Positions 1 through 64,000 of a DNA stretch of 64,000 nt are shown here, piece by piece. The notes beneath the pieces were generated by a model, which was given only the letters and a program-made list of their open reading frames with translations, did no database searches and was not told the origin of the DNA. Each line of letters starts with the position of its first letter. The stretch's first letter is position 1. Made by a program: the position numbers and the translations under genes. Origin of the DNA: an uncultured delta proteobacterium (GTDB taxonomy: Bacteria; Desulfobacterota; Syntrophobacteria; BM002); the NCBI GenBank assembly GCA_963712115.1, contig CAVQGX010000020.1, positions 128,001-192,000 of the forward strand. Reading direction: 5' to 3'.

Positions 1-1664
1 GAAAAATGAGCAATGGCCTCATCGAACCGCCCCTGGCGGGCCAGGCTTACTCCCAGACTGTTATGGGCCTCGGCAAAATTGGCATGCAACTGCACTGCCA
101 TGGTAAAATTGGATGAAGCCTCCTCGTTCTTCCCCTGTCGAATCAGTGTGTTACCCAGGTTAAAATGAGCCTCGGCCAGCTTGGGATCAAGCTGCACGGC
201 TGAGTAATAGTGGTGCATGGCCTCTTGCAGCTTCCCTTGCTGTTCCAATATATTCCCCAGGTTAGTATGTGCTTTCGCCGAGTTGGGCTGGAGTTGGAGT
301 GCCCTGGAATAGTGGAATCTGGCCTTATCAATTTCTCCTTTTCTGATTAGGGCTTTTCCCAGGTTGTTGTGGATCACCTGGTTGTCAGTGGTAACTGCAA
401 GGGTATGTTCGAAAAGGGTAATGCTGTTACGCCAGTGTCTTACCTGGAGCCGGGTGACTATCATAAGGGATACGAGCACTAACGCGGCCGAGGTGAAGAG
501 TACTATCCTTTGATAACGCCATTTTGCCAATAGGCGTGGAAGGCCCCAAGCAATGATGATAAACAGGCCGATGAGGGGGATATAAGTGAAGCGATCAGCC
601 ATGGATTGCTTTCCCACCTGTACTAGCCCTATGACCGGCACCATGGTTCCAAGGTACCAGAGCCAACCTACTGGCAGGTATGGATGGCGCCGCCTGGCAC
701 GGAGCGCCAGGACAGATATCAGCAATAAGAGTAAGCCAGCCCCGACAGCCTGCCAAATTGGCAAAGTATTACCAGGGTGTGGGTAAAAAACCGCTAGGTC
801 TTGCGGCCAAATCATCTTTCTCATATAGCCTATGTAGGCGACCAGTCCGTTGGCAATACGAATCCGTGCTGGCAAAACCTCAACAGAGGCAGCGGCACCG
901 CAGCTTTGTTGAGTGAGAAAGGCAATCAGACTTGCAGCTGCCGCTAAGACAAAAAAAGGTAGCTTTTCCAAGAGCAAGCGGGAGGCCAGCGGGGGTAACT
1001 TGTTTGAACTCATTGATTTTTCAATTTCTGAGCCGATATGATCTTTGAATTGTCCTGGCTGAAATCGGCCGAGTGGCCAATAATCCAAGAGAAGTAGGAC
1101 AAATGGCAGTGTCACCAGCATGGGTTTGGCCATAAGGCCCAGAGCAAAAGTAAAAAGGGCAAGAAAATATTGATAAAGCCTGGGCCGTGCAGCATATTGG
1201 ATATAAAACCACATGGTGAGCATCCAGAAAAAGGTGCTCAAGACATCCTTGCGCTCAGTTACCCAGGCAACTGATTCCACATGCAAGGGATGGAGGGCAA
1301 AGAGGGCAGCAACAAAAGCGCTCCGCCAGAGGGAGCCGGTAATTCGGCTTAAGATGAAGAAAAGCAAGAGAGTATTGGCGAGGTGAAAGAGCAAATTGGT
1401 AAAGTGATATCCGCCTGGGTTTAAACCGTAAAGTTCATAATCCAGCATAAAGGATAGCCAGGTCAACGGCAGCCATAAACCCACATGGTTGTTGGTAAAA
1501 GCCCAAACTACGTTTTCTTTGTTAAAACTAGCCTGAAGTTGGTGATTGTCTGTGATGTACAAATCATCGTCAAAGTAGACAAAATCAAAGGTTCGCACCT
1601 GCCAGAAAACAACGAGGGTGCAAGAGATTAGCAGTAGGGTTGTTAGAAAAAGTTTGACGCGCAT
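1..1664 (-). CDS. TMTC-like GT-C membrane glycosyltransferase with C-terminal TPRs (paralog 1, runs off left edge)
   Basis: Absent from the ORF track. Manual translation from ATG at 1664 is open to base 1: MRVKLFLTTLLLISCTLVVFWQVRTFDFVYFDDDLYI...HPLHVESVAWVTERKDVL...MADRFTYIPL...TPRs (HNNLGKAL, HTNLGNIL, HFNLGNTL). Confidence 0.85.
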   Translation of the reverse strand, partial: MRVKLFLTTLLLISCTLVVFWQVRTFDFVYFDDDLYITDNHQLQASFNKENVVWAFTNNHVGLWLPLTWLSFMLDYELYGLNPGGYHFTNLLFHLANTLLLFFILSRITGSLWRSAFVAALFALHPLHVESVAWVTERKDVLSTFFWMLTMWFYIQYAARPRLYQYFLALFTFALGLMAKPMLVTLPFVLLLLDYWPLGRFQPGQFKDHIGSEIEKSMSSNKLPPLASRLLLEKLPFFVLAAAASLIAFLTQQSCGAAASVEVLPARIRIANGLVAYIGYMRKMIWPQDLAVFYPHPGNTLPIWQAVGAGLLLLLISVLALRARRRHPYLPVGWLWYLGTMVPVIGLVQVGKQSMADRFTYIPLIGLFIIIAWGLPRLLAKWRYQRIVLFTSAALVLVSLMIVTRLQVRHWRNSITLFEHTLAVTTDNQVIHNNLGKALIRKGEIDKARFHYSRALQLQPNSAKAHTNLGNILEQQGKLQEAMHHYYSAVQLDPKLAEAHFNLGNTLIRQGKNEEASSNFTMAVQLHANFAEAHNSLGVSLARQGRFDEAIAHF

Positions 1665-1822
1665 AGGGGCCACTCTATGACTTAAAAAGAAAATCCTCAA
1701 CGAAGCTAACCCTGCAGGAACTTTCCTTTTCATGAACACTAAAGAAAATGGCTAAAATAGCCGTAACTATTAAAATATTTCCACTCCGGGTAATCCTTTT
1801 TATCTCAAAGATTAACAATATT

Positions 1823-1838
1823 AGCAAGAAGCTTGCCA
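1823..1838 (-). promoter_or_regulatory. sigma54 (-24/-12) promoter candidate
   Basis: TGGCAAGCTTCTTGCT (GG-N10-GC) on the minus strand, intergenic, about 160 bp upstream of TMTC-like paralog 1. Confidence 0.65.
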
Positions 1839-2161
1839 GAGAATTGTCCACAATTCTCACGAGAGCGTCCGGCTATGGCCATGGGGCAGAGTGCCAGTTC
1901 ATCGTTTCTTCAAAAAAACAAAGACAGTGACTCTGTTAACCGAAGTCGCTGTGGGGTTACATGGGTGAACATCAGGTTTCACTTCACCCTGGGGATTAGT
2001 CCTCTCTTTAATAGGAAGCGTAATTAACCCACGAGGGTTACCTAAGTTGGAGTAGACCAGAGGGGCAGAATAGCTTTCATTTAGAGGTAAATGGAACAGA
2101 CATGCAAAATGGGAGAGGATAAATTTCTAGAGAAAACTATTTTTTCAATGATAATAGAAAT

Positions 2162-4021
2162 TTAAAACTTGTCAGAAGAATCCCAGAGTTTTGTGTTCAA
2201 AGACAACATCTTATCCCTAGCCTCTAGAAATAGTGCCAAATCCTTTGAGACTTCAGCGGGTTCCAATTTCCATCTATCTTTTATATCAAATATATCTCCT
2301 GTTTTTACGGAAAAATAGGTTGATTGAGTCAGAAGCAGGGTCATTCTAGAAGTCGGTGCTATAATTCTATGACGTTTTAAGAATTTTTTCATACGTGTCT
2401 TCGATTCAGGAGAGATTAACAGATACATAAGATCTAATATATCCTCATGGCAAAAGAGTCCGTTATATATTTTCCCAGCCATTTGCTTATCAGGCAGTAG
2501 GAGAAGTCCCGGTATACGCAATCTCTCTAATATGCCACTTCCTGGGGTCTTTACTGTCATCAATCCTTCGTTATTAGCAGTATCAGATGATATAAAAATA
2601 ACAGGTTGTTTGTCTTGAGGTAATTGCTGCAAGCCGTCCAAAAAAATACTCAAAGAATAATCGACAAATAACATTCCCCCTTCATGATTATGAGGTATTT
2701 TCTTGCCATTTATCTCAGAAGGAAATTCATATGGTTCATGATTACTTAGAGCCTGGATAATGAAAAAAGAGGCTCGATTACTTGCCACACCTTCCTTATA
2801 TTTTCTCAATGCCGTTGAAAATAGAAGGTCATCACTAAAGTCAAAGTGTTTTTTGTAAATGCCAGTGCTTCCTGTCATAAGGCTTCTATTCAGCCCCCAC
2901 TCGCAGCCTGCATCTGCTATGATTTGACCCCAGTTATCCCATTGAGGGTTAGCTGCCGACAACACCACACAATCATAGCCACTTTGCCTTATTTGAGGCA
3001 TACGCCCTACCTTGCCTGCACCGGGATTTCGCAGGATAGCCGGAGTGAAACCCGGGGGATTGCTTATCCCAGTCATTAAACCCCATCTGGCCGCCCAAGT
3101 ACCTTCACCTGCTGCTATATGATTGGTAAAAATCATTCCTTCATTCATATATCTAGTTATTGTGGGCGACAGATTCTTGTGATGAACTGCTCCTTCTCCC
3201 AGGCCGAGGATATCGCTGGCCCTGTGAGATTCCAGCATCACAACAATAACAGAGCGCCCCTGATAACGGCCGGCGACAGGAGCCAACGTTTCATCGGGAC
3301 CATCTGCCCAGAATGGACTTTCTTCCGTCTCCCTAATTTTCCTAGCCACATCAAAGTCAAATTCTCTGGTCTCATCATCTCTGTATGGCTTATGTGCTAT
3401 CGACCAGGGTGAACTGGCCGGTTCATAGTAATAACTGAGCATCCCATGTCGGAAAATAGTAGATTGTGATTCGGCTACCCCCAATATCATGACGGCTGCC
3501 ATCACTTGAATGGTGCAAAAAAATAGGACTTTTGATTTGACATAGTTCTTATATAAAAAGCGCAACCCCAAATATCCTCCAACATACAAAAGAGTAAAAA
3601 TAAGTAACCTTTGGGAAAAGAACAAATCTAACATGTAATCTCTATAACCGGATTCAAAAAAATAAAATTCAATTTCATACCATAGTAAGTTACGGCCTTG
3701 TTCAACGTAAAAGTATGAAGAAGCTATAAACCAGATGGAAAATATCCAGAGAACAGTAATGACAAGCGGCTCAATAATCAATCTTACTTTATTCTCAAAA
3801 AGCATCATAAAGGAAAGCAGCATGAGAGGATAGAAAGTATAACTAGAAATGAGCCACGTATATCCAAGTATTTTGGGAGAGTGTCCAAATGTTTTAATGT
3901 CAACAATTAAAGTGAGCAATAAAATAAGACTCACGAAAGATGATACTTTGTACCACTTTCCTTTTTCCAGGTAATGCAACAAGCTTGATACTTGCTCAAA
4001 TATTATGTGGATACGGCTCAT
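2162..4021 (-). CDS. LtaS/sulfatase-like (alkaline phosphatase superfamily) membrane protein
   Basis: About five N-terminal TM helices, then VIVVMLES metal-ligand motif, NHEPY and FISSD motifs typical of LtaS/phosphoglycerol-transferase-like enzymes. Confidence 0.65.
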   Translation of the reverse strand: MSRIHIIFEQVSSLLHYLEKGKWYKVSSFVSLILLLTLIVDIKTFGHSPKILGYTWLISSYTFYPLMLLSFMMLFENKVRLIIEPLVITVLWIFSIWFIASSYFYVEQGRNLLWYEIEFYFFESGYRDYMLDLFFSQRLLIFTLLYVGGYLGLRFLYKNYVKSKVLFFCTIQVMAAVMILGVAESQSTIFRHGMLSYYYEPASSPWSIAHKPYRDDETREFDFDVARKIRETEESPFWADGPDETLAPVAGRYQGRSVIVVMLESHRASDILGLGEGAVHHKNLSPTITRYMNEGMIFTNHIAAGEGTWAARWGLMTGISNPPGFTPAILRNPGAGKVGRMPQIRQSGYDCVVLSAANPQWDNWGQIIADAGCEWGLNRSLMTGSTGIYKKHFDFSDDLLFSTALRKYKEGVASNRASFFIIQALSNHEPYEFPSEINGKKIPHNHEGGMLFVDYSLSIFLDGLQQLPQDKQPVIFISSDTANNEGLMTVKTPGSGILERLRIPGLLLLPDKQMAGKIYNGLFCHEDILDLMYLLISPESKTRMKKFLKRHRIIAPTSRMTLLLTQSTYFSVKTGDIFDIKDRWKLEPAEVSKDLALFLEARDKMLSLNTKLWDSSDKF

Positions 4022-4120
4022 GGAATTAATATCTCGGTTAACAACCTTTCAGTCCGATTATGGTGGCAGCTACTATGGAGGAAGTCTCTGCCATAATTAT
4101 CCCCTGACTATTGAAACCAC

Positions 4121-4136
4121 AGCAAGCAATGTGCCA
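4121..4136 (-). promoter_or_regulatory. sigma54 promoter candidate
   Basis: TGGCACATTGCTTGCT, 100 bp upstream of the 4021 start. Confidence 0.7.
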
Positions 4137-4339
4137 ATAGGCCACATAGCAAAGGTGCATCTTTAGCGGCCAATTAGTGGGCGAATTTATATGGTTATCC
4201 TAATAGGATATGAAATGTTAAGTGGGAGGTTTCAGTAGGCGGCAAGAGTAGTGTAGCGCTGGTGCGTGAGATAAAACATCTGGTCATGACTGCATTTTTT
4301 CTGCTTATTTACTCGATCCTTTACATTTCTGTATTTTCA

Positions 4340-6084
4340 CTACTCAACCATACGGAATCCCTCCTTTAGTGTGCTTCCGCGCATTTGAAGATCATCCTTA
4401 CTGTGGGGTGCACTAGGTAGATCTGCATCCCAGGCTAATTGTTTGGGGGGAACGTTTAGCAAAAAACCGTCATGGATCTTTACAACCCTCATTTTCACTT
4501 TGGGTAATTGGCGAATAGTGAAGATAGAGTTGGAAGGGCCACCAAGAAGGACCGCGAAACTATCCCATCTGATGCACAGAAGGTTTATCAAGACGACGGA
4601 AACCAATATTAACATTACGCGACTCACGTATCTCACCAACTGGAATTTTGCCTCATTCAGTATGAGATAGACCAAGCTTCCCCAGGCGAGGATGATGTAG
4701 CCCCAGATCCATCCTCTGCCAAATCGTATTGCTGGGGCCGAGAAAAACCAGAAGATGATTCCCAAAAGTAATATTCCTTGAATCACTAGTGTATTCACGC
4801 ATATTCTTAACTTCCTCTTAAAGCAAAAGAAAAAGAAGATAGCTGCCGGGACAAAAGAATAGATCAGCCAGCGATAAATCGGATTCTTACCCCCACGGGT
4901 CGACCAAAATCGGATCCACTCTAAAGTACTCATATCACCAATTGACCAGTCGGTATATCGCACCGTTGGGTGAATGGCAAAGTACCTGATACTCCTTCGC
5001 ACCTTTTCCGCCTGCGCATAAGGTATTTTCCAATCAAAAGAAAAAAGATCAAGTTGAGGAAAGGGAAAAACAAGGTATCCTGAAAGGATGACATTACCCA
5101 CGAGAAAGGGAAACAGGATAAAGAAACTCAATAGCCCACTGAATAGGAGCTTTTTCCATCCTCTATTCTCCTGCCTGGTAAGGATATATAAAGGCAAGAG
5201 AACAACTGGCAGAGAGCTGAGCTTAATGGTAGGTAAAAATAATGAGAGACATATAACGAGAATAAAGCTCTCGTACCGAGAAGGTGTTTGTTTACCATCC
5301 GACGCTAAGTTCTGTTCAATGCAATTTATGGTTAAAATAAATGCATAAACTATGAATATAAACACAATGAGATCAGGAGATAGTGAGGGAATAAACCCGA
5401 TGGATAAATCGCGGTCAACACAGAGTGGAAGAGCTATTAGGCATTTTAATATATTAGTTAATGATAGTTGGCCCTCGAATATATTAATAAAGCCAGAGAA
5501 AGAAATTATCAGCGCAAGAGAATAGGCGATGACATTTACCAAGTGATAACTTTTACCGGCCAAAGACCAAGATGTCAAAGAATGCAGCGAGGTAGAACCA
5601 GGATGAATTAAATGCTAATCTGTGATGGAGGTTGCCGAGACCTGGTACGGTGCCATATTCCTTTATCCACTTAACTGCTTGTGCATGGTACAGTCCTGTA
5701 TCAAATGAAGTTGCGGGACCGGATGCGTAGACAATCGCAGAAAGCAAACAGATGATTCCCAGAATGGATAAATAGGGACTAACCTTGGCTTTCAGAAAGA
5801 CTGAACTTATCTTGGCAAAGAGGTAGTTTCTATCATAGCAGATATAGAGGAACAGTAAGGTTGTGATCCCCAAATGGACATATTCTGTGACGGGTGTGAC
5901 TAGAGCTGTGGATGAGATTACGGTTGTTAGGGTTATGATCCCCAGAATGATAGTATTCGCCAGGTCAGGGGTGGATGAACTATTAGGGAGTAAAGGAAGC
6001 TTTTTCAAATAACCTTCGGGTTAAAGATCCAATAATAAAAAGAAGAATAAGCGCATAGAAAAGGTAGAGGGCGATATAGATCAT
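4340..6084 (-). CDS. polytopic membrane protein, LIC_10190-like / GT-C-like (two apparent frameshifts)
   Basis: ATG at 6084 (MIYIALYLFYALILLFIIGSLTRRLFEK) joins ORFs 5553..6008 and 4340..5578 through indels near 6003 and 5565. Motifs DTGLYHAQAVKWIKEYGTVPGLGNLHHRLAFNSSW, SPD, NVILSGYLVFP, WFFSAPAIRFG. Confidence 0.6.
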
Positions 6085-6107
6085 AAACTTAGGGTATTGT
6101 ACTCTAT

Positions 6108-8762
6108 TTATTTCTCGACCATATCAAATACGCTCTCCAATGCCTCCTTGATTTTTTTAACATGGGGACCTCCACCTTGAGCCATGTCTGGCCGCCCACC
6201 TCCCTTGCCACCTAGCATGGCGGAAAGCTCCTTGATGATTTGGCCGGCATGATACTTGTCGGTAAGATCTTCCGTCACCCCGCAGATAAGCATGGCCTTG
6301 CCATCTGCAGCCTCAGCGCCCAGCACTATCACCCCGGACTTGATTTGACTCTTCAGATTGTCCAGCATCACCCGCAAATCCTTGGCACTGTCAACATTCA
6401 CCTGCTGGGAGAGTACCTTGAGGCCATCGATCTCACGGATATCTTGATTACTGGGGGCGAACTGTCGGCTCATGGCTTGGGCTTTTACCCGCTCTATCTC
6501 TTTTTCCAGCTCTTTCTGCTGGGCCAGCAGTTTTTTCACCCGCCCGGATAAATCCTGGGGTGCAGCTCTGAGTAGCGCGGCCGTTTCTTTCAGAGTTTTT
6601 TCCTGATTCTGAATATACTGGAGGGCGCCAGTACCGGTGAGGGCCTCAATGCGGCGGATGCCAGCAGCCACAGAGCTCTCACCGACGATTTTGAAAGGAC
6701 CAATGTCACCGGTGTGGTGGCTGTGGGTCCCACCGCAGAGCTCTCTGGAATAATCACCAATAGAAACCATGCGCACTTCATCACCGTACTTTTCGCCGAA
6801 AAGGGCCATGGCTCCTTCGGTGATAGCGGTATCCATATCGGTTACTTGATCGGTGAGATCTTCGTTCTGCAGGATACGTTCGGTGACCAGCTTTTCGATG
6901 AAGGCAATCTGTTCAGAGGTAAGTGCTTCACCGTGGGAAAAATCGAAGCGAAAGTAGTCCGGCCCTACGTAAGAGCCCTGCTGTTTTACGTGGTCCCCCA
7001 GGATGTTCCTGAGCACGTATTGGAGTATGTGGGTTGCGGTATGGTTCCGTTCGGTGGCCTTGCGTTTTTCCTTGTCTACGGCCAGGGTAACCTCTTCTCC
7101 AACTCTAACTGTTCCCTGTAAGACTTGACAAACATGGACGAGCAAATCACCGGGTGTTCTTTGGGTGTTTCGAACTTCCAGAGTAAAACCCATGCCACTG
7201 ATGCGCCCTGTGTCCCCCACTTGACCACCGGCTTCGCCATAAAAGGGAGTTTGCTCGCAAACCACTTCAACCCTTTGGCCTTCGCTGGCCTCGTTGACTG
7301 CACCATCATCGGTGAGCAAAGCCAGAATCACTGACTGATCCTCTGTTCTGTCGTAACCAGTGAAAGTGGTGGTTACCCCCTGGGCTGCAAGTTGCTTGAG
7401 GGCCTCAGAGGTTTCCATGATACCGGAAATCTTGAAGGCGGCCCGGGAACGCTGCCGCTGTTCCTCCATAAACTGGTCAAATCCGACCTCATCTACCTCA
7501 AAGTCCTGATCTCGAGCCAGGTCCATGACAATGTCGATGGGAAAACCGTAGGTGTCGTAGAGCTTGAAGATGGTCTCGCCGGGAAAGACATCTCTTTTGG
7601 CCTTTTTTAGTTTTTCAACCTCTTCTTGGAGTTTGCCCAAACCCCGGTCAAGGGTGGCTGAGAAGGACTTCTCCTCGTTTTTCAGGGCCATTTGGATGTA
7701 GCTCTTGTTCTTAGCGATATCCGGGTAGGTGTCCGCCATGGCACCAATTACGCCTTCCGCCACCTGGTGCATAAAGGGTTTCTCGATGCCTAGGAGTCTG
7801 CCGTGCCGTACTGCCCTACGAATGACTCGCCGCAAAACGTAGCCACGGCCCTCGTTGCTGGGCATGACACCATCACTGATGAGAAAAGTGGCGGCACGGC
7901 CATGATCGGCGATAACCTTGATGGATACGTCCTTTTCTTCATCCTTACCGTGGGCGTGGCCGCTGAGCTCTTCGATGACGGAGATGAGCTCCTGGAAAAT
8001 GTCGATGTCGTAGTTGGAAGGCACCTTCTGGAGCACGGCGGCAATTCGTTCAAGGCCCGCACCGGTGTCAATAGAAGGGGCGGGAAGAGGCTCCATGGTG
8101 GAGTCTTCTTTGCGATTGAACTGCATGAACACTAGGTTCCACAATTCCAGGAAACGGTCGCAGTCGCATACACCGGGAGCACAGTCCGGTCCGCAAGCCA
8201 TGTGGTCTCCCTGATCGATCAATATCTCGGAGCAGGGACCGCAGGGACCGGTGTCCCCCATGGCCCAGAAATTCTCACTGGTTGGCAAAGTGAGGATTCT
8301 CTCTCGTGGAAGGTATTTGTTCCACTCTTCCAGTGCTTCTTTATCTACGCCCAGCCCCATTTCTTCGTCGCCTTCGTGCACCGAAGCGTAGAGTTTGTCT
8401 TTGGGAAGATTAAGGTGATCGGTGAAAAATTCCCAGCCGAAACGGATGGCTTCCTTCTTGAAATAGTCGCCGAAAGAAAAGTTACCTAACATCTCGAAAA
8501 AAGTGTGGTGCCGGGCAGTACGGCCCACGTTGCGCAAATCATTGTGTTTGCCCCCGGCTCGCATACACTTCTGACAGGAAGTGGCCCGCACATAATCCCT
8601 CTTTTCTTCACCTAAAAGTGGTCGCTTGAACTGGACCATGCCTGCGGTGGTAAAAAGCAGGGTGGGATCGTCATGGGGTACCAGGGAGGAACTCTTTACA
8701 ATCCTATGCTCATTCATTTTGAAGTATTCAAGAAATGCCTTTCTCAGCTCAGCAGTCTTCAT
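6108..8762 (-). CDS. alaS: alanine--tRNA ligase
   Basis: [46 protein letters not shown] editing motifs, [15 protein letters not shown]. Confidence 0.98.
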
Positions 8763-9793
8763 TCTTCTGTGGTCTCCTCATCACCGTTGTCTTTTATTTT
8801 CAGCCCGTACGATTTTCTGACCTTCCGTTCAATCTTAGAGCAAATGTCGGGATGCTCCTTTAGAAAAGCCTTGACATTTTCTCGGCCCTGTCCCATGCGT
8901 TCTCCCCCATAGGAGTACCAGGCGCCGCTTTTATCAACTATGTTAAGGGCTGTGGCCATGTCCAAAACGTCTCCTTCTTTGGAGATTCCCTGACCGTACA
9001 TGATGTCGAACTCAGCCTCTTTAAAGGGAGGTGCCAACTTGTTCTTAACCACTTTAACCCGGGTTCTGCTGCCAATGACCTCTTGGCCGTCCTTAATGGC
9101 GCTAATCCGCCGGATATCCAAGCGTACGGAGGAGTAGAACTTGAGAGCATTGCCACCCGTGGTGGTCTCAGGGTTGCCGAAAAGCACCCCCAGTTTCATC
9201 CTTATCTGGTTAATAAACATCACTGTGGTCCGAGACTTACTTATGGCAGCGGTAAGTTTGCGCAATGCCTGAGACATGAGGCGAGCTTGCAGTCCCATGT
9301 GGGCGTCGCCCATTTCTCCTTCGATTTCCGCCCGAGGCACCAGGGCAGCCACTGAATCAATTACCACTACGTCAATGGCTCCGCTACGCACCAGGACCTC
9401 TGTGATCTCCAGAGCCTGTTCGCCAGTGTCGGGCTGGGAGATGAGCAGATCATCCACGTTGACCCCCAGTTTTCGGGCGTACGCAAGATCGAGGGCATGT
9501 TCTGCGTCAATAAAGGCAGCCAGTCCTCCACCTCTTTGGGCTTCGGCAAGAACTTGGAGGGCCAGGGTGGTCTTACCCGACGATTCCGGACCAAAAATCT
9601 CCACTACCCTGCCCCGGGGCACTCCGCCGAGACCCAAAGCAACATCCAAAGAGAGGGAGCCGCTTGGAATCACCGGGATATCGGCAAACGTTGCGTCGCT
9701 GCCGAGGCGCATGATGGCTCCCTTACCAAATTGTCTTTCAATCTGGCTCATGGCCAGATCGACAGCCTGTTGTTTTTCCTTTGTAGTGGACAT
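8759..9793 (-). CDS. recA: recombinase RecA
   Basis: GPESSGKTT Walker [27 protein letters not shown] at 9793 preferred over TTG at 9823. Confidence 0.98.
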
Positions 9794-9878
9794 AGTCTTT
9801 TCCTTTTTCCCAGATTCGGGCAATAATTGTTCAGCTTTACCGGAGCCAAAAACAGTCTAGCTGCTAGTTGGATGCGGA

Positions 9879-10454
9879 TTAAGGTGGTGCCGGTGCGGCA
9901 AGAGGCATACGGTGCAGTTTCGTGTAGATCGCCCCGGTTGGCCTAAGGTCACTTTTATACAATATTATTTCATCCGCGTCAAAAGAATTGAACTCCGGTA
10001 ATTCCAGGGTTGACATAGCGTCGATCAACGCTTGAAGCCGGTGACGGTCCTTGACCCGGCCAATAGTTAGATGCGGACGGAACCCCCGCCCTTCCCGGGC
10101 AAAGCCCAATGGCTCCAGCGCCTTTTCAAGACCAGCTTGGATCTTTGCCAGTCGCTCAACCTCGCCCTGAAGTCCCACCCAGATCACCCGGGGCTTACGA
10201 TTGCTGGGAAAGCCTCCCAAACCGGCTGCACAAAGAGTGATAGGGGGCTCATCTCTAACCAACTGCGCTACAGCTGCAGCAATATCGTCCACCTGGGCAG
10301 GGAGGATATTACCCAAGAATTTAAGGGTCAGGTGAATGCCAGCCGGTTTCACCCAGCGCACACCGGCCCGGCTCTGTTTGAGTTGCTCTTGAATGGCAGC
10401 CAGCTTTTCTCTGGTCTCCTGGGGAAAATCAATTGCGATGAAGGATCGGATCAT
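9879..10454 (-). CDS. thpR: RNA 2',3'-cyclic phosphodiesterase (2H family, LigT)
   Basis: Two HxT motifs (HLTLKFLG, PHLTIGR), MIRSFIAI N-terminus, position upstream of recA. Confidence 0.93.
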   Translation of the reverse strand: MIRSFIAIDFPQETREKLAAIQEQLKQSRAGVRWVKPAGIHLTLKFLGNILPAQVDDIAAAVAQLVRDEPPITLCAAGLGGFPSNRKPRVIWVGLQGEVERLAKIQAGLEKALEPLGFAREGRGFRPHLTIGRVKDRHRLQALIDAMSTLELPEFNSFDADEIILYKSDLRPTGAIYTKLHRMPLAAPAPP

Positions 10455-10719
10455 AGGGTATTTTTTCTAAGGGGATCTCCCCTTCTCAATGTCCGCTTCT
10501 ATGAAACTTTTAACCTACCACCGACAGCCAAGTCACGGTTTCAATATATCCGCAACAGCATCAACGATCTAGTGATTTTATTCAGATGGGCGTGCAGAAC
10601 TCAATGCAGTAATTTAGACTGTTAAATATTTTTTTAAGCAGACAAATCAAATAGTTACAACAATATGTTTTGGATAGTTACCCCCAAGAAATTCTGAGTA
10701 AAAGTGTGCTTATGCCCTA

Positions 10720-10811
10720 GATTCCCGCTTTCGCGGGAATGACGACAGTATGCGATCACCCGTCATCCTGGTCCCGCATCAAGTGCGGGATAGACTGCGG
10801 CGGGGATCCAG
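10720..10811. repeat. REP-like palindromic composite, copy 1
   Basis: GATTCCCGCTTTCGCGGGAATGAC hairpin plus CTGGTCCCGCATCAAGTGCGGGATA (10768-10792), identical to 46414-46438. Confidence 0.7.
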
Positions 10812-10856
10812 GTAGGTTATAGTTTCAAGGACCAGAGGGCAAAGAAGTGGTAGGAT

Positions 10857-12630
10857 CTAGTTGGATTTACCTGCTTCTTGGAGAGCAAGTTCTAAATTAG
10901 AACGTGCTTGTGCATAGCTTGGCTTTAACCGCACGGCTTCACGAAAATGGACAATAGCCTCATCTAGCTTACCTTGGCGCGCCAGGGCAACTCCCAGGCT
11001 GTTATACCCCTCGGCAAAGTCCGGCCTGATCTGCAGTGCCGTAGCGAAATGAATTCTTGCCTCTTCGATCTTTCCCTGCCGTAGTAGAGCATTTCCTAGG
11101 TTGAAGTGCGTCTCTGAAAGGTTGGGATCTCTGTGCAAGGACTCGTAAAAATGGTCTATTGCTTTTTCAAGCTTTCCTTGCTGCTGCAAAATGTTTCCAA
11201 GGTTATTATGTGCCACTGCAGATCTAGGGTTGAGTTGGAGCGCCCTAGAGAAATGTTTTTCAGCCTCCTCGATATTTCCCTGCTCGGCGAGTGCTTCACC
11301 GAGATTGATATGAGCTAGATAATTGTTGGCATTCACTTCAACTGCCTTTTTGAAGAGTGTAATATTGTTGCGCCAGCTAGCTACTTGCAAATGTGTACAT
11401 ATCATCAATGCGGCAATAACTATCCCTGCGGCTGTAGCAGAGACAAAATATTGAAAGCGTAACTTGATCAGAAGGTTTGGCACACCCCAGGCAATGATGA
11501 TGAAAAGGCCGATCAACGGTATGTAGGTAAAACGGTCGGCCATTGCCTGCATTCCCACCTGCACTAGCCCTATGACCGGTATAAGAGTTCCCAAGTACCA
11601 TAGCCATCCCACCGGAAGATATGGATGCCGCCGCCCTGCCCGGATCACCCAAAAAGTTACAAAGAATAAGAGTAAACCGGACGCGAAAGCTTGCCATACT
11701 GGGAGGTTAAGGCCAGGGTGTGGATAAAAGGCGGACAAACGATGAGGCCACATCATCTTAACCATGTAGCGGACATAGGAAATGAATGCGTTAGCGACAC
11801 GTATATGCATTGGCAGACTGTCCAATGGGAGCCCACCTCCTGCGGATTGCTGCGAGAATAAAGCCACTACACTAAAAGCGGCCGCGAGGGCAAAGAAAGG
11901 AAGTTTTTCCCAAACAAGGCGAAGGGACTGTGACTTCGCTTTCACGAAATCGATAGACGCCTGTGAAACGTGGCCATGGTCGCCACCCAGCTGTTTAAGC
12001 TGAATGCGTCCCAGAGGCCAGTAGTCCAAGCAGGAGAAGCACAAAGGGTAGAGTTACCAACATGGGCTTGGCCATGAGGCCCACGGCGAAAGCGAATAAT
12101 CCGAGCAGGTACCAGGTGAGTCCTGCGATGGGTAGTAAAATGACCGTAACCCCAAATTGTCAACATCCAAAAAAATGTGCTTAAAACATCTTTACGTTCA
12201 GTCACCCAGGCAACCGACTCAACATGCAATGGATGCAGGGCAAATAGAGCGGCAACAAAAGCGCTCTGCCACCGAGCCGCCGGTCGTCCTCCTAAGAATC
12301 AAAAAAAGCAACAGCGTATTGGCAATGTGAAATAGTAAGTTTGTCAGATGATAGCCACCCTGATTCAAACCGTAGAGTTCAAAGTCCAGCATAAATGATA
12401 GCCATGTCAGTGGGATCCAGAAGCCCAGCAGTGGAAGCTGGTAAAGGCCCAGACGAACGCTTTCGCGGCTCAGACCGTCCTGAACATGTGGAATTCTCAG
12501 TTACATAGAGCGGATCATCAAGATTGACAAAATTGTGATGCCGCACCTGCCAAAAGACAGCAAGCGTAGCTGTGATCAGGAGTACACAGACGAGATAGTC
12601 AAGGTTGAGAGGGAAAGATTTTTTCTCCAT
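10857..12630 (-). CDS. TMTC-like GT-C/TPR protein (paralog 2, several frameshifts)
   Basis: Pieces 12379..12648, 11942..12229 and 10857..12044 are collinear with paralogs 1 and 3 (FVNLDDPLYV, HVESVAWVTERKDVL, MADRFTYIP, TPRs). Indels cluster at 12040-12500; sequencing error or decay. Confidence 0.75.
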
Positions 12631-12644
12631 GACATTACTGCTTT

Positions 12645-14510
12645 TCAATTACCTGTGGAATTGCCCGTCTCCTGCAAGCGCAAATTGCAGGTTAGCACGA
12701 GCCTGCAGGTATAGTCGGGCTTGAGACGGACGGCCTCACTAAAATGGGCAATGGCCTCATTTAGCCTACCTTGACGCGCCAGGGCGACCCCGAGGTTGTT
12801 GTGAGCTTCGGGGTAGTCGGCTCTGATCTTTAGAGCCTTGGAATAGTGGACTTCAGCTTCAACCAGCTTTTCTTGCTGGGCCAAGGCATTTCCCAGATTA
12901 TTGTGGGCCTCTGCGTAATCGGGTGCAAGTTGAATCGCAGCAAAGTAGTTGCTAATGGCGCCAGGTATATCTCCCCGTCTGAATAGTGCTACACCAAGAT
13001 TGTTGTGTAACTCTGAAGAGTTGGGCTTAAGCTGTAGCGCCACAGAATAATGCTTTATCGCCTCTTCTAATCTTCCTTGCTCGGCCAAAACAACTCCAAG
13101 GTTTATGTGTGCCTCGGCATAGTTCGGGCTGATCTCAAGTGCTTCAGTGTAGTGCGAAATAGCCTCTTGAAGTTTTCCTTTCTGAGTCAAAACATTTCCC
13201 AGGTTATTGTGTATTTGGCTGTTGTTGCTGGTTGCCCGGAGGGTATGGTCAAAGAGGGTAAGACTATTTTTCCAGTGGCTTACCTGCAAAGAAGAACACA
13301 CCATCAAGGCTGAGAGCAGTGAGGTTGCTGCCAGGGTAAGAGCAGGTTTGCCATAGCGCCAACTTCCCAGCAAATCTGGTACACCCCAGGCTATCATGAT
13401 AAAAAGGCCGAGCAAGGGTACATAAGTATAGCGATCAGCCATGGCCTGTGCTCCCACCTGCACCAGCCCAATTACCGGCACCAGAGTTCCAACATACCAA
13501 AGCCAACCCACTGGAAGATATGGATAGCGCCGCCCTGCTCGGATAACCGCAATGGATATAACCAGCAATAGCAAGCCGGCTAAGGCAGCCTGCCACATGG
13601 GTAAGCTTTGCCCCGGATGAGGGTAGAAGACCGCCAGATTCTGCGGCCAGATCATCTTGATTATATAAAGGAGATAGGAAAGCAGAGCATTAGCGATGCG
13701 AATATTGAAGGGATAAATTTCCAAACCCCCCACGGCTCCCCCACTTCTTTGGACGAGAAAGGTTACCAAGCTAGAGACAGCCGCAAGAACAAACAAGGGA
13801 GTTTTTTCCAAGAGCAGACTAGAAGCTTGTGCCCTCAGGTTCTTGGTAATTATGGATGGGTGGTTTTGCGCAGCGTGACTAATACCAGATTGGCCAAGTT
13901 GAATGCGCTCGAGAGGCCAGTAGTCTAGTAAAAGCAGTACAAATGGCAGAGTCACCAGCATGGGCTTGGCCATAAGGCCCAAGGCAAAAGAGAGAATTAT
14001 TAACAGGTAACGATAGAATCCAGGGAGCTCAACATACCAGATGTAGCTCAAAAGGGTCAGAAACAAGAAAAAGGTGCTTAATACATCCTTGCGCTCAGCC
14101 ACCCAGGCGACCGATTCCACATGCAGGGGGTGAAGGGCAAAGAGTGCCGCGACAAAACCGCTTCTCCACAGAGTCCCGGTCATCCGTTTCAGGAGGAGAA
14201 ACAATAATAAACTGTTTACCAAGTGAAAAAGTACGCTGGTTAGATGATGCCCTTTGGGGTTTAGACCAAAGAGTTCACAGTCCAGCATATGTGACAACCA
14301 AGTCAACGGATGCCAGTTGGCCGCATGAGTGGAAGTGAAGGCCCAAGTGATGTTGTCCCAACTCAGACCGGTGTGCACATGTATATTGTCTGTTATGTAT
14401 TCACCGTCGTCGAGATGGATAAAAGCATGATTTCGCACCTGCCAGAAGGTGGCAATAACGGCTAAGCTTAAAAGCAAAATAATGAAAATATTTTTCCCCG
14501 TTGAATGCAG
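12645..14510 (-). CDS. TMTC-like GT-C/TPR protein (paralog 3)
   Basis: FIHLDDGEYI, WHPLTWLS, HPLHVESVAWVAERKDVL, MADRYTYVP and about five TPRs. Start uncertain: CTG at 14510 after AGGA, or TTG at 14594 inside the upstream gene. Confidence 0.85.
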   Translation of the reverse strand: MHSTGKNIFIILLLSLAVIATFWQVRNHAFIHLDDGEYITDNIHVHTGLSWDNITWAFTSTHAANWHPLTWLSHMLDCELFGLNPKGHHLTSVLFHLVNSLLLFLLLKRMTGTLWRSGFVAALFALHPLHVESVAWVAERKDVLSTFFLFLTLLSYIWYVELPGFYRYLLIILSFALGLMAKPMLVTLPFVLLLLDYWPLERIQLGQSGISHAAQNHPSIITKNLRAQASSLLLEKTPLFVLAAVSSLVTFLVQRSGGAVGGLEIYPFNIRIANALLSYLLYIIKMIWPQNLAVFYPHPGQSLPMWQAALAGLLLLVISIAVIRAGRRYPYLPVGWLWYVGTLVPVIGLVQVGAQAMADRYTYVPLLGLFIMIAWGVPDLLGSWRYGKPALTLAATSLLSALMVCSSLQVSHWKNSLTLFDHTLRATSNNSQIHNNLGNVLTQKGKLQEAISHYTEALEISPNYAEAHINLGVVLAEQGRLEEAIKHYSVALQLKPNSSELHNNLGVALFRRGDIPGAISNYFAAIQLAPDYAEAHNNLGNALAQQEKLVEAEVHYSKALKIRADYPEAHNNLGVALARQGRLNEAIAHFSEAVRLKPDYTCRLVLTCNLRLQETGNSTGN

Positions 14511-14512
14511 GT

Positions 14513-15268
14513 CTAGTCCTTCTCCGCTGGAAACAGCTTTGTTTGGATGAGTTTCATCTTGGCCAATCGAAAAGACAGCGCGGTTAAAAGGCAACCGAAG
14601 CCGTATTTGACGCTCCGTAGGAAGTTAATGGATGAGGCTTCGGCAAAATACTTGGTTGGACAAGTGACTTCGGCTATGGTGTGACCAAACCAGATAATCT
14701 GCGCCAACATTTGATTATCAAAAACAAAATCGTCCGAGTTTAACTCGAGTGGGAGTTGTTCCAAGAGTTCCCGAGAAAATGCCCTGTAGCCCGTGTGGTA
14801 CTCAGATAGTTTGGCGCCCATCAAAATGTTCTCCACAAGTGTGAGAAACCGATTCGCTAGGTATTTCCAAATTGGCATGCCACCTCTTAAAGCATATCCG
14901 CCGAGAATTCTTGAACCCAACACGCAGGGGTACAGATTATTACCAATTATGGAAACCATCGCGGGGATAAGCTTTGGAGTGTATTGATAGTCCGGGTGGA
15001 CCATGATGATAATATCACCACCCTGATCCAGGGCCAGTTTGTAGCATGTCTTCTGGTTGGCTCCGTAGCCTAGATTTTGTGGATGAACATGGATTATGGT
15101 ATTGGCGAGGTTCTTCGCGACAGCTACGGTTTCGTCTTTACTGCCGTCGTCCACCACAATCACCAGATCAACAACGTCCTGTTCCATCACCTCATCGTAG
15201 GTCTTCTGCAGGGTTTGGGCAGCGTTGTAGGCTGGCATTACCACGATAACTTTTTTGTTTTTAAACAT
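14513..15268 (-). CDS. GT2 glycosyltransferase, DPM1/polyprenol-phosphate glycosyltransferase-like
   Basis: VVMPAYN, VVDDGSKD, NLGYG, HPDYQY, GSR, EYHTGYRAF. Confidence 0.9.
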   Translation of the reverse strand: MFKNKKVIVVMPAYNAAQTLQKTYDEVMEQDVVDLVIVVDDGSKDETVAVAKNLANTIIHVHPQNLGYGANQKTCYKLALDQGGDIIIMVHPDYQYTPKLIPAMVSIIGNNLYPCVLGSRILGGYALRGGMPIWKYLANRFLTLVENILMGAKLSEYHTGYRAFSRELLEQLPLELNSDDFVFDNQMLAQIIWFGHTIAEVTCPTKYFAEASSINFLRSVKYGFGCLLTALSFRLAKMKLIQTKLFPAEKD

Positions 15269-15294
15269 CTCTTTTCCTCGAAACCAGTAAAACG

Positions 15295-15310
15295 AGCAAA
15301 ATCAATGCCA
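15295..15310 (-). promoter_or_regulatory. sigma54 promoter candidate for the GT2-TMTC unit
   Basis: TGGCATTGATTTTGCT about 27 bp upstream of ATG 15268, followed by a GAGGA RBS. Confidence 0.7.
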
Positions 15311-15568
15311 CCTAACCGCCAAAGTGCAAGGTGTCCCGTCAGCCTCGGCAGGAGAAGCAAGCTTCTTTAGTACTTGAGGTCAGGGTTAAGCCTTGCTTCA
15401 CTCTCATAGGGAGGAGGAGAAACCATATAGTTGATGCTTGATTTCCAAAGGCGAGTGTACCATACTTTCGTCAATGCTGTGGGATCCACTATAAGACATT
15501 TAGGCATGCAGTGAACATTCTCCGATTCTGGTATTATTCAGTACACCATGACTTATTTTTGCTTCTAA

Positions 15569-15584
15569 TGGCACATCAATTGCT
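15569..15584 (+). promoter_or_regulatory. sigma54 promoter candidate for rmlBACD
   Basis: TGGCACATCAATTGCT about 110 bp upstream of rmlB, divergent from the 15295 site. Confidence 0.72.
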
Positions 15585-15692
15585 TGAGAAGAAAATTTAT
15601 AACCTAATAGCGTTATCCGGCGGGCTATGCAAGTTCGTTGATTGCTAATTTATAGAAAACATTCAAGCAAAAAAATCTAATCAAGCAACATT

Positions 15693-16769
15693 ATGCGCTC
15701 GAAGACCATACTGGTTACCGGCGGTGCCGGATTTATTGGAACAAACTTCATCCGCCACATCCTTGCGACGCGGCCAGACTACCGTATTGTCAATCTGGAT
15801 GCCCTGACCTACGCGGGCAACCTCGCCAATTTTCAAGACTTCTCCACTAGCCTAGCGAATAGGCATCGTTTCATCCATGGAGATATAAGGGACAAAAGCC
15901 TCCTCGCTCGCCTCTTCGCCGAGGAGAGCTTGGACATGGTGGTGCACTTCGCGGCGGAATCCCATGTGGATCGATCAATCCTAGGACCTGAGGCTTTTTT
16001 GCAGACAAACGTGGAGGGAACCTTTCGCCTCATCGAGGCGAGCCTCAAAGTTTGGGAGAAAAAAGGCAGGCCGGAAAGTTTTCGTTTTTTGCATATATCT
16101 ACAGATGAGGTTTACGGAAGCCTGGGGCCGGAGGGATATTTCACCGAGAGCACACCCTATGATCCTTCCAGTCCCTATTCGGCCTCCAAGGCTGCCTCGG
16201 ACCACTTTGTCAGGGCCTATTTTCGCACTTACGGCCTTCCCACCATAATCACTAATTGCTCCAATAACTTCGGCCCTTATCAGTTTCCTGAAAAGCTAAT
16301 TCCCCTGATGATTTTGAACATCATGGAAGAAAAGGTTCTGCCGGTCTACGGAGACGGCAAGCATGTCCGAGACTGGCTTTATGTCATAGACCACTGTGAT
16401 GGGCTTGTAAGGGTTCTCGAAGAGGGACGGCCAGGGGAAACTTACAACATAGGGGGAGGAGCCGAGCGACAAAACATTGATGTTGTCCACTTGCTCTGTC
16501 ATCTTCTCGATGTCCGGCTGGACAGATCCGGCCGGAAAGCCAGCCGGAACCTCATCCAGTTTGTCACTGACCGACCTGGACACGACCGGCGCTACGCTAT
16601 TGACGCTAATAAAATCAGGGGTGAGCTGGGGTGGAGCCCCGCCCATAAATTTGAGGAGGCGCTTGAGGCTACGGTGGATTGGTATTTGGCCAATATGGAC
16701 TGGGTGGAGATGGTTCGCAGTGGGGAATACCGCAAGTGGATTGAGATCAACTATGACAAACGGGGATGA
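15693..16769 (+). CDS. rmlB: dTDP-glucose 4,6-dehydratase
   Basis: GGAGFIG, HFAAESHVDRSI, ISTDEVYG, YSASK, DRPGHDRRYAID. Confidence 0.96.
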   Translation: MRSKTILVTGGAGFIGTNFIRHILATRPDYRIVNLDALTYAGNLANFQDFSTSLANRHRFIHGDIRDKSLLARLFAEESLDMVVHFAAESHVDRSILGPEAFLQTNVEGTFRLIEASLKVWEKKGRPESFRFLHISTDEVYGSLGPEGYFTESTPYDPSSPYSASKAASDHFVRAYFRTYGLPTIITNCSNNFGPYQFPEKLIPLMILNIMEEKVLPVYGDGKHVRDWLYVIDHCDGLVRVLEEGRPGETYNIGGGAERQNIDVVHLLCHLLDVRLDRSGRKASRNLIQFVTDRPGHDRRYAIDANKIRGELGWSPAHKFEEALEATVDWYLANMDWVEMVRSGEYRKWIEINYDKRG

Positions 16770-16824
16770 TTTTCTGCGGAGCTGGGTTGAAGCAAAGAGA
16801 GCACAAGGCAGAGTGGCTGCTATC

Positions 16825-16983
16825 AAATTCGAAATCCTAAATCCGAAGCAAGAAACAAATCCAAATTTCGAATTCTCCAATGTTCAAAACAGAATCGACT
16901 AAATCTATGAATTGCATGTTTTGGTCATTTGGATTTTGAAAATTTGAATTTGTTTGGGATTTCGATATTCGGATTTCGGATTT
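16825..16983. repeat. 7-nt-period inverted repeat (long hairpin)
   Basis: AAATTCGAAATCCTAAATCCG...TCCAATGTTCAAAAC left arm, GTTTTGGTCATTTGG...GATTTCGGATTT right arm; related copy at 35948-36076. Confidence 0.7.
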
Positions 16984-17034
16984 GTTCGATACTGTCTTCC
17001 TTTCACTCAAATACTTCTGGAGAGAGAAGAGACA

Positions 17035-17916
17035 ATGAAGGGTATCATACTGGCTGGTGGTTCAGGAACTCGACTTTATCCCATTACCAGGGTGGTGAGC
17101 AAGCAACTCCTGCCGGTATATGACAAGCCCATGGTGTACTACCCCCTCTCGGTCCTCATGTTGGCAAAAATCCGTGAGATCCTGATAATTTCCACTCCAC
17201 AAGACTTGCCCCTTTTCCGAGAGCTTTTAGGAGATGGGTCGCAATGGGGCCTTTCATTTGCATATGCTGAACAGCCACGGCCTGAAGGGATCGCCCAGGC
17301 GTTTATCATAGGCCGCGATTTTGTGGGCAGTGACAGGGTTTGCCTCATACTTGGGGACAATATTTTCTATGGGCACGGTCTCCCAGACAAATTGCGCAAT
17401 GCAGTATCTCAGGAGAAAAGGGCAACCATTTTCGGCTACTGGGTCAAGAACCCGCAGCGTTACGGCGTTGTTACCTTCGATGCACAAGGCCGGGCCATGG
17501 ATATTGTGGAAAAACCGCAGGAACCCAAGTCTAATTGGGCGGTTACTGGGCTCTACTTCTACGACAACCGGGTTTTGGATATAGCTGCCGAGCTCAAACC
17601 TTCGGCCCGTGGCGAGCTGGAGATTACCGATGTAAACTCAGCCTACCTCAGAATGAAAGCGCTGCGGGTGGAGAAACTGGGCCGAGGAATCGCCTGGCTG
17701 GATACCGGCACACCTGAGACTCTCATGCAGGCAGCCAATTTCATCGAAACTATAGAGGAGAGGCAGGGCTTGAAGATTGCCTGCGTTGAAGAGATTGCCT
17801 ATCGTATGGGTTATATAAGCAAAGACCAATTGGAGAAACTTGCCCGGCCGCTCATCAAAAATGGTTATGGTCAGTATCTTATGGCTATACTACGGTATGA
17901 AGAATTCTTACCTTAA
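17035..17916 (+). CDS. rmlA: glucose-1-phosphate thymidylyltransferase
   Basis: [43 protein letters not shown]; true start ATG 17035. Confidence 0.97.
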
Positions 17917-18049
17917 CCCGGATATTTCATGAATTCACGGCCTGGCGTGACTGCGACCACGGAGTCAAAGCTATCAGCACTCAGAAGCTAGCGGTCAGCA
18001 AAAACAATAGCAAAACAATTTCTTTCCCTTTAAAGAAGAGCCGTTTAAA

Positions 18050-18613
18050 TTGAAAGTGTTACCCACCGAATTGGATGGAGTCTATATTGTTGAGCCGCAG
18101 GTTTTCTATGACGATCGTGGCTTTTTCTTGGAGACCTACCACCAAAGAAGATACGCTGAGACTGGAATCAACTGCAATTTCGTTCAGGACAACCTCTCGC
18201 GTTCGGTGCGTGGTACGCTCAGGGGCCTCCACTATCAACTGGAGTGCGCACAGGCAAAATTAATTCAGGTAATTAAAGGTGTTGTTTTTGACTTGGTGGT
18301 GGACATCCGCCGCGGTTCTCCTAGTTTTGGACAGTGGGTTGGAGTCAATCTCTCAGAGGAAAACAAGCGCCAGTTATTTGTGCCGGAAGGATTTGCCCAC
18401 GGCTTTTGCGTACTTAGCGAAGCGGCAGACGTTGTCTACAAGTGCACCGATTTTTATGCCCCTGAGGATGAGGGAGGTATTCTCTGGTCCGACCCGGATC
18501 TCGCCATCGATTGGCCCATTTCAGAACCACTGATTTCGGCCAAGGACAGTCGGCTTCCTCGCCTGGCCGATGTTCCCCCCGAGCGATTGCCCCTTTACAA
18601 GGAAAGTAGATGA
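18050..18613 (+). CDS. rmlC: dTDP-4-dehydrorhamnose 3,5-epimerase
   Basis: DDRGFFLE, QDN, LRGLHYQ, GFAHGF. Confidence 0.96.
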   Translation: MKVLPTELDGVYIVEPQVFYDDRGFFLETYHQRRYAETGINCNFVQDNLSRSVRGTLRGLHYQLECAQAKLIQVIKGVVFDLVVDIRRGSPSFGQWVGVNLSEENKRQLFVPEGFAHGFCVLSEAADVVYKCTDFYAPEDEGGILWSDPDLAIDWPISEPLISAKDSRLPRLADVPPERLPLYKESR

Positions 18614-19524
18614 AAGTTCTGGTTACCGGCGCTCATGGCCAGGTGGGATGGGAACTATCAAGGCGCGGTGCAGGAAAGGGTTCTGACATCCTGGCCTTAG
18701 ACCGTGCAACCCTCGATATTACGGATCAGAGTGCGGTTAAGCGGACGGTAGGGAGATCCGGCGTTGCCCTGGTAGTCAATGGGGCAGCATACACAGCCGT
18801 TGATCAAGCGGAATCCGAATCGGAACTGGCCTTTGCCGCCAACCGCGACGGTCCGGCCAATCTGGCCTCTGCCTGTGCTGAGGCCGGAATTCCCCTGATC
18901 CATATCTCCACAGACTTTGTCTTTGACGGTGAGAAGAAAGGGCCCTACCTCGAGACGGATCAGGTCTCACCTCTTAGTGTTTACGGAAAAAGTAAAGCTG
19001 CAGGAGAGGTGGCGGTGAGGGAACGTCTGCGGGAGCACATCATCCTTCGTACTTCCTGGGTTTATGGTGTGCACGGCCGCAACTTTGTCAAGACCATGCT
19101 GAGATTGGGCCGTGAAAAAGATGTTATCCAAGTGGTTGCGGATCAGTATGGCTGTCCGACCTATGCAGCAGATCTTGCGGATACAATACTGAAAATCGCT
19201 GCCCAAATTCAGGATAACAGGCAGATTACCTGGGGGACCTATCATTATTGCGGCAAGGGGGTGACGAGTTGGCATGGCTTAGGGGAAGAGACTTTGTCTC
19301 TGGCAAAAAAATATATCTCACTCAGGGTAAAAACAATAGAGGCTATAAGGACAGCTGAATATCCGACACCGGCAAAGAGGCCCTTTAATTCAGCCCTGGA
19401 TTGCTCCTTAGTTGAAAAGACCTTTAGCATCCATCCCAAGCCGTGGCGAGAAAGTCTTGCCCAAATGATCAAAATGATGTTTTCAGTCGAAAAATCGAAT
19501 AACTCGCAGAAGGTCATGACTTAG
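18610..19524 (+). CDS. rmlD: dTDP-4-dehydrorhamnose reductase
   Basis: GAHGQVG, AAYTAVDQAE, ISTDFVFDG, YGKSK, PTPAKRP. Confidence 0.95.
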   Translation: MKVLVTGAHGQVGWELSRRGAGKGSDILALDRATLDITDQSAVKRTVGRSGVALVVNGAAYTAVDQAESESELAFAANRDGPANLASACAEAGIPLIHISTDFVFDGEKKGPYLETDQVSPLSVYGKSKAAGEVAVRERLREHIILRTSWVYGVHGRNFVKTMLRLGREKDVIQVVADQYGCPTYAADLADTILKIAAQIQDNRQITWGTYHYCGKGVTSWHGLGEETLSLAKKYISLRVKTIEAIRTAEYPTPAKRPFNSALDCSLVEKTFSIHPKPWRESLAQMIKMMFSVEKSNNSQKVMT

Positions 19525-19648
19525 ACGGCACTGTAAAAAGCTCCAGATGCAAGGCGCACAAATCTTTAGGAATGAGGCGTACTTGCAGTACGCTGCAATG
19601 ACTAAAGATGAAGTGCAACGCCGCAGATGGACTTTTTACTAAGCCGTT
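19524..19648. mobile_element. about 125-bp MITE-like element
   Basis: Imperfect terminal inverted repeats GACGGCACTGTAAAAAG...CTTTTTACTAAGCCGTT with internal dyad symmetry; fills the gap between two convergent genes. Confidence 0.6.
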
Positions 19649-20333
19649 AGTCGAAAAATCGAAACCATAAAATAGCAAAAACGGCCTTTACCCCGTCTTT
19701 CCAACCAATCTTCTTGCCTTCTGCGTAAGTCCTGCCACTGTAGCTTATGGGAGTCTCATAGATGCGAAAACCCTTCTTGGCTATTTTTGCGGTAAACTCG
19801 GGTTCGAAGCCGAAACGTTTTGATCTCAGCTTGATTTCAGCGAGCACCTCGCTTTTGAAGACCTTGTAGCAGGTTTCCATGTCGGTGAGATTCAGGTTGG
19901 TCAGCATGTTGGAAAGCAAGGTCACGAACTTGTTGCCCAGATAGTGCCAAAAGAAAAGGACCCGGTGAGGACCACCAAGAAACCTCGAGCCGTATACCAC
20001 ATCGGCTCTGCCGTCGACGATGGGCCCCAGAAGGAGAGGATACTCTCTGGGATCATACTCGAGATCTGCATCCTGAATAATCACTATATCACCGGTTATA
20101 GCTTGAAAGCCTGTTCTCAGGGCGGCACCCTTGCCTTGATTGTGGTCATGGTAGAGTACCTTTACATTTTCATTAGCTTGGTTAATCTCTCGCAGGTGCT
20201 CCCGTGTGCCATCCGTGGAATAGTCATCCACTATAATAATCTCTTTCTCTAATTCAACTTCTTGGACGCGGGCGACAATTTCCTTGATTGTCTGAACTTC
20301 ATTGTAAACAGGCATTACCACTGAGATCTTCAT
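19647..20333 (-). CDS. GT2 glycosyltransferase, DPM1-like
   Basis: [60 protein letters not shown]. Confidence 0.92.
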
Positions 20334-20392
20334 CTTAGTTAACTCGCTGTAGATACAGTAAAAAATGTTCATGCAGAGCAAAGGCTGATTGT

Positions 20393-21109
20393 TTACTCCG
20401 CAGCAAAATCCTGATAGAGGCTGTGCTTTTGGATATACACAGCCACTTCCGTAGGAACCAGCTCTCCAATTGACCGGCCTTCGCTCATACGTTGGCGTAC
20501 CTCGGTTGAAGAGACTTTGTCAAGATTTTCTTCCATCTCCAGAGGGTGAATGCGGTTGAGGTATTTCTGTACCAGAGGATTTTCCGGCAACTGCAACTTT
20601 CCCTTCCGCTCGAAGACCAACAATTGAAGAACGGCAAACATCTCGGCCAAGGCTGCAGCAGGATCATCATAGCGCCAGGTGAGAATCCGCTCAGCTGCAT
20701 CTCGTCCAGTGATGAAAAAGATTTCCGGCTTCTGGGGATATATCTGTTGCAAGGCAAGACAAATATCAAGGAAAAGGCCATGGGAGCAAACTCCCAGGGA
20801 GATATAGGGAATACCGCTGATGCCAAGCCGCATCATTTCCAAACGTTGTTCAACCGAGACCCCGACCAAAGGTTTGTTGGGCAGGATTTTGGGCAGCACA
20901 AAGATTATTTCGTCCAGTTTACACTGCTCCCTTGAGTAACGGGCCAATAGCAGATGGGCCCGAGTTATAGGGTTGTAAGCACCCCCAAGAACCCCCAAAC
21001 GTCCATTGCTTGGTGGTGGGCCTGCTTGTGCGGGAACAAAGACTTCAAACCTCGGGACATCTGGATTTACTGGCCCGGGATTATGCAACATGGAAGAAGG
21101 ACTCATCAA
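20393..21109 (-). CDS. nadD: nicotinate/nicotinamide-nucleotide adenylyltransferase-like protein
   Basis: [14 protein letters not shown] (HxGH variant), [27 protein letters not shown]. Confidence 0.75.
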
Positions 21110-22358
21110 TCATCGCCCTCCGCAGCCTATCCAAAGCAGTATAAGCAGCTGCGAGCTTTATTTTCTGCCGATCACCTCCAAACTGTAACCTCTCGCTGTG
21201 CAACATTTTTTCACACAGGAGAGCCAGGAAGACTGTTCCCACGGGCTTTTCCTTGGTGTCGCCAGTGGGGCCTGCAATGCCGGTTATGGACAAAGCAATA
21301 TCTGCCTTACTTTCTCTTTGCACCCCTTGGGCCATTGCCTCTGCAACCTCCAAACTGACCACCCCATAACGAGAGATCAGATCAGGAGATACAAAGAGAT
21401 TGCTGACCTTGGCGGCTTCACTGTAAGCTACCACACTGCGATCAAAATAAGCGGAACTTCCAGGTACGTTGGTGAGCAGGTGTCCAATTAGACCGCCGGT
21501 ACATGACTCAGCAAGCGCCAGAGAGTACCCCCTTTCAATGAGCAGATGTCCCACCACCATTTCCAGGGTATTTTCTCCCTCGCCGTATACGTAAAGACCA
21601 AGTATATTGCGCACGGCTTGCACGGCTTCCGCCAGGGTGTAATTGACAGCACTCAGAGTGGAATCTTGGACAGTGAGAGTTAAGAGGTTTTCCGGAAAGC
21701 GAGGAAAGTAGCCAAAACTAACAGTGGGATGTTCCTTTTCCAGGACCTCCAACCGCTGAGCTATTTCAGATTCCCTGAGTCCAATAAGGCGCAATGCGTG
21801 TGAGCGAATTACTATTTCTTGGGGAAATCGGTTCTTGAGGGTTGGCAGAACAAAATCTGCAAGCATATCGGCCATTTCGTCTGGTACACCGGGAAGGAAG
21901 AAAAGAGGTTTTTCAGTATCTCCCAGGTAGTAGCCAGCTCTGGGTCGGACTAGGTCGATGCGCTCTGCTCCCTCAGGAAGGTCGGCCATTTTAGCAATGG
22001 CAGGGGTCATGGATAGATTATGGAGTTCGAGATGAGTAGAAATAACCTGCCAAGACTTAGGATCCCGGCGCAAGGGCCGATTGAAAGCTCTGGCGACTGC
22101 AGGGTTGGTGCGATCGTCTGTGGTGGGGCCCAAGCCACCGGTGATCAGGACAAAATCAGCCCGCTCTATTGCCCGCAACAAAACCGCAGCAATGTCGTCT
22201 TCCCGGTCCCCCACCACTGTTACCCAGCGGAGATGGAAATTTGCCGACCTCAGATGTTGACCGATATGAGCGGCATTGTTGTTTACAGTTTGCCCTGAGA
22301 GCAACTCGTCGCCAACGGTAATCAATTCACCATAGATTATAGTTTTTTCATCAATCAT
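21081..22358 (-). CDS. cinA: CinA (MoCF-like domain plus PncC NMN deamidase domain)
   Basis: VGDELLSG, TGGLGPTTDDRT, LPGVP, AESCTGG, SITGIAGP. Confidence 0.93.
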   Translation of the reverse strand: MIDEKTIIYGELITVGDELLSGQTVNNNAAHIGQHLRSANFHLRWVTVVGDREDDIAAVLLRAIERADFVLITGGLGPTTDDRTNPAVARAFNRPLRRDPKSWQVISTHLELHNLSMTPAIAKMADLPEGAERIDLVRPRAGYYLGDTEKPLFFLPGVPDEMADMLADFVLPTLKNRFPQEIVIRSHALRLIGLRESEIAQRLEVLEKEHPTVSFGYFPRFPENLLTLTVQDSTLSAVNYTLAEAVQAVRNILGLYVYGEGENTLEMVVGHLLIERGYSLALAESCTGGLIGHLLTNVPGSSAYFDRSVVAYSEAAKVSNLFVSPDLISRYGVVSLEVAEAMAQGVQRESKADIALSITGIAGPTGDTKEKPVGTVFLALLCEKMLHSERLQFGGDRQKIKLAAAYTALDRLRRAMIDESFFHVA

Positions 22359-22398
22359 TATAATTAGTTAACCACAAAACTAGATGGAGTAATGGAGC

Positions 22399-22537
22399 GC
22401 TGGAGTAACCAAAAATTCCAAATAACAAATCCCAATCACTAAGGTGTCAGTGTGTCAGGTTAGAAGAAACACAAAGGGTAAAACCTGACACCTGACACCT
22501 AAAATTCTGAGATTTGGTGCTTGGAATTTGGTATTTT
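22399..22537. repeat. nested 7-nt-period hairpin repeat
   Basis: Outer arms AAAATTCCAAATAACAAAT / ATTTGGTGCTTGGAATTTGGTATTTT shared with 43787-43932; inner AGGTGTCAG...CCTGACACCTGACACCT hairpin. Confidence 0.65.
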
Positions 22538-22582
22538 CCCCATGCCCTATGCTTTTGTAGCAACGGACGACGGACTAGTACG

Positions 22583-23056
22583 TTACAGAAGCCCCGCAAC
22601 GATCAATAACAACCGCAAGATAGCATTGGTAAAGACTCCGGCAAGGACATCGTCAATGACCACCCCCCAGCCACCCCGCATCCGTTTTTCCACACTCGAG
22701 ATAGGTGGAGGTTTGACGATATCGAAGACGCGGAATAGAGCAAAACCCAAACAAAGAGTTAATGGGTTAAGAGGAAGCCATAAGAGGCTTATGAGGAAAC
22801 CGGCCATCTCATCTATGACAATGGGTCTTGGATCGCGATCCTCGAGAAGGATTTCGGCCCTCCCGGCAACCCAGGCGGCAAAGGCCACAAAGACAAGGGC
22901 TATAATCCCCTGGACAATTAAGTTTACCCGGTGGACGAGAATCACAATGGGTATAGCGGCAAAGGTCCCCCAGGTACCGGGCATTAAAGGAAGAAAGCCG
23001 GTGAAGCAACCCGTGGCCAGGAAGACCACAATGTCATTTTTTCTAGTAGTATTCAT
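22583..23056 (-). CDS. pgpA: phosphatidylglycerophosphatase A
   Basis: PGTWGT, DPRPIVIDEMAG, FRVFDIVKP, GVVIDDVLAG. Confidence 0.93.
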   Translation of the reverse strand: MNTTRKNDIVVFLATGCFTGFLPLMPGTWGTFAAIPIVILVHRVNLIVQGIIALVFVAFAAWVAGRAEILLEDRDPRPIVIDEMAGFLISLLWLPLNPLTLCLGFALFRVFDIVKPPPISSVEKRMRGGWGVVIDDVLAGVFTNAILRLLLIVAGLL

Positions 23057-23143
23057 ACGATAACGTCTTCCTCAATTCCGTAAAACTGCAGCCGACACGG
23101 AAAGACTCGCCCTCTAGTAGTCAATAGGCTGAAGACTAGCGAG

Positions 23144-23287
23144 ACTAGGCACTAGGCAGTAGGCACTAAGCACTATTGACAGGTCAAAATAAGAAGTGTC
23201 TCAATCATAGATATAATTCTTGGCTCACCAAAATAAAGAAGTCAGTCATCTCCAAATTTCTCAGTGCCTAGTGCTTAGTGCCTAGTT
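23144..23287. repeat. heptamer tandem/inverted repeat (ACTAGGC)n
   Basis: ACTAGGC-ACTAGGC-AGTAGGC-ACTAAGC left, AGTGCCT-AGTGCTT-AGTGCCT right. Confidence 0.65.
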
Positions 23288-23305
23288 GAAATGGCTGCTT
23301 ACTAA

Positions 23306-24499
23306 TTACTTCGTCGTATCGGCCTTGGAAAGTCGTTTTCTTGCCCTATACATGGCTTCTTCGTACACTTGCCTTAAGGGCACCTGGTGTTTCCTTGCTG
23401 CTAGCCGGCAGGCATCGTACTCGGGTGCAAAGACATAGTTGCCTTGTGGGTTTGCAGCAACTTTGACAGGGAGATTGCCGAAAGGAGTTTGGACACGAAT
23501 AGTGTGCCTCGGAAGACTGTAGCGCTCCACCTCCTGAATGCGGACACCGAGAGTCGTTGTTTCACTGAAAAGGATCTGGAGCACAGATTCTCGTAGTCCC
23601 TCTGGAATCAAGACTCGCAGCAATTGGCCGGGACGATTTTTTTTCATCTGTGCAGGCAAGACATTTACATCAAGCCCGCCCGCATTGAGGAGTTGTTCCA
23701 TTAGGTGCCCATATAGCTCAGGATTCATGTCATCAATGCTGGTTTCAACCATTAAGAGTTTTTCCTTCACTGCCCCTATAGTCGTCTGGCCCAAGACAAC
23801 ACGAAGAAGGTTAGGAGGATGATCTTCCGGATGTCGCCCCACCCCGTAGCCGACTTTTGCAATACTCATTGTAGGAAAGCCGCCATACTCGGAGCAAATC
23901 GTGGTGAGAATTGCTGCCCCGGTGGGAGTTACCATCTCCCGCTGCTGACCTGAATCGTAGACAGGTATATCCTCGAGGAGGGCAAGGGTGGCCGGGGCCG
24001 GAAGGGGCAGCATCCCGTGTTGGCATTGGACAAATCCCCGGCCCAGAGGTAGGGGAGAGGCCACAACCTTTTTTATATCCAGAAGGTGAAGCCCGATGCA
24101 AGCTCCAACCATATCCACAATGGAGTCCACGGCTCCTATTTCGTGGAAATGAACATGTTCGGGAGACTGTTGGTGAAGGTTGCCTTCGACTCGAGCTAGC
24201 CGTTCCAATATAGTCAGGCTCGTTTCCTTTACCTGACCAGGGAGTTTGCTATCTCCGATGATCTGTCGTATCTCGGCCATGGAGCGGTGGGGCTGTTTGT
24301 CCTCTTCAATTTGGATATTCAGCCTGGTTCCGCTAATCGCTCCCCGTTTTTCTCTGGACACTGCAATCTTATAGCCGGCAAGCTTCATTTTGGACAAGTG
24401 GCCGGTAAGTTTGTCCAGATCAAGACCCAGATCGATGAAAGCTCCCAGGATCATATCGCCGCTAATCCCGGAAAAACAGTCGAAGTACGCTATTCTCAT
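23306..24499 (-). CDS. larC: nickel pincer cofactor biosynthesis protein LarC
   Basis: MRIAYFDCFSGISGDM, VHFHEIGAVDSIVD, HGMLPLPAPAT, TPTGAA, ETSIDD, MKKNRPG, ETTTLGVR, PEYD. Confidence 0.93.
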   Translation of the reverse strand: MRIAYFDCFSGISGDMILGAFIDLGLDLDKLTGHLSKMKLAGYKIAVSREKRGAISGTRLNIQIEEDKQPHRSMAEIRQIIGDSKLPGQVKETSLTILERLARVEGNLHQQSPEHVHFHEIGAVDSIVDMVGACIGLHLLDIKKVVASPLPLGRGFVQCQHGMLPLPAPATLALLEDIPVYDSGQQREMVTPTGAAILTTICSEYGGFPTMSIAKVGYGVGRHPEDHPPNLLRVVLGQTTIGAVKEKLLMVETSIDDMNPELYGHLMEQLLNAGGLDVNVLPAQMKKNRPGQLLRVLIPEGLRESVLQILFSETTTLGVRIQEVERYSLPRHTIRVQTPFGNLPVKVAANPQGNYVFAPEYDACRLAARKHQVPLRQVYEEAMYRARKRLSKADTTK

Positions 24500-24543
24500 G
24501 GATTCAGACAACCCCGGAAATTGACATAAAAAACCTATTATTT

Positions 24544-24626
24544 AACTAAAGAGACCACGGAGGCCACAGAGATTTTTTGTCTTAAACATGAGTAGTCTCT
24601 CTGTGATCTCTGTGTTCTCCTTGGTT
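24544..24626. repeat. 9-nt-period imperfect inverted repeat
   Basis: ACCACGGAG-GCCACAGAG ... CTCTGTGAT-CTCTGTGTT. Confidence 0.55.
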
Positions 24627-24643
24627 CATATACTGCCCCGGTA

Positions 24644-27328
24644 TTACTGGAAAGTGAAGTGGGAAATACGGAGGTAGCGGTCTATCATCCGGCTGTAATA
24701 AGAAATGGCTTCCTCGTTGTCTCCGGTCTCGTAGTTGACCAGCATCTTGCCGTTTTCGTGCTCTTCGGTTTTCCTGATGGCGCCCTTCTCACAAAAGAAC
24801 TTAATACCGTTTTCAAAGGTGATACGAGAGATACTCTCAATACGGTCAACAAGTTCCAGCTTGTAAAGCTTGTTGCCCAAACTATTGATTTTTTTCATGA
24901 AGTCCTTTTCTGTGAGAGTCTTGTTGGCCAGATACTTGGTGGCCCTGAGCACAATCCAGTAGGATTCAAAATAGCTTTTCAATAATCCGGCGAAACAGGA
25001 GAGCCCTACGAGACCCTGGTGAGTTATCCGGTAGGTATTATCTTGGGCATTAACCCTGGTTACGAACCCTTGTGATGTATAGTAGGAAAGCACCTTGTCA
25101 ATGGTCTCCGCCAGATTCTCGTCTGCATCATAGACAAACTCGAACTTAAAGAAATTCCTGAAAAAGAGTAGATCGTCTTCTATCCCTTCCAGATTGAATT
25201 CAAAGGCTTCTTTGGCCAGAATAGCAGAGGAAACGTAGGCGGCCGGCAAGAGGAAATGAATAATGTTGTTTTTATAGTACTCTAGGTGCAGCCGGTTGCT
25301 ATCGTCCACTGTGTAGATACGCTCCTCCTCGTCCGTCTCATCCTCGTCTGCCAGCAGTTCGAGCCACTTACTCTTCTCCATGAGACTCAAAGCATCTACA
25401 AGTGCCTTTTCTAGGTCGTTGAGCCTACTCGCCATACGCACCCCTCGATGCTGCAGGTAATTGAAGTAATTGCGGATGATGAGCTTGATCTCGGCCAAAG
25501 TGATTCCCCGCTTGGATGTAGTGAGAATGACGGCAGCAACGAGGGCGAAGGGGGTTATCATGGAGGCGCTATTGATATTGTGGATGATACGCCAGGCAAA
25601 GTCCCGATACATGGCGTGGCGTTCTTTGGGCTTCAGAGTCTGGAATTCAAGCTCGAATCGCTGCATATAAGACTTGAGCGATATGGGTTGGGAAAATTTT
25701 ACGTAAACAGTACCGTAACGTTTCTTTAAAACGCTGCGGGCGCGCACTAGTTGGGCCAGGCTTTCTTGTTTCTTTCTAATACCCTTGACCTCTTTCAGGT
25801 AGGCTCCTTCCTCCAATACTCTGTCGTAGTTGATTGCACAGGGTACGAAGATCAAGTCATCGCAGTAGCCTTCCTCCACTGCTTGCATGAGAATGGCCAG
25901 CAGCCCGAGTTTGGGCAGCACCATCTTGCCGGTCCTGCTACGTCCACCTTCTATGAAAAACTCGAGATTATGGCCCTCGCTTACCAAGGTTTTGATATAG
26001 GCAGCAAAAACGTCTGTGTAGAATTTTTGTCCCCGAAAGCTTCTCCGAATAAAAAAAGCTCCCGATTTGCGGAAAAAGGGTCCAAGGGGCCAGAAAGACA
26101 AATTTTTACCTGCGGCAACCAAAGGAAGATTAAGGTTGTGCTTGTAGAGCAAATAAGACAGAACTAAATAATCGATGTGGCTCTTGTGGCAGGGAATATA
26201 GACAAGCGGTGCTTTCTGTGCTGCATGCTTCACCATGTCCAAGGAATCCACATCTAAGTCAATGCCGTCATAAATGGTGTTCCAAATCCAAGTAAGTAAA
26301 CGCTCACTGATCTGAATGTAAGTCAGATGAGGGTCGGCGGCGATCTCGTCGAGATAGTTATCGGCCTCTTGGCGAACAATTTCAATGGTCCTACTATTAG
26401 TGCGAGCCCTTCTCTCCATGCGTTTCTGTAGGTCATTATTATGAAGGACCATCTCTTTTATTTCCCACCGGCTCTTCATTATCGGACCTGTTACCACCCG
26501 GCGGTGGCGGTCAATGCGATCGATCAGCTCCCTTCTGAGTAGGAAAGCGAGTCCAGTTTTGGAAGAGTTCAGGTTTGGCTGGTCTGCCAGCCAATCTTTC
26601 AAGTTGATGGGCTCGGCTATCTCCAAGATGTTATTTTTATAATTTCTAAGGAAAGACAAAAGCTTACGCAATCTTCCCGGTCTTTCCTTGTCACCGAAAA
26701 AGGCGTCCACAATCCCTTTGTGTTGTTTTTCAGGTGCCTTGCCGTGAAAGATCAAACTGGGCACCAAGATGATCGGCTTCTCCATGACCGTCTGAACATC
26801 GAGAAGCAGGTGCAAGGGATCCTGTTCGATGAGTCCGACCCGGCGGTAGTAGCCTGTCTTGCCCACAAGGAACAGAACTGAAGGTTCCTCGGCCAATATC
26901 AGTTCTCGGTAGTCGCCAGTTTGGTAGGGATTAGGAAGTCCTCCCTCCCTGAGATAGTGTTTCAGGAATGAACCTAACAGCCTTATGGCCTTGGAGAAGT
27001 GAAGCCAGAACAGCGGCCGCGTATCGAAGGCAAACACCGGTGGCCGCAGGTCGGCCTGGGAGAGGCGGGAGCTAAAAAACAAGAAATCCAGCTGACTGCG
27101 GTACTTGGACGCATATATTAGATAGCCTTGCTCCTCCATCTCCTTGAGCAACCGCTGCTGGCTCTCGAGAAATGTGGCTTTGCCAGTAAGTTTATGGAGC
27201 ACCCTGCCCAAAGGAGAGGAGAATTTTGGGTCTACTGTGAGGCACTGATCTATTTTTGCACCACTGTCGGGGTGCGCAGAGTCCGGTTCGGACTCTTGTT
27301 TTTTTTTGAAAAATCTAAAGAAGGCCAT
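24644..27328 (-). CDS. plsB: glycerol-3-phosphate 1-O-acyltransferase, PlsB-like
   Basis: HKSHID (HxxxxD), AAGKNL, GAFFIRR, FFIEGGRSRTGK, YYKNNIIH; 894 aa. Confidence 0.85.
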   Translation of the reverse strand: MAFFRFFKKKQESEPDSAHPDSGAKIDQCLTVDPKFSSPLGRVLHKLTGKATFLESQQRLLKEMEEQGYLIYASKYRSQLDFLFFSSRLSQADLRPPVFAFDTRPLFWLHFSKAIRLLGSFLKHYLREGGLPNPYQTGDYRELILAEEPSVLFLVGKTGYYRRVGLIEQDPLHLLLDVQTVMEKPIILVPSLIFHGKAPEKQHKGIVDAFFGDKERPGRLRKLLSFLRNYKNNILEIAEPINLKDWLADQPNLNSSKTGLAFLLRRELIDRIDRHRRVVTGPIMKSRWEIKEMVLHNNDLQKRMERRARTNSRTIEIVRQEADNYLDEIAADPHLTYIQISERLLTWIWNTIYDGIDLDVDSLDMVKHAAQKAPLVYIPCHKSHIDYLVLSYLLYKHNLNLPLVAAGKNLSFWPLGPFFRKSGAFFIRRSFRGQKFYTDVFAAYIKTLVSEGHNLEFFIEGGRSRTGKMVLPKLGLLAILMQAVEEGYCDDLIFVPCAINYDRVLEEGAYLKEVKGIRKKQESLAQLVRARSVLKKRYGTVYVKFSQPISLKSYMQRFELEFQTLKPKERHAMYRDFAWRIIHNINSASMITPFALVAAVILTTSKRGITLAEIKLIIRNYFNYLQHRGVRMASRLNDLEKALVDALSLMEKSKWLELLADEDETDEEERIYTVDDSNRLHLEYYKNNIIHFLLPAAYVSSAILAKEAFEFNLEGIEDDLLFFRNFFKFEFVYDADENLAETIDKVLSYYTSQGFVTRVNAQDNTYRITHQGLVGLSCFAGLLKSYFESYWIVLRATKYLANKTLTEKDFMKKINSLGNKLYKLELVDRIESISRITFENGIKFFCEKGAIRKTEEHENGKMLVNYETGDNEEAISYYSRMIDRYLRISHFTFQ

Positions 27329-27572
27329 ACTTCAATTTTTTCAACAGAGGTTAAACAAATAGTACATTTTAGTCGGCTAAACTTAGCAGATTTGCAGTCC
27401 AAAACCAACCGATTTTTTGGAGGACTAGAGGTAGACTAGCGTCAGCAAGAAAAAAGCTCTCTGAAGATGGAAATAAACAGGTCAGATTACAGGAAGAGGT
27501 GCACCTGCTGAATATCCAGGTTTACGAGAAAATATGGAATGCTTATGAGGTTGTAGCGGATCTTGCAGACAG

Positions 27573-27770
27573 CTAATCAGTCAATATGATAATAGCCTTG
27601 TTTGGACATTTTTTCGCCGCTTCCAAACACTTCTGTTCTAAGTCCTTGGGAATTTCTTTCCTGGTCACGTATGCCTTTTTACTCCCTTCATGAAAGCGGA
27701 AGACTTCGGGGCATATCTTTACACAGATGCCTGCAATGTCGCATCTATTTGGATCTACGGTTGCTCTCAT
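27573..27770 (-). CDS. small monocluster ferredoxin (probably [3Fe-4S])
   Basis: CDIAGICVKICP...CPNKAI; the second cysteine of CxxCxxC is replaced by Ala. Confidence 0.85.
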   Translation of the reverse strand: MRATVDPNRCDIAGICVKICPEVFRFHEGSKKAYVTRKEIPKDLEQKCLEAAKKCPNKAIIILTD

Positions 27771-27778
27771 CAGACCTC

Positions 27779-29815
27779 CTACGCCGCTTTTTCCACTCTA
27801 ACAGCACACACTTTGTACTCGGGTATCTTTGCTATGGGGTCGTGGGCCGGGTTAGTGAGAACATTGGCGCAAGTTTCAACAAAGTGGAAAGGCATGAACA
27901 CCACACCCTCATCCACCCTATCGGTCAAAATCACCTTTGCGATAATCTCACCCCGCCGCGAGGCCACCTTCACCTTCTCGCCCTGCCTAACCCCAAGGCG
28001 GCTGCCATCCTCAGGATGCATCTCCAAACTCCCCTCGGGCATCTCTGCATGTAGTGAAGGAGAAACCCTGGTCATGGTACCGGTATGATAGTGGACATGC
28101 ACCCTGCCGGTGCTTAGCCAGAAGGGATACTCATCGTCCACTACTTCGGCAGGGGGCTTATACTCAATGGCGTGGAAGAGTCCCAAGCCTCGGGCAAACT
28201 TATCTTTGTGCAGGAATCTAGTCCCCGGATGGTCCTTGTTTGGACACGGCCAGGCAAGGCCTTCGCCCTCGAGACGCTCATAGGTAATGCCACCGTAAGA
28301 TGCGGTAAGGGTGGAAATCTCCTTCATTATATCTTCGGCACTTTCATAGTTCATCTCATAGCCGAAACGATTGGACAGGTCCTGGATAATCTCCCAGTCA
28401 GCCCTAGCTTCCCCTATGGGTTCAATGGCCTTCCGCACAAGCTGCACCCTTCTCTCTGTGTTGGTAAAGGTGCCGTCTTTTTCAGCAAAGGAGGTTCCAG
28501 GAAGCACTACATGGGCAAGTTGGGCAGTGGGGGTGAGGAAAATATCCTGAACCACCAGAAGTTCAGCCTTTTTTAGCGCCTTTTCAACATGGCCTACATC
28601 AGGATCACTCACCATGGGATTCTCACCCACCGCATAGAGGGCTTTCACTTTGCCCTCGGCAAGGCCAGAGAGCATAAAGGGAATGGTAAGCCCTATTTGA
28701 TCCGAGAGCTTGGCACCCCAGGCGTTCTCAAACTTGGTCTGGTTGTCAATGACGTTCACTGCCTGGTAGCCCGAATAGACATTGGGGAGTCCTCCCATGT
28801 CACAGGCACCCTGGACATTATTCTGTCCCCTTAAGGGGTTTACCCCGGTGGACTCTTTGCCCATATTGCCGGTTAGCATGGCGAGATTAGCTAAAGATTT
28901 TACATTGTCCACCCCGGTGGTGTGCTGGGTGATTCCCATGCAATAAACGATTGAGGCTGCTTTGGCCTTGGCGTAGTATTCAGCAATCTTGACAATATCA
29001 TCGGCAGAAATCCCGGTAATCTCAGCCACCTTCTCCGGGGGATAATTGTCAACTGCTTTACTGAACTCCTCAAAACCCTCGCATCGCTCTTCGACGAAAG
29101 CTTTATCATGCCAGCCGTTCTTTATGATCACGTGCATCATACCGTTTAAAAGAGCCACATCCGTGCCCAGGTTCTGACGAACATAAAGATCTGCCTTCAA
29201 AGCCAGCTGGATCTTGCGAGGATCTGCAACCACCAACTTGGCGCCTTTACCTATGGCCCGAAAAATCCGGGTGGCCACCAGGGGGTGGGATGAGGTGGTG
29301 TTGGAGCCGATGACAAATATGCAGTCTGCATCCTCGATCTCAGCAATGGAGTTGGTCATGGCTCCACTGCCAAAGGCGGCGGCAAGACCTACCACCGTAG
29401 AGGAGTGTCAGAGCCGGGCGCAGTGGTCCACATTGTTGGTACCCACTGCGGCTCGGGCGAATTTCATGATCAGGTAATTTTCCTCGTTGGTCACCTTGGC
29501 AGAAGCCAGAAAACCAATGCTATCGCTGCCGTGGGCTTCCTTGATTTCCTTGAGCCGGGAGGCGGTGTAGTCCAGGGCCTCGTCCCAGGAGGCTTCAGTG
29601 AGAGCACCGTTTTTGCGGATCAGCGGCTTGGTAATCCTGTCCGGGTGCTGGACAAACTCGTGGATGTTCCAGCCCTTTACACAGAGCTTACCCTGGTTGA
29701 TGGGGTTGGTCTTGGAGGGTAAGGTGCCAATTAGCCGACCGTCCAAAACCTCCAGGTAAAGACCGCAGCCGCAGCCACAATAGGCACAGGTGGTTAGTAC
29801 GGTTTTGTAGTCCAT
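27779..29815 (-). CDS. fdhF: selenocysteine-containing formate dehydrogenase alpha subunit, cytoplasmic
   Basis: ORFs 29408..29815 and 27779..29395 share a frame across TGA 29408-29410: VDHCARL-U-HSSTVVGL. N-terminal CAYCGCGC...C FeS motif, PLRGQNNVQG, no Tat signal. Confidence 0.95.
29377..29397 (-). promoter_or_regulatory. bacterial SECIS hairpin of fdhF
   Basis: CGGUGGUAGGUCUUGCCGCCG begins about 11 nt after UGA, with an AGGUCU apex resembling the E. coli fdhF SECIS. Confidence 0.85.
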
Positions 29816-29825
29816 ACAAGACTCC

Positions 29826-30869
29826 TTAAATTCTCTTCCATCCTGAGGATGGCATTTTCTTTCCCTGACTGTTTATGACGAGCCCCTCTATGGACGGGAG
29901 CTGTCTAATAAACTGGTTTCCTCTAGCAGGCCCCATTACATAGACACTGGTTGCTATGGCGTCGGCTTCCATACAGCTGGCCGCCCGAATGGTAACGCTG
30001 GCAGTCTCAGGAGCTGGGCTGCCAGAATTGGGTCTGATGAGGTGATGAAACAATTTCTCTCGGTCAAAAAAGACCTCGTAGTTGCCCGAAGTGGCAATGG
30101 CGCCATTATTGAGCGTAACCACATCCACATGACCCTTCCCCTTCCAGGGGTCCTGAATTCCGATCTTCCAGGGTTTGTTTTCCCCTTTGCCGCCATAGAC
30201 CAAGATATCGCCGCCGGCGTTGATCAAAGCGTGCTGGATTTTTTGCTGCCGCAGCAGATCCATGGCCCGATCGACTATATACCCCTTGGCAATGCCGTCG
30301 AGGGTAACTTCCATACCACTTCGTTTAAAAGAGACGGAGGTTTTGGTGAGTTTGAGATGGTGGCTTCCGACTTTTTCCATAGCCTCCTTTAAAATTTCGG
30401 GCGAAGGAGGCCCATTGTTGACCCTGAAACTTTCCTGATAGAGATCGACAATAGGCTTAATGGTGATATCGAAGGTTCCTCCGCTTAGCCTATGGTAGTG
30501 GAGTGAAGACCGCAACACCTCCATCACCTCTGCCGGGGGGTCGCCAAGAAAGCCACTACCATTGAGATGGCCGATGTAAGAAGTACTCTCAAAGCGAGTC
30601 ATAAAAGCAGTCAACCTGTTGATCTCTTCAAATGCCCGCCCCATGGCCTCTTCCGCCTCTCCCTGAGAGGGGTGGAATGCCATCATATTGATAAACGTCC
30701 CCATGCCGAGACGGCTCTTGGAAACTTTGTATAGGTTACGGTCAAATTTCACCGCTTCAGTTGGTAGGGGAAGACCAAGGGTGGCCACGCCGAGACTCAA
30801 TGTGGAGGTGAGAGACAAAAAAGCTCTCCGGCTGATCGGCTTTGTAGTGTCAGACAATGGTTGTTTCAT
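29826..30869 (-). CDS. apbE: FAD:protein FMN transferase (ApbE/RnfF) with Tat signal
   Basis: SRRAFL Tat motif, GMGT, FDITI, DGIAKGY, NAGGD, ATSGNYE, ADAIAT. Confidence 0.93.
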   Translation of the reverse strand: MKQPLSDTTKPISRRAFLSLTSTLSLGVATLGLPLPTEAVKFDRNLYKVSKSRLGMGTFINMMAFHPSQGEAEEAMGRAFEEINRLTAFMTRFESTSYIGHLNGSGFLGDPPAEVMEVLRSSLHYHRLSGGTFDITIKPIVDLYQESFRVNNGPPSPEILKEAMEKVGSHHLKLTKTSVSFKRSGMEVTLDGIAKGYIVDRAMDLLRQQKIQHALINAGGDILVYGGKGENKPWKIGIQDPWKGKGHVDVVTLNNGAIATSGNYEVFFDREKLFHHLIRPNSGSPAPETASVTIRAASCMEADAIATSVYVMGPARGNQFIRQLPSIEGLVINSQGKKMPSSGWKRI

Positions 30870-30980
30870 GACCCGCTTCTCCCTTATTTTTAGCTCTCTG
30901 CAGTCAGCCTGTCATTTCATTCTATCATGAGTCATTGATCATTTGGCGTTTGAAGCTGGAACTTGGCCGAATCTCGATAT

Positions 30981-31766
30981 TTATTTCCCGCTGCCTGCTG
31001 CCTTGGCAGCCAGACCTTCCGGGGTTGTCCCCTCCTGCCCCACAACTTTTGCCACCAGTTTGTATAAGCTTTTCAGAGGTATATCTGCGGGACACACTTC
31101 CTCGCAGAGCCCACAATATACGCAAAGGGAACGGCCAACCATGTGCATTGCCCGGGTCATGAGGAAGCTGGGGTTGGCTGGTGGGAGTTCTCCCCGCGGT
31201 ATTAATGCAGCTTCCTCAAGGGTACACTCGTGGCAATAGCAAACTGGACAAATGTTCCGGCAGCCGAAGCACTTGACACAGCGGTCGAAGGTGTCAAACC
31301 ACTGCTGGAGTTTGCCCAGCAGATCCATTTGAGAACCAACCGGGTCCTCCCCACCCACAACACCCTGGGCCGGCTCACCTGCAACCAATGCATCCGGAAA
31401 GGGCTTCCAGCACTGATGCTTCTCGGCCAGTTCGGCTGGACAAGCGAAGCCCACCGGGATAACATGATCCGCATCCAGCATGCTGACGGTAAAAAGTAGC
31501 TGAAGAGCGCGCTCGTCGCAGCCTCGCACCAGAACTCCGAAAGTCTCATTGGGATGCTCGCTGGCGAGACGGGTCAAAATCTTGTCTAGGGGATACCGAG
31601 CCTCTGCTGGGTTCTCCCTGTCTCCCAGGGATAATTCCCCGAGTTCGTCAACTTTGGTAAATAAGTGAGGGCCGATGTCAGTTCCCTCCTGTTTCAAAGC
31701 CAAAAAGCCCTTGATTTTTCCTTCTGCAAATAAATTTTTCACGTACTTTTGAATTTCTTCTTTCAT
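30981..31766 (-). CDS. 4Fe-4S dicluster protein (FdhB/FlxC-like)
   Basis: GVLVRGCDERA, CVKCFGCRNICPVCYCHEC, CVYCGLCEEVCP. Confidence 0.75.
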   Translation of the reverse strand: MKEEIQKYVKNLFAEGKIKGFLALKQEGTDIGPHLFTKVDELGELSLGDRENPAEARYPLDKILTRLASEHPNETFGVLVRGCDERALQLLFTVSMLDADHVIPVGFACPAELAEKHQCWKPFPDALVAGEPAQGVVGGEDPVGSQMDLLGKLQQWFDTFDRCVKCFGCRNICPVCYCHECTLEEAALIPRGELPPANPSFLMTRAMHMVGRSLCVYCGLCEEVCPADIPLKSLYKLVAKVVGQEGTTPEGLAAKAAGSGK

Positions 31767-32203
31767 CAGCCTTCCTTAATGATTCGTGCAATTTTGGGGA
31801 TAACTGCCCCGGTTTGCTCCAACTTTTTGTCCTTTATTCTAACCAGGACGAAAGCGAGTCCAAAACAGATAAAAGCAAGCCCAAAAGAGGTCACTTCGGG
31901 ATTTGTTCCCAGAATGGGAGCCACTTTCTGCCCCAGGGCAGCTCCAGCAATGAGAGCTAGAATGGGAAACAAATAGACCAGAAAGGAGAGTTTCATTAAA
32001 GATTGATCCTCCAGGGTCAAGAGCACCTGGTCACCAGGTCGCGCCTGAACAACGTTGAGGGCTTCAACCTCCATCTCTTTACCGCCGCCCAGAACTTGGC
32101 AGGCACCATGGGAACTGCAGCTCTCGCACATTTCGGAGCGCCTAGTAACCACCCAAGCTTTACTGCCCATTGTTCTCTTGACCATGCCCTCTTCGGTCAT
32201 CAT
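31766..32203 (-). CDS. rseC: RseC/MucC family membrane protein
   Basis: CESCSSHGAC motif, two TM helices, rnf context; ATGA overlap at 32200-32203. Confidence 0.85.
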   Translation of the reverse strand: MMTEEGMVKRTMGSKAWVVTRRSEMCESCSSHGACQVLGGGKEMEVEALNVVQARPGDQVLLTLEDQSLMKLSFLVYLFPILALIAGAALGQKVAPILGTNPEVTSFGLAFICFGLAFVLVRIKDKKLEQTGAVIPKIARIIKEG

Positions 32204-33090
32204 GGGCGAATCTCCCAAAAATAATGAGAGGGATCAAATATCAGGGGCGATAAGCTCGAGTCGAGAACTTCCGCTCCTATCACCTCGCCGACGAACAAGG
32301 AGTGGTCACCAACCGCTACCGTCTTCACCAGTTGGCAATCAATATAAGCAAAAACACCTGACAAGAGAGGGTTACCCGCGGGTGTTCGCTGAGGGACAAC
32401 CCCTTCAAATTTGTCCATTTCCCGTCCTGTGGTTAAAGCGAATCGGGAGGCGACATCTACCTGGCCGGAGGCCAGAACGTTCAGGGCAAACTGACCACTA
32501 TTGGTGATCATTTCATGGCATTTTCTCAGGGGTGAAATGGCAACCATCACCATCACGGGGTTATAAGATAGCTGGGTGACCCAGGGTGTGGTCACGCCAT
32601 TGATCTGGCCTTTGTCTTCAACTGTTACGATATAGACGCCATTACTTATGGACCTGAAGAGGATATCTTGCGTCTCTACTTCTGCCTTGTCAGGGTAACG
32701 AACTAGCTCTATATGGGTTTCCTGACCCAAAACCTCGGACACCTTGCTTTCAATTTCGCTTCGGTCAATGGGTTTCAGACAGTAAGCATTCGCACCTAGC
32801 CGCATAGCTTCCTCAACGGTAGCGTGCGTTGGGTAACCTGTAAGCATTATGACTTTTATGGAGGGTCGGATCTCCTTTAGTCTGCTCAAGACCTGAACGC
32901 CATCCATCTTTTTCAGTTTTATGTCCAGGATTGCGAGGTCGACCGGATGTTTATTAACATGATCAATGGCCTCATCTTCATCCGTGTAACCAACGACCTC
33001 GTGCCCCCTTTTCTCCAATACTCTGCGGACGGCGTTTACCGCTTCCAGGACATCGTCCAGAACCAGAATTCGAGCCATGATGTTCTCCAT
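32200..33090 (-). CDS. response-regulator receiver fused to a flavin reductase-like domain
   Basis: REC (VLDD, LDIKL, LTG, KP) followed by GVYIVT, SYNPVMVMVAI, FALNVL, GDHSLFVGEV. Confidence 0.85.
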   Translation of the reverse strand: MENIMARILVLDDVLEAVNAVRRVLEKRGHEVVGYTDEDEAIDHVNKHPVDLAILDIKLKKMDGVQVLSRLKEIRPSIKVIMLTGYPTHATVEEAMRLGANAYCLKPIDRSEIESKVSEVLGQETHIELVRYPDKAEVETQDILFRSISNGVYIVTVEDKGQINGVTTPWVTQLSYNPVMVMVAISPLRKCHEMITNSGQFALNVLASGQVDVASRFALTTGREMDKFEGVVPQRTPAGNPLLSGVFAYIDCQLVKTVAVGDHSLFVGEVIGAEVLDSSLSPLIFDPSHYFWEIRP

Positions 33091-33116
33091 TCTCTTTCAA
33101 ATACACAGGGGTTTGC

Positions 33117-35177
33117 TTAATGATACCTGCCCCGTGCATAGCAGATCAATCCACAATTGAGACACCTGAGAGCCTCCTGCTTGGCCATTTCCTCAGTGAG
33201 GCCCCGCTCGATTTCAAGGCTGGGATCGAAATGTTCCTCAGGAGGTCGTTTGGGCATCTGTTGTCTAGGCCCAACAGGTAGCAGCTCCTGCACCTGATCT
33301 ACATCCAGAACCTCTGTTTGGCTGGTGATCACATGCACTGGCGGGGCGACGTCTTTGCCAATGAGGAACATTTGGGTTGAGGCGGCCGCCCTCCGACCTG
33401 CACCAATAGCTTCTACTACTGCTCGGTAGTCGCTTATGGGGTCACTGGTGGCAAAGATTCCCTCAGGTCTCACGGTTGAAGGTAGATGATAGGGAGAAAT
33501 GGTTTGCCACAACAAGGGAGTTCCCTCTCCCTCCAGAGCTGGTACTTTGACAAAGATCATTTCCGGTAAGCGTCCGGAGGCAGCGATAACCGTATCGGCC
33601 GAAATCGCCATCTCAGCAAATCGTCTACGGCCAGCAGTGGAGGAAGCGAGTTGGCTAAATACCAGTTGAGTTAGTTGGTCATCTACTCCTTTAAACTGGG
33701 TCAGGGTAGCATTGAAATAGACCTCTGTTTCCTCATGGCCAATTTTAGTTAAGTCAGAGTCGGAGAGGGCCAGCTCCCCCTTGGAACGGCTATAAACGAT
33801 GGTTACTTGTTCTGCCCCTGCTTGGCGGCATCTTCTGGCAGCGTCCAAGGCCATTTCCCCACCGCCGACAATCACAACTCGTCGGCCCACAGGGACGTCC
33901 ATTCCTTGTGCCCAGGCCAGCGAGACTGGGAGAAGCAGATAAAGGCCGGGAACGGCCTGATCCAGGGCAGGTTCTGGCCCGCGCATTAGGGTAGCATCCC
34001 AGCCGCCTGTAGCCAAAACCACAGCCTCATAGCCCTCCTGAAGCAGAGATGCCACGGTGAAGTCCTTGCCGAGGGCTTTTGCAGTTTGGGCCTCCACTCC
34101 CAATTCCAAGATACCCTCTATATCCCAATCCAGAACGTCTTTGGGCAGTCGTGATTCGGCAATCACCGTACGGAGCAAACCGCCCAGTTTGGGCATGGCC
34201 TCAAATATGGTGGGAGAATGACCTAGCCGGGCGAGGAAACAGGCTGCGGTCAAGCCTTCAGCACCGCCACCTACAACAGCGAGGCGACGGCCAGTCTCAG
34301 GAGCTTTGAAAAGTTGCAGCCGCTGACCGCTTTCTCTTTCATAGTCGGCCACAAATCGTTTCAGATAATTGATGGCCACCGGCTCGTCCGTGAGATTGCG
34401 GCGGCATTCGAACTCACAAGGATGGGGGCAAATCCTTCCGCAGACAAGGGGCAGCGGGTTTCTTTCTTTGATCACCCGCACAGCTTCCAGATAATTCCCC
34501 AAGGCCGTTTGCTGGATCTGTTCGGGAATGTTGATCCCGGCCGGACAAGTTCTCTGACAGGGGGCGGTGCATTCATCGGTGGTGTACTCGCCAAGAATGC
34601 GGTTTGTCACCGAAGTGAGATTAATTATTCCCTTGGGACAGGTACGGACGCAGGTACCGCAGCCGGTGCAAATGTCTTCGTGGACAACCGGTAGGCCGTC
34701 TTTTCCCATGGAGAGGGCGCCAAAAGGGCAGGCCTTGGCACACGAGCCCAGGCCAATACAGCCTATGGGACATTGTTTGGATCCCCCGTCCAGCAGCATG
34801 GCAGCGCGGCAGTCGCTGACACCGTCGTAGATATACTTGATATCGGCCTTTTCAACACTGTATCGGCAACCTATCTGAGCGATTTCTGGCTCCTTTAGTT
34901 CCACTTTAACACCGAGGATCTCAGCAACCTTCTGGTGAATTTCCACGCCTCCTCCCACACAGGAGTTTGGAGCCAGTTGACCTACTACAATGGCTTGGGC
35001 CGCTGCACTGCAACCGGGGAGTCCACAGCCGCCACAATTGGCTCCTGGAAGGGCCTCTTCAACCTCTATGATCTGTGGATCCACGTACACATAAAAAACC
35101 TTGGAGGCCACAGCTAGTCCAACACCAGCCAACAAACCCAGACCCCCTATGGCCAAACCCGCAGCGAGCATACTCAC
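33117..35177 (-). CDS. rnfB: RnfB fused to a GltD/NfnB-like FAD oxidoreductase domain
   Basis: N-terminal TM, LPGANCGGCG and ferredoxin motifs, then APCQRTCP, CGRICPHPCE, VVGGGAEG, IVGGGEMALD, terminal RCLNCG. Confidence 0.88.
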   Translation of the reverse strand: MSMLAAGLAIGGLGLLAGVGLAVASKVFYVYVDPQIIEVEEALPGANCGGCGLPGCSAAAQAIVVGQLAPNSCVGGGVEIHQKVAEILGVKVELKEPEIAQIGCRYSVEKADIKYIYDGVSDCRAAMLLDGGSKQCPIGCIGLGSCAKACPFGALSMGKDGLPVVHEDICTGCGTCVRTCPKGIINLTSVTNRILGEYTTDECTAPCQRTCPAGINIPEQIQQTALGNYLEAVRVIKERNPLPLVCGRICPHPCEFECRRNLTDEPVAINYLKRFVADYERESGQRLQLFKAPETGRRLAVVGGGAEGLTAACFLARLGHSPTIFEAMPKLGGLLRTVIAESRLPKDVLDWDIEGILELGVEAQTAKALGKDFTVASLLQEGYEAVVLATGGWDATLMRGPEPALDQAVPGLYLLLPVSLAWAQGMDVPVGRRVVIVGGGEMALDAARRCRQAGAEQVTIVYSRSKGELALSDSDLTKIGHEETEVYFNATLTQFKGVDDQLTQLVFSQLASSTAGRRRFAEMAISADTVIAASGRLPEMIFVKVPALEGEGTPLLWQTISPYHLPSTVRPEGIFATSDPISDYRAVVEAIGAGRRAAASTQMFLIGKDVAPPVHVITSQTEVLDVDQVQELLPVGPRQQMPKRPPEEHFDPSLEIERGLTEEMAKQEALRCLNCGLICYARGRYH

Positions 35178-35287
35178 ATCTCCTTAATCAAGTATAGTAA
35201 GGTGTTAATATTGCAATGTCTTTGTCGCTCTAATCTCTTTTTATTGCCCAATATTCCACCCACCCACGATTCCATCATTCCAGCTTC

Positions 35288-35866
35288 CTAATCAACTAAC
35301 CCTGAGAAACCCAAAAACGCCAGGGCAAGGAGGCCAACCGTTATCATGGCAATGGGCATTCCCGCGAAGGGGCCGGGAATTCTGGCCGTGGGAAATCTTT
35401 CCCTTATACTGGCGAGCAATACCATGGCCAACGAAAAGCCCACCGCCGAGGCAAAGGAGAAGACTACCGTCTGCATGAAGTCAAATTCTTCCTGAATATT
35501 GATGATAGCTATACCCAATACTGCGCAGTTGGTGGTAATCAGGGGCAGAAATATGCCCAAGGCTCGGTAGAGTCCTGGGATGGATTTTTGCAGAAACATC
35601 TCCACCAGCTGGACCAGTGAAGCGATGACCAGGATAAAGGCGATGGTTCGCAGATATTCCAAACCGAGTGGGTTGAGAATTGCGTACTGCACCACCCAGG
35701 TGATCATTCCAGCAAGGGTCACCACAAAAATAACCGCCATTCCCATGCCAACAGCAGTATCCATCTTTTGGGAGACACCCAGAAAAGGACAATTTCCCAA
35801 ATAACGGGCCAGGATAATATTGCTGACCAAAATGGCACTCACGATTAAAAGAAGATAGTCACCCAT
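35288..35866 (-). CDS. rnfA: Rnf complex subunit A
   Basis: LGNCPFLGVS, LGIFLPLITTNCAVLG. Confidence 0.95.
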   Translation of the reverse strand: MGDYLLLIVSAILVSNIILARYLGNCPFLGVSQKMDTAVGMGMAVIFVVTLAGMITWVVQYAILNPLGLEYLRTIAFILVIASLVQLVEMFLQKSIPGLYRALGIFLPLITTNCAVLGIAIINIQEEFDFMQTVVFSFASAVGFSLAMVLLASIRERFPTARIPGPFAGMPIAMITVGLLALAFLGFSGLVD

Positions 35867-35947
35867 GATAAAGATTCCTTTCTTCCGTGATTGGCTCTTC
35901 AGTTACAGGCCTGTAAAGTAGCCGCCAGCCTACAAGGCTTTCGAAGA

Positions 35948-36076
35948 AAATCCTAAATCCGAATATCTAAATCTTAAACAAATTCAAATTTCAAATTTCC
36001 AATGTTCAAAACGAAAATTATTTATGTAATTAGATTCTTTCCGTTTGGGTAATTTGAATTTTGGATTTCGAATTTA
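35948..36076. repeat. 7-nt-period inverted repeat inside the rnf operon
   Basis: Shares AAATCCTAAATCCGAA and TCCAATGTTCAAAAC with 16825-16983. Confidence 0.65.
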
Positions 36077-36153
36077 AAGCCCCTATCTCACCGGATGCCA
36101 GATTATGCCTTAAAACAAAGTGTTCCGTAGCTACCTATCTGCTGTTGCAAACG

Positions 36154-36753
36154 CTAGTGTGCTGGTCTTTTGCGGCTGATGATGTTCATCAGACCGAGGA
36201 GGAGTCCTAAACACACGAAGGCGCCCGGTGCCTTGACTATAAAACTGAGAGGTTCAAAGCTGGACCACATGACGCTGGCGCCAAAGAGAGTACCGTTGCC
36301 CAAAATCTCCCTTATACTTCCCAGAACAGTGAGAGAGATGGTGAAGCCCAGCCCGATCCCCAGGCCATCCGCCAGCGAGTAAATGATAGAGTTTTTGGAG
36401 GCGAAGGCCTCGGCTCGGCCTAAAATAATGCAGTTGACCACTATCAAGGGAATAAAAATTCCCAGAATTTTAAAGAGGGGATAGAAATAGGCCTGCATTA
36501 AAAGTTCTACGATGACCACAAAGGAGGCTATCACCACAATGTAGGAAGCGATTCTTACCTTACTAGGGATGACCTTTCTCAGTATCGAGACGAGAACGTT
36601 GGAGAAAACCAAAACAAAGGTCGTGGCCAATCCCATTCCCACACCGTTTTCGGCAGCGGTGGTAACTGCCAAGGTTGGGCAGAGGCCCAAGACAAGTCTG
36701 AACGGCGGGAGTTCCTTCCAGAATCCCTTGGTAAACTCTTTGACCACACTCAT
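36154..36753 (-). CDS. rnfE: Rnf complex subunit E
   Basis: LGLCPTLAVT, GIFIPLIVVNCIILGRAE, PGAF. Confidence 0.95.
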   Translation of the reverse strand: MSVVKEFTKGFWKELPPFRLVLGLCPTLAVTTAAENGVGMGLATTFVLVFSNVLVSILRKVIPSKVRIASYIVVIASFVVIVELLMQAYFYPLFKILGIFIPLIVVNCIILGRAEAFASKNSIIYSLADGLGIGLGFTISLTVLGSIREILGNGTLFGASVMWSSFEPLSFIVKAPGAFVCLGLLLGLMNIISRKRPAH

Positions 36754-37334
36754 GGCTTAAATGCCTCCTCTTTAATCTTAGGAAACTCCTTCAGCGCTTC
36801 GGTAACGGCAGTAACAACGCCCACGGTGGAGAAAGTTGCACCGCTGAGAGCGTCGACCTTGCCTCCTTCCGCCGAAAGCTTGGTTGTATCAAGATCCAGA
36901 CCGGCAAACTGGTCGGTGAATGACGGTTCTACAATTCTGGCACCCAGTCCGGGAGTCTCGGTATGGGTCATAATACTGATGCCGGTGAGCTTGCCGTCCG
37001 GACCCACTCCCACCATTACCTCTATAAGGTCGTGATATCCTTTGGCAGCAGCACTAAAGGCTACTGCCTGGGTTTTTCCGCCTTTTTTTGCAGGAAAAAC
37101 CACTTTTTCTAAGGGGTTGCCTTCCCCATCTTCCCCCAGCACCACCTTGATCCGTTCCTTGATTGGATCGTTGTCGAAGTCGCTCAGAACCGCCTTCATG
37201 GAAGGCTCTTGCACGAACTTGATGTACTGATACTCTCGGGGTGCCTTGGTGGCCTCGTTGACATAGGACAAGACCACACCCGAGGTGGTGCATATAACCA
37301 ATAAAACCACGACCATTTTTATTAGATCACGCAA
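36750..37334 (-). CDS. rnfG: Rnf complex subunit G
   Basis: N-terminal TM, ETPGLG, DALSGATFS FMN-attachment motif. Confidence 0.93.
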   Translation of the reverse strand: MRDLIKMVVVLLVICTTSGVVLSYVNEATKAPREYQYIKFVQEPSMKAVLSDFDNDPIKERIKVVLGEDGEGNPLEKVVFPAKKGGKTQAVAFSAAAKGYHDLIEVMVGVGPDGKLTGISIMTHTETPGLGARIVEPSFTDQFAGLDLDTTKLSAEGGKVDALSGATFSTVGVVTAVTEALKEFPKIKEEAFKP

Positions 37335-38324
37335 CTTCTTTTACCCTCCCATAGACTCGTGGCCGCACCCGATCCAGAAGCGGGGTAGCGGCATTCATTA
37401 GCAAGATGGCAAAAGCCACTCCGTCTATGAATCCTCCCCAGTAACGGATGATCATGGTAATCAATCCGCAACCTGCACCGAAAATGATCATGCCAGGTCC
37501 AGTTACCGGCACGGTTCCTTTATCGGTGGCCAGGAAGAAGGCGCCGATAAAAATCCAACCACTCAGAAGATATATGGTGGGGTTAGCATAGGTCCCGGGG
37601 TCGATGAGCCAGAAGATGAGGCCGAAGAGCCAAGCAGAGGCGAGAAAGCTTACAGGGATATGCCAGGTGATGATACGTTTTACGAAAGAAGATAGATGCC
37701 TCCGATTAATATGGCCACTACCGAGACCGTACCAATGGTTCCGGGTACGTTCCCGATGAACAGATCCAGCCATGGCAAGTCCATCAGAGCGTCGACTCCA
37801 TCCGACCTGATAACCTCTAGGGGTGGATATTCGATGTACCCTCCCGGGGCCAAGCCGAAAAGGGGCTCAGGCATTATCCAAGTCAGCATCTTACTCGGGA
37901 ATGAGACTCTAACTACAGCCCATCCCACCAGCACTGCATTGAAGGGATTGTTTCCTAGACCACCATAGATCTCTCTGCCCAGGATCACGGCCATGGCGGT
38001 TCCCAGCGCAGCTACCCACCAGGGTAATTCCGAGGTGCAGATCAGAGCGAAGAGGAGTCCTAGCAGTAGGGCGCTTCCGTTTTTGACGGCCAGTTTGCGC
38101 CCCATCAAACCCTGCATTCCGGCCTCACAGGCCACCGCGGTGGCCATGCATATGAGGGCCAATTTCAAGGCGGGGAATCCGAAGAAATATATGCCAGCCA
38201 GGAGTGCGGGTACCAGAGCTATCAGGGTGTGGTACATGATAGAGGAGGTAGTGATCTTCTGTTGGATGTGCGGGGCTACTGAAACACGAAGCATTGGCTC
38301 TTTTACTGAAATTCCTTTATCCAT
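37327..38324 (-). CDS. rnfD: Rnf complex subunit D (one apparent frameshift near 37685)
   Basis: APHI, GGLGNNPFN, GTIG in 37680..38324 continue into FFLATD, GVAFAILLMN in 37327..37773. Confidence 0.88.
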
Positions 38325-38336
38325 GTGGCTGACCTC

Positions 38337-39668
38337 TTATGCTAGGCTGAGCTCGCGTTTTCCATAGCGCATCAGATGCAACATGGGTCTTTTCTCGGGA
38401 CAAACATAAGCACAGATGCCGCATTCAATGCAGTGCAGGAGGTACTTCTCTCTTGCTTCCTCAAACATGGAAAACTCGCAGTACTTCGACAGTTCATTGG
38501 GAAGAAGGCGGGAAGGACAATGGCGGACGCAAAGCCCGCAGTTGATACAGGCGTCTGGAGAAAATCTTTTTGCCTCCGTCGCCGTTTGGAAAATCAGGGC
38601 GTCCGTCTCCTTGGTAATAGGGATATTGGTGTTCATCAGGGCAGCCCCTGTCATGGCGCCACCGGCGATTACCTTCACCGGCTCACCCTTGAGCCCTGCA
38701 AGCTGCTCCATGAGATCTTGCACAACCGTGCCCAGTCTCACCCTGTAGTTCTTTACAGCAGTGATGCCAGCTCCGGACAGGCTCACCACTTTGTCCACTT
38801 GGGGCTTCAGATCCCGGACAGCCTCCACTAAATGCACCAGAGAGACTGCATCAACCACAGCAACTCCGACGTCCTGCTCGCTACCTTGGGGCAAAGGAAT
38901 CTCCCGGCCGGTAACACACTTGATCAAGATGGGATTGAGTCCTATGGGATACTTGTGCCTGCCCCGAAATACCTGAATGCCGAGCCCTGCCAGTTCACCA
39001 TTCACGGATGAATTCTGGGGACCTACTGCGAGAACAACCTTAGCAGAGCCGACAAGCTTTTGTAGAATTTTGATACCGGCAGTAATCTCCGAGCTGTATG
39101 TGTTGAGGACAGCTCCTTTGGCCGCCATTCCAGGCTCAGCGTCGATACCGTTGATTATCAAGGTATCCACCGGTCTGGTTTGGGGGATACCCACCAGAAA
39201 AAGAAACTGCTTTGATGGCTCAGGTTTGGCAAACTTTGCGTGGAGGGGCATGCTCGGCGGGCCAATTTCTACAACGCCGGCAGCCTTCAACCCGGAGAGG
39301 ATTTGCGAGGTTTCCTTGTCCAGGAAGCGCTCATCCGAAGGAATTTCTTCCAGCCAGGAGTCTTGGCCGTCGGATTCGACGATTACTGAGAGCACCTCGT
39401 TGCCTCTCGGGTCAAACCAGGGTCGAATGTCCGCTACCCTCCCAGAAATCGAAGAGTGCACTGGTGCCACGAGAAAATCATCGCTTCGACCGACAAGCTG
39501 TCCCGTCTTGACTTGCTCCCCTACCTCAACAACGGGCTTGCAAGTTCGATTACTCTCTTGGCCCAGGGGAAGAACGACCCTTTTGGGAAGGGGGGTGTCC
39601 TCGATTGCCGGATTACTTACTTTTTGCGGAGGAAGGGAGACACCGCTAAAGGATGTTTTGAGGCCCAT
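38337..39668 (-). CDS. rnfC: Rnf complex subunit C (divergent)
   Basis: VGEQVKTGQ, PVHSSISG, LIING..EP, KYP, SLBB region, CINCGLCVRHCP and CIECGICAYVCP. Confidence 0.88.
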   Translation of the reverse strand: MGLKTSFSGVSLPPQKVSNPAIEDTPLPKRVVLPLGQESNRTCKPVVEVGEQVKTGQLVGRSDDFLVAPVHSSISGRVADIRPWFDPRGNEVLSVIVESDGQDSWLEEIPSDERFLDKETSQILSGLKAAGVVEIGPPSMPLHAKFAKPEPSKQFLFLVGIPQTRPVDTLIINGIDAEPGMAAKGAVLNTYSSEITAGIKILQKLVGSAKVVLAVGPQNSSVNGELAGLGIQVFRGRHKYPIGLNPILIKCVTGREIPLPQGSEQDVGVAVVDAVSLVHLVEAVRDLKPQVDKVVSLSGAGITAVKNYRVRLGTVVQDLMEQLAGLKGEPVKVIAGGAMTGAALMNTNIPITKETDALIFQTATEAKRFSPDACINCGLCVRHCPSRLLPNELSKYCEFSMFEEAREKYLLHCIECGICAYVCPEKRPMLHLMRYGKRELSLA

Positions 39669-40202
39669 AACTTACCTTCTGCTGTAGATAGTTGGAATTG
39701 CGGAGAAAAACAAGGCTTAGCTCACCACGGAATTTAGAATAGCCGTCTTGTTTTGTGGAAAAAAGCAGTGGCCACAGTTGCCATGGCTTTTCAGGCAAGA
39801 CGTTTAACTTTTGATGGCGATAGAGTACTAAAATTACTGATATTGTGGCTCAAGACCAAGTGAACGCTAAAGGCTCTGGTTCGAGCATCATATATTAACC
39901 ATACGAACATGTTCAGAGTCAAGAACATTTTTTCACGAACTCAAAGGGAGAATTTAAAAACAATATGAACCACGAAGGCATGGGGCATAGGGCATAGGGA
40001 AAAATTCGAAATTGTCCTTCAGACTCCCACCCTTCGGGCGGGTTCCCGGTTTCGCAATCCTAAATATTCTGGTCCTCTACCTCTTACAATAAATGACAGC
40101 GCAGCGTAATGACCTAATGACAGCGACGCGTAGTGACCCGAATCGCCTTGCGCCTTTAGCCATTGACTCTATGCTCTATGCCCTTTGCTCCATGCCCTTA
40201 TT

Positions 40203-40218
40203 AGGCACGCCTGTTGCA
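40203..40218 (+). promoter_or_regulatory. sigma54 promoter candidate for the two-component unit
   Basis: AGGCACGCCTGTTGCA (GG-N10-GC), about 290 bp upstream of the kinase. Confidence 0.45.
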
Positions 40219-40292
40219 TGTGATTTGTTGGGATGTGATGGACTTTGCATTGCAATATCTTCTCAATATTTTGTAGAATTTCCAAGACATAT

Positions 40293-40382
40293 TCACCCCC
40301 TCAGAATTCCCTCCCCCTCGACGGGGAGGGTTAGGGTGGGGGTGAGCCGCCGGCCATCTTCCGCCTCCCGCCAGGGGAGGGG
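40293..40382. repeat. REP-like C/G-rich palindromes
   Basis: CCCTCCCCCTCGACGGGGAGGG hairpin within TCACCCCC...GGGGGTGA, plus a second CCTCCC...GGGAGG hairpin. Confidence 0.55.
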
Positions 40383-40412
40383 AAGAAGGGATCTTTCGAC
40401 TGGGGGAACAAG

Positions 40413-40459
40413 CCTGACCGCCATCGTCCGCCTAGGGCGGATCAGGCGATGGTCGGCGG
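40413..40459. repeat. about 47-bp GC-rich palindromic element, related copy
   Basis: CCTGACCGCCATCGTCCGCCTAGGGCGGATCAGGCGATGGTCGGCGG, related to inserts at 55147-55194 and 59949-59996. Confidence 0.65.
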
Positions 40460-40506
40460 TCGAAAAATTTGATTAAAATTCTAGATTATTGGAAATACAA
40501 ATCGCA

Positions 40507-42190
40507 ATGAACCGCTTCCAGATGAGCCTGAGAACCAAGGTGGTCCTGAGCCTCACCTTTCTGATGGCCTCAGCCATGCTATTGATCGGCACGGTCATGC
40601 TCAAGGTGAGTCAGCGTGACCTGGTCCGGGCCAAGGTAGAGCAGGGTTTGGTGCTCAAGACGGCAGTGGAGCGGTTACTCATGACCTCGAGTGACGGCGA
40701 GATTGACCTGGTCAAGAACAGTTCGCTACTGGCAGGTCTCCAAAGCGGAAACTTTGAAAACATGGCCCCGTGGAAGATCACCGTTGCCGACCAGGATGGC
40801 CTGGTGGCTTATTCTGGAGACAATAAAGAAAAGGCAGGTAAACAGCCGTTGGCAAGACTGAAGCGGGTGATACAACTTGGGGTGGAGTCCGTCTCTTTCT
40901 CGCCGACCCCCCAATCCTTTTGGCCGCAGCTGCCTGAAACAGTAATAATTGCTGCCCCCCTTTTCCAAGACCGGAAAGTCATAGGAGCACTCCAATTGGA
41001 GGCAGACTTTGGCCGATGTGCGCCAGAGTCTGGCAGGTTCTCAGAAGCTCCTGTTGTTTTACATAGTGCTGGATATTCTGGTACTTGTAGCTTTCGGTGC
41101 CTATGTCTTTTCCAAACTGGTGGTAAAGCCGGTGCAAAAGCTGGTGCAGACCGCTGAGAGCTTCCAGGAGGGAGATATCATCCCTGACGTAAGTGCAGGA
41201 GAACAAAACGAGTTGGGAAAGCTTTCGCAGGCTCTGAACGCCATGTTGCAGAGGCTGGCGGAAAACAAAGAAGAGCTTCGCCAGCATATTTCCTCTCTGG
41301 AACAGGCTAACCTGGAACTGCAAAGGGCCCAGCAGGAAGTAATATTTAGTGAGAAGCTTGCCTCGGTGGGGCGGTTGGCTGCAGGTATCGCCCACGAGAT
41401 CGGAAACCCCGTGGGTATTGTCCTGGGTTACCTGGAGTTATTGCAAAGGAAAGACATTGACGAAGGTGAGCGCTCGGAGCTTGTTGGCCGCATGAGTAAC
41501 GAGATTCAGCGGGTAAATCAAACCATCAGGCAACTGCTGGATTTTTCCCGGCCGAGCTCCAACGAGAGACAGGCCATCTCTGTCCATCCCCTCATTCAGG
41601 AGACCCTGGAAGTTTTAGACCATCAGCTGAGACAAAAAGATATAAAGGTTGTCCTTGAACTCAAGGCCCAAGCAGATATGGTATTCGCCAATGCTGACCA
41701 ACTAAAGCAAGTATTTCTTAACCTCATGGTGAACGCTGCAGATGCCATGGAGGCTACAAGTGACAGACCACAGGGTGGTGAGCTGCATGTGAGGACCCGG
41801 GCTTTGGCCGAGGAGAGTCTGATTCAGGAAAGATCTGATGCTAAGCCCCTCCGGCGCCGCACGGATCCTGCCACAGCGGATTACAGCCACCTTCGGAGAA
41901 GTGTTGTCACCGCCAGGGAACGCTGGCTCCAAATCCAATTCGCCGATACCGGGGTGGGCATTCCCAAAGAAAACCAGAAAAGAGTTTTTGATCCCTTTTA
42001 TACCACCAAGGAGGTTGGAAAGGGCACGGGTTTGGGTCTTTCGGTAAGCATCCAAATCATTGAGACTTTAGGGGGACGCATGGATCTGTCCAGCAACCCC
42101 GGGGAAGAGACTAGAGTCACTATCCAGCTGCCCCTCTATGATGAGCAGGGAGGAGACAGCGGACAGGAGACAGCGAGGATAGAAAACTAG
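40507..42190 (+). CDS. HAMP sensor histidine kinase, PilS/PilS2-like (frameshift near 41008)
   Basis: TM and periplasmic part (40489..41157) join TM-HAMP-HisKA (AHEIGNP)-HATPase (DTGVGI, FYTTK, GTGLGL) if one T in GACTTTGG is removed. Confidence 0.85.
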
Positions 42191-42217
42191 GCAGTAAGCA
42201 CTATGCACCACCCGGCG

Positions 42218-42302
42218 ATGGGGAGAGACGGAGATGGGGCGAGACGGAGATAAGGAAATGATTAAAACTCGTCGTTTCTCCGTGTCCCCGTTTCACCGTG
42301 TC
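42218..42302. repeat. 8-nt-period inverted repeat
   Basis: GGAGAGAC-GGAGATGG-GGCGAGAC-GGAGA ... TCTCCGTG-TCCCCGTT-TCACCGTG. Confidence 0.55.
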
Positions 42303-42371
42303 GATCCACTCCGGTGTACAGACGGATCAGACTGAGCGGGTTGGCTAAAGAAGCTACTAGGGTATACCAAA

Positions 42372-43736
42372 ATGGAAGAGAAGCGAATTCTCGTAATAGA
42401 CGATGAAGAAAACATGCGCCACATGCTGGCTGTGCTCTTGGAGAAAGAGGGCTATCAGGTGGAAAGTGCTGCTAACGGTAAGGAGGGCCTCGGCCTTGCC
42501 TTGGAGAGTTTTTACGACATAATCCTCTGCGATCTGAAGATGCCGGTTATGGACGGAATGGCCTTTCTGCAAAACTTTCAAGATAGCGGCCAGGAATCTA
42601 CCGTAATTGTGATGTCCGCCTATGGAACCCTGGATACGGCAATCGAGGCCATGAAACTGGGGGCTTATGATTATGTGTCCAAGCCCTTCAAAGCCGATGA
42701 AATTCTTCTCACCTTGAGAAAGGCCGAGGAACGGGAGCTACTTCGGAAAGAGAACCGGCTGCTACAGCAGTCAATGCGGGATCGTTACAGCTTCGCCCAG
42801 ATGATTGGCCCCAGCCCGGGCATGCAGGAAATCTTTGCTACCATTGAAAAGGTGGCAGATTACAAAACCTCGGTGCTCATTACCGGAGAGAGTGGTACCG
42901 GCAAGGAGCTCATCGCCCGGGCCATTCATTACAACAGCTCGCGGGCTGACAAGCCTTTGGTTACGGTTAACTGTGGTGCCATTCCCGAAAATCTGCTGGA
43001 AAGTGAGCTTTTCGGCCACAAGAAGGGCGCCTTTACCGACGCAATCAGAGACAAGAAGGGTCTGTTTCAGGAAGCCCATGGGGGTTCAATTTTACTGGAT
43101 GAAATAGGAGAGTTGCCTCGCCAACTCCAAGTGAAGCTTCTCAGGGCACTGCAGGAAGAGGAAATCAAGCGGGTGGGGGATAACCAATCCATTAAAATAG
43201 ATATCCGGGTTATGGCGGCCACCACCAAAGACCTGGCAGAGGAGGTAAAGGGTGGTCGTTTTCGAGATGATCTCTATTATCGCATTAATGTTCTCCACAT
43301 AGCAGTACCGCCCCTCCGTGAACGTCAAGAGGACATCCCCTTGCTGATTCAGCACTTTATTGATAAAACGAGTAAGCGGCTTAACTCGGACGTGACCGGA
43401 GTCAGTCCTGCTGCCGGAAGAGCCCTGCAAGCCTATTCGTGGCCTGGAAACGTAAGGGAGTTGGAAAACATCATCGAACGGGCTATGGTGATGGCTAACG
43501 GTTCTACCATTGGGCGAGAGGATCTGCCCTCTTACTTGCAGCCCCAGGAAGAAACGGTGGAATACTTCACTGATGATGAAAACCTCTCCATAAAAGAGGC
43601 CAGTAGGAAATTGGAAAAAGTGCTCATTCGGAAGGCCCTGGAAAAAACGGCGGGCAACCGGACTCAAGCTGCAAAAATACTGGAAATCAGCCACCCGGCC
43701 CTACTATATAAGATGAAGGACTATGGGCTGGAGTGA
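42372..43736 (+). CDS. sigma54-dependent response regulator (NtrC family, PilR/PilR2-like)
   Basis: REC, GESGTGKE, ESELFGH, GAFTDA, LDEIGE, WPGNVREL, Fis-type HTH. Confidence 0.93.
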   Translation: MEEKRILVIDDEENMRHMLAVLLEKEGYQVESAANGKEGLGLALESFYDIILCDLKMPVMDGMAFLQNFQDSGQESTVIVMSAYGTLDTAIEAMKLGAYDYVSKPFKADEILLTLRKAEERELLRKENRLLQQSMRDRYSFAQMIGPSPGMQEIFATIEKVADYKTSVLITGESGTGKELIARAIHYNSSRADKPLVTVNCGAIPENLLESELFGHKKGAFTDAIRDKKGLFQEAHGGSILLDEIGELPRQLQVKLLRALQEEEIKRVGDNQSIKIDIRVMAATTKDLAEEVKGGRFRDDLYYRINVLHIAVPPLRERQEDIPLLIQHFIDKTSKRLNSDVTGVSPAAGRALQAYSWPGNVRELENIIERAMVMANGSTIGREDLPSYLQPQEETVEYFTDDENLSIKEASRKLEKVLIRKALEKTAGNRTQAAKILEISHPALLYKMKDYGLE

Positions 43737-43786
43737 TATATCTCTGTAAGAGCAAGCTCTGCTTGCCAAAAAGAGGACTTAGAGTA

Positions 43787-43932
43787 CTGGAGTAACTAAA
43801 AATTCCAAATAACAAATTACAAATTCCAAACAAATCACAATGACCAAAATTCAAAATTCCAAGCCTGTTTTGGTCATTTAGTATTGGAATTTGAGATTTG
43901 TTTGTAATTTGGTGCTTGAGATTTGTTATTTT
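43787..43932. repeat. 7-nt-period long hairpin
   Basis: AAATTCC-AAATAAC-AAATTAC-AAATTCC...ATTTGGTGCTTGAGATTTGTTATTT; same family as 22399-22537. Confidence 0.7.
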
Positions 43933-44025
43933 GCAATGCATCATCACTCAATTAATTCAACATTATGAGAAAAAGGTCATTGAAGCCCCCCCGGGGTTGG
44001 CTAAGGGGCACCGAAGAGGTAAATA

Positions 44026-44954
44026 ATGTTCCGTAAAGTAATGACTATTCTTGATGGTAATGGGTATTTTCGCGTTGCAGTCAGCAGGCAGAATATGGGG
44101 ACGATAGGGCAACTTCCGAGTCTGTGGGCGACGGAGCTACCAGAATCAGGTCTGTGTGGATTGAACCGGCAAATCCAGCCAGCAATAATAATCTTACCGC
44201 TGAGGTGCTCGTCCGAGGCGAAACCGGATCTCGGCTGAACTACCAGTGGCTGAGAAACAACGTTCCCATACCTGGAGCCATTCGACAGATTCTTCCCAGC
44301 GAGCAATTTAGCAAGGGAGATTTTGTTTCGGTACAAGTCAGGGTTGCTCAGGCTGGAGGCGACAGAGACCCGGTGACCTCCGATGCGGTCCTCATCGGCA
44401 ACACTCCCCCTGTAGTTGCCTGGGTAGCCATCGGCCCTGCACCGCCCAGTTCCACCAGCAGTCTCGAGGCGGTGGCGAAAGGCAGTGACCTGGACAATGA
44501 TGAACTGAGTTTCTCTTACCAATGGACAGTTAATGGAGAGCCTGTGGTGGGCCCGGAAGGTCCATCCCTGGCCAGCAACTATTTCAAACGTGGCGATCAG
44601 GTAGAAGTAACAGCCGTGCCTTTTGACGGCACTGATTGGGGCCAACCTGGCAGCTCGATCAAGGTGACTATTAGCAACAGTCCCCCGATTATTAAATCCA
44701 CTCCTCCGGGAGAGTTAAGAGAAGGGACCACTTATCGCTACCAGGTTGAGGCAGAAGATGCTGATGGCGATACCCTGAGTTTCTCACTCCAGGGCGAGCC
44801 GCCAAAAGGTATGGTGATCGATGCAAAGACCGGAGTGGTGGAGTGGCAGGTAGTAATCCCCGAAGAGCCGGTAACCTATGTGTACGAAGTGGTGGTGGAA
44901 GACCCCGAAGGAGCCAAGAGTATCCAGAAGGTAACTTTGAAGAATGCTTCATGA
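44026..44954 (+). CDS. exported Ig/cadherin-like repeat protein (N-terminus frameshifted)
   Basis: Three beta-sandwich-like units with YQW, NTPP/NSPP linkers, DLDND and DADGD motifs; signal-like N-terminus from ATG 44026 broken by indels. Confidence 0.65.
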
Positions 44955-45078
44955 TGTAGACTGCATGCGCAAAGAGCATAGAGTTAGGGGCAAAAGGCTT
45001 GAGGCTCAAGGCGCAAGGAGAAATGATTCCGCAGATTGCGGACTGCGTATATTGATTTAGCTAATCGAAGAAATGCTC

Positions 45079-45158
45079 GATGTGGGATGTGAGATCTGAG
45101 ATGTGGGATGGAAGATAGAGGTTAAGGATCCCACATCTCACATCGCATATCTCATATC
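45079..45158. repeat. heptamer inverted repeat (GATGTGG/GATGTGA)n
   Basis: GATGTGG-GATGTGA-GATCTGA-GATGTGG ... CCACATC-TCACATC-GCATATC-TCATATC. Confidence 0.65.
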
Positions 45159-45199
45159 CATAATTTCTCCTGAAAGAAGAAGAATTAATAAGGTGTATA

Positions 45200-46240
45200 A
45201 TGATGACTTTCCGTAGTTCTCTGAAATGGCAGATCGTTCTTCTTGTTGGTCTCATAGGAGGCTTCTACTCAGGCTTTGCCCAGGCAGTTACCCCTGAAGC
45301 CAAGCCGGTTATGGAAATACCATCTCCCCGCCACGACGCCGGCACCCACTGGGAAGGAGAGGTAGTATCCCATGATTTTGAGGTGAGAAATTCCGGTAAT
45401 GGTGAGCTCAAGATTCTCAGCGTGAAACCCGGGTGAGGCTGCTCAGTGGTCCGCTACGATCGGACCATCCCGCCAGGTGGGGTGGGTCAGGTTACTCTTA
45501 CAGGTCAACACCAGTGGTTTCCAGGGCAGACTCACCAAGAATGCGCAGGTGACCACCAATGACCCCAGACAACGGAACAGCAAGATCTACCTTTCCATCG
45601 ATGTCCGCGCCCATATACTTGTGGAGCCGGGGCCCAAGATAATGCTCCAGGGCATTGTTGGCGACGACATTCAAAGTGTGGTCCATATCCGCTCTGCCGG
45701 GAACCAACCATTTGAGATCACCAGGATTGAGACCAATCTGCAATCAGTCATCGATTACAAACTGAATCGCAAGGATGATAGCAACCAGTACACCCTGGAG
45801 GTGGTCAGCAAGGCTGCCGACCAGAAAACCGCCAGTGGATTTCTGACCTTGCACACCAACCATCCCAAGAAGAAGTTAGTTAAGCTATCTGTCCACCTCC
45901 GGGTCAAACCGGAAATTCAGGTCTGGCCCAATAGGGTTGACTTCTATGAGGAATCCAAATCCGGGACCAAAGGGAAAACAAACAAGCGCACCCTCATCGT
46001 AATGAACAACCGGGGCAAGAGCTTTAGGATTAGAGAACTGAACTATAATAGGGACTATTTTCAGGTGCGTTCCTTGGCAAAGAATGACGACCCTGCCAGG
46101 AGATATCAATTTGAAGTAATACCGTTGGCAGATCAGCTGCCTGCGGAAGGTTAGAGTTTCAGGACACCTCGACCATCAGGACAGACAGCGCTAAAGCCGG
46201 GGAACTCAAAATACCGCTGAGTATTAGAATAAAACAATGA
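45200..46240 (+). CDS. secreted DUF1573-like Ig-fold protein with probable selenocysteine (UxC)
   Basis: Signal peptide, HDFEVRNSGNGELKILSVKPG-TGA(45434)-GCSVVRYDRTIPPGGVG; continues via an indel near 45500 into VNTSGFQGRLTKNAQVTTNDP and via further indels to TGA 46240. Confidence 0.72.
45446..45468 (+). promoter_or_regulatory. SECIS-like hairpin
   Basis: Perfect 7-bp stem UGGUCCG-CUACGAU-CGGACCA starting 11 nt after UGA. Confidence 0.55.
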
Positions 46241-46368
46241 CGCATAGCGCAGAGCGAAAAAACAGAGGAGTCATAAGTCAGGAGTCAGAATCCAATAGGC
46301 AAAGAGCAAAGGGCATGGGGTTGAAATCTCCAAATTGTCCTTCCGACTCCCACCGTACATTCTGAATG

Positions 46369-46457
46369 TCCTGCTTTCGCAGGAATGACGATTAAATAAC
46401 CGATTAGATCATTCTGGTCCCGCATCAAGTGCGGGATAAACTCCGGCGGGAATCCAG
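46369..46457. repeat. REP-like palindromic composite, copy 2
   Basis: TCCTGCTTTCGCAGGAATGAC plus 25 bp identical to 10768-10792. Confidence 0.7.
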
Positions 46458-46553
46458 ACGAGATCATTTCAAGTCAATCTGCAATTTGAAATCTAAAATC
46501 TCAAATGTCCTCTGTGCCCTCTCCCCCTGACCAAAAATCCCCCCTTATAGACA

Positions 46554-46679
46554 ATTGAATATCGAACAGCAGAACAAGGAACCGTAGAATCATGAAGTGA
46601 TCACTTCGATATTCGATATTCCTTGTTCGATATTCTGCGGTTTAGAAGCCTGACGGGCAAGCGTAAAACCCGCCCCTAC
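46554..46679. repeat. GAATATC-period hairpin element (no insert) plus GTAG-type REP
   Basis: Reverse complement matches 55030-55202 but lacks the 48-bp GC insert. Confidence 0.75.
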
Positions 46680-46731
46680 TATTATAGATCCCCAATTTGC
46701 TCTCCTCAGCGGCAGAGGAAAAGAATGATCC

Positions 46732-46768
46732 AAAAAAAATCCCCCCTCGATCAGAGGGGGGATTTTTT
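46732..46768. terminator. bidirectional rho-independent terminator
   Basis: A8-TCCCCCCTC-GATCA-GAGGGGGGA-T6 just downstream of the pilY1 stop at 46797. Confidence 0.85.
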
Positions 46769-46796
46769 AATGGGTTATAGAGGAGAAAGTTAATGT

Positions 46797-49700
46797 TTAC
46801 TCTTCCATCCAGTAGGTCTTGCCGGACTTGACCGCACCCGGGTTTGCCTGCTCGATGACCAGGATCGCCCCGGTGCTGGTCTGGACAAAGGCCTTGGTGC
46901 CTTTTTCTCGCCCGGTGTGCATGGCCGGAGAAACGGCAAGTCCCTTACCCAGAGATTGCTTTCTCAATACATCCTTACTGGTGCCATCACCAGGATCAAG
47001 ATTCGCACCATAGCCGATGACCGAACTGCTGAAAGCGGTGCCGGTCTTGTAGTAGGTGGCGTAGAAATAACTGTCACCTTCATTCTGACAGGCGTTGGGG
47101 TCGGGAGCGTAGGTGGTGAAGGTCAAGATGTCTCCCAGCAGTGCGGCCTGGCCCAGATTTCTTTCCCTGATGGCTGAGAAGTGCAATTTCCAGCCGTTGG
47201 GAAAGATGTCAGTGGTCGGAGCCGGATCATTGTCACCAGGATATGGATCTTTCTCCATCTCTTCTTCCAGCGCCATAAAGGTACCCAAGGTGTTATTTTC
47301 CAAATCCTTTACGTCGGTGAAGACAGACCCGTTGTAGTTTTTGATGTTTCCACTCTCGAAAACCACGGTGTCGCTCACATCCATAAGATAAGCGGATGAG
47401 ACTTCCTCCCAGGTCATTTCATTTTCCAGATCGGTGGTGCCGTCGCCATCGGTGTCCTTATTTACATCCACCAGGTTATTTTCGTGGCCGACGGTGTCTT
47501 CCCAGGGTTCCTTGATGCCGTAGTAGGATTGCTGACTGGTGTCGGCCACGTCCGCATAATTGGCAAAGCGGCCGGTGCCGAAAAACACCCAGGTCCGTTT
47601 CTTCCAGTCCATGGCCACCGTGGGTGCGGTGCTTATCGGTTGACCGGTATCAATCAAGATGGAATCCGTATCCCAGGAACTTGGAGAAGTGGGAAGGATG
47701 GTATTCTCCGGGTCACTCAGGACGAGACGCCGCAGTTTGCCTCCCAAAAAACCGGTGGAAGAGAGGGAAACAGTGCCGAAATACATGGCGTCTGTGGCGT
47801 AATCCAGGTCCAGGTCCACGGTGATGAAATCCGATATCTGACTATTGTTGTCAAAGCCGGCACCGTCCTCAAAAGGTCCGGCAGGTGATCCACCCGTTAA
47901 GGCACTGCCGTTGGGGTCTACCAGGGATCCGCTGGCAACCAGGTGTTTCAGGTCAACCATATAGATCCTGGCCTGCTGACTGCTCAGCCCATGTTTCAGG
48001 TCTGAGATGGAGTTAATGGTATCCACCACAATTTTGGGGTCCGTATCCCAGTTATACGAGCCATTGTTGTTCTCGTCATGATATACTCTCTCGCCGTTTG
48101 CGAACCAACCCACAACATTGGTGACGGTGATCAACTTATTAACCGTATCCTTGGAGACAAACTCGGCCCTTGCTCCCGAGGTTTCACCGACCATCAGGTC
48201 TCCCACCGAGAAGGTCTTGGTGTCAGAGGAATACTTGAGCCGTGCCCCATTTGGGCCGGAGCCCAGCACCAGGTACCAGTCGTTGGGGTCGGAGCCGGTG
48301 TCCTTACTCTTTACCACTATGGCACCGGGGTAGCTGGTGGTAAAGCCCAGATCGTCGAAGGAGATCTCCGCCAACAGTTCAGGCGCAATCTCCGGGTTGG
48401 TTATATCCATGACCACGTAGGCGGACTTCATGATCTGATCACCACTTTCATAGATGCCGTCGTGGTCCTTGTCCGTTCTGATCTTGCCGCCACCAAAGCC
48501 CATGCCGCACACCAGAACAGTGCCCCAGCCTCCGGGGTGCGTTCCAGTGGGGCCGTCATCCGCGAAGATCTTGGCATCGAATACTTTCGGCTTGGAATCA
48601 ACGTAGAAGACGTGCTCGTAATTGGGTTTGCCGAACCAGTAGAGGTGGGGCAGCAGGTTAAAGGGTACGTAACCCCACAATTCCGCCCCCAGGTCATAGG
48701 CAGACTCAGAGCCGCCGTAACTCTGTTTACCAAATTCCCACCTACCATCCACAGGGTCGTAGTAGAAAAAGCCTCCATTGAAGGCGTGCAACATGCCGTC
48801 GTTTCCACCCGCGTAGATGACCTTGCGTCTATCCTTGTACTTGAGCCAGAAGTACCGGTAGGAGACGTCAGCATAGAGCAGGTCGTAGTTTTCCGCCGGC
48901 GTTCCCACCAGGGTGGCGGTTGAGCCGATGATGTCCCCGAGCCTGTAGGTGGCGTCCATCGAAGAATCGCCGTCGGAATCATATTTCCGGCTTCTCATGC
49001 TGGTCTGGTCCTTGCCGCGGATGTAATCAATCTGTTTCGTGGCCAGCGTGCCCACTTCAGATAAGGTAAGGGATTTGGTAAATGGCTCTGCCAAGTGGAG
49101 GTAAGGTTTGATGGCATCGAGGTTTTGAGCTGGAGAAGAGGAAAAGGCAATCTTCTCACCACTGTCGGCTACCATGTCGTTGTCCGCGTCAATGAAAGTG
49201 AACACGTACCTGGCTTTGTCCGTGGCGGTGTAGGCTTTATTTTGCAGAATCACAGCGTCACTCAGAAAGTTGAGCCATTTGCTGGCGGACCACAGATACT
49301 TAATGGTATCCAGGCTCTCTTCCGGAGGACTTTGCGCACTCTTTTCGCTCGCGGTTAGCTCACCGTTTCCATCGGTGTCAACGTACTTTTTCAGCACTCC
49401 GGGGTTGAAGGCATCGAATTCGATGACCTTGTCAGTGGCGTTATCCAGAGCCAGGTTGGCGTTGGTATCCTCTCTTAACTCCCCGTATCCGTCCACCAGG
49501 AGAGCGTGCACGTCACCCACCCAGGATACGTTTTTGTACTTGGGGTAGAAGATGGACTGATAGGTGGCGCCCTCGCCCGAGCGCGATGCTGAGAGAACCG
49601 AGGCTGAGGTGCCTGCGGTGGCCCGCTCCAGGATGGCGAGGAAAGCCCGGTTCAAATTCCTCTCCAGAAGCAAAGGATTTTGCACATAGAAGTAATTGTC

Positions 49701-52140
49701 CGGGGTGCCATCCTCGTTTTCGTCCCATTCAGCAGGCAGGTCCGGAACACCGTTGGAGTTGTGGTCCAGGAAGCTTCCCCATTTGGCCGCATACCACAGT
49801 GGGTTTTTCAGCAGTTCCGCCGTGCCGCTGGTACCCGGGGAAAAATATCTGAAGGCCGTCAACGGTAAAGCTGTATTATCATCCCAGGTTCCACCAGGAT
49901 CCTGTCCCGGCGGGGTGTCCAGGAAGTAGTCGACATCACCATTCTCACCGTCAGGTTCATCTATTGCATTGTCGGTATCAGCATCCCTCACCTCCAGATA
50001 GGTGCCATCCTTGGTTGTCCCCGAGATGATGTAGCCCATGTGCTGGATGATACACCCCGAGGCGTACACCCCACCGTCCACGGTGACCAGCACCTGGGTG
50101 CCCTCCTCCGGGGTGGCAGCCTCAGTGTAGTCCGCCTTGAGTACCTGATAGGTATACCTGGCTATGGCGTCCATGTCGTGGTCGGCGGCCTGCTCCACGT
50201 CCTCGAAGTTGATGCGGAACTGACCAGAGGTGGGGGTTATAGCTTTCCACGTAGAAGTCGACGATGGTGTTAGTGGGAGTGAAGGCGTTGTCAGGTTTAA
50301 TGTCGAGACAGCCCCCCACCGATTTGGCGAAGGGAACCAGGGTGATGGTCTTGAGCGGATTTCCCAGGCTGATTTCGATCTTCGGCAAAGGTGATGCCAA
50401 CCCCACGGTGTAGGTCAACACCTTCTGCTCGTTTGTTGCCGAGTTCAAATCCTCCTTATGGCCGTAATAGGCAACAGCAGCGGAATAGTAGCCCCCCTGC
50501 TTGGTGGGCTCCTCCGGGCAGAGACCGCGAACATCTTTCAGGGTGGAGAGGGACTTGGGTGCACAAGAGCTGTCGTAACTCCCACCCTTGTCGCCGATGT
50601 AGTAGTCGCCGGAGATATTTTCATAGGAGGAGATGTCATCCAGCTCCTTCTCGACGTTCAGTTTACTGCCTGAGGTTCCCAGGGTCACTTCCGGCCATTT
50701 GCTGCCGCCCTCGTCTTCGAAATTACTTCCAGGCAGCTGGTCAGCATCGTAGGAAGGGTTGATGTCGCTGATGACCAGCATGAAGGGCTGGCTGCACCAA
50801 CGATCGCTGGGCGAATAGGGGTCATCCCAGGTAGCCTTGGGAAGGCCCAGGCTGACGTCGTCTCCGGTGCTGTAGTCAAACGCGCTTGTGGCTGAACCGG
50901 CACCGGCAAAATACCTCAACCCCTCGTACATCATCTCCGCTGTGGGGTTGCCCCAATCGGGAAACTCCCCTGCGACCATGGCCCGAGTCGTTACCCAGGC
51001 GTCCGGCCAATGGGGCTTGTAGGACTCCTCGTCGTAGACGTAGTTGAAGATCCTTATCTTGTCTATGGTTTTGATGATGCCCTTGACGTTACTGTCATCC
51101 AGGTATTCGAACTCGCCGGTCTGCGAGTCGATTTCATCCGAAATCAAGCTAATGGTCTTGCGCAGGACACCTCCGGCGGTATTTTTGGCATAAGATCCGC
51201 TAATGAGGCCGAAGAGCATCTGCTCGGTCTCGCCATATCGTTGCAGCAAACCAATAGGTTTTTGAGGATCGGTGCTGACACCGAATTTGCCGTCGGTGCC
51301 GGGATAGATTTTACAGTTGCTCTCGAGCCCGGCTGTAAGATCACACACCAAGACCCTGACCGTATAGTCTGTCGGAGACACTGAAGTGCCACCCTCCAGC
51401 TCGTCGCCCGCAACTGGACTTTCCTTGGAGACCCATTGCCAGATCCGTTCGGACCTGTTTTGGAGCAGGCGCAATATGGGTGTGCCGTTATCGGAAAGGG
51501 TGGTGGAGGCGAACAGGTGCCTGGTGCCGGCACTGGGCAGGGCAAGAGGCGAATACTCGGTGATGTCGTAGCCGTCAGTGGCCACGTCCTTGTATTCCTT
51601 TCCCCAGCTGTGGGCATCCTGGGGAACGTAGGCTCTTTGTAATACCGTTTCAGTGGGCGTGTCGGTGGAGCGGTAGCCACCGTAGAGCACCTTGCGCATG
51701 GCGTCCATGCGGGTCATGGTGAGATAGTTCAGGAGATCTCCACTCCATTCACTACCCCCTGAACAGGCCTTGTCATTGGTCCCGGCAGCATTACTTACGC
51801 TGAGGGAGGTGGGCTCAAATCTGCTGTTTTGATAGGTGTAGCACTTGTAGCTGTCGAAGTAGCCGTAGTAGTCTATGTCGTCAGGCTTGTAGCCCACATC
51901 CAGGTCTCCGTCCCCGTCCAAATCAGAGGCGTCGTTATAGGCCTCGTAGTAGAGCTTGTGGTCACGGCCCAGGACGATCATCACCAGGGGGGGGGCGGCT
52001 GCGGTGAGAAAGGGCGGCGTCATGGTATAGTCGCTGTTGTCTTCGTTAGCGGCCGCCAGAACCATGTTGGGACCCAAAGGGTTGGCAAAAGCGCAGATTA
52101 ATCCTGCCAAAACGATAATTAAGGTGATTTTTCTGAACAT
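46797..52140 (-). CDS. pilY1: large PilY1-like type IV pilus tip adhesin B (about 1780 aa, frameshift near 50241)
   Basis: Signal peptide from ATG 52140; VDFYVES continues into ITPTSGQFRINFEDVEQAADHDMD with one T removed; beta-propeller motifs LGDII, GGNDGMLHAF, ELWGYVP, YVD, FFGTG, VQTSTG. Confidence 0.85.
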
Positions 52141-52201
52141 TTTCATGCTCCTATGTATGGCTGCTGATCTCAAGCTCCCACACGGTAAGGGCCGGTTCAG
52201 G

Positions 52202-52843
52202 TTACAACACGTGTCTCCAGCCCAAGCGGATCCTGACTTCCGTGTCGCGAACATCACGACGCTCAGCCCGGACGTCGTAGGTGATCCAGGCGCCTCCGCC
52301 AGCAGCTCCTTTTCCTTTGCCTTCATAGCCGGCTATTAACTGCACCGCACTTCCGGTTGACAGTGTGGTGTTGCCAACAGCCTTGATATTTGTGTGTGGG
52401 TCACTGTTAATCACAGTTCTGGGATAGACAGCATCGCGGTTGATGTCCGACGGTATGCCGTCCATGGGTTCTCGATTCATGTATGGATTGGGGCTTTCGA
52501 GTCTCACGTTTCCTCTGGCCAGAGGATTACTGGGGGAAACGGCGGAGACCCCATCTTCACCAAAATCCCAATCTCTGTCTTCGATATTTTGCTCGATTAA
52601 TTCGCCACCCATTTCGGTAGCGCCATCGGCAGCATAAAATGCTTGCTTATATAATTTGTCATTTCCCGCTATCTGCAGCTCGAAGGTGGTCGTAGTTGTT
52701 GCTGAGATGCCTATGAGAGTTAGTACGACCAGCATTAACAGGGCGACGACCAGCGCACTTCCTCTTTGGTTATTGAGCGGTGAGTGGAAATGGATGCTGT
52801 ATCCTTCGCTATTATTGGTGAACTTCATGTTCAATATCTCCAT
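52202..52843 (-). CDS. pilX: PilX-like minor pilin (cassette B)
   Basis: QRG/SALVVALLMLVVLTLIG, IAGN, AFYAADG. Confidence 0.85.
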   Translation of the reverse strand: MEILNMKFTNNSEGYSIHFHSPLNNQRGSALVVALLMLVVLTLIGISATTTTTFELQIAGNDKLYKQAFYAADGATEMGGELIEQNIEDRDWDFGEDGVSAVSPSNPLARGNVRLESPNPYMNREPMDGIPSDINRDAVYPRTVINSDPHTNIKAVGNTTLSTGSAVQLIAGYEGKGKGAAGGGAWITYDVRAERRDVRDTEVRIRLGWRHVL

Positions 52844-52850
52844 TTAAAGA

Positions 52851-53387
52851 TTAAATGATGTTCGACTTCATAAAGTCTACGACAGCTCTTTTCTGCGTTC
52901 CTCTGTCAGTCCAGACAACAATTATCCGCACAGTTTTGACGTTGTTTAGCGGTTCGTCAACGGCGATGTTCCAGTAGAGGGTATATCTCCCATTTACCTC
53001 TGATTCGTCTGCTATTACGTTTCCACCGCCATCCACCGTGTCATCCAAACCAAAATTACCCCCGTCATTATCGAAGCCATCATCATCGGGGTCCTGGTTG
53101 GTCCCGTTGCTGGCTCCACCACCGTTATCATCCAGGGGATCGTCGTTATCGGCCGTGTCATCATAGGGAAGCCTCATCAATTGTTCCACTTTATCCTGGG
53201 CCAGGCTTATGGCCTCGGTGATGCCAATAGCCTGCGAATTTCCCTTGACTGAAGTGGCCTGCATGGTGGCGATGGCCAGAAGTCCGAAGGCCAAAATGGC
53301 TATAGCAGCGAGAACTTCCAGAAGGGTCAGTCCCCTGTTGCCCATTGATTCTATGGTGAAGCCTCGTTTTCTCTTGCCCTTGAACAT
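52851..53387 (-). CDS. pilV: PilV-like minor pilin (cassette B)
   Basis: RG/LTLLEVLAAIAIL, AQDKVEQL, YWNIAVD, IVVW. Confidence 0.85.
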   Translation of the reverse strand: MFKGKRKRGFTIESMGNRGLTLLEVLAAIAILAFGLLAIATMQATSVKGNSQAIGITEAISLAQDKVEQLMRLPYDDTADNDDPLDDNGGGASNGTNQDPDDDGFDNDGGNFGLDDTVDGGGNVIADESEVNGRYTLYWNIAVDEPLNNVKTVRIIVVWTDRGTQKRAVVDFMKSNII

Positions 53388-53390
53388 TAT

Positions 53391-54161
53391 TTAGGTCCCC
53401 ATGTTTCGACAGAGTATGGTGGTGCTCAGTAGCCGCCGTCTCCGGTTGTCGCTCTGAGCTGCTAATATCTCATCACCCTGTTGGTTGTCATATGCGGCCG
53501 TGCCGGGAAAGCTCCTATCAATATTACCCGTTCTCGCTACAACTGATATCTCAATTGACCTGATCGAGTCGATGTAAGGTAAATTTGTCGCTGCATATAG
53601 AGCAGTAGGGTTGGCAATGACGTTGAGAGTGATATCAGTGCCGCTGGGATCGAGATAGACGAAATCGAGTGCATCGATATTGTCGGCCACAGTGTGCCAG
53701 GTATCATCACTCACCCTGAACTTTTGCAGCGTATTGGTAGCGTTATCCAGCCGGTAGGCAATCTGTTCATCATTGTCTTCTAGGTCGATGGCCCCATTTG
53801 CATTCTCATCGATGGTGAAGGCAATGTTGGTTGAGTCGGTTGTGGTTTCCCCAACGCCGTCGTCTGGCAGCTGGGTAAGAAAACCCCCCACATTGGGCGA
53901 GCGTTGCGGGTTGAATCCCGCCATCCTCAAGTCCCTCGCTATCTGGTAAAGAGATGCCCGGAGGTTCTGCTGCATTTCTGCCACCTGTTCCTGGGCAACA
54001 TATGTGTCCTGCTGCGATTTGTAGGTCGAGTAGACGGCGGCCATGACAATTCCTACCATGGCCATGGCAACCAAAAGCTCTGTCAAGGTGAACCCCTGTT
54101 GTTTATTTTGTCGGTCTCTTGGGTGCTTTAGAATCATGGTCAACGTTCCTTCGCCTCGCAT
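53391..54161 (-). CDS. pilW: PilW-like minor pilin (cassette B)
   Basis: QG/FTLTELLVAM, MQQNLR, DLRMAG, C-terminal RRRLLSTTILCRN. Confidence 0.87.
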   Translation of the reverse strand: MRGEGTLTMILKHPRDRQNKQQGFTLTELLVAMAMVGIVMAAVYSTYKSQQDTYVAQEQVAEMQQNLRASLYQIARDLRMAGFNPQRSPNVGGFLTQLPDDGVGETTTDSTNIAFTIDENANGAIDLEDNDEQIAYRLDNATNTLQKFRVSDDTWHTVADNIDALDFVYLDPSGTDITLNVIANPTALYAATNLPYIDSIRSIEISVVARTGNIDRSFPGTAAYDNQQGDEILAAQSDNRRRRLLSTTILCRNMGT

Positions 54162-54172
54162 TTAACCCTTGC

Positions 54173-54712
54173 TTATAGTGGTCCATTCAGACTGACTGCC
54201 CCAGCCGCTGATAGCACGACGTTGTAGGTTCTGGGTCCATTGGTCAAAGACACTGTTCCTCCGCCCCCAACGGGTATGCCTCTGGTATTGATCTGAAATG
54301 TGGTTACGGGTGTGGTGGGCGGAGTCAAAGTCACCTTGGATGGCATGGTCATTTCTTTCAAGGTCTGGCCACTAATTATGACCTTGCATTTGCCAACACC
54401 TTTTCCTCCCTCAGTGAACTCTATGGAAGCTGTGGCATTACGTTTGGCCGCCTCTATTTTAGCGAACTGAAAATAGGAGACTACGTTCCTGGCCGTGGCT
54501 CTGAGGTTCATGTTGTCTCGCCACCCAGGGAGGCTAAGAGTTGTGACAGTGGCCAGGATTGCAATAATGGCCATGATGACTATCAGCTCAATAATGGTGA
54601 AACCGCGGCTGTGGTGGTTATGGTCAGTATTTGCCACTAAAAGAGGCTTTGGGAATAATTGCTTCACTTCGTAGCGCTCTAAGATTGCCGAAAAAACTGT
54701 TGCTAATAACAT
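54173..54712 (-). CDS. fimT: FimT/FimU-like minor pilin (cassette B)
   Basis: RG/FTIIELIVIMAII, AKIEAAKRN; ATG 54712 follows GGAGG and lies downstream of the sigma54 site. Confidence 0.8.
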   Translation of the reverse strand: MLLATVFSAILERYEVKQLFPKPLLVANTDHNHHSRGFTIIELIVIMAIIAILATVTTLSLPGWRDNMNLRATARNVVSYFQFAKIEAAKRNATASIEFTEGGKGVGKCKVIISGQTLKEMTMPSKVTLTPPTTPVTTFQINTRGIPVGGGGTVSLTNGPRTYNVVLSAAGAVSLNGPL

Positions 54713-54738
54713 TTCTGGACCCTCCGGCGAGTTATTTG

Positions 54739-54754
54739 AGCAAATTCTGTGCCA
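54739..54754 (-). promoter_or_regulatory. sigma54 promoter of pilin cassette B
   Basis: TGGCACAGAATTTGCT. Confidence 0.78.
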
Positions 54755-55029
54755 TTGAAAAGAAATGTTAGTTGCCAATAAGAAAGAAAGGAGTAAGTTG
54801 AGCGATGTTTCTAAATATCAAGTAATAACAAAACATTACAAAGTCATATCCGAGAAGATCAAATTTCCCTTTGCCCCCGGCCACTGTGGGAAGGGAAGGT
54901 GATTCTTACAATAATTTAATAGTTATTTAACTTTTTTAATAGTAGAACTTGTAAAAATTCCCCTAGATCCCCTCTCCGAGGCGTAGCCTCTGCAAGTCAG
55001 AGGCCTTTACAAAAGGGGTAGATTCTATA

Positions 55030-55335
55030 TAGGGGCGGGGTTTGCCCCCGCCCGTCAGACTTTTAAACCGCAGAATATCGAACAAGGAATATCGAATATC
55101 GAAGTGACCCCTTCATGATTCTGCGGTTTTTTGTTCTGCTGTTCGACCTGCCCGCCATCGTCCGCCTGAGGCGGACTCAGGCGAGGCGGGCGGGTATTCA
55201 ATGGTCTTAGAGTGGGGTTGGGGGAGATTTTTCCGGTTGGCATCAATTGCAGAAACTCGTAGACCCGCAGAATATCGAACAAGGAATATGGAAGTGATCC
55301 CTTCGTGATTCTGCGGTTCCTTGTTCTACATTCGA
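55030..55335. repeat. composite repeat: GTAG-type REP, hairpin element with 48-bp insert, shorter copy without insert
   Basis: AAACCGCAGAATATCGAACAAGGAAT...GTTCGA[insert 55147-55194]TATTCAAT; second copy at 55265-55335. Confidence 0.78.
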
Positions 55336-55339
55336 TTTG

Positions 55340-55654
55340 TTACTTCAGCACTATGATTCTGATGTATTTGATCTTTTCCTTGGTTTTGGCCTTGGGGTCG
55401 AAGGTTTTTTCTCCGATGATCTTAATTTCAGTTCCACCTTTGAGAGCATCAAAACCCAGAATTTCTCCAGACTCGTTTTGAATGGTGATGTCCTCATCAA
55501 ATTGATAGATCTTTCTGTCAACTTCATAGGTGCGAGACTGCGGAGCAAAGTCACCGATGATCCCCTGAATTTCGATGGTCTTGTTGGGTTCTCCCTTGGT
55601 GAAGTTAGGGATAAGCAAGAGGGTCAGGAACAAAAGGAATATATTCTTTTTCAT
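55340..55654 (-). CDS. small exported protein downstream of pilY1 (PilY2-like position)
   Basis: MKKNIFLLFLTLLL signal peptide, upstream AGGAG RBS, beta-rich 104 aa. Confidence 0.6.
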   Translation of the reverse strand: MKKNIFLLFLTLLLIPNFTKGEPNKTIEIQGIIGDFAPQSRTYEVDRKIYQFDEDITIQNESGEILGFDALKGGTEIKIIGEKTFDPKAKTKEKIKYIRIIVLK

Positions 55655-55705
55655 TTAAAAGTACTCCTAGCACAAGTTAGTGCGGAAAAATCTCCATCAG
55701 CACCA

Positions 55706-58700
55706 CTAATCCACGGTCCTCCAGGAGCCAACGCCCCAAAGCTTACCGGTCAGAGTCACGGTCTCAACATATACGGTAGTATCACTCGTCTGCACCATGA
55801 TGCTGGACTGTCCGGTGCCGAGATCCCTGTAGAATACAGGTTTCGAAGGAAGACCGACGCCCAATTCCTTGTATCTTTCTGTGATATTCCCACCACCTTC
55901 AGCCGACAGGGTGGTGACGTCACCTGCGGTGGCAATGAAGCCTGTCTTGTAGTCCACTGCATACAATCTGGCATTCCCTCCATAGCCACAAATGTCCTCG
56001 TTGGGATAAAAGGAGGTGAAAAAGGAAACACCGGCAACCACTACTGATTCCTCCAGCACTCTCTCCCCTGGATCACCTGCTGGATCATCCAGATTGAAAT
56101 ACCAGCCAACACCATCTTTTTTGTCGTTGAAGGCCTGCTGTTCTGCCTCAGTAAGCCCAGTGAGATAGTTGCTGAGTTCTCCCTCGGTTCGCAACGAGGT
56201 AATATCCGCCAAATCACTCGGGTCTAAGGGTGTTACTGGAGCAACGGTGTAGTGGTCGCCATTCAGGTCCTTGGGCAGCTTTGCCACGAATTTCTTCTCA
56301 ATGACGCAATAATAGGTATTTCTGGTGGTGTCGTCTTTATCTTGTCCCACCAGGTATTTCCCAGTGCCGAAGAATATCCTCAAGTTCTGCTGGTCATCAA
56401 AGACAAGGGTTGGCCTGCCGGTGATGGGTTGGCCGCCGGTGTCGAACAACTTGACTTTCTTCCAGAGGGTGTCGTTGTAGTCATAGTAGAACTTCCACAG
56501 TCCACCTTCAGTGTCGCCCGCGTAGATCAAATCGAGATAGCCATCATTGTCGGAATCCACAGCAACAGGGGAAGTTAAGCTGTAGTAGGCGTTCGAACCA
56601 CTCTTGGCCTGGGTGGCCAACTGATTAAATTCCGAATTACCTTCTTTCCAGATGGTTTCCTTAGTGCCGTCGGTGAAGTTCACCGCGGCAATCATTCCGG
56701 TCCTTGAGTCACTTTCATCGTAGCCGGAGGTGATGATGGCGAGCCATTTATCAACCTCTCCACTTTCTCCCTCCAGAGCCTTGACCTTGCCGACAAAGGG
56801 CATGGTGGAGGACTTTCTCCCTGAAAAGAGCACCTTGTCCCAGAGGATGGAAACGGAGTCTGCCGCAGGGTCAGTTATATCGAGGGCGAAGTATTCCTCC
56901 CCTCCTAATCTATTGCCGCCCAGCAAAACGGTTTTCCAACCGGTCCAGTCATTACCGCCGGACTTCCAGGCCACATCGTAAACGTCGCTGGCTGTTGCAG
57001 TTAAATCCACATAGTACTTGTGACAGGCCTCGAGAGTCAGATTGGTCAGGTACTGACGTATGTGTTCTGGAATAAAGGACCAGGCCTCTGAACCGTCGGA
57101 GGAGTTGAAGGCATGGAGCATGCCGTCGTTTGCCCCCACATAAACCATGGTGGATCTATTGAGGTTGTTGCTTTTGAAGGTCTGATAGTCATTCTCCAAG
57201 AAAAAGGATCTCGGGTGACCTACTACCGCCGGGGCGGAATAGATGATATCACCGAGGTACCATCCCTTTCTGTCCCTGTACTTGCCTCCGTCGTTGCTGT
57301 CTTTGCCCCTCAAGAAATCTATGATGTCCTGAACCTCGCTGTCGTCAGACTCTGACCATTCACTGTTCAAGGCATCCACCAGGGTGGGGTTGTCCCTTTC
57401 GAACTCCTGCTTCTTGTCGGTTAACTCAGAGCCAATGTAGGTGAAGATTTCCCGGTCATCGGCACTGTTGAGATCTATCCTGTCGGCCAGGACTTGGCCG
57501 GCCTCCCAAAGGGGAGTTTTTCCATCAAAATAGGGCTGGGTAAAGGCCTCCAGAAAACCCTGCCAGGATAGAGGCAGGAACTTGGCCCTGATTAAGTAGC
57601 TTGCCGATTCGGCGGAAGTTGTTATGGTCGAAACTGCCGTACCGGCAGATATTCGGTTCAGAATATCAGTAATCGCCTTGCTCAGAGCCGAGGTCAGGGC
57701 GTCAGCGCTGTCGGCGGTGAAATAGAGCCCTCCTCCGTTGGCGGCCGTTTGTGCCAGAAGAGTAAAATCAGTAAAAAAACCAACTACATAGGTAACTAAA
57801 TTTTGCTTGCCCTCTATGTCTGAACGCATGTCGTTTTCGTATAAGTATTTTGCCACATCATCGAGATAGGTGGTCTCACCTTCATCGCCTGAAGCACCGA
57901 CATATTTGCGATCTTCGCTTTCCCCGTCGTTGTCGTAGTCACCAATGACATCGGTCACCACGGACCAGTCGTTGTCGTACCAGGGCAAACCGTCGGTAAT
58001 GAAGATAATGAAAGATTGCTGACATTTGTTTTCTATGGGACTGGTTGTATCCAGGTATCTGCCCTGATCGCTGCTATTGGAGGCGATACAGTCGTTGATG
58101 CCGCCAGGCAGGGAGACATAGGCAAAGTAAGTGTAATCCGCATTGCCACTACCATTGCGGTTCCCCCCCAGGGTGACCATGCCGGCATCGAACTGCTTTT
58201 CGTATATTCTCAAGGTCTTGCCCCAGGATGTTGAGACAGTGTTGCTGGTCTGGGTGTAGCTCTCGAGCCAGGTAGGGATGGTCTTGCCGCTCTGGTAGGC
58301 CACGTAGACCTTTGCTGCCACCGGAAGGTTCAAGTCAATGAGGCCAGCGGAAGTGTTGTATTTGTCGCTGAATCTATCGTTATAGGTTCTGATGGCCACA
58401 TAATTTTCAAAGCCGGCGGGCTGAGACGAGATGGTATCGTCGCTGTCTAGCCAGGGCCTTACTCCTGAGGAGAGTGTTCCTGTTCTATAATGACAGCTGC
58501 TCTCGCTGTGATCCGGGTGGTATGGCTTGCTGTAGGCTCCAAAGCCAGAAGGGCCCTTACCCGCTTTTTGGCTGGTGGTGTAAGCGTCGTCAGTGTCCCA
58601 ATCATTGTCGCTGCCGTGGGCCAGGGTGGCGGTTATGGTTGTGGCGGAGACCGCGGTTATGCTCCCATAAGAGCCGTCGGTGGTATTGAAGATCAGATCG

Positions 58701-59287
58701 CCGGTTTCGATGGAGTCGTTGACAAAATCAGCATTTTCGTCTGTCAGAATGGCTGCATCGTCGCTTCCGGTGTGGGAGCCCCCTACCTCAACAGTGGCAA
58801 AGTATTGGCCGGCTGTGGCCAGGGTTTCGGCCAGAACTGTCCAGGTCTGTGGATGACCAGCGTCAGATCCCCAGTCGGCAATATATTGTTTTATCTCACT
58901 TCCCGGGGTGCCAACGGGTTTCAACAGCTTGCCGCCCTGCCTGACGTAAGAGCTCTCTATGCTTATGTTGTCATTTCCCCAGTAATTGGAGCCGTCCATT
59001 CTCATCAAACCGAAGCGCACATTGGGAAAATCATCAATTATTTTGGGCACAACATCTCGGGCAATATTCCAGCGGGACTCACCACTGGGAGTATCACTGT
59101 TCATGGATCCAGAATGGTCCAGAATGATCAGAATATTGGGTTTCCCGGTCTCGGTGGAAGAAAATGGCGGATAGGGGCAGTTGTCCAGAGCTTGCGCATC
59201 TGCGCTGTCGGAGCCAGACACAACCAGTACGAAAAAGAGGCTCAGCAAAAAGGGAAGCAGGATGTATTTTTTCCTCAGTGAAATCAT
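55706..59287 (-). CDS. pilY1: PilY1 tip adhesin A with vWA domain
   Basis: Signal peptide, DHSGS MIDAS and FITDG, LGDIIYSAP, GANDGMLHAF, DSDNDGYLD Ca loop, FFGTG, VQTSD. Confidence 0.9.
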   Translation of the reverse strand: MISLRKKYILLPFLLSLFFVLVVSGSDSADAQALDNCPYPPFSSTETGKPNILIILDHSGSMNSDTPSGESRWNIARDVVPKIIDDFPNVRFGLMRMDGSNYWGNDNISIESSYVRQGGKLLKPVGTPGSEIKQYIADWGSDAGHPQTWTVLAETLATAGQYFATVEVGGSHTGSDDAAILTDENADFVNDSIETGDLIFNTTDGSYGSITAVSATTITATLAHGSDNDWDTDDAYTTSQKAGKGPSGFGAYSKPYHPDHSESSCHYRTGTLSSGVRPWLDSDDTISSQPAGFENYVAIRTYNDRFSDKYNTSAGLIDLNLPVAAKVYVAYQSGKTIPTWLESYTQTSNTVSTSWGKTLRIYEKQFDAGMVTLGGNRNGSGNADYTYFAYVSLPGGINDCIASNSSDQGRYLDTTSPIENKCQQSFIIFITDGLPWYDNDWSVVTDVIGDYDNDGESEDRKYVGASGDEGETTYLDDVAKYLYENDMRSDIEGKQNLVTYVVGFFTDFTLLAQTAANGGGLYFTADSADALTSALSKAITDILNRISAGTAVSTITTSAESASYLIRAKFLPLSWQGFLEAFTQPYFDGKTPLWEAGQVLADRIDLNSADDREIFTYIGSELTDKKQEFERDNPTLVDALNSEWSESDDSEVQDIIDFLRGKDSNDGGKYRDRKGWYLGDIIYSAPAVVGHPRSFFLENDYQTFKSNNLNRSTMVYVGANDGMLHAFNSSDGSEAWSFIPEHIRQYLTNLTLEACHKYYVDLTATASDVYDVAWKSGGNDWTGWKTVLLGGNRLGGEEYFALDITDPAADSVSILWDKVLFSGRKSSTMPFVGKVKALEGESGEVDKWLAIITSGYDESDSRTGMIAAVNFTDGTKETIWKEGNSEFNQLATQAKSGSNAYYSLTSPVAVDSDNDGYLDLIYAGDTEGGLWKFYYDYNDTLWKKVKLFDTGGQPITGRPTLVFDDQQNLRIFFGTGKYLVGQDKDDTTRNTYYCVIEKKFVAKLPKDLNGDHYTVAPVTPLDPSDLADITSLRTEGELSNYLTGLTEAEQQAFNDKKDGVGWYFNLDDPAGDPGERVLEESVVVAGVSFFTSFYPNEDICGYGGNARLYAVDYKTGFIATAGDVTTLSAEGGGNITERYKELGVGLPSKPVFYRDLGTGQSSIMVQTSDTTVYVETVTLTGKLWGVGSWRTVD

Positions 59288-59288
59288 A

Positions 59289-59783
59289 TCAATAGCCTCC
59301 CATATCGAAAACTTTGCCTGCGGTTACTTCAACTTCTGATCGGGCGTTGCCGGGTCCGACCCCAACAGAATTCACCCGGTAATTGAATCTTCTGAAGCTG
59401 GTGCCATAACCCGTCACCGGCGCTGTTCCGGCGAATTCCACCTTTACGAAATATTGAGTGTTAATATCGTTTGCAAGAGGGATACCAACCGTTGCCGCTT
59501 CCTCGAGGCTACCCACAACCGGAGTGAAAGTTGTTCCATCCCAAACCCGGTTGTCAGTAACCCCGGGAAATTGATTGTCCAGCCAGTTCAAACCCCTTTG
59601 CCAGCCGCTTTCGGCTGAGTAAAAGGCCAATTCGTAGAATTTCTCGCTGCCGGCCATCTGAACCTGAACGGTGCTGGTGGTGGTGGCAGAGATGCCCATC
59701 AGGGTGAGTAATACCAGGATGAGCAGGGCAAGCACCAGGGCAGAGCCTTTTTCGTCAGCGCAGATTGAAGTAAGGTATTTCAT
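59289..59783 (-). CDS. pilX: PilX-like minor pilin (cassette A)
   Basis: EKG/SALVLALLILVLLTLMG, AFYSAESG. Confidence 0.85.
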   Translation of the reverse strand: MKYLTSICADEKGSALVLALLILVLLTLMGISATTTSTVQVQMAGSEKFYELAFYSAESGWQRGLNWLDNQFPGVTDNRVWDGTTFTPVVGSLEEAATVGIPLANDINTQYFVKVEFAGTAPVTGYGTSFRRFNYRVNSVGVGPGNARSEVEVTAGKVFDMGGY

Positions 59784-59867
59784 GCTCTTGGGCTTTCTCC
59801 CCCCCTCCCTTGACGATGGTCTTTACACCTATTTGAGACAGTGGGTATTTTCATAATGAAATTTTTT

Positions 59868-60005
59868 AAACCGCAGAATATCGAACAAGGAATGCCGAAT
59901 ATCGAAGTGATTACTTCATGATTCTGCGGTTCCTTGTTCTGCATTCGACCTGCCCGCCATCGTCCGCCTGAGGCGGACTCAGGCGAGGCGGGCGGGATAT
60001 TCAAT
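59868..60005. repeat. hairpin element with 48-bp GC insert
   Basis: Near-identical to 55065-55202; insert at 59949-59996. Confidence 0.8.
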
Positions 60006-60033
60006 GTTCTTGCCTCTCGAGGGGGATTTTCCC

Positions 60034-60524
60034 CTAGCTAAGATCCGTCTTTACAAAATCCAGGTAAATGCGTTTGTCCTTTCCCCTTTCGGTCCAAGTA
60101 ACGATCACTCTCATTCTACTGCTGTTGGCGGCAGGTTCGTTCACTGCCACATTCCAATAAATACTGTATCTGCCATTGACATTCAGTTGCCGAGTCATCC
60201 GCTATCACGTTTCCAACACTCATCCACCGTATCATTCAGACCAAAGTTCCCCCCGTCGTCGTCATTGCCGTCGTTATCTGCATCTTGGTTGGTACCATCG
60301 CCGTCGTCGTCCAAGCCAACGAGAGCGCTGTAAGGCAGGTTCATCAAATCTTCTGCCTTGGCTTGGGCCAGGGTAACTCCCTGTGACAGGTCACTGGCCC
60401 TGGAGTTGGTCTTTATGGCCGTGACCTGCATGGTTGCCACTGCCATGAGACCAAAACCCAAAATCCCCAGGGCAACGAGAACCTCTACCAGGGTGTAGCC
60501 TTCCTCTTTCTTAACTCTTTTCAT
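60034..60524 (-). CDS. pilV: PilV-like minor pilin (cassette A, frameshift near 60210)
   Basis: EG/YTLVEVLVAL; after the indel VNGRYSIYWNVAVNEP...VIVTWTERG...DFVKTDLS-stop parallels cassette-B PilV. Confidence 0.8.
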
Positions 60525-60540
60525 TTCTTCACGCTTTGTC

Positions 60541-61414
60541 TTACAGTGCCATATTTCTGCACCTGACCGTAGTTGTCACCAGATTGCGTCTATTCTGGTC
60601 ATTTCTGGTCATTATCCTGTTACCTACGACGTATGTTTCGGAACGACTGTATCTGCGATCAGATTGCCCTGTTTTGGCGAGGAGCCATATCTTGACTGCT
60701 ACTATTTTGTCTAAATCCACCGGGGCTGGAAGTAGCGTCGCCAGCATCATTGTCGTCGATTAGTCCATCGCCGTTGGTATCGTCGCTAGCATCAATAGCC
60801 CCATCATCGTTGCCGTCAAGTTTCACGTTAAGCCGTTCGTCTGTATCCGAGTCGTCAGCGTCAATAGCCCAGATAATATTCCCACCATCCTCGAAAGCAT
60901 AGGCGAAACCAAGGGCTTCGATGTTTTCGACTACCGTTAGCCATGCATTGTTGTCTACGTCGAATCTCTGGAGATTATTGCCTGCTACTCTAAAGGCAAT
61001 TTGTTCATCGAAGTTTGCATCTAAGACACCATTTCCATTGTCGTCGAGGGTGAAGGCAATACTATTAGAGCCCGTTGAAGTCCTGTCTGGATCACCATCA
61101 CCCAAATCATCACCTGGTAATCTTGCTACAAAACTTGTTACAAAATTTCCAACATTGAGCGTTCTCGTGGGATTATACCCGGCCATCCTAATATCTTTCA
61201 TTAGTACATACTTTGCTATCCGGGCGTTTTGCTGCATTTCTGCGACCTGCTCCTGCAGAAGATAGGAATCCTGTTGGGTCACATAAACCTTGTAGACTCC
61301 GGCCATGACGACGAGGGTAATTGCCATGGCCACCAGAAGCTCAATCAGGCTGTAGCCGTGGCCATAAAACAATTCTTTGCAGCTATGGCGTTTCTTTTCT
61401 AAGGCTGTCCTCAC
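60541..61414 (-). CDS. pilW: PilW-like minor pilin (cassette A, frameshift near 60740)
   Basis: HG/YSLIELLVAM, MQQNAR, DIRMAG; C-terminal RRNLVTTTVRCRNM in ORF 60541..60750. Confidence 0.82.
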
Positions 61415-61460
61415 GAAGCATCCTCAGGTGAAGATTTCAACAACTACCACTCCGTAGATT

Positions 61461-62042
61461 TTATTTTTTACATTCATCTATTGGTTTAGGCCCCTCCAGT
61501 TTCAACCCTCCAGAGGTTTTTTTAAATTTCACCTCATAACACCGCTCATTGTTGGAAACCGTCACTACACCTTCATCATCAGTAAAACTAGAATCAACTG
61601 GAAAACCACGGGAATTGTAGCCAGCCGCATTTGCAGCGAATGTTGTCTTGTCCAGGTTGACATCGACGGGCATTTCGACATACTTCAAGCGCTCCTCAGT
61701 GCCATCCTGCGACCGATTACCAGCATTTCCTCCCGCCCCCGCTCCATTGTCCACAAATATAATGTAGCTACCCGGACTATTCCCAACATCGGGGTAGAAG
61801 TTCAAAGCGATGTTACTGCTGCGCTTGACCGCTTCCAAACGAGCATACTGGAAGTAGGTAAACAGGTCCCTGGCCGCACTTTTCAGCCGCTGGTTGCTTG
61901 CCCAACCCGAAAGGTTGGGAATTGCAACTGCAGCCAGTGCCATCAGAATAGCAATAACGATCAATACCTCGACCGTAGTGAAACCCCCAGGTTGATGACC
62001 TATGCAGTGAACTCCGTCCTTTGTCATAATCATCTGAGCCAC
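61461..62042 (-). CDS. fimT: FimT/FimU-like minor pilin (cassette A)
   Basis: GG/FTTVEVLIVIAIL, ARLEAVKRS, YNSRG. Confidence 0.83.
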   Translation of the reverse strand: MAQMIMTKDGVHCIGHQPGGFTTVEVLIVIAILMALAAVAIPNLSGWASNQRLKSAARDLFTYFQYARLEAVKRSSNIALNFYPDVGNSPGSYIIFVDNGAGAGGNAGNRSQDGTEERLKYVEMPVDVNLDKTTFAANAAGYNSRGFPVDSSFTDDEGVVTVSNNERCYEVKFKKTSGGLKLEGPKPIDECKK

Positions 62043-62078
62043 CAGGGGGCTAGAAATTCTTCACCCTCAAATGAATTG

Positions 62079-62094
62079 AGCAATTTATATGCCA
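62079..62094 (-). promoter_or_regulatory. sigma54 promoter of pilin cassette A
   Basis: TGGCATATAAATTGCT. Confidence 0.75.
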
Positions 62095-62569
62095 GTAGGT
62101 AGAAGCTTTGGATGTTACTGCTGTAAAGCAACTACACATAGCAGAATACGTATGAAAATTCAGGGTGTACGATGTGAGAGCAGCGAGGTTTATTTCCATC
62201 CCGGGCCATTACTTGGCTTCAATAGAGAGCCTAGTGTTATTAAAAAATTTAATAGTAGTTAATTTTTTTGTATTCTATGGAAATGTTTGCGGGATTTTTT
62301 TCATCCCCCTCCGGAATAGCTGAGGCTCATACACCAGGCTTCGGGTATTATAAGGCTTATAGACAGTAATTGTAAACCAACTGCATATAGCCATACCAGG
62401 TAAATCATCTTGACCCTCGCCATGGTTTTGAGGACAATGGCACTGTCTAGTGTCCATCCGGAAACCAGAGATTTCCGGATAGAGCTGCCAGCAGTCAGCT
62501 TAAGCTCTTATTATTATCGTATTTTTAGCTGAATCCTGAGCGCTGAAACCTAAGGAGAACAAGTTCTCA

Positions 62570-64000
62570 ATGAGTCGAAGCCGGCTGGATTTAGATTATT
62601 TGATCGGTGTGCTGAGCAGACGCGGCCTGATTAGTGAACGCCAGGCGAAAGTCATCTCTCAAAAGGCGCCTGCCCAAAAGGAGAAGCTCACTCAGCTGCA
62701 CAAGGTGAAGAGAGGGGGATTGTCCTCACTGAGGCGCGGAGATGAGGTCACGCCAGTGGATGTTCTGGCCTCCATGGGATTGAAACTGGGCAAGGAAGAA
62801 AATGACCGTCTCAATGAAGAGGCCATCATGCGGATGGTGGCAGCTGACCTGGGGATGACTTTCAAAAAGATCGACCCACTAAAGCTGGACCTGGAGTTGG
62901 TCACCCAGACCATTCCCAAAAACTTCGCCCTCAAACACATGGTCCTTCCGGTGGAGAGTTCCCTGGAAACGATCACCGTGGCAGTCTACGATCCTTTTAA
63001 TCGTCAGGTTTTGGAGGACATCGAGCGAGTTACCAAAAAGCGGCTGGAAGCTCTCATCAGTACCAAGAGTGACATTGTCAAAACCATCTCTGAGTTTTAC
63101 GGGTTCAAGAGCTCAATTGTTGCCGCCGACACTCAGTTGAGTAAGCCCTTAGTTGACCTGGGAAACCTGGAACAGCTCACTCACTTGCAGGCGACAGAGG
63201 AGATCTCCTCGAGTGACCAGCACATAACCAATGCGGTAGATCACCTGTTCAGCTACGGTTTTGATCAGCGGGCTAGTGACGTTCACATTGAGCCCAAGCG
63301 GGAAAAAACCATCGTAAGACTTCGCATAGATGGTTTGCTGCACACTATTTACCGGATACCCAAGAGTGTGCACCCGGCGATTGTTTCCAGAATCAAGGCC
63401 CTGGCCCGGCTGGACCTTGCAGAGAAGCGCAGGCCGCAAGATGGACGGATCAAGGTGGAACGCAATGGCAAGGAGGCGGAAATTAGGATTTCAACCGTGC
63501 CGGTGGCCTTCGGTGAAAAGTTGGTGCTTAGAATCCTGGATCCTGACATTCTCTTGCAGGACCTTGAAGGATTGGGATTTTCATCAGCAGATCTCATCAA
63601 GTATCGTAGACTTATAGAGGTGCCCCACGGAATAGTTTTGATAACCGGTCCAACAGGAAGCGGAAAGACCACCACCCTTTACTCCAGTTTGCGCTTTCTC
63701 GCCTCCGAGGGCAACAACATCACCACTATTGAAGATCCCATCGAAATGGTGCACGAACAGTTCAACCAGATTGCCGTAAAGCCACGAATCAACCTTACCT
63801 TCGCCAATGTCCTGCGCCATGTTCTCCGTCAGGATCCCGACATCATCATGATCGGAGAAATGCGAGACCTCGAGACAGCAACCAATGCTATTCAGGCCGC
63901 CCTCACTGGCCACCTTGTTCTGAGTACTTTGCACACCAACGATGCAGCCAGCGCCATAACCCGTCTGATGGACCTGGGGGTGCAGCCCTTCCTGATCTCC
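62570..64000 (+). CDS. PilB/GspE family secretion ATPase (runs off right edge)
   Basis: Absent from the ORF track. ATG 62570 is in frame with GPTGSGKTTTL (63647); also ASDVHIEP, RRPQDGR, TIEDPIE, LRQDPD, TGHLVLSTLHTND. Confidence 0.9.
   Translation, partial: MSRSRLDLDYLIGVLSRRGLISERQAKVISQKAPAQKEKLTQLHKVKRGGLSSLRRGDEVTPVDVLASMGLKLGKEENDRLNEEAIMRMVAADLGMTFKKIDPLKLDLELVTQTIPKNFALKHMVLPVESSLETITVAVYDPFNRQVLEDIERVTKKRLEALISTKSDIVKTISEFYGFKSSIVAADTQLSKPLVDLGNLEQLTHLQATEEISSSDQHITNAVDHLFSYGFDQRASDVHIEPKREKTIVRLRIDGLLHTIYRIPKSVHPAIVSRIKALARLDLAEKRRPQDGRIKVERNGKEAEIRISTVPVAFGEKLVLRILDPDILLQDLEGLGFSSADLIKYRRLIEVPHGIVLITGPTGSGKTTTLYSSLRFLASEGNNITTIEDPIEMVHEQFNQIAVKPRINLTFANVLRHVLRQDPDIIMIGEMRDLETATNAIQAALTGHLVLSTLHTNDAASAITRLMDLGVQPFLIS

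Follow-up and report, generated by a model that had tools for sequence, protein, structure and literature searches.

The 64,000-nucleotide window analysed here contains two intact genes, P1 and P3, whose products join a PMT_2-type GT-C membrane domain to a TPR tail. P1 (3-1739, minus strand) runs past the window start at its C-terminal end; its full frame comprises 616-620 amino acids and ends at G000:C20:127889. P3 (12645-14594, minus strand) has 649 amino acids counted from the first TTG, and its true start is probably the CTG directly past the stop codon of the GT2 gene described below. The two proteins are 58% identical. PMT_2, a family of the GT-C clan, is their only Pfam match outside the TPR families, which reach E values down to 1e-32 on P1, and the PMT_2 scores (28.6-29.2 bits for P1; 25.1 bits for whole P3 and 26.8 bits for its N-terminal 450 amino acids) sit at the curated threshold of 26.1 bits. 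Hydropathy and a reading of the sequence placed 11 hydrophobic helices in P3. A third paralog, P2 (10857-12648, minus strand), cannot be read through in the assembly: its frame shifts at four places in the catalytic N-terminal part (near 12490, 12275, 12113 and 12040), so that the first 220 residues are scattered over several frames, and only the C-terminal 395 amino acids form an open frame. When P1 and P3 were aligned with this region by tblastn, residues 31-70, 72-135, 138-189, 191-219 and 220 to the end fell on alternating frames, and the genome search found two TGA and two TAA codons within the match. No long homopolymers were seen at the frame-change sites when the sequence was inspected. 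Judged from its reading frames, P2 is non-functional as assembled. The motifs that the initial annotation had quoted for three paralogs (FDDD/LDDP/LDDG, W-x-PLT, HPLHVESVAW..RKD, ADR-x-TY and the TPR tails) are all present; two of the three genes are intact.

The start of the P3 frame is overlapped by the end of a GT2 gene (14513-15268, minus strand), with GGAGAAGGA immediately before the GT2 stop. This GT2 has 251 amino acids, no transmembrane segment and a PF00535 match at E 3.2e-23; its closest PDB relative is the dolichol-phosphate-mannose synthase of Pyrococcus (DPMS, 5mlz, E 6.1e-9). Divergent from the GT2-P3-P2 operon, and 425 bp from GT2-P3, lie the four genes for dTDP-L-rhamnose synthesis on the plus strand, all with strong Pfam matches as first annotated: rmlB (15693-16769, E 9e-88), rmlA (16954-17916, E 5e-75), rmlC (18050-18613, E 7.5e-73) and rmlD (18610-19524, E 1e-109). 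A second DPM1-like GT2 (19647-20381, minus strand; 244 amino acids; PF00535 E 2.6e-37) converges on rmlD from 123 bp beyond it and lies upstream of nadD and cinA. Its solved relatives are 5mlz (E 1.2e-20), ArnC (1.5e-17) and GtrB (1.2e-12).

Two further membrane protein genes lie between P1 and P2. The product of the first (2162-4021, minus strand), in a low-GC stretch (GC 0.40), is a membrane-anchored protein of the sulfatase/alkaline-phosphatase superfamily with LtaS/EptA-like architecture: about four N-terminal hydrophobic segments within residues 23-185 precede a PF00884 match (E 4.5e-10, residues 258-522), and the only PDB match is 3lxq (E 7.4e-7). The second (4340-6008, minus strand) encodes a polytopic LIC_10190/DUF8201 protein. 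The gene is split, since the NCBIfam profile NF047510 is divided over two overlapping ORFs, 5553-6008 (E 6e-34, profile positions 29-162) and 4340-5578 (E 9.7e-46, positions 165-422); the atlas score of its product to DUF8201 clusters is 0.99. It had been described as another GT-C-like membrane protein, an identity that finds no support in these matches or in a Pfam search, which returned nothing at E<=5, GT-C families included. The pilus genes of the window (PilX_N, N_methyl, PilY1 and a PilB-like ATPase) are at 52-64 kb, more than 30 kb from the GT-C+TPR genes.

By sequence, P3, and P1 by its likeness to P3, are ordinary members of a huge bacterial PMT_2+TPR ("TMTC-like") family with a predicted function; the family comprises 75,017 cluster representatives from many phyla. 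PMT_2 was matched at E<=1 by 42 of 55 aligned relatives, with a best E of 2.2e-9. The top clusters in the ESM atlas are bacterial PMT_2 proteins (0.97-0.98), and a eukaryotic TMTC_DUF1736 cluster ranks 18th (0.92). In an alignment of 80 sequences from at least eight phyla, D62, H155, P156, K169, K210, D224, E263, K264 and Y391 (P3 numbering) are invariant, and D63 and R388 are conserved in at least 90%. Among these residues, D62, D63, K169, K210, D224, E263, K264 and R388 match four of the five motifs that PMC7801869 describes for TMTC, going by its motif list and the piece of TMTC3 sequence given there. The proposal of a TMTC-type protein thus stands for the GT-C plus TPR build and for these motifs, but not in the strict sense, since TMTC_DUF1736, the Pfam signature of TMTC, was not detected at E<=10. 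Comparison with solved structures, which had been suggested as a check and was made here by sequence, gave no relevant match with phmmer and no match at E<=10 with the family profile; a profile-profile comparison with an ArnT alignment was weak (probability 23.6%, E 8.6e-4) and covered columns 84-211 only.

One could envision that these proteins are no longer enzymes and serve as polytopic membrane anchors for periplasmic TPR scaffolds, like PIG-U, an inactive GT-C relative. Inactive relatives of GT-C enzymes do exist according to the part of PMC7801869 available to us, and the literature that we searched reports activity for no bacterial family member. Against this idea, 90-100% of the 80 diverged sequences retain the acidic pair of loop 1, the Lys and Glu/Asp positions and the Arg that precedes helix 10, and the association with a donor synthase gene has been conserved too. 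We consider a pure anchoring role very improbable.

That association emerged from the neighbourhoods of the GT2 encoded at 14513-15268. At least 594 orthologs (64-79% identity) occur across phyla, and in 27 of the 80 ortholog loci examined, again from many phyla, a GT-C+TPR gene lies within 5 kb, making this the commonest neighbour cluster; on the same strand, it is directly downstream in 14 loci and directly upstream in 4. No such gene lies within that distance in the other 53 loci; additional PMT_2 or YfhO-type GT-C genes are found near the orthologs in 10, 3 and 3 loci. Seen from the GT-C side, an adjacent co-oriented GT2 is present in only 5 of 74 GT-C+TPR loci, and in the source genome 3 of 9 DPM1-like GT2 genes are directly beside a GT-C+TPR gene. 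For the second GT2, which served as a control, just 2 of 80 ortholog loci have a GT-C+TPR gene in the vicinity. The contrast between 27/80 and 2/80 suggests that the first GT2 is the dedicated donor synthase and the second a bystander. The best solved relatives of the two enzymes, DPMS, ArnC and GtrB, are polyprenol-phosphate glycosyltransferases. We think that the first is probably a polyprenol-phosphate-sugar synthase partnering the GT-C+TPR family, and the second probably an independent lipid-sugar synthase. Both DPM1-like enzymes of the initial annotation are thus real, each with 5mlz as its best solved relative, and only the assignment of the second to the pathway is lost. The broader idea, that the polyprenol-phosphate monosaccharide produced by a DPM1-like GT2 is consumed outside the cytoplasm by a GT-C with a TPR tail, is supported by the overlap of GT2 and P3 and by the paired ortholog loci.

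The neighbourhood statistics proposed at the outset were less kind to the remaining genes. RmlA, RmlC and RmlD occur in none of the 74 GT-C+TPR loci; they are found in 1, 0 and 1 of the 80 loci of the first GT2 and in 1, 2 and 1 of the 80 loci of the second. Among sugar-nucleotide genes, galE is the one seen repeatedly, in 7 of the 80 GT2 loci and 5 of the 74 GT-C+TPR loci, and both galE cluster representatives score above the GalE equivalog cut-off (446 and 459 bits versus 262). The LtaS-like and DUF8201 genes are partners in none of the 74 and none of the 80 loci, so that the LtaS-like enzyme, correctly recognised as a gene, is not a conserved partner. On these counts, the rml operon, the second GT2 and the LtaS-like and DUF8201 genes appear as neighbours in a variable surface-glycan island and not as conserved parts of the system. 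They also bear on the original suggestion that a GT2 transfers rhamnose from dTDP-L-rhamnose to polyprenol phosphate and that three paralogs pass it on to proteins. The position of rmlBACD between the two GT2 genes, close to both, speaks for this, as does the fact that it is the sole complete rmlA/C/D set of the genome. Because rml genes are rare in both sets of loci and galE recurs instead, a rhamnose donor is not supported, and polysaccharide loci on other contigs (C31, C37, C39 and C40) could use up the sugar. The transferred sugar is probably not rhamnose, and we hold the rhamnose scheme as a whole to be highly unlikely.

The absence of wzx, wzy, wzm and WaaL that had been noted for the window holds for its scanned ORFs, and whole-genome searches with PF04932, PF01943 and PF01061 matched on other contigs only, the Wzy_C, Wzx and ABC-2 matches being on the four contigs just named. 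On the same contig, 17-19 kb upstream of the window start, there are a TagH/Wzt-like ABC ATPase (E 2.6e-58) and, next to it, a permease that weakly resembles Wzm (NF050109, E 1.5e-5, far short of the cut-off), both within a glycan island that comprises GT2 genes, GT4 genes and three more GT-C+TPR relatives. Overall the island spans about 45 kb and includes the ATPase, four GT4 genes, GT2 genes, a phosphodiesterase and rmlBACD. P1 is followed on its strand, beyond the window, by genes for an ArnC-like GT2 (404 amino acids, with C-terminal helices and ArnC as best NCBIfam match), a GT4, a PF03706 flippase-like protein and a 730-amino-acid GT-C+TPR protein. A polysaccharide-type setting such as this fits a glycan acceptor equally well.

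If the acceptor were a glycan or lipid, the same enzymology would apply: GT2, flippase and GT-C would decorate O-antigen, exopolysaccharide or lipid A/core after assembly, and the TPR tail would dock onto the export machinery or bind the polymer. GtrABC, ArnC/ArnT and, reportedly, the pentofuranose system of Kelly et al. are models for such a pathway. The composition of the island and of the P1 operon favours this possibility, as does the finding that orthologs of the first GT2 also adjoin TPR-less PMT_2 and YfhO-type GT-C genes. On the other hand, TMTC and TfpW, the two GT-Cs with a TPR tail that have been characterised, both use protein acceptors, and the characterised glycan- or lipid-modifying GT-Cs of the Gtr, ArnT and YfhO types are not known to carry such a tail. 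Furthermore, most family members are flanked by unrelated housekeeping genes rather than glycan clusters (48 of the 74 loci hold a single gene, the rest tandem arrays of up to 5), and three other paralogs of the source genome lie outside any glycan locus. We regard a glycan or lipid acceptor as possible but rather unlikely.

The interpretation that we favour, with somewhat more confidence than doubt, is that P3, and P1 by likeness, are inner-membrane GT-C transferases fed by the GT2 encoded at 14513-15268 and acting on an acceptor chosen by the TPR tail, presumably Ser/Thr of protein. The soluble GT2, whose translation would be coupled to that of P3, would use a nucleotide sugar on the cytoplasmic side to attach a monosaccharide to polyprenol phosphate, and the lipid-linked sugar would be flipped across the membrane. 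The window contains no flippase gene; one candidate is the PF03706 protein of the P1 operon. In the periplasm, the GT-C domain, which has an Asp-Asp pair in the predicted first outward loop and an Arg ahead of the tenth helix, would then transfer this sugar to an acceptor that the TPR tail holds or selects. Judging from animal TMTC and from TfpW of Pseudomonas, Ser/Thr residues of proteins in the periplasm or at the cell surface are the likeliest acceptor. Across the 74 GT-C and 80 GT2 loci, no gene for a candidate acceptor turned up repeatedly next to the GT2/GT-C pair.

Animal TMTC1-4 (CAZy GT105) are ER protein O-mannosyltransferases for cadherins and are fed by DPM1. Like them, the proteins described here have an N-terminal polytopic GT-C domain followed by a TPR tail on the predicted non-cytoplasmic side, and a donor predicted to come from a DPM1-type GT2. 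The shared motif types are the DD pair and the aromatic-basic-Pro of the first outward loop, LFA-x-HP-x-H in helix 3, a Lys after helix 5 and A-[ED]-R before helix 10; the available portion of PMC7801869 mentions TMTC homologues "even among prokaryotes". Unlike TMTC, P1 and P3 lack a detectable TMTC_DUF1736 (the loop between helices 7 and 8, with its DW motif), and the family is bacterial and periplasmic, with up to 9 matches per genome in close relatives and up to 5 tandem genes per locus.

The juxtaposition of genes for a GT2 polyprenol-phosphate-sugar synthase and a GT-C recalls GtrA/GtrB/GtrC, ArnC/ArnE-F/ArnT and CsbB/GtcA/YfhO, and the second GT2 indeed has ArnC and GtrB among its closest relatives of solved structure; ArnC is also the best NCBIfam match of the GT2 next to P1. 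The GT-Cs of those systems modify LPS, lipid A or teichoic acid (for LPS-modifying enzymes of the three-component type, see the part of the PNAS commentary PMC11194591 available to us), and, unlike them, the window has no GtrA, ArnEF or MATE flippase gene. Another bacterial parallel is the protein O-mannosylation by actinobacterial Ppm1/Pmt, in which, by the accessible parts of PMC5882110 and PMC12331936, a GT-C protein O-glycosyltransferase is supplied by a polyprenol-phosphate-mannose synthase; unlike P1 and P3, on which the Pfam scan saw no PF02366 match, Pmt belongs to Pfam PMT/GT39, has no TPR tail and is single-copy. TfpW, the pilin D-arabinofuranosyl transferase of Pseudomonas aeruginosa group IV pilin strains, is encoded directly downstream of pilA, whereas P1 and P3 are more than 30 kb from pilus genes. 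As described in the portion of bioRxiv 10.1101/2020.04.19.049825 available to us, it is a bacterial GT-C of about 646 amino acids with 11 predicted helices, a DDX motif, ArnT as best template and a C-terminal periplasmic TPR domain; it is needed for pilin glycosylation, uses a lipid-linked sugar as donor and, by description only, resembles P3.

ORF listing and family scans placed P1, a putative glycosyltransferase of the GT-C type with a TPR tail (GT-C+TPR), at 3-1739 on the reverse strand, followed on the same strand by a membrane protein of the sulfatase superfamily (2162-4021) and a LIC_10190 family membrane protein in two ORFs (4340-5578 and 5553-6008). The sugar genes of the 1-20.4 kb region are then interrupted by 4.3 kb of housekeeping genes, namely alaS (6108-8762), recA (8759-9823) and a gene for a LigT-type phosphoesterase (9879-10454). 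Beyond these, P2 (10857-12648), P3 (12645-14594) and the first GT2 gene (14513-15268) lie on the reverse strand, rmlB, A, C and D (15693-19524) on the forward strand, and the second GT2 gene (19647-20381) again on the reverse strand, with nadD-like and cinA genes after it. GC is 0.40-0.42 in the 2-6 kb stretch and about 0.50 elsewhere. The nearest named relatives of the window proteins come from MAGs labelled Syntrophobacteria, Desulfobacterales or 'Deltaproteobacteria'; the study genome itself measures 4.9 Mb in 70 contigs, with a completeness of 94.4% and contamination of 6%.

All of the motifs quoted for the paralogs in the initial annotation were found in the translations, and the four rmlBACD families that it listed are present and intact (PF16363, PF00483, PF00908 and PF04321, at E 9e-88 to 1e-109). 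None of the whole-genome matches to Wzx, Wzy/WaaL or an ABC-2 permease falls inside the window, as it had stated. The enzyme that it called LtaS-like has the corresponding architecture (PF00884 plus N-terminal helices), but the label holds no further than that. The other protein described there as GT-C-like belongs instead to the LIC_10190/DUF8201 family, gave no match to a GT-C profile even at E≤5, and is encoded by a gene that is split near 5560-5578. Elsewhere in the window, a gene for a molybdopterin oxidoreductase resembling the formate dehydrogenase alpha subunit (27779-29824, reverse strand) contains a single in-frame stop, in 'HCARL*HSS', at the usual place of selenocysteine, the remaining frame being open over 682 codons.

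Three GT-C+TPR paralogs had been proposed; P1 and P3 are intact, but P2 is not an open gene and is broken in the assembly. When P1 and P3 were used as tblastn queries, P2 residues 31-70, 72-135, 138-189, 191-219 and 220 to the end fell in alternating frames, with changes near 12490, 12275, 12113 and 12040 at sites without long homopolymers. The best public read runs contain 0.21-0.26 of the sampled words, and four runs yielded over P2 only short contig fragments, mostly of relatives or paralogs, with no near-identical piece spanning a frameshift site. An intact ortholog was sought in 20 relatives, where the best DNA matches were 66-71% identical, no closer than the genome's own paralogs. Because the relatives hold no close ortholog, the state of P2 rests on one assembly. 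The rnfD gene (37327-38336, reverse strand) is also split by one frame change, into 37680-38336 and 37327-37866, in an rnf operon (about 33-40 kb) that is otherwise intact. This split may be an assembly indel and, given that rnfD is affected, single frameshifts such as that of the DUF8201 gene may be assembly errors. The four changes within 460 bp of P2 stand well above an rnfD-type background, and local misassembly among the paralogs may also explain them.

The match of P1 and P3 to the GT-C clan is borderline. Against PMT_2 (PF13231, GT-C clan; cut-off 26.1 bits), P1 scored 28.6-29.2 bits and the N-terminal part of P3 26.8, and whole P3, at 25.1, fell slightly below the cut-off. PMT_2 was the sole Pfam match of the paralogs besides the TPR families, which matched the tail at E down to 1e-48, and it was matched by 42 of 55 aligned relatives at E≤1 (best 2.2e-9). 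In an alignment of 80 sequences, D62 of the loop-1 acidic motif is invariant and D63 is at least 90% conserved; this DD motif is positioned 10-12 residues past the first hydrophobic helix (residues 36-52). Alignment hydropathy and loop charges point to eleven helices, an N-terminus on the cytoplasmic side and a TPR tail on the opposite side of the membrane. A phmmer search of solved structures with the N-terminal domain gave two chance matches only (E about 1), and the family profile matched none of the PDB sequences. The hhalign probability was 0.5% against E. coli ArnT alone; against an alignment of 18 ArnT sequences, from which those of loci L101 (stop codons) and L144 were left out, the match was weak and partial (probability 23.6%, E 8.6e-4, 120 columns).

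The family is large. A word-indexed search returned at least 8,000 relatives at E≤0.001, and an exhaustive HMMER search using residues 1-450 of P3 as query returned 75,017 cluster representatives at that threshold and 18,930 at E≤1e-30. In their source records the relatives go by 'tetratricopeptide repeat protein', 'Flp pilus assembly protein TadD' or 'PilF', so that the catalytic domain usually has no annotation. Species-representative genomes yielded at least 662 relatives, from Thermodesulfobacteriota, Planctomycetota, Verrucomicrobiota, Acidobacteriota, Nitrospinota, Nitrospirota, Chlorobiota and Hydrogenedentota. Within the genus of the study genome, 14 of 17 genomes had one to nine matches; elsewhere in the class, 3 of 23 genomes had any. 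The study genome has about eight GT-C+TPR copies and one distant relative. Fetched loci carried one copy in 48 cases, two in 13, three in 7, four in 3 and five in 3. The paralog at L004, on contig C30 of the study genome (7463-10533), is directly followed by two PilZ-domain proteins, and the copy at L005, on contig C18, comes after a sensor kinase and sigma-54 regulator pair.

Gene context was used to decide which neighbours belong with these genes. Across 74 loci around P3 relatives (823 genes), only the GT-C+TPR family itself recurred widely, with 141 genes in 73 loci. A DPM1-like GT2 ranked second (8 loci when counted by clustering, 11 with phmmer), and the remaining recurring clusters were housekeeping genes common to related genomes. 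RmlA, RmlC, RmlD, LtaS-like, DUF8201 and PF03706 proteins were encoded in none of the 74. A GT2 gene was adjacent and co-oriented in five loci, and three of these five GT2s were near-identical orthologs of the first GT2, with precisely the overlap onto the start of the GT-C gene that the window shows. For the reverse test, the best 80 of at least 594 relatives of the first GT2 were used (64-79% identical, nine or more phyla). Of the 80 loci, 27 had a GT-C+TPR gene within 5 kb; it was the immediate downstream neighbour of the GT2 in 14 and the immediate upstream neighbour in 4, and in 1 the two shared an open frame. Next in frequency near these orthologs came the clusters of a histidine kinase (in 11 loci), of TPR-less PMT_2 proteins (in 10 and in 3), of galE (in 7) and of a YfhO-like GT-C (in 3). 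As a control, the loci of the best 80 of at least 601 relatives of the second GT2 were treated likewise; here GT-C+TPR genes appeared in 2 of 80 and rml genes in 1-2.

These results indicate that the first GT2 is the dedicated partner of the GT-C enzymes, and that the second GT2 and the rml genes merely happen to lie nearby. The initial annotation had drawn both DPM1-like GT2s into one pathway together with the rml genes; the pairing was borne out for the first GT2 but not for the second, and the neighbourhood statistics did not tie the rml genes to it. The LtaS-like and DUF8201 genes likewise lie outside the conserved unit, a useful negative result for all of these neighbours. On a FastTree phylogeny of 143 N-terminal domains, GT2-linked GT-C genes were scattered and the grouping followed lineage: the GT2-linked label changed 11 times versus a mean of 11.2 after shuffling, 267 of 500 shuffles being as low. 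The GT2-linked genes thus do not form one orthologous clade; their scatter is consistent with a single donor synthase that supplies every paralog in a genome. At locus L203 (1996-4619), from a 'Proteobacteria' MAG, a GT-C+TPR match and a 251-aa GT2 ortholog share one open frame, which may be a natural transferase/donor-synthase fusion.

The first GT2 gene ends at a TAG that is immediately preceded by GGAGAAGGA and closely followed by a CTG in frame with P3, and this stop context suggests that the first GT2 and P3 are translationally coupled. Pyrococcus dolichol-phosphate-mannose synthase is the closest solved structure for both GT2s, the second also being close to ArnC and GtrB, and a hydrophobic helix is absent from both. 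The first GT2 reads 'MVHPDYQY' where the second has 'DAD' (QDADLEYD), and this stretch is conserved enough among orthologs of the first GT2 to serve as a search pattern; His-Pro-Asp may here stand in for the usual DxD.

The best-supported reading of the locus is a lipid-sugar-dependent periplasmic glycosyltransferase system, in which the GT2 synthase would act first, then a flippase, and then the GT-C+TPR transferases. Comparative genomics supports the predicted enzyme and donor part well. No flippase gene (GtrA, ArnE/F, MATE or similar) was found in the window, where the intergenic gaps are at most 425 bp. A flippase-like protein (PF03706, E 1.6e-18; TIGR00374, E 1.6e-10, below cut-off) is encoded in the P1 operon outside the window; PF03706 proteins occurred in none of the 80 first-GT2 loci. 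The operon is the last unit of a glycan island of about 24 kb immediately upstream of the window (contig CAVQGX010000020.1, 104001-128000; loci L001 and L002), and consists of P1, an ArnC-like GT2, a GT4, the PF03706 membrane protein, which sits between the GT4 and GT-C+TPR genes, and a 730-aa GT-C+TPR protein. The island further contains a distant TPR relative of 822 aa with an HpnJ-like B12 radical-SAM enzyme, a TagH/Wzt-like ABC ATPase next to a weakly Wzm-like permease, GT2 genes, several GT4 genes of which one is split, a phosphodiesterase, and a DPM1-like GT2 with a split GT-C+TPR gene after it.

The acceptor may be a glycan rather than a protein, which the placement of P1, P2 and P3 inside this polysaccharide-type island favours. 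Against this, most family members sit outside glycan loci, and the TPR-bearing GT-Cs of known function, TMTC and TfpW, act on proteins; both points favour a protein acceptor. No recurrent candidate acceptor gene was found beside the GT-C+TPR/GT2 loci. As to the sugar, the initial annotation had offered rhamnose as a possible donor. The absence of RmlA, RmlC and RmlD from the GT-C loci speaks against it, and galE, which elsewhere is the one sugar-nucleotide gene to recur beside the pair, is a weak hint that the sugar derives from UDP-hexose or UDP-HexNAc. The system in the window is not of a new kind; what the window offers is a clean, testable two-gene unit, the first GT2 with P3. Particular to the locus are the frame-broken P2 copy, the coupled GT2/GT-C unit and the demonstrably incidental rml neighbour.

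TfpW is a characterised protein glycosyltransferase of the bacterial GT-C+TPR kind (bioRxiv 10.1101/2020.04.19.049825), and its likeness to the paralogs is one of architecture, going by the preprint's description. In the largely open-access literature covered, TfpW was the only bacterial PMT_2+TPR protein with an experimental study. The tfpW gene is directly downstream of the major pilin gene, whereas here the GT-C genes lie at 0-14.6 kb and the pilus genes at about 52-64 kb, separated by alaS, recA, the rnf operon and regulators. TfpW would suggest pilin as the acceptor; for this locus the idea was dropped, since more than 30 kb separates the pilus genes from the GT-C genes. The type IV pilus set within 46797-64000 comprises two PilX_N proteins, an N_methyl pilin-like protein, a PilY1-like protein of 1193 aa and a PilB/MshE-like ATPase, and is adjoined by two large proteins (1133 and 734 aa) without a Pfam match.

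Animal TMTC1-4 (CAZy GT105) use Dol-P-Man as donor to O-mannosylate cadherin-type domains. Five conserved TMTC features are listed in PMC7801869, where prokaryotic TMTC homologues are already in print: luminal loop 1 has a DD pair and SHKSYRP, loops 2 and 3 have an acidic residue and a Lys, AERV places an Arg before helix 10, and the DUF1736 loop carries a DW motif. The bacterial alignment of 80 N-terminal domains keeps D62-D63, W94-H95-P96, E160, D170, K210 and A386-D387-R388. Paired by eye with that list, all TMTC motifs other than that of DUF1736 would have bacterial counterparts at probably equivalent positions, the acidic/Lys pair corresponding to E160 or D170 with K210. An LFA-x-HP-x-H pattern is common to the helix-3 segment of TMTC3 given in PMC7801869 and to P3 around HPLHV. 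In the helix 7-8 loop, the bacterial family has K-M-x-W-P in contrast to the DW motif of TMTC. Pfam TMTC_DUF1736 (PF08409) matched neither the N-terminal parts of P1 and P3 nor anything in the entire genome at E≤10; an atlas search placed a eukaryotic DUF1736 cluster at rank 18 (score 0.92). Since DUF1736 was undetected and the PDB searches were negative or weak, we file the paralogs as PMT_2-type GT-C enzymes that are predicted to work like TMTC and fall outside the TMTC family in Pfam's definition.

What is known of protein O-glycosylation in bacteria comes mainly from PglL/PilO-type oligosaccharyltransferases and actinobacterial Pmt. The present family has tens of thousands of members with a TMTC-like build and a paired donor synthase, and extends over Planctomycetota, Verrucomicrobiota, Acidobacteriota, Desulfobacterota and other phyla; should it glycosylate proteins, it would be a major gap in that picture. 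We offer tentatively, and with more doubt than confidence, the wider proposal that the highly conserved, soluble GT2 is, together with the TMTC-like GT-C+TPR enzymes, at the core of a periplasmic protein O-glycosylation system that is widespread in bacteria. One donor, possibly a galE-dependent hexose or HexNAc, would then feed several paralogs, here P1, P3 and at least four more in the genome, whose divergent TPR tails would pick different clients, and the system would be the prokaryotic counterpart, perhaps the forerunner, of DPM1-TMTC.
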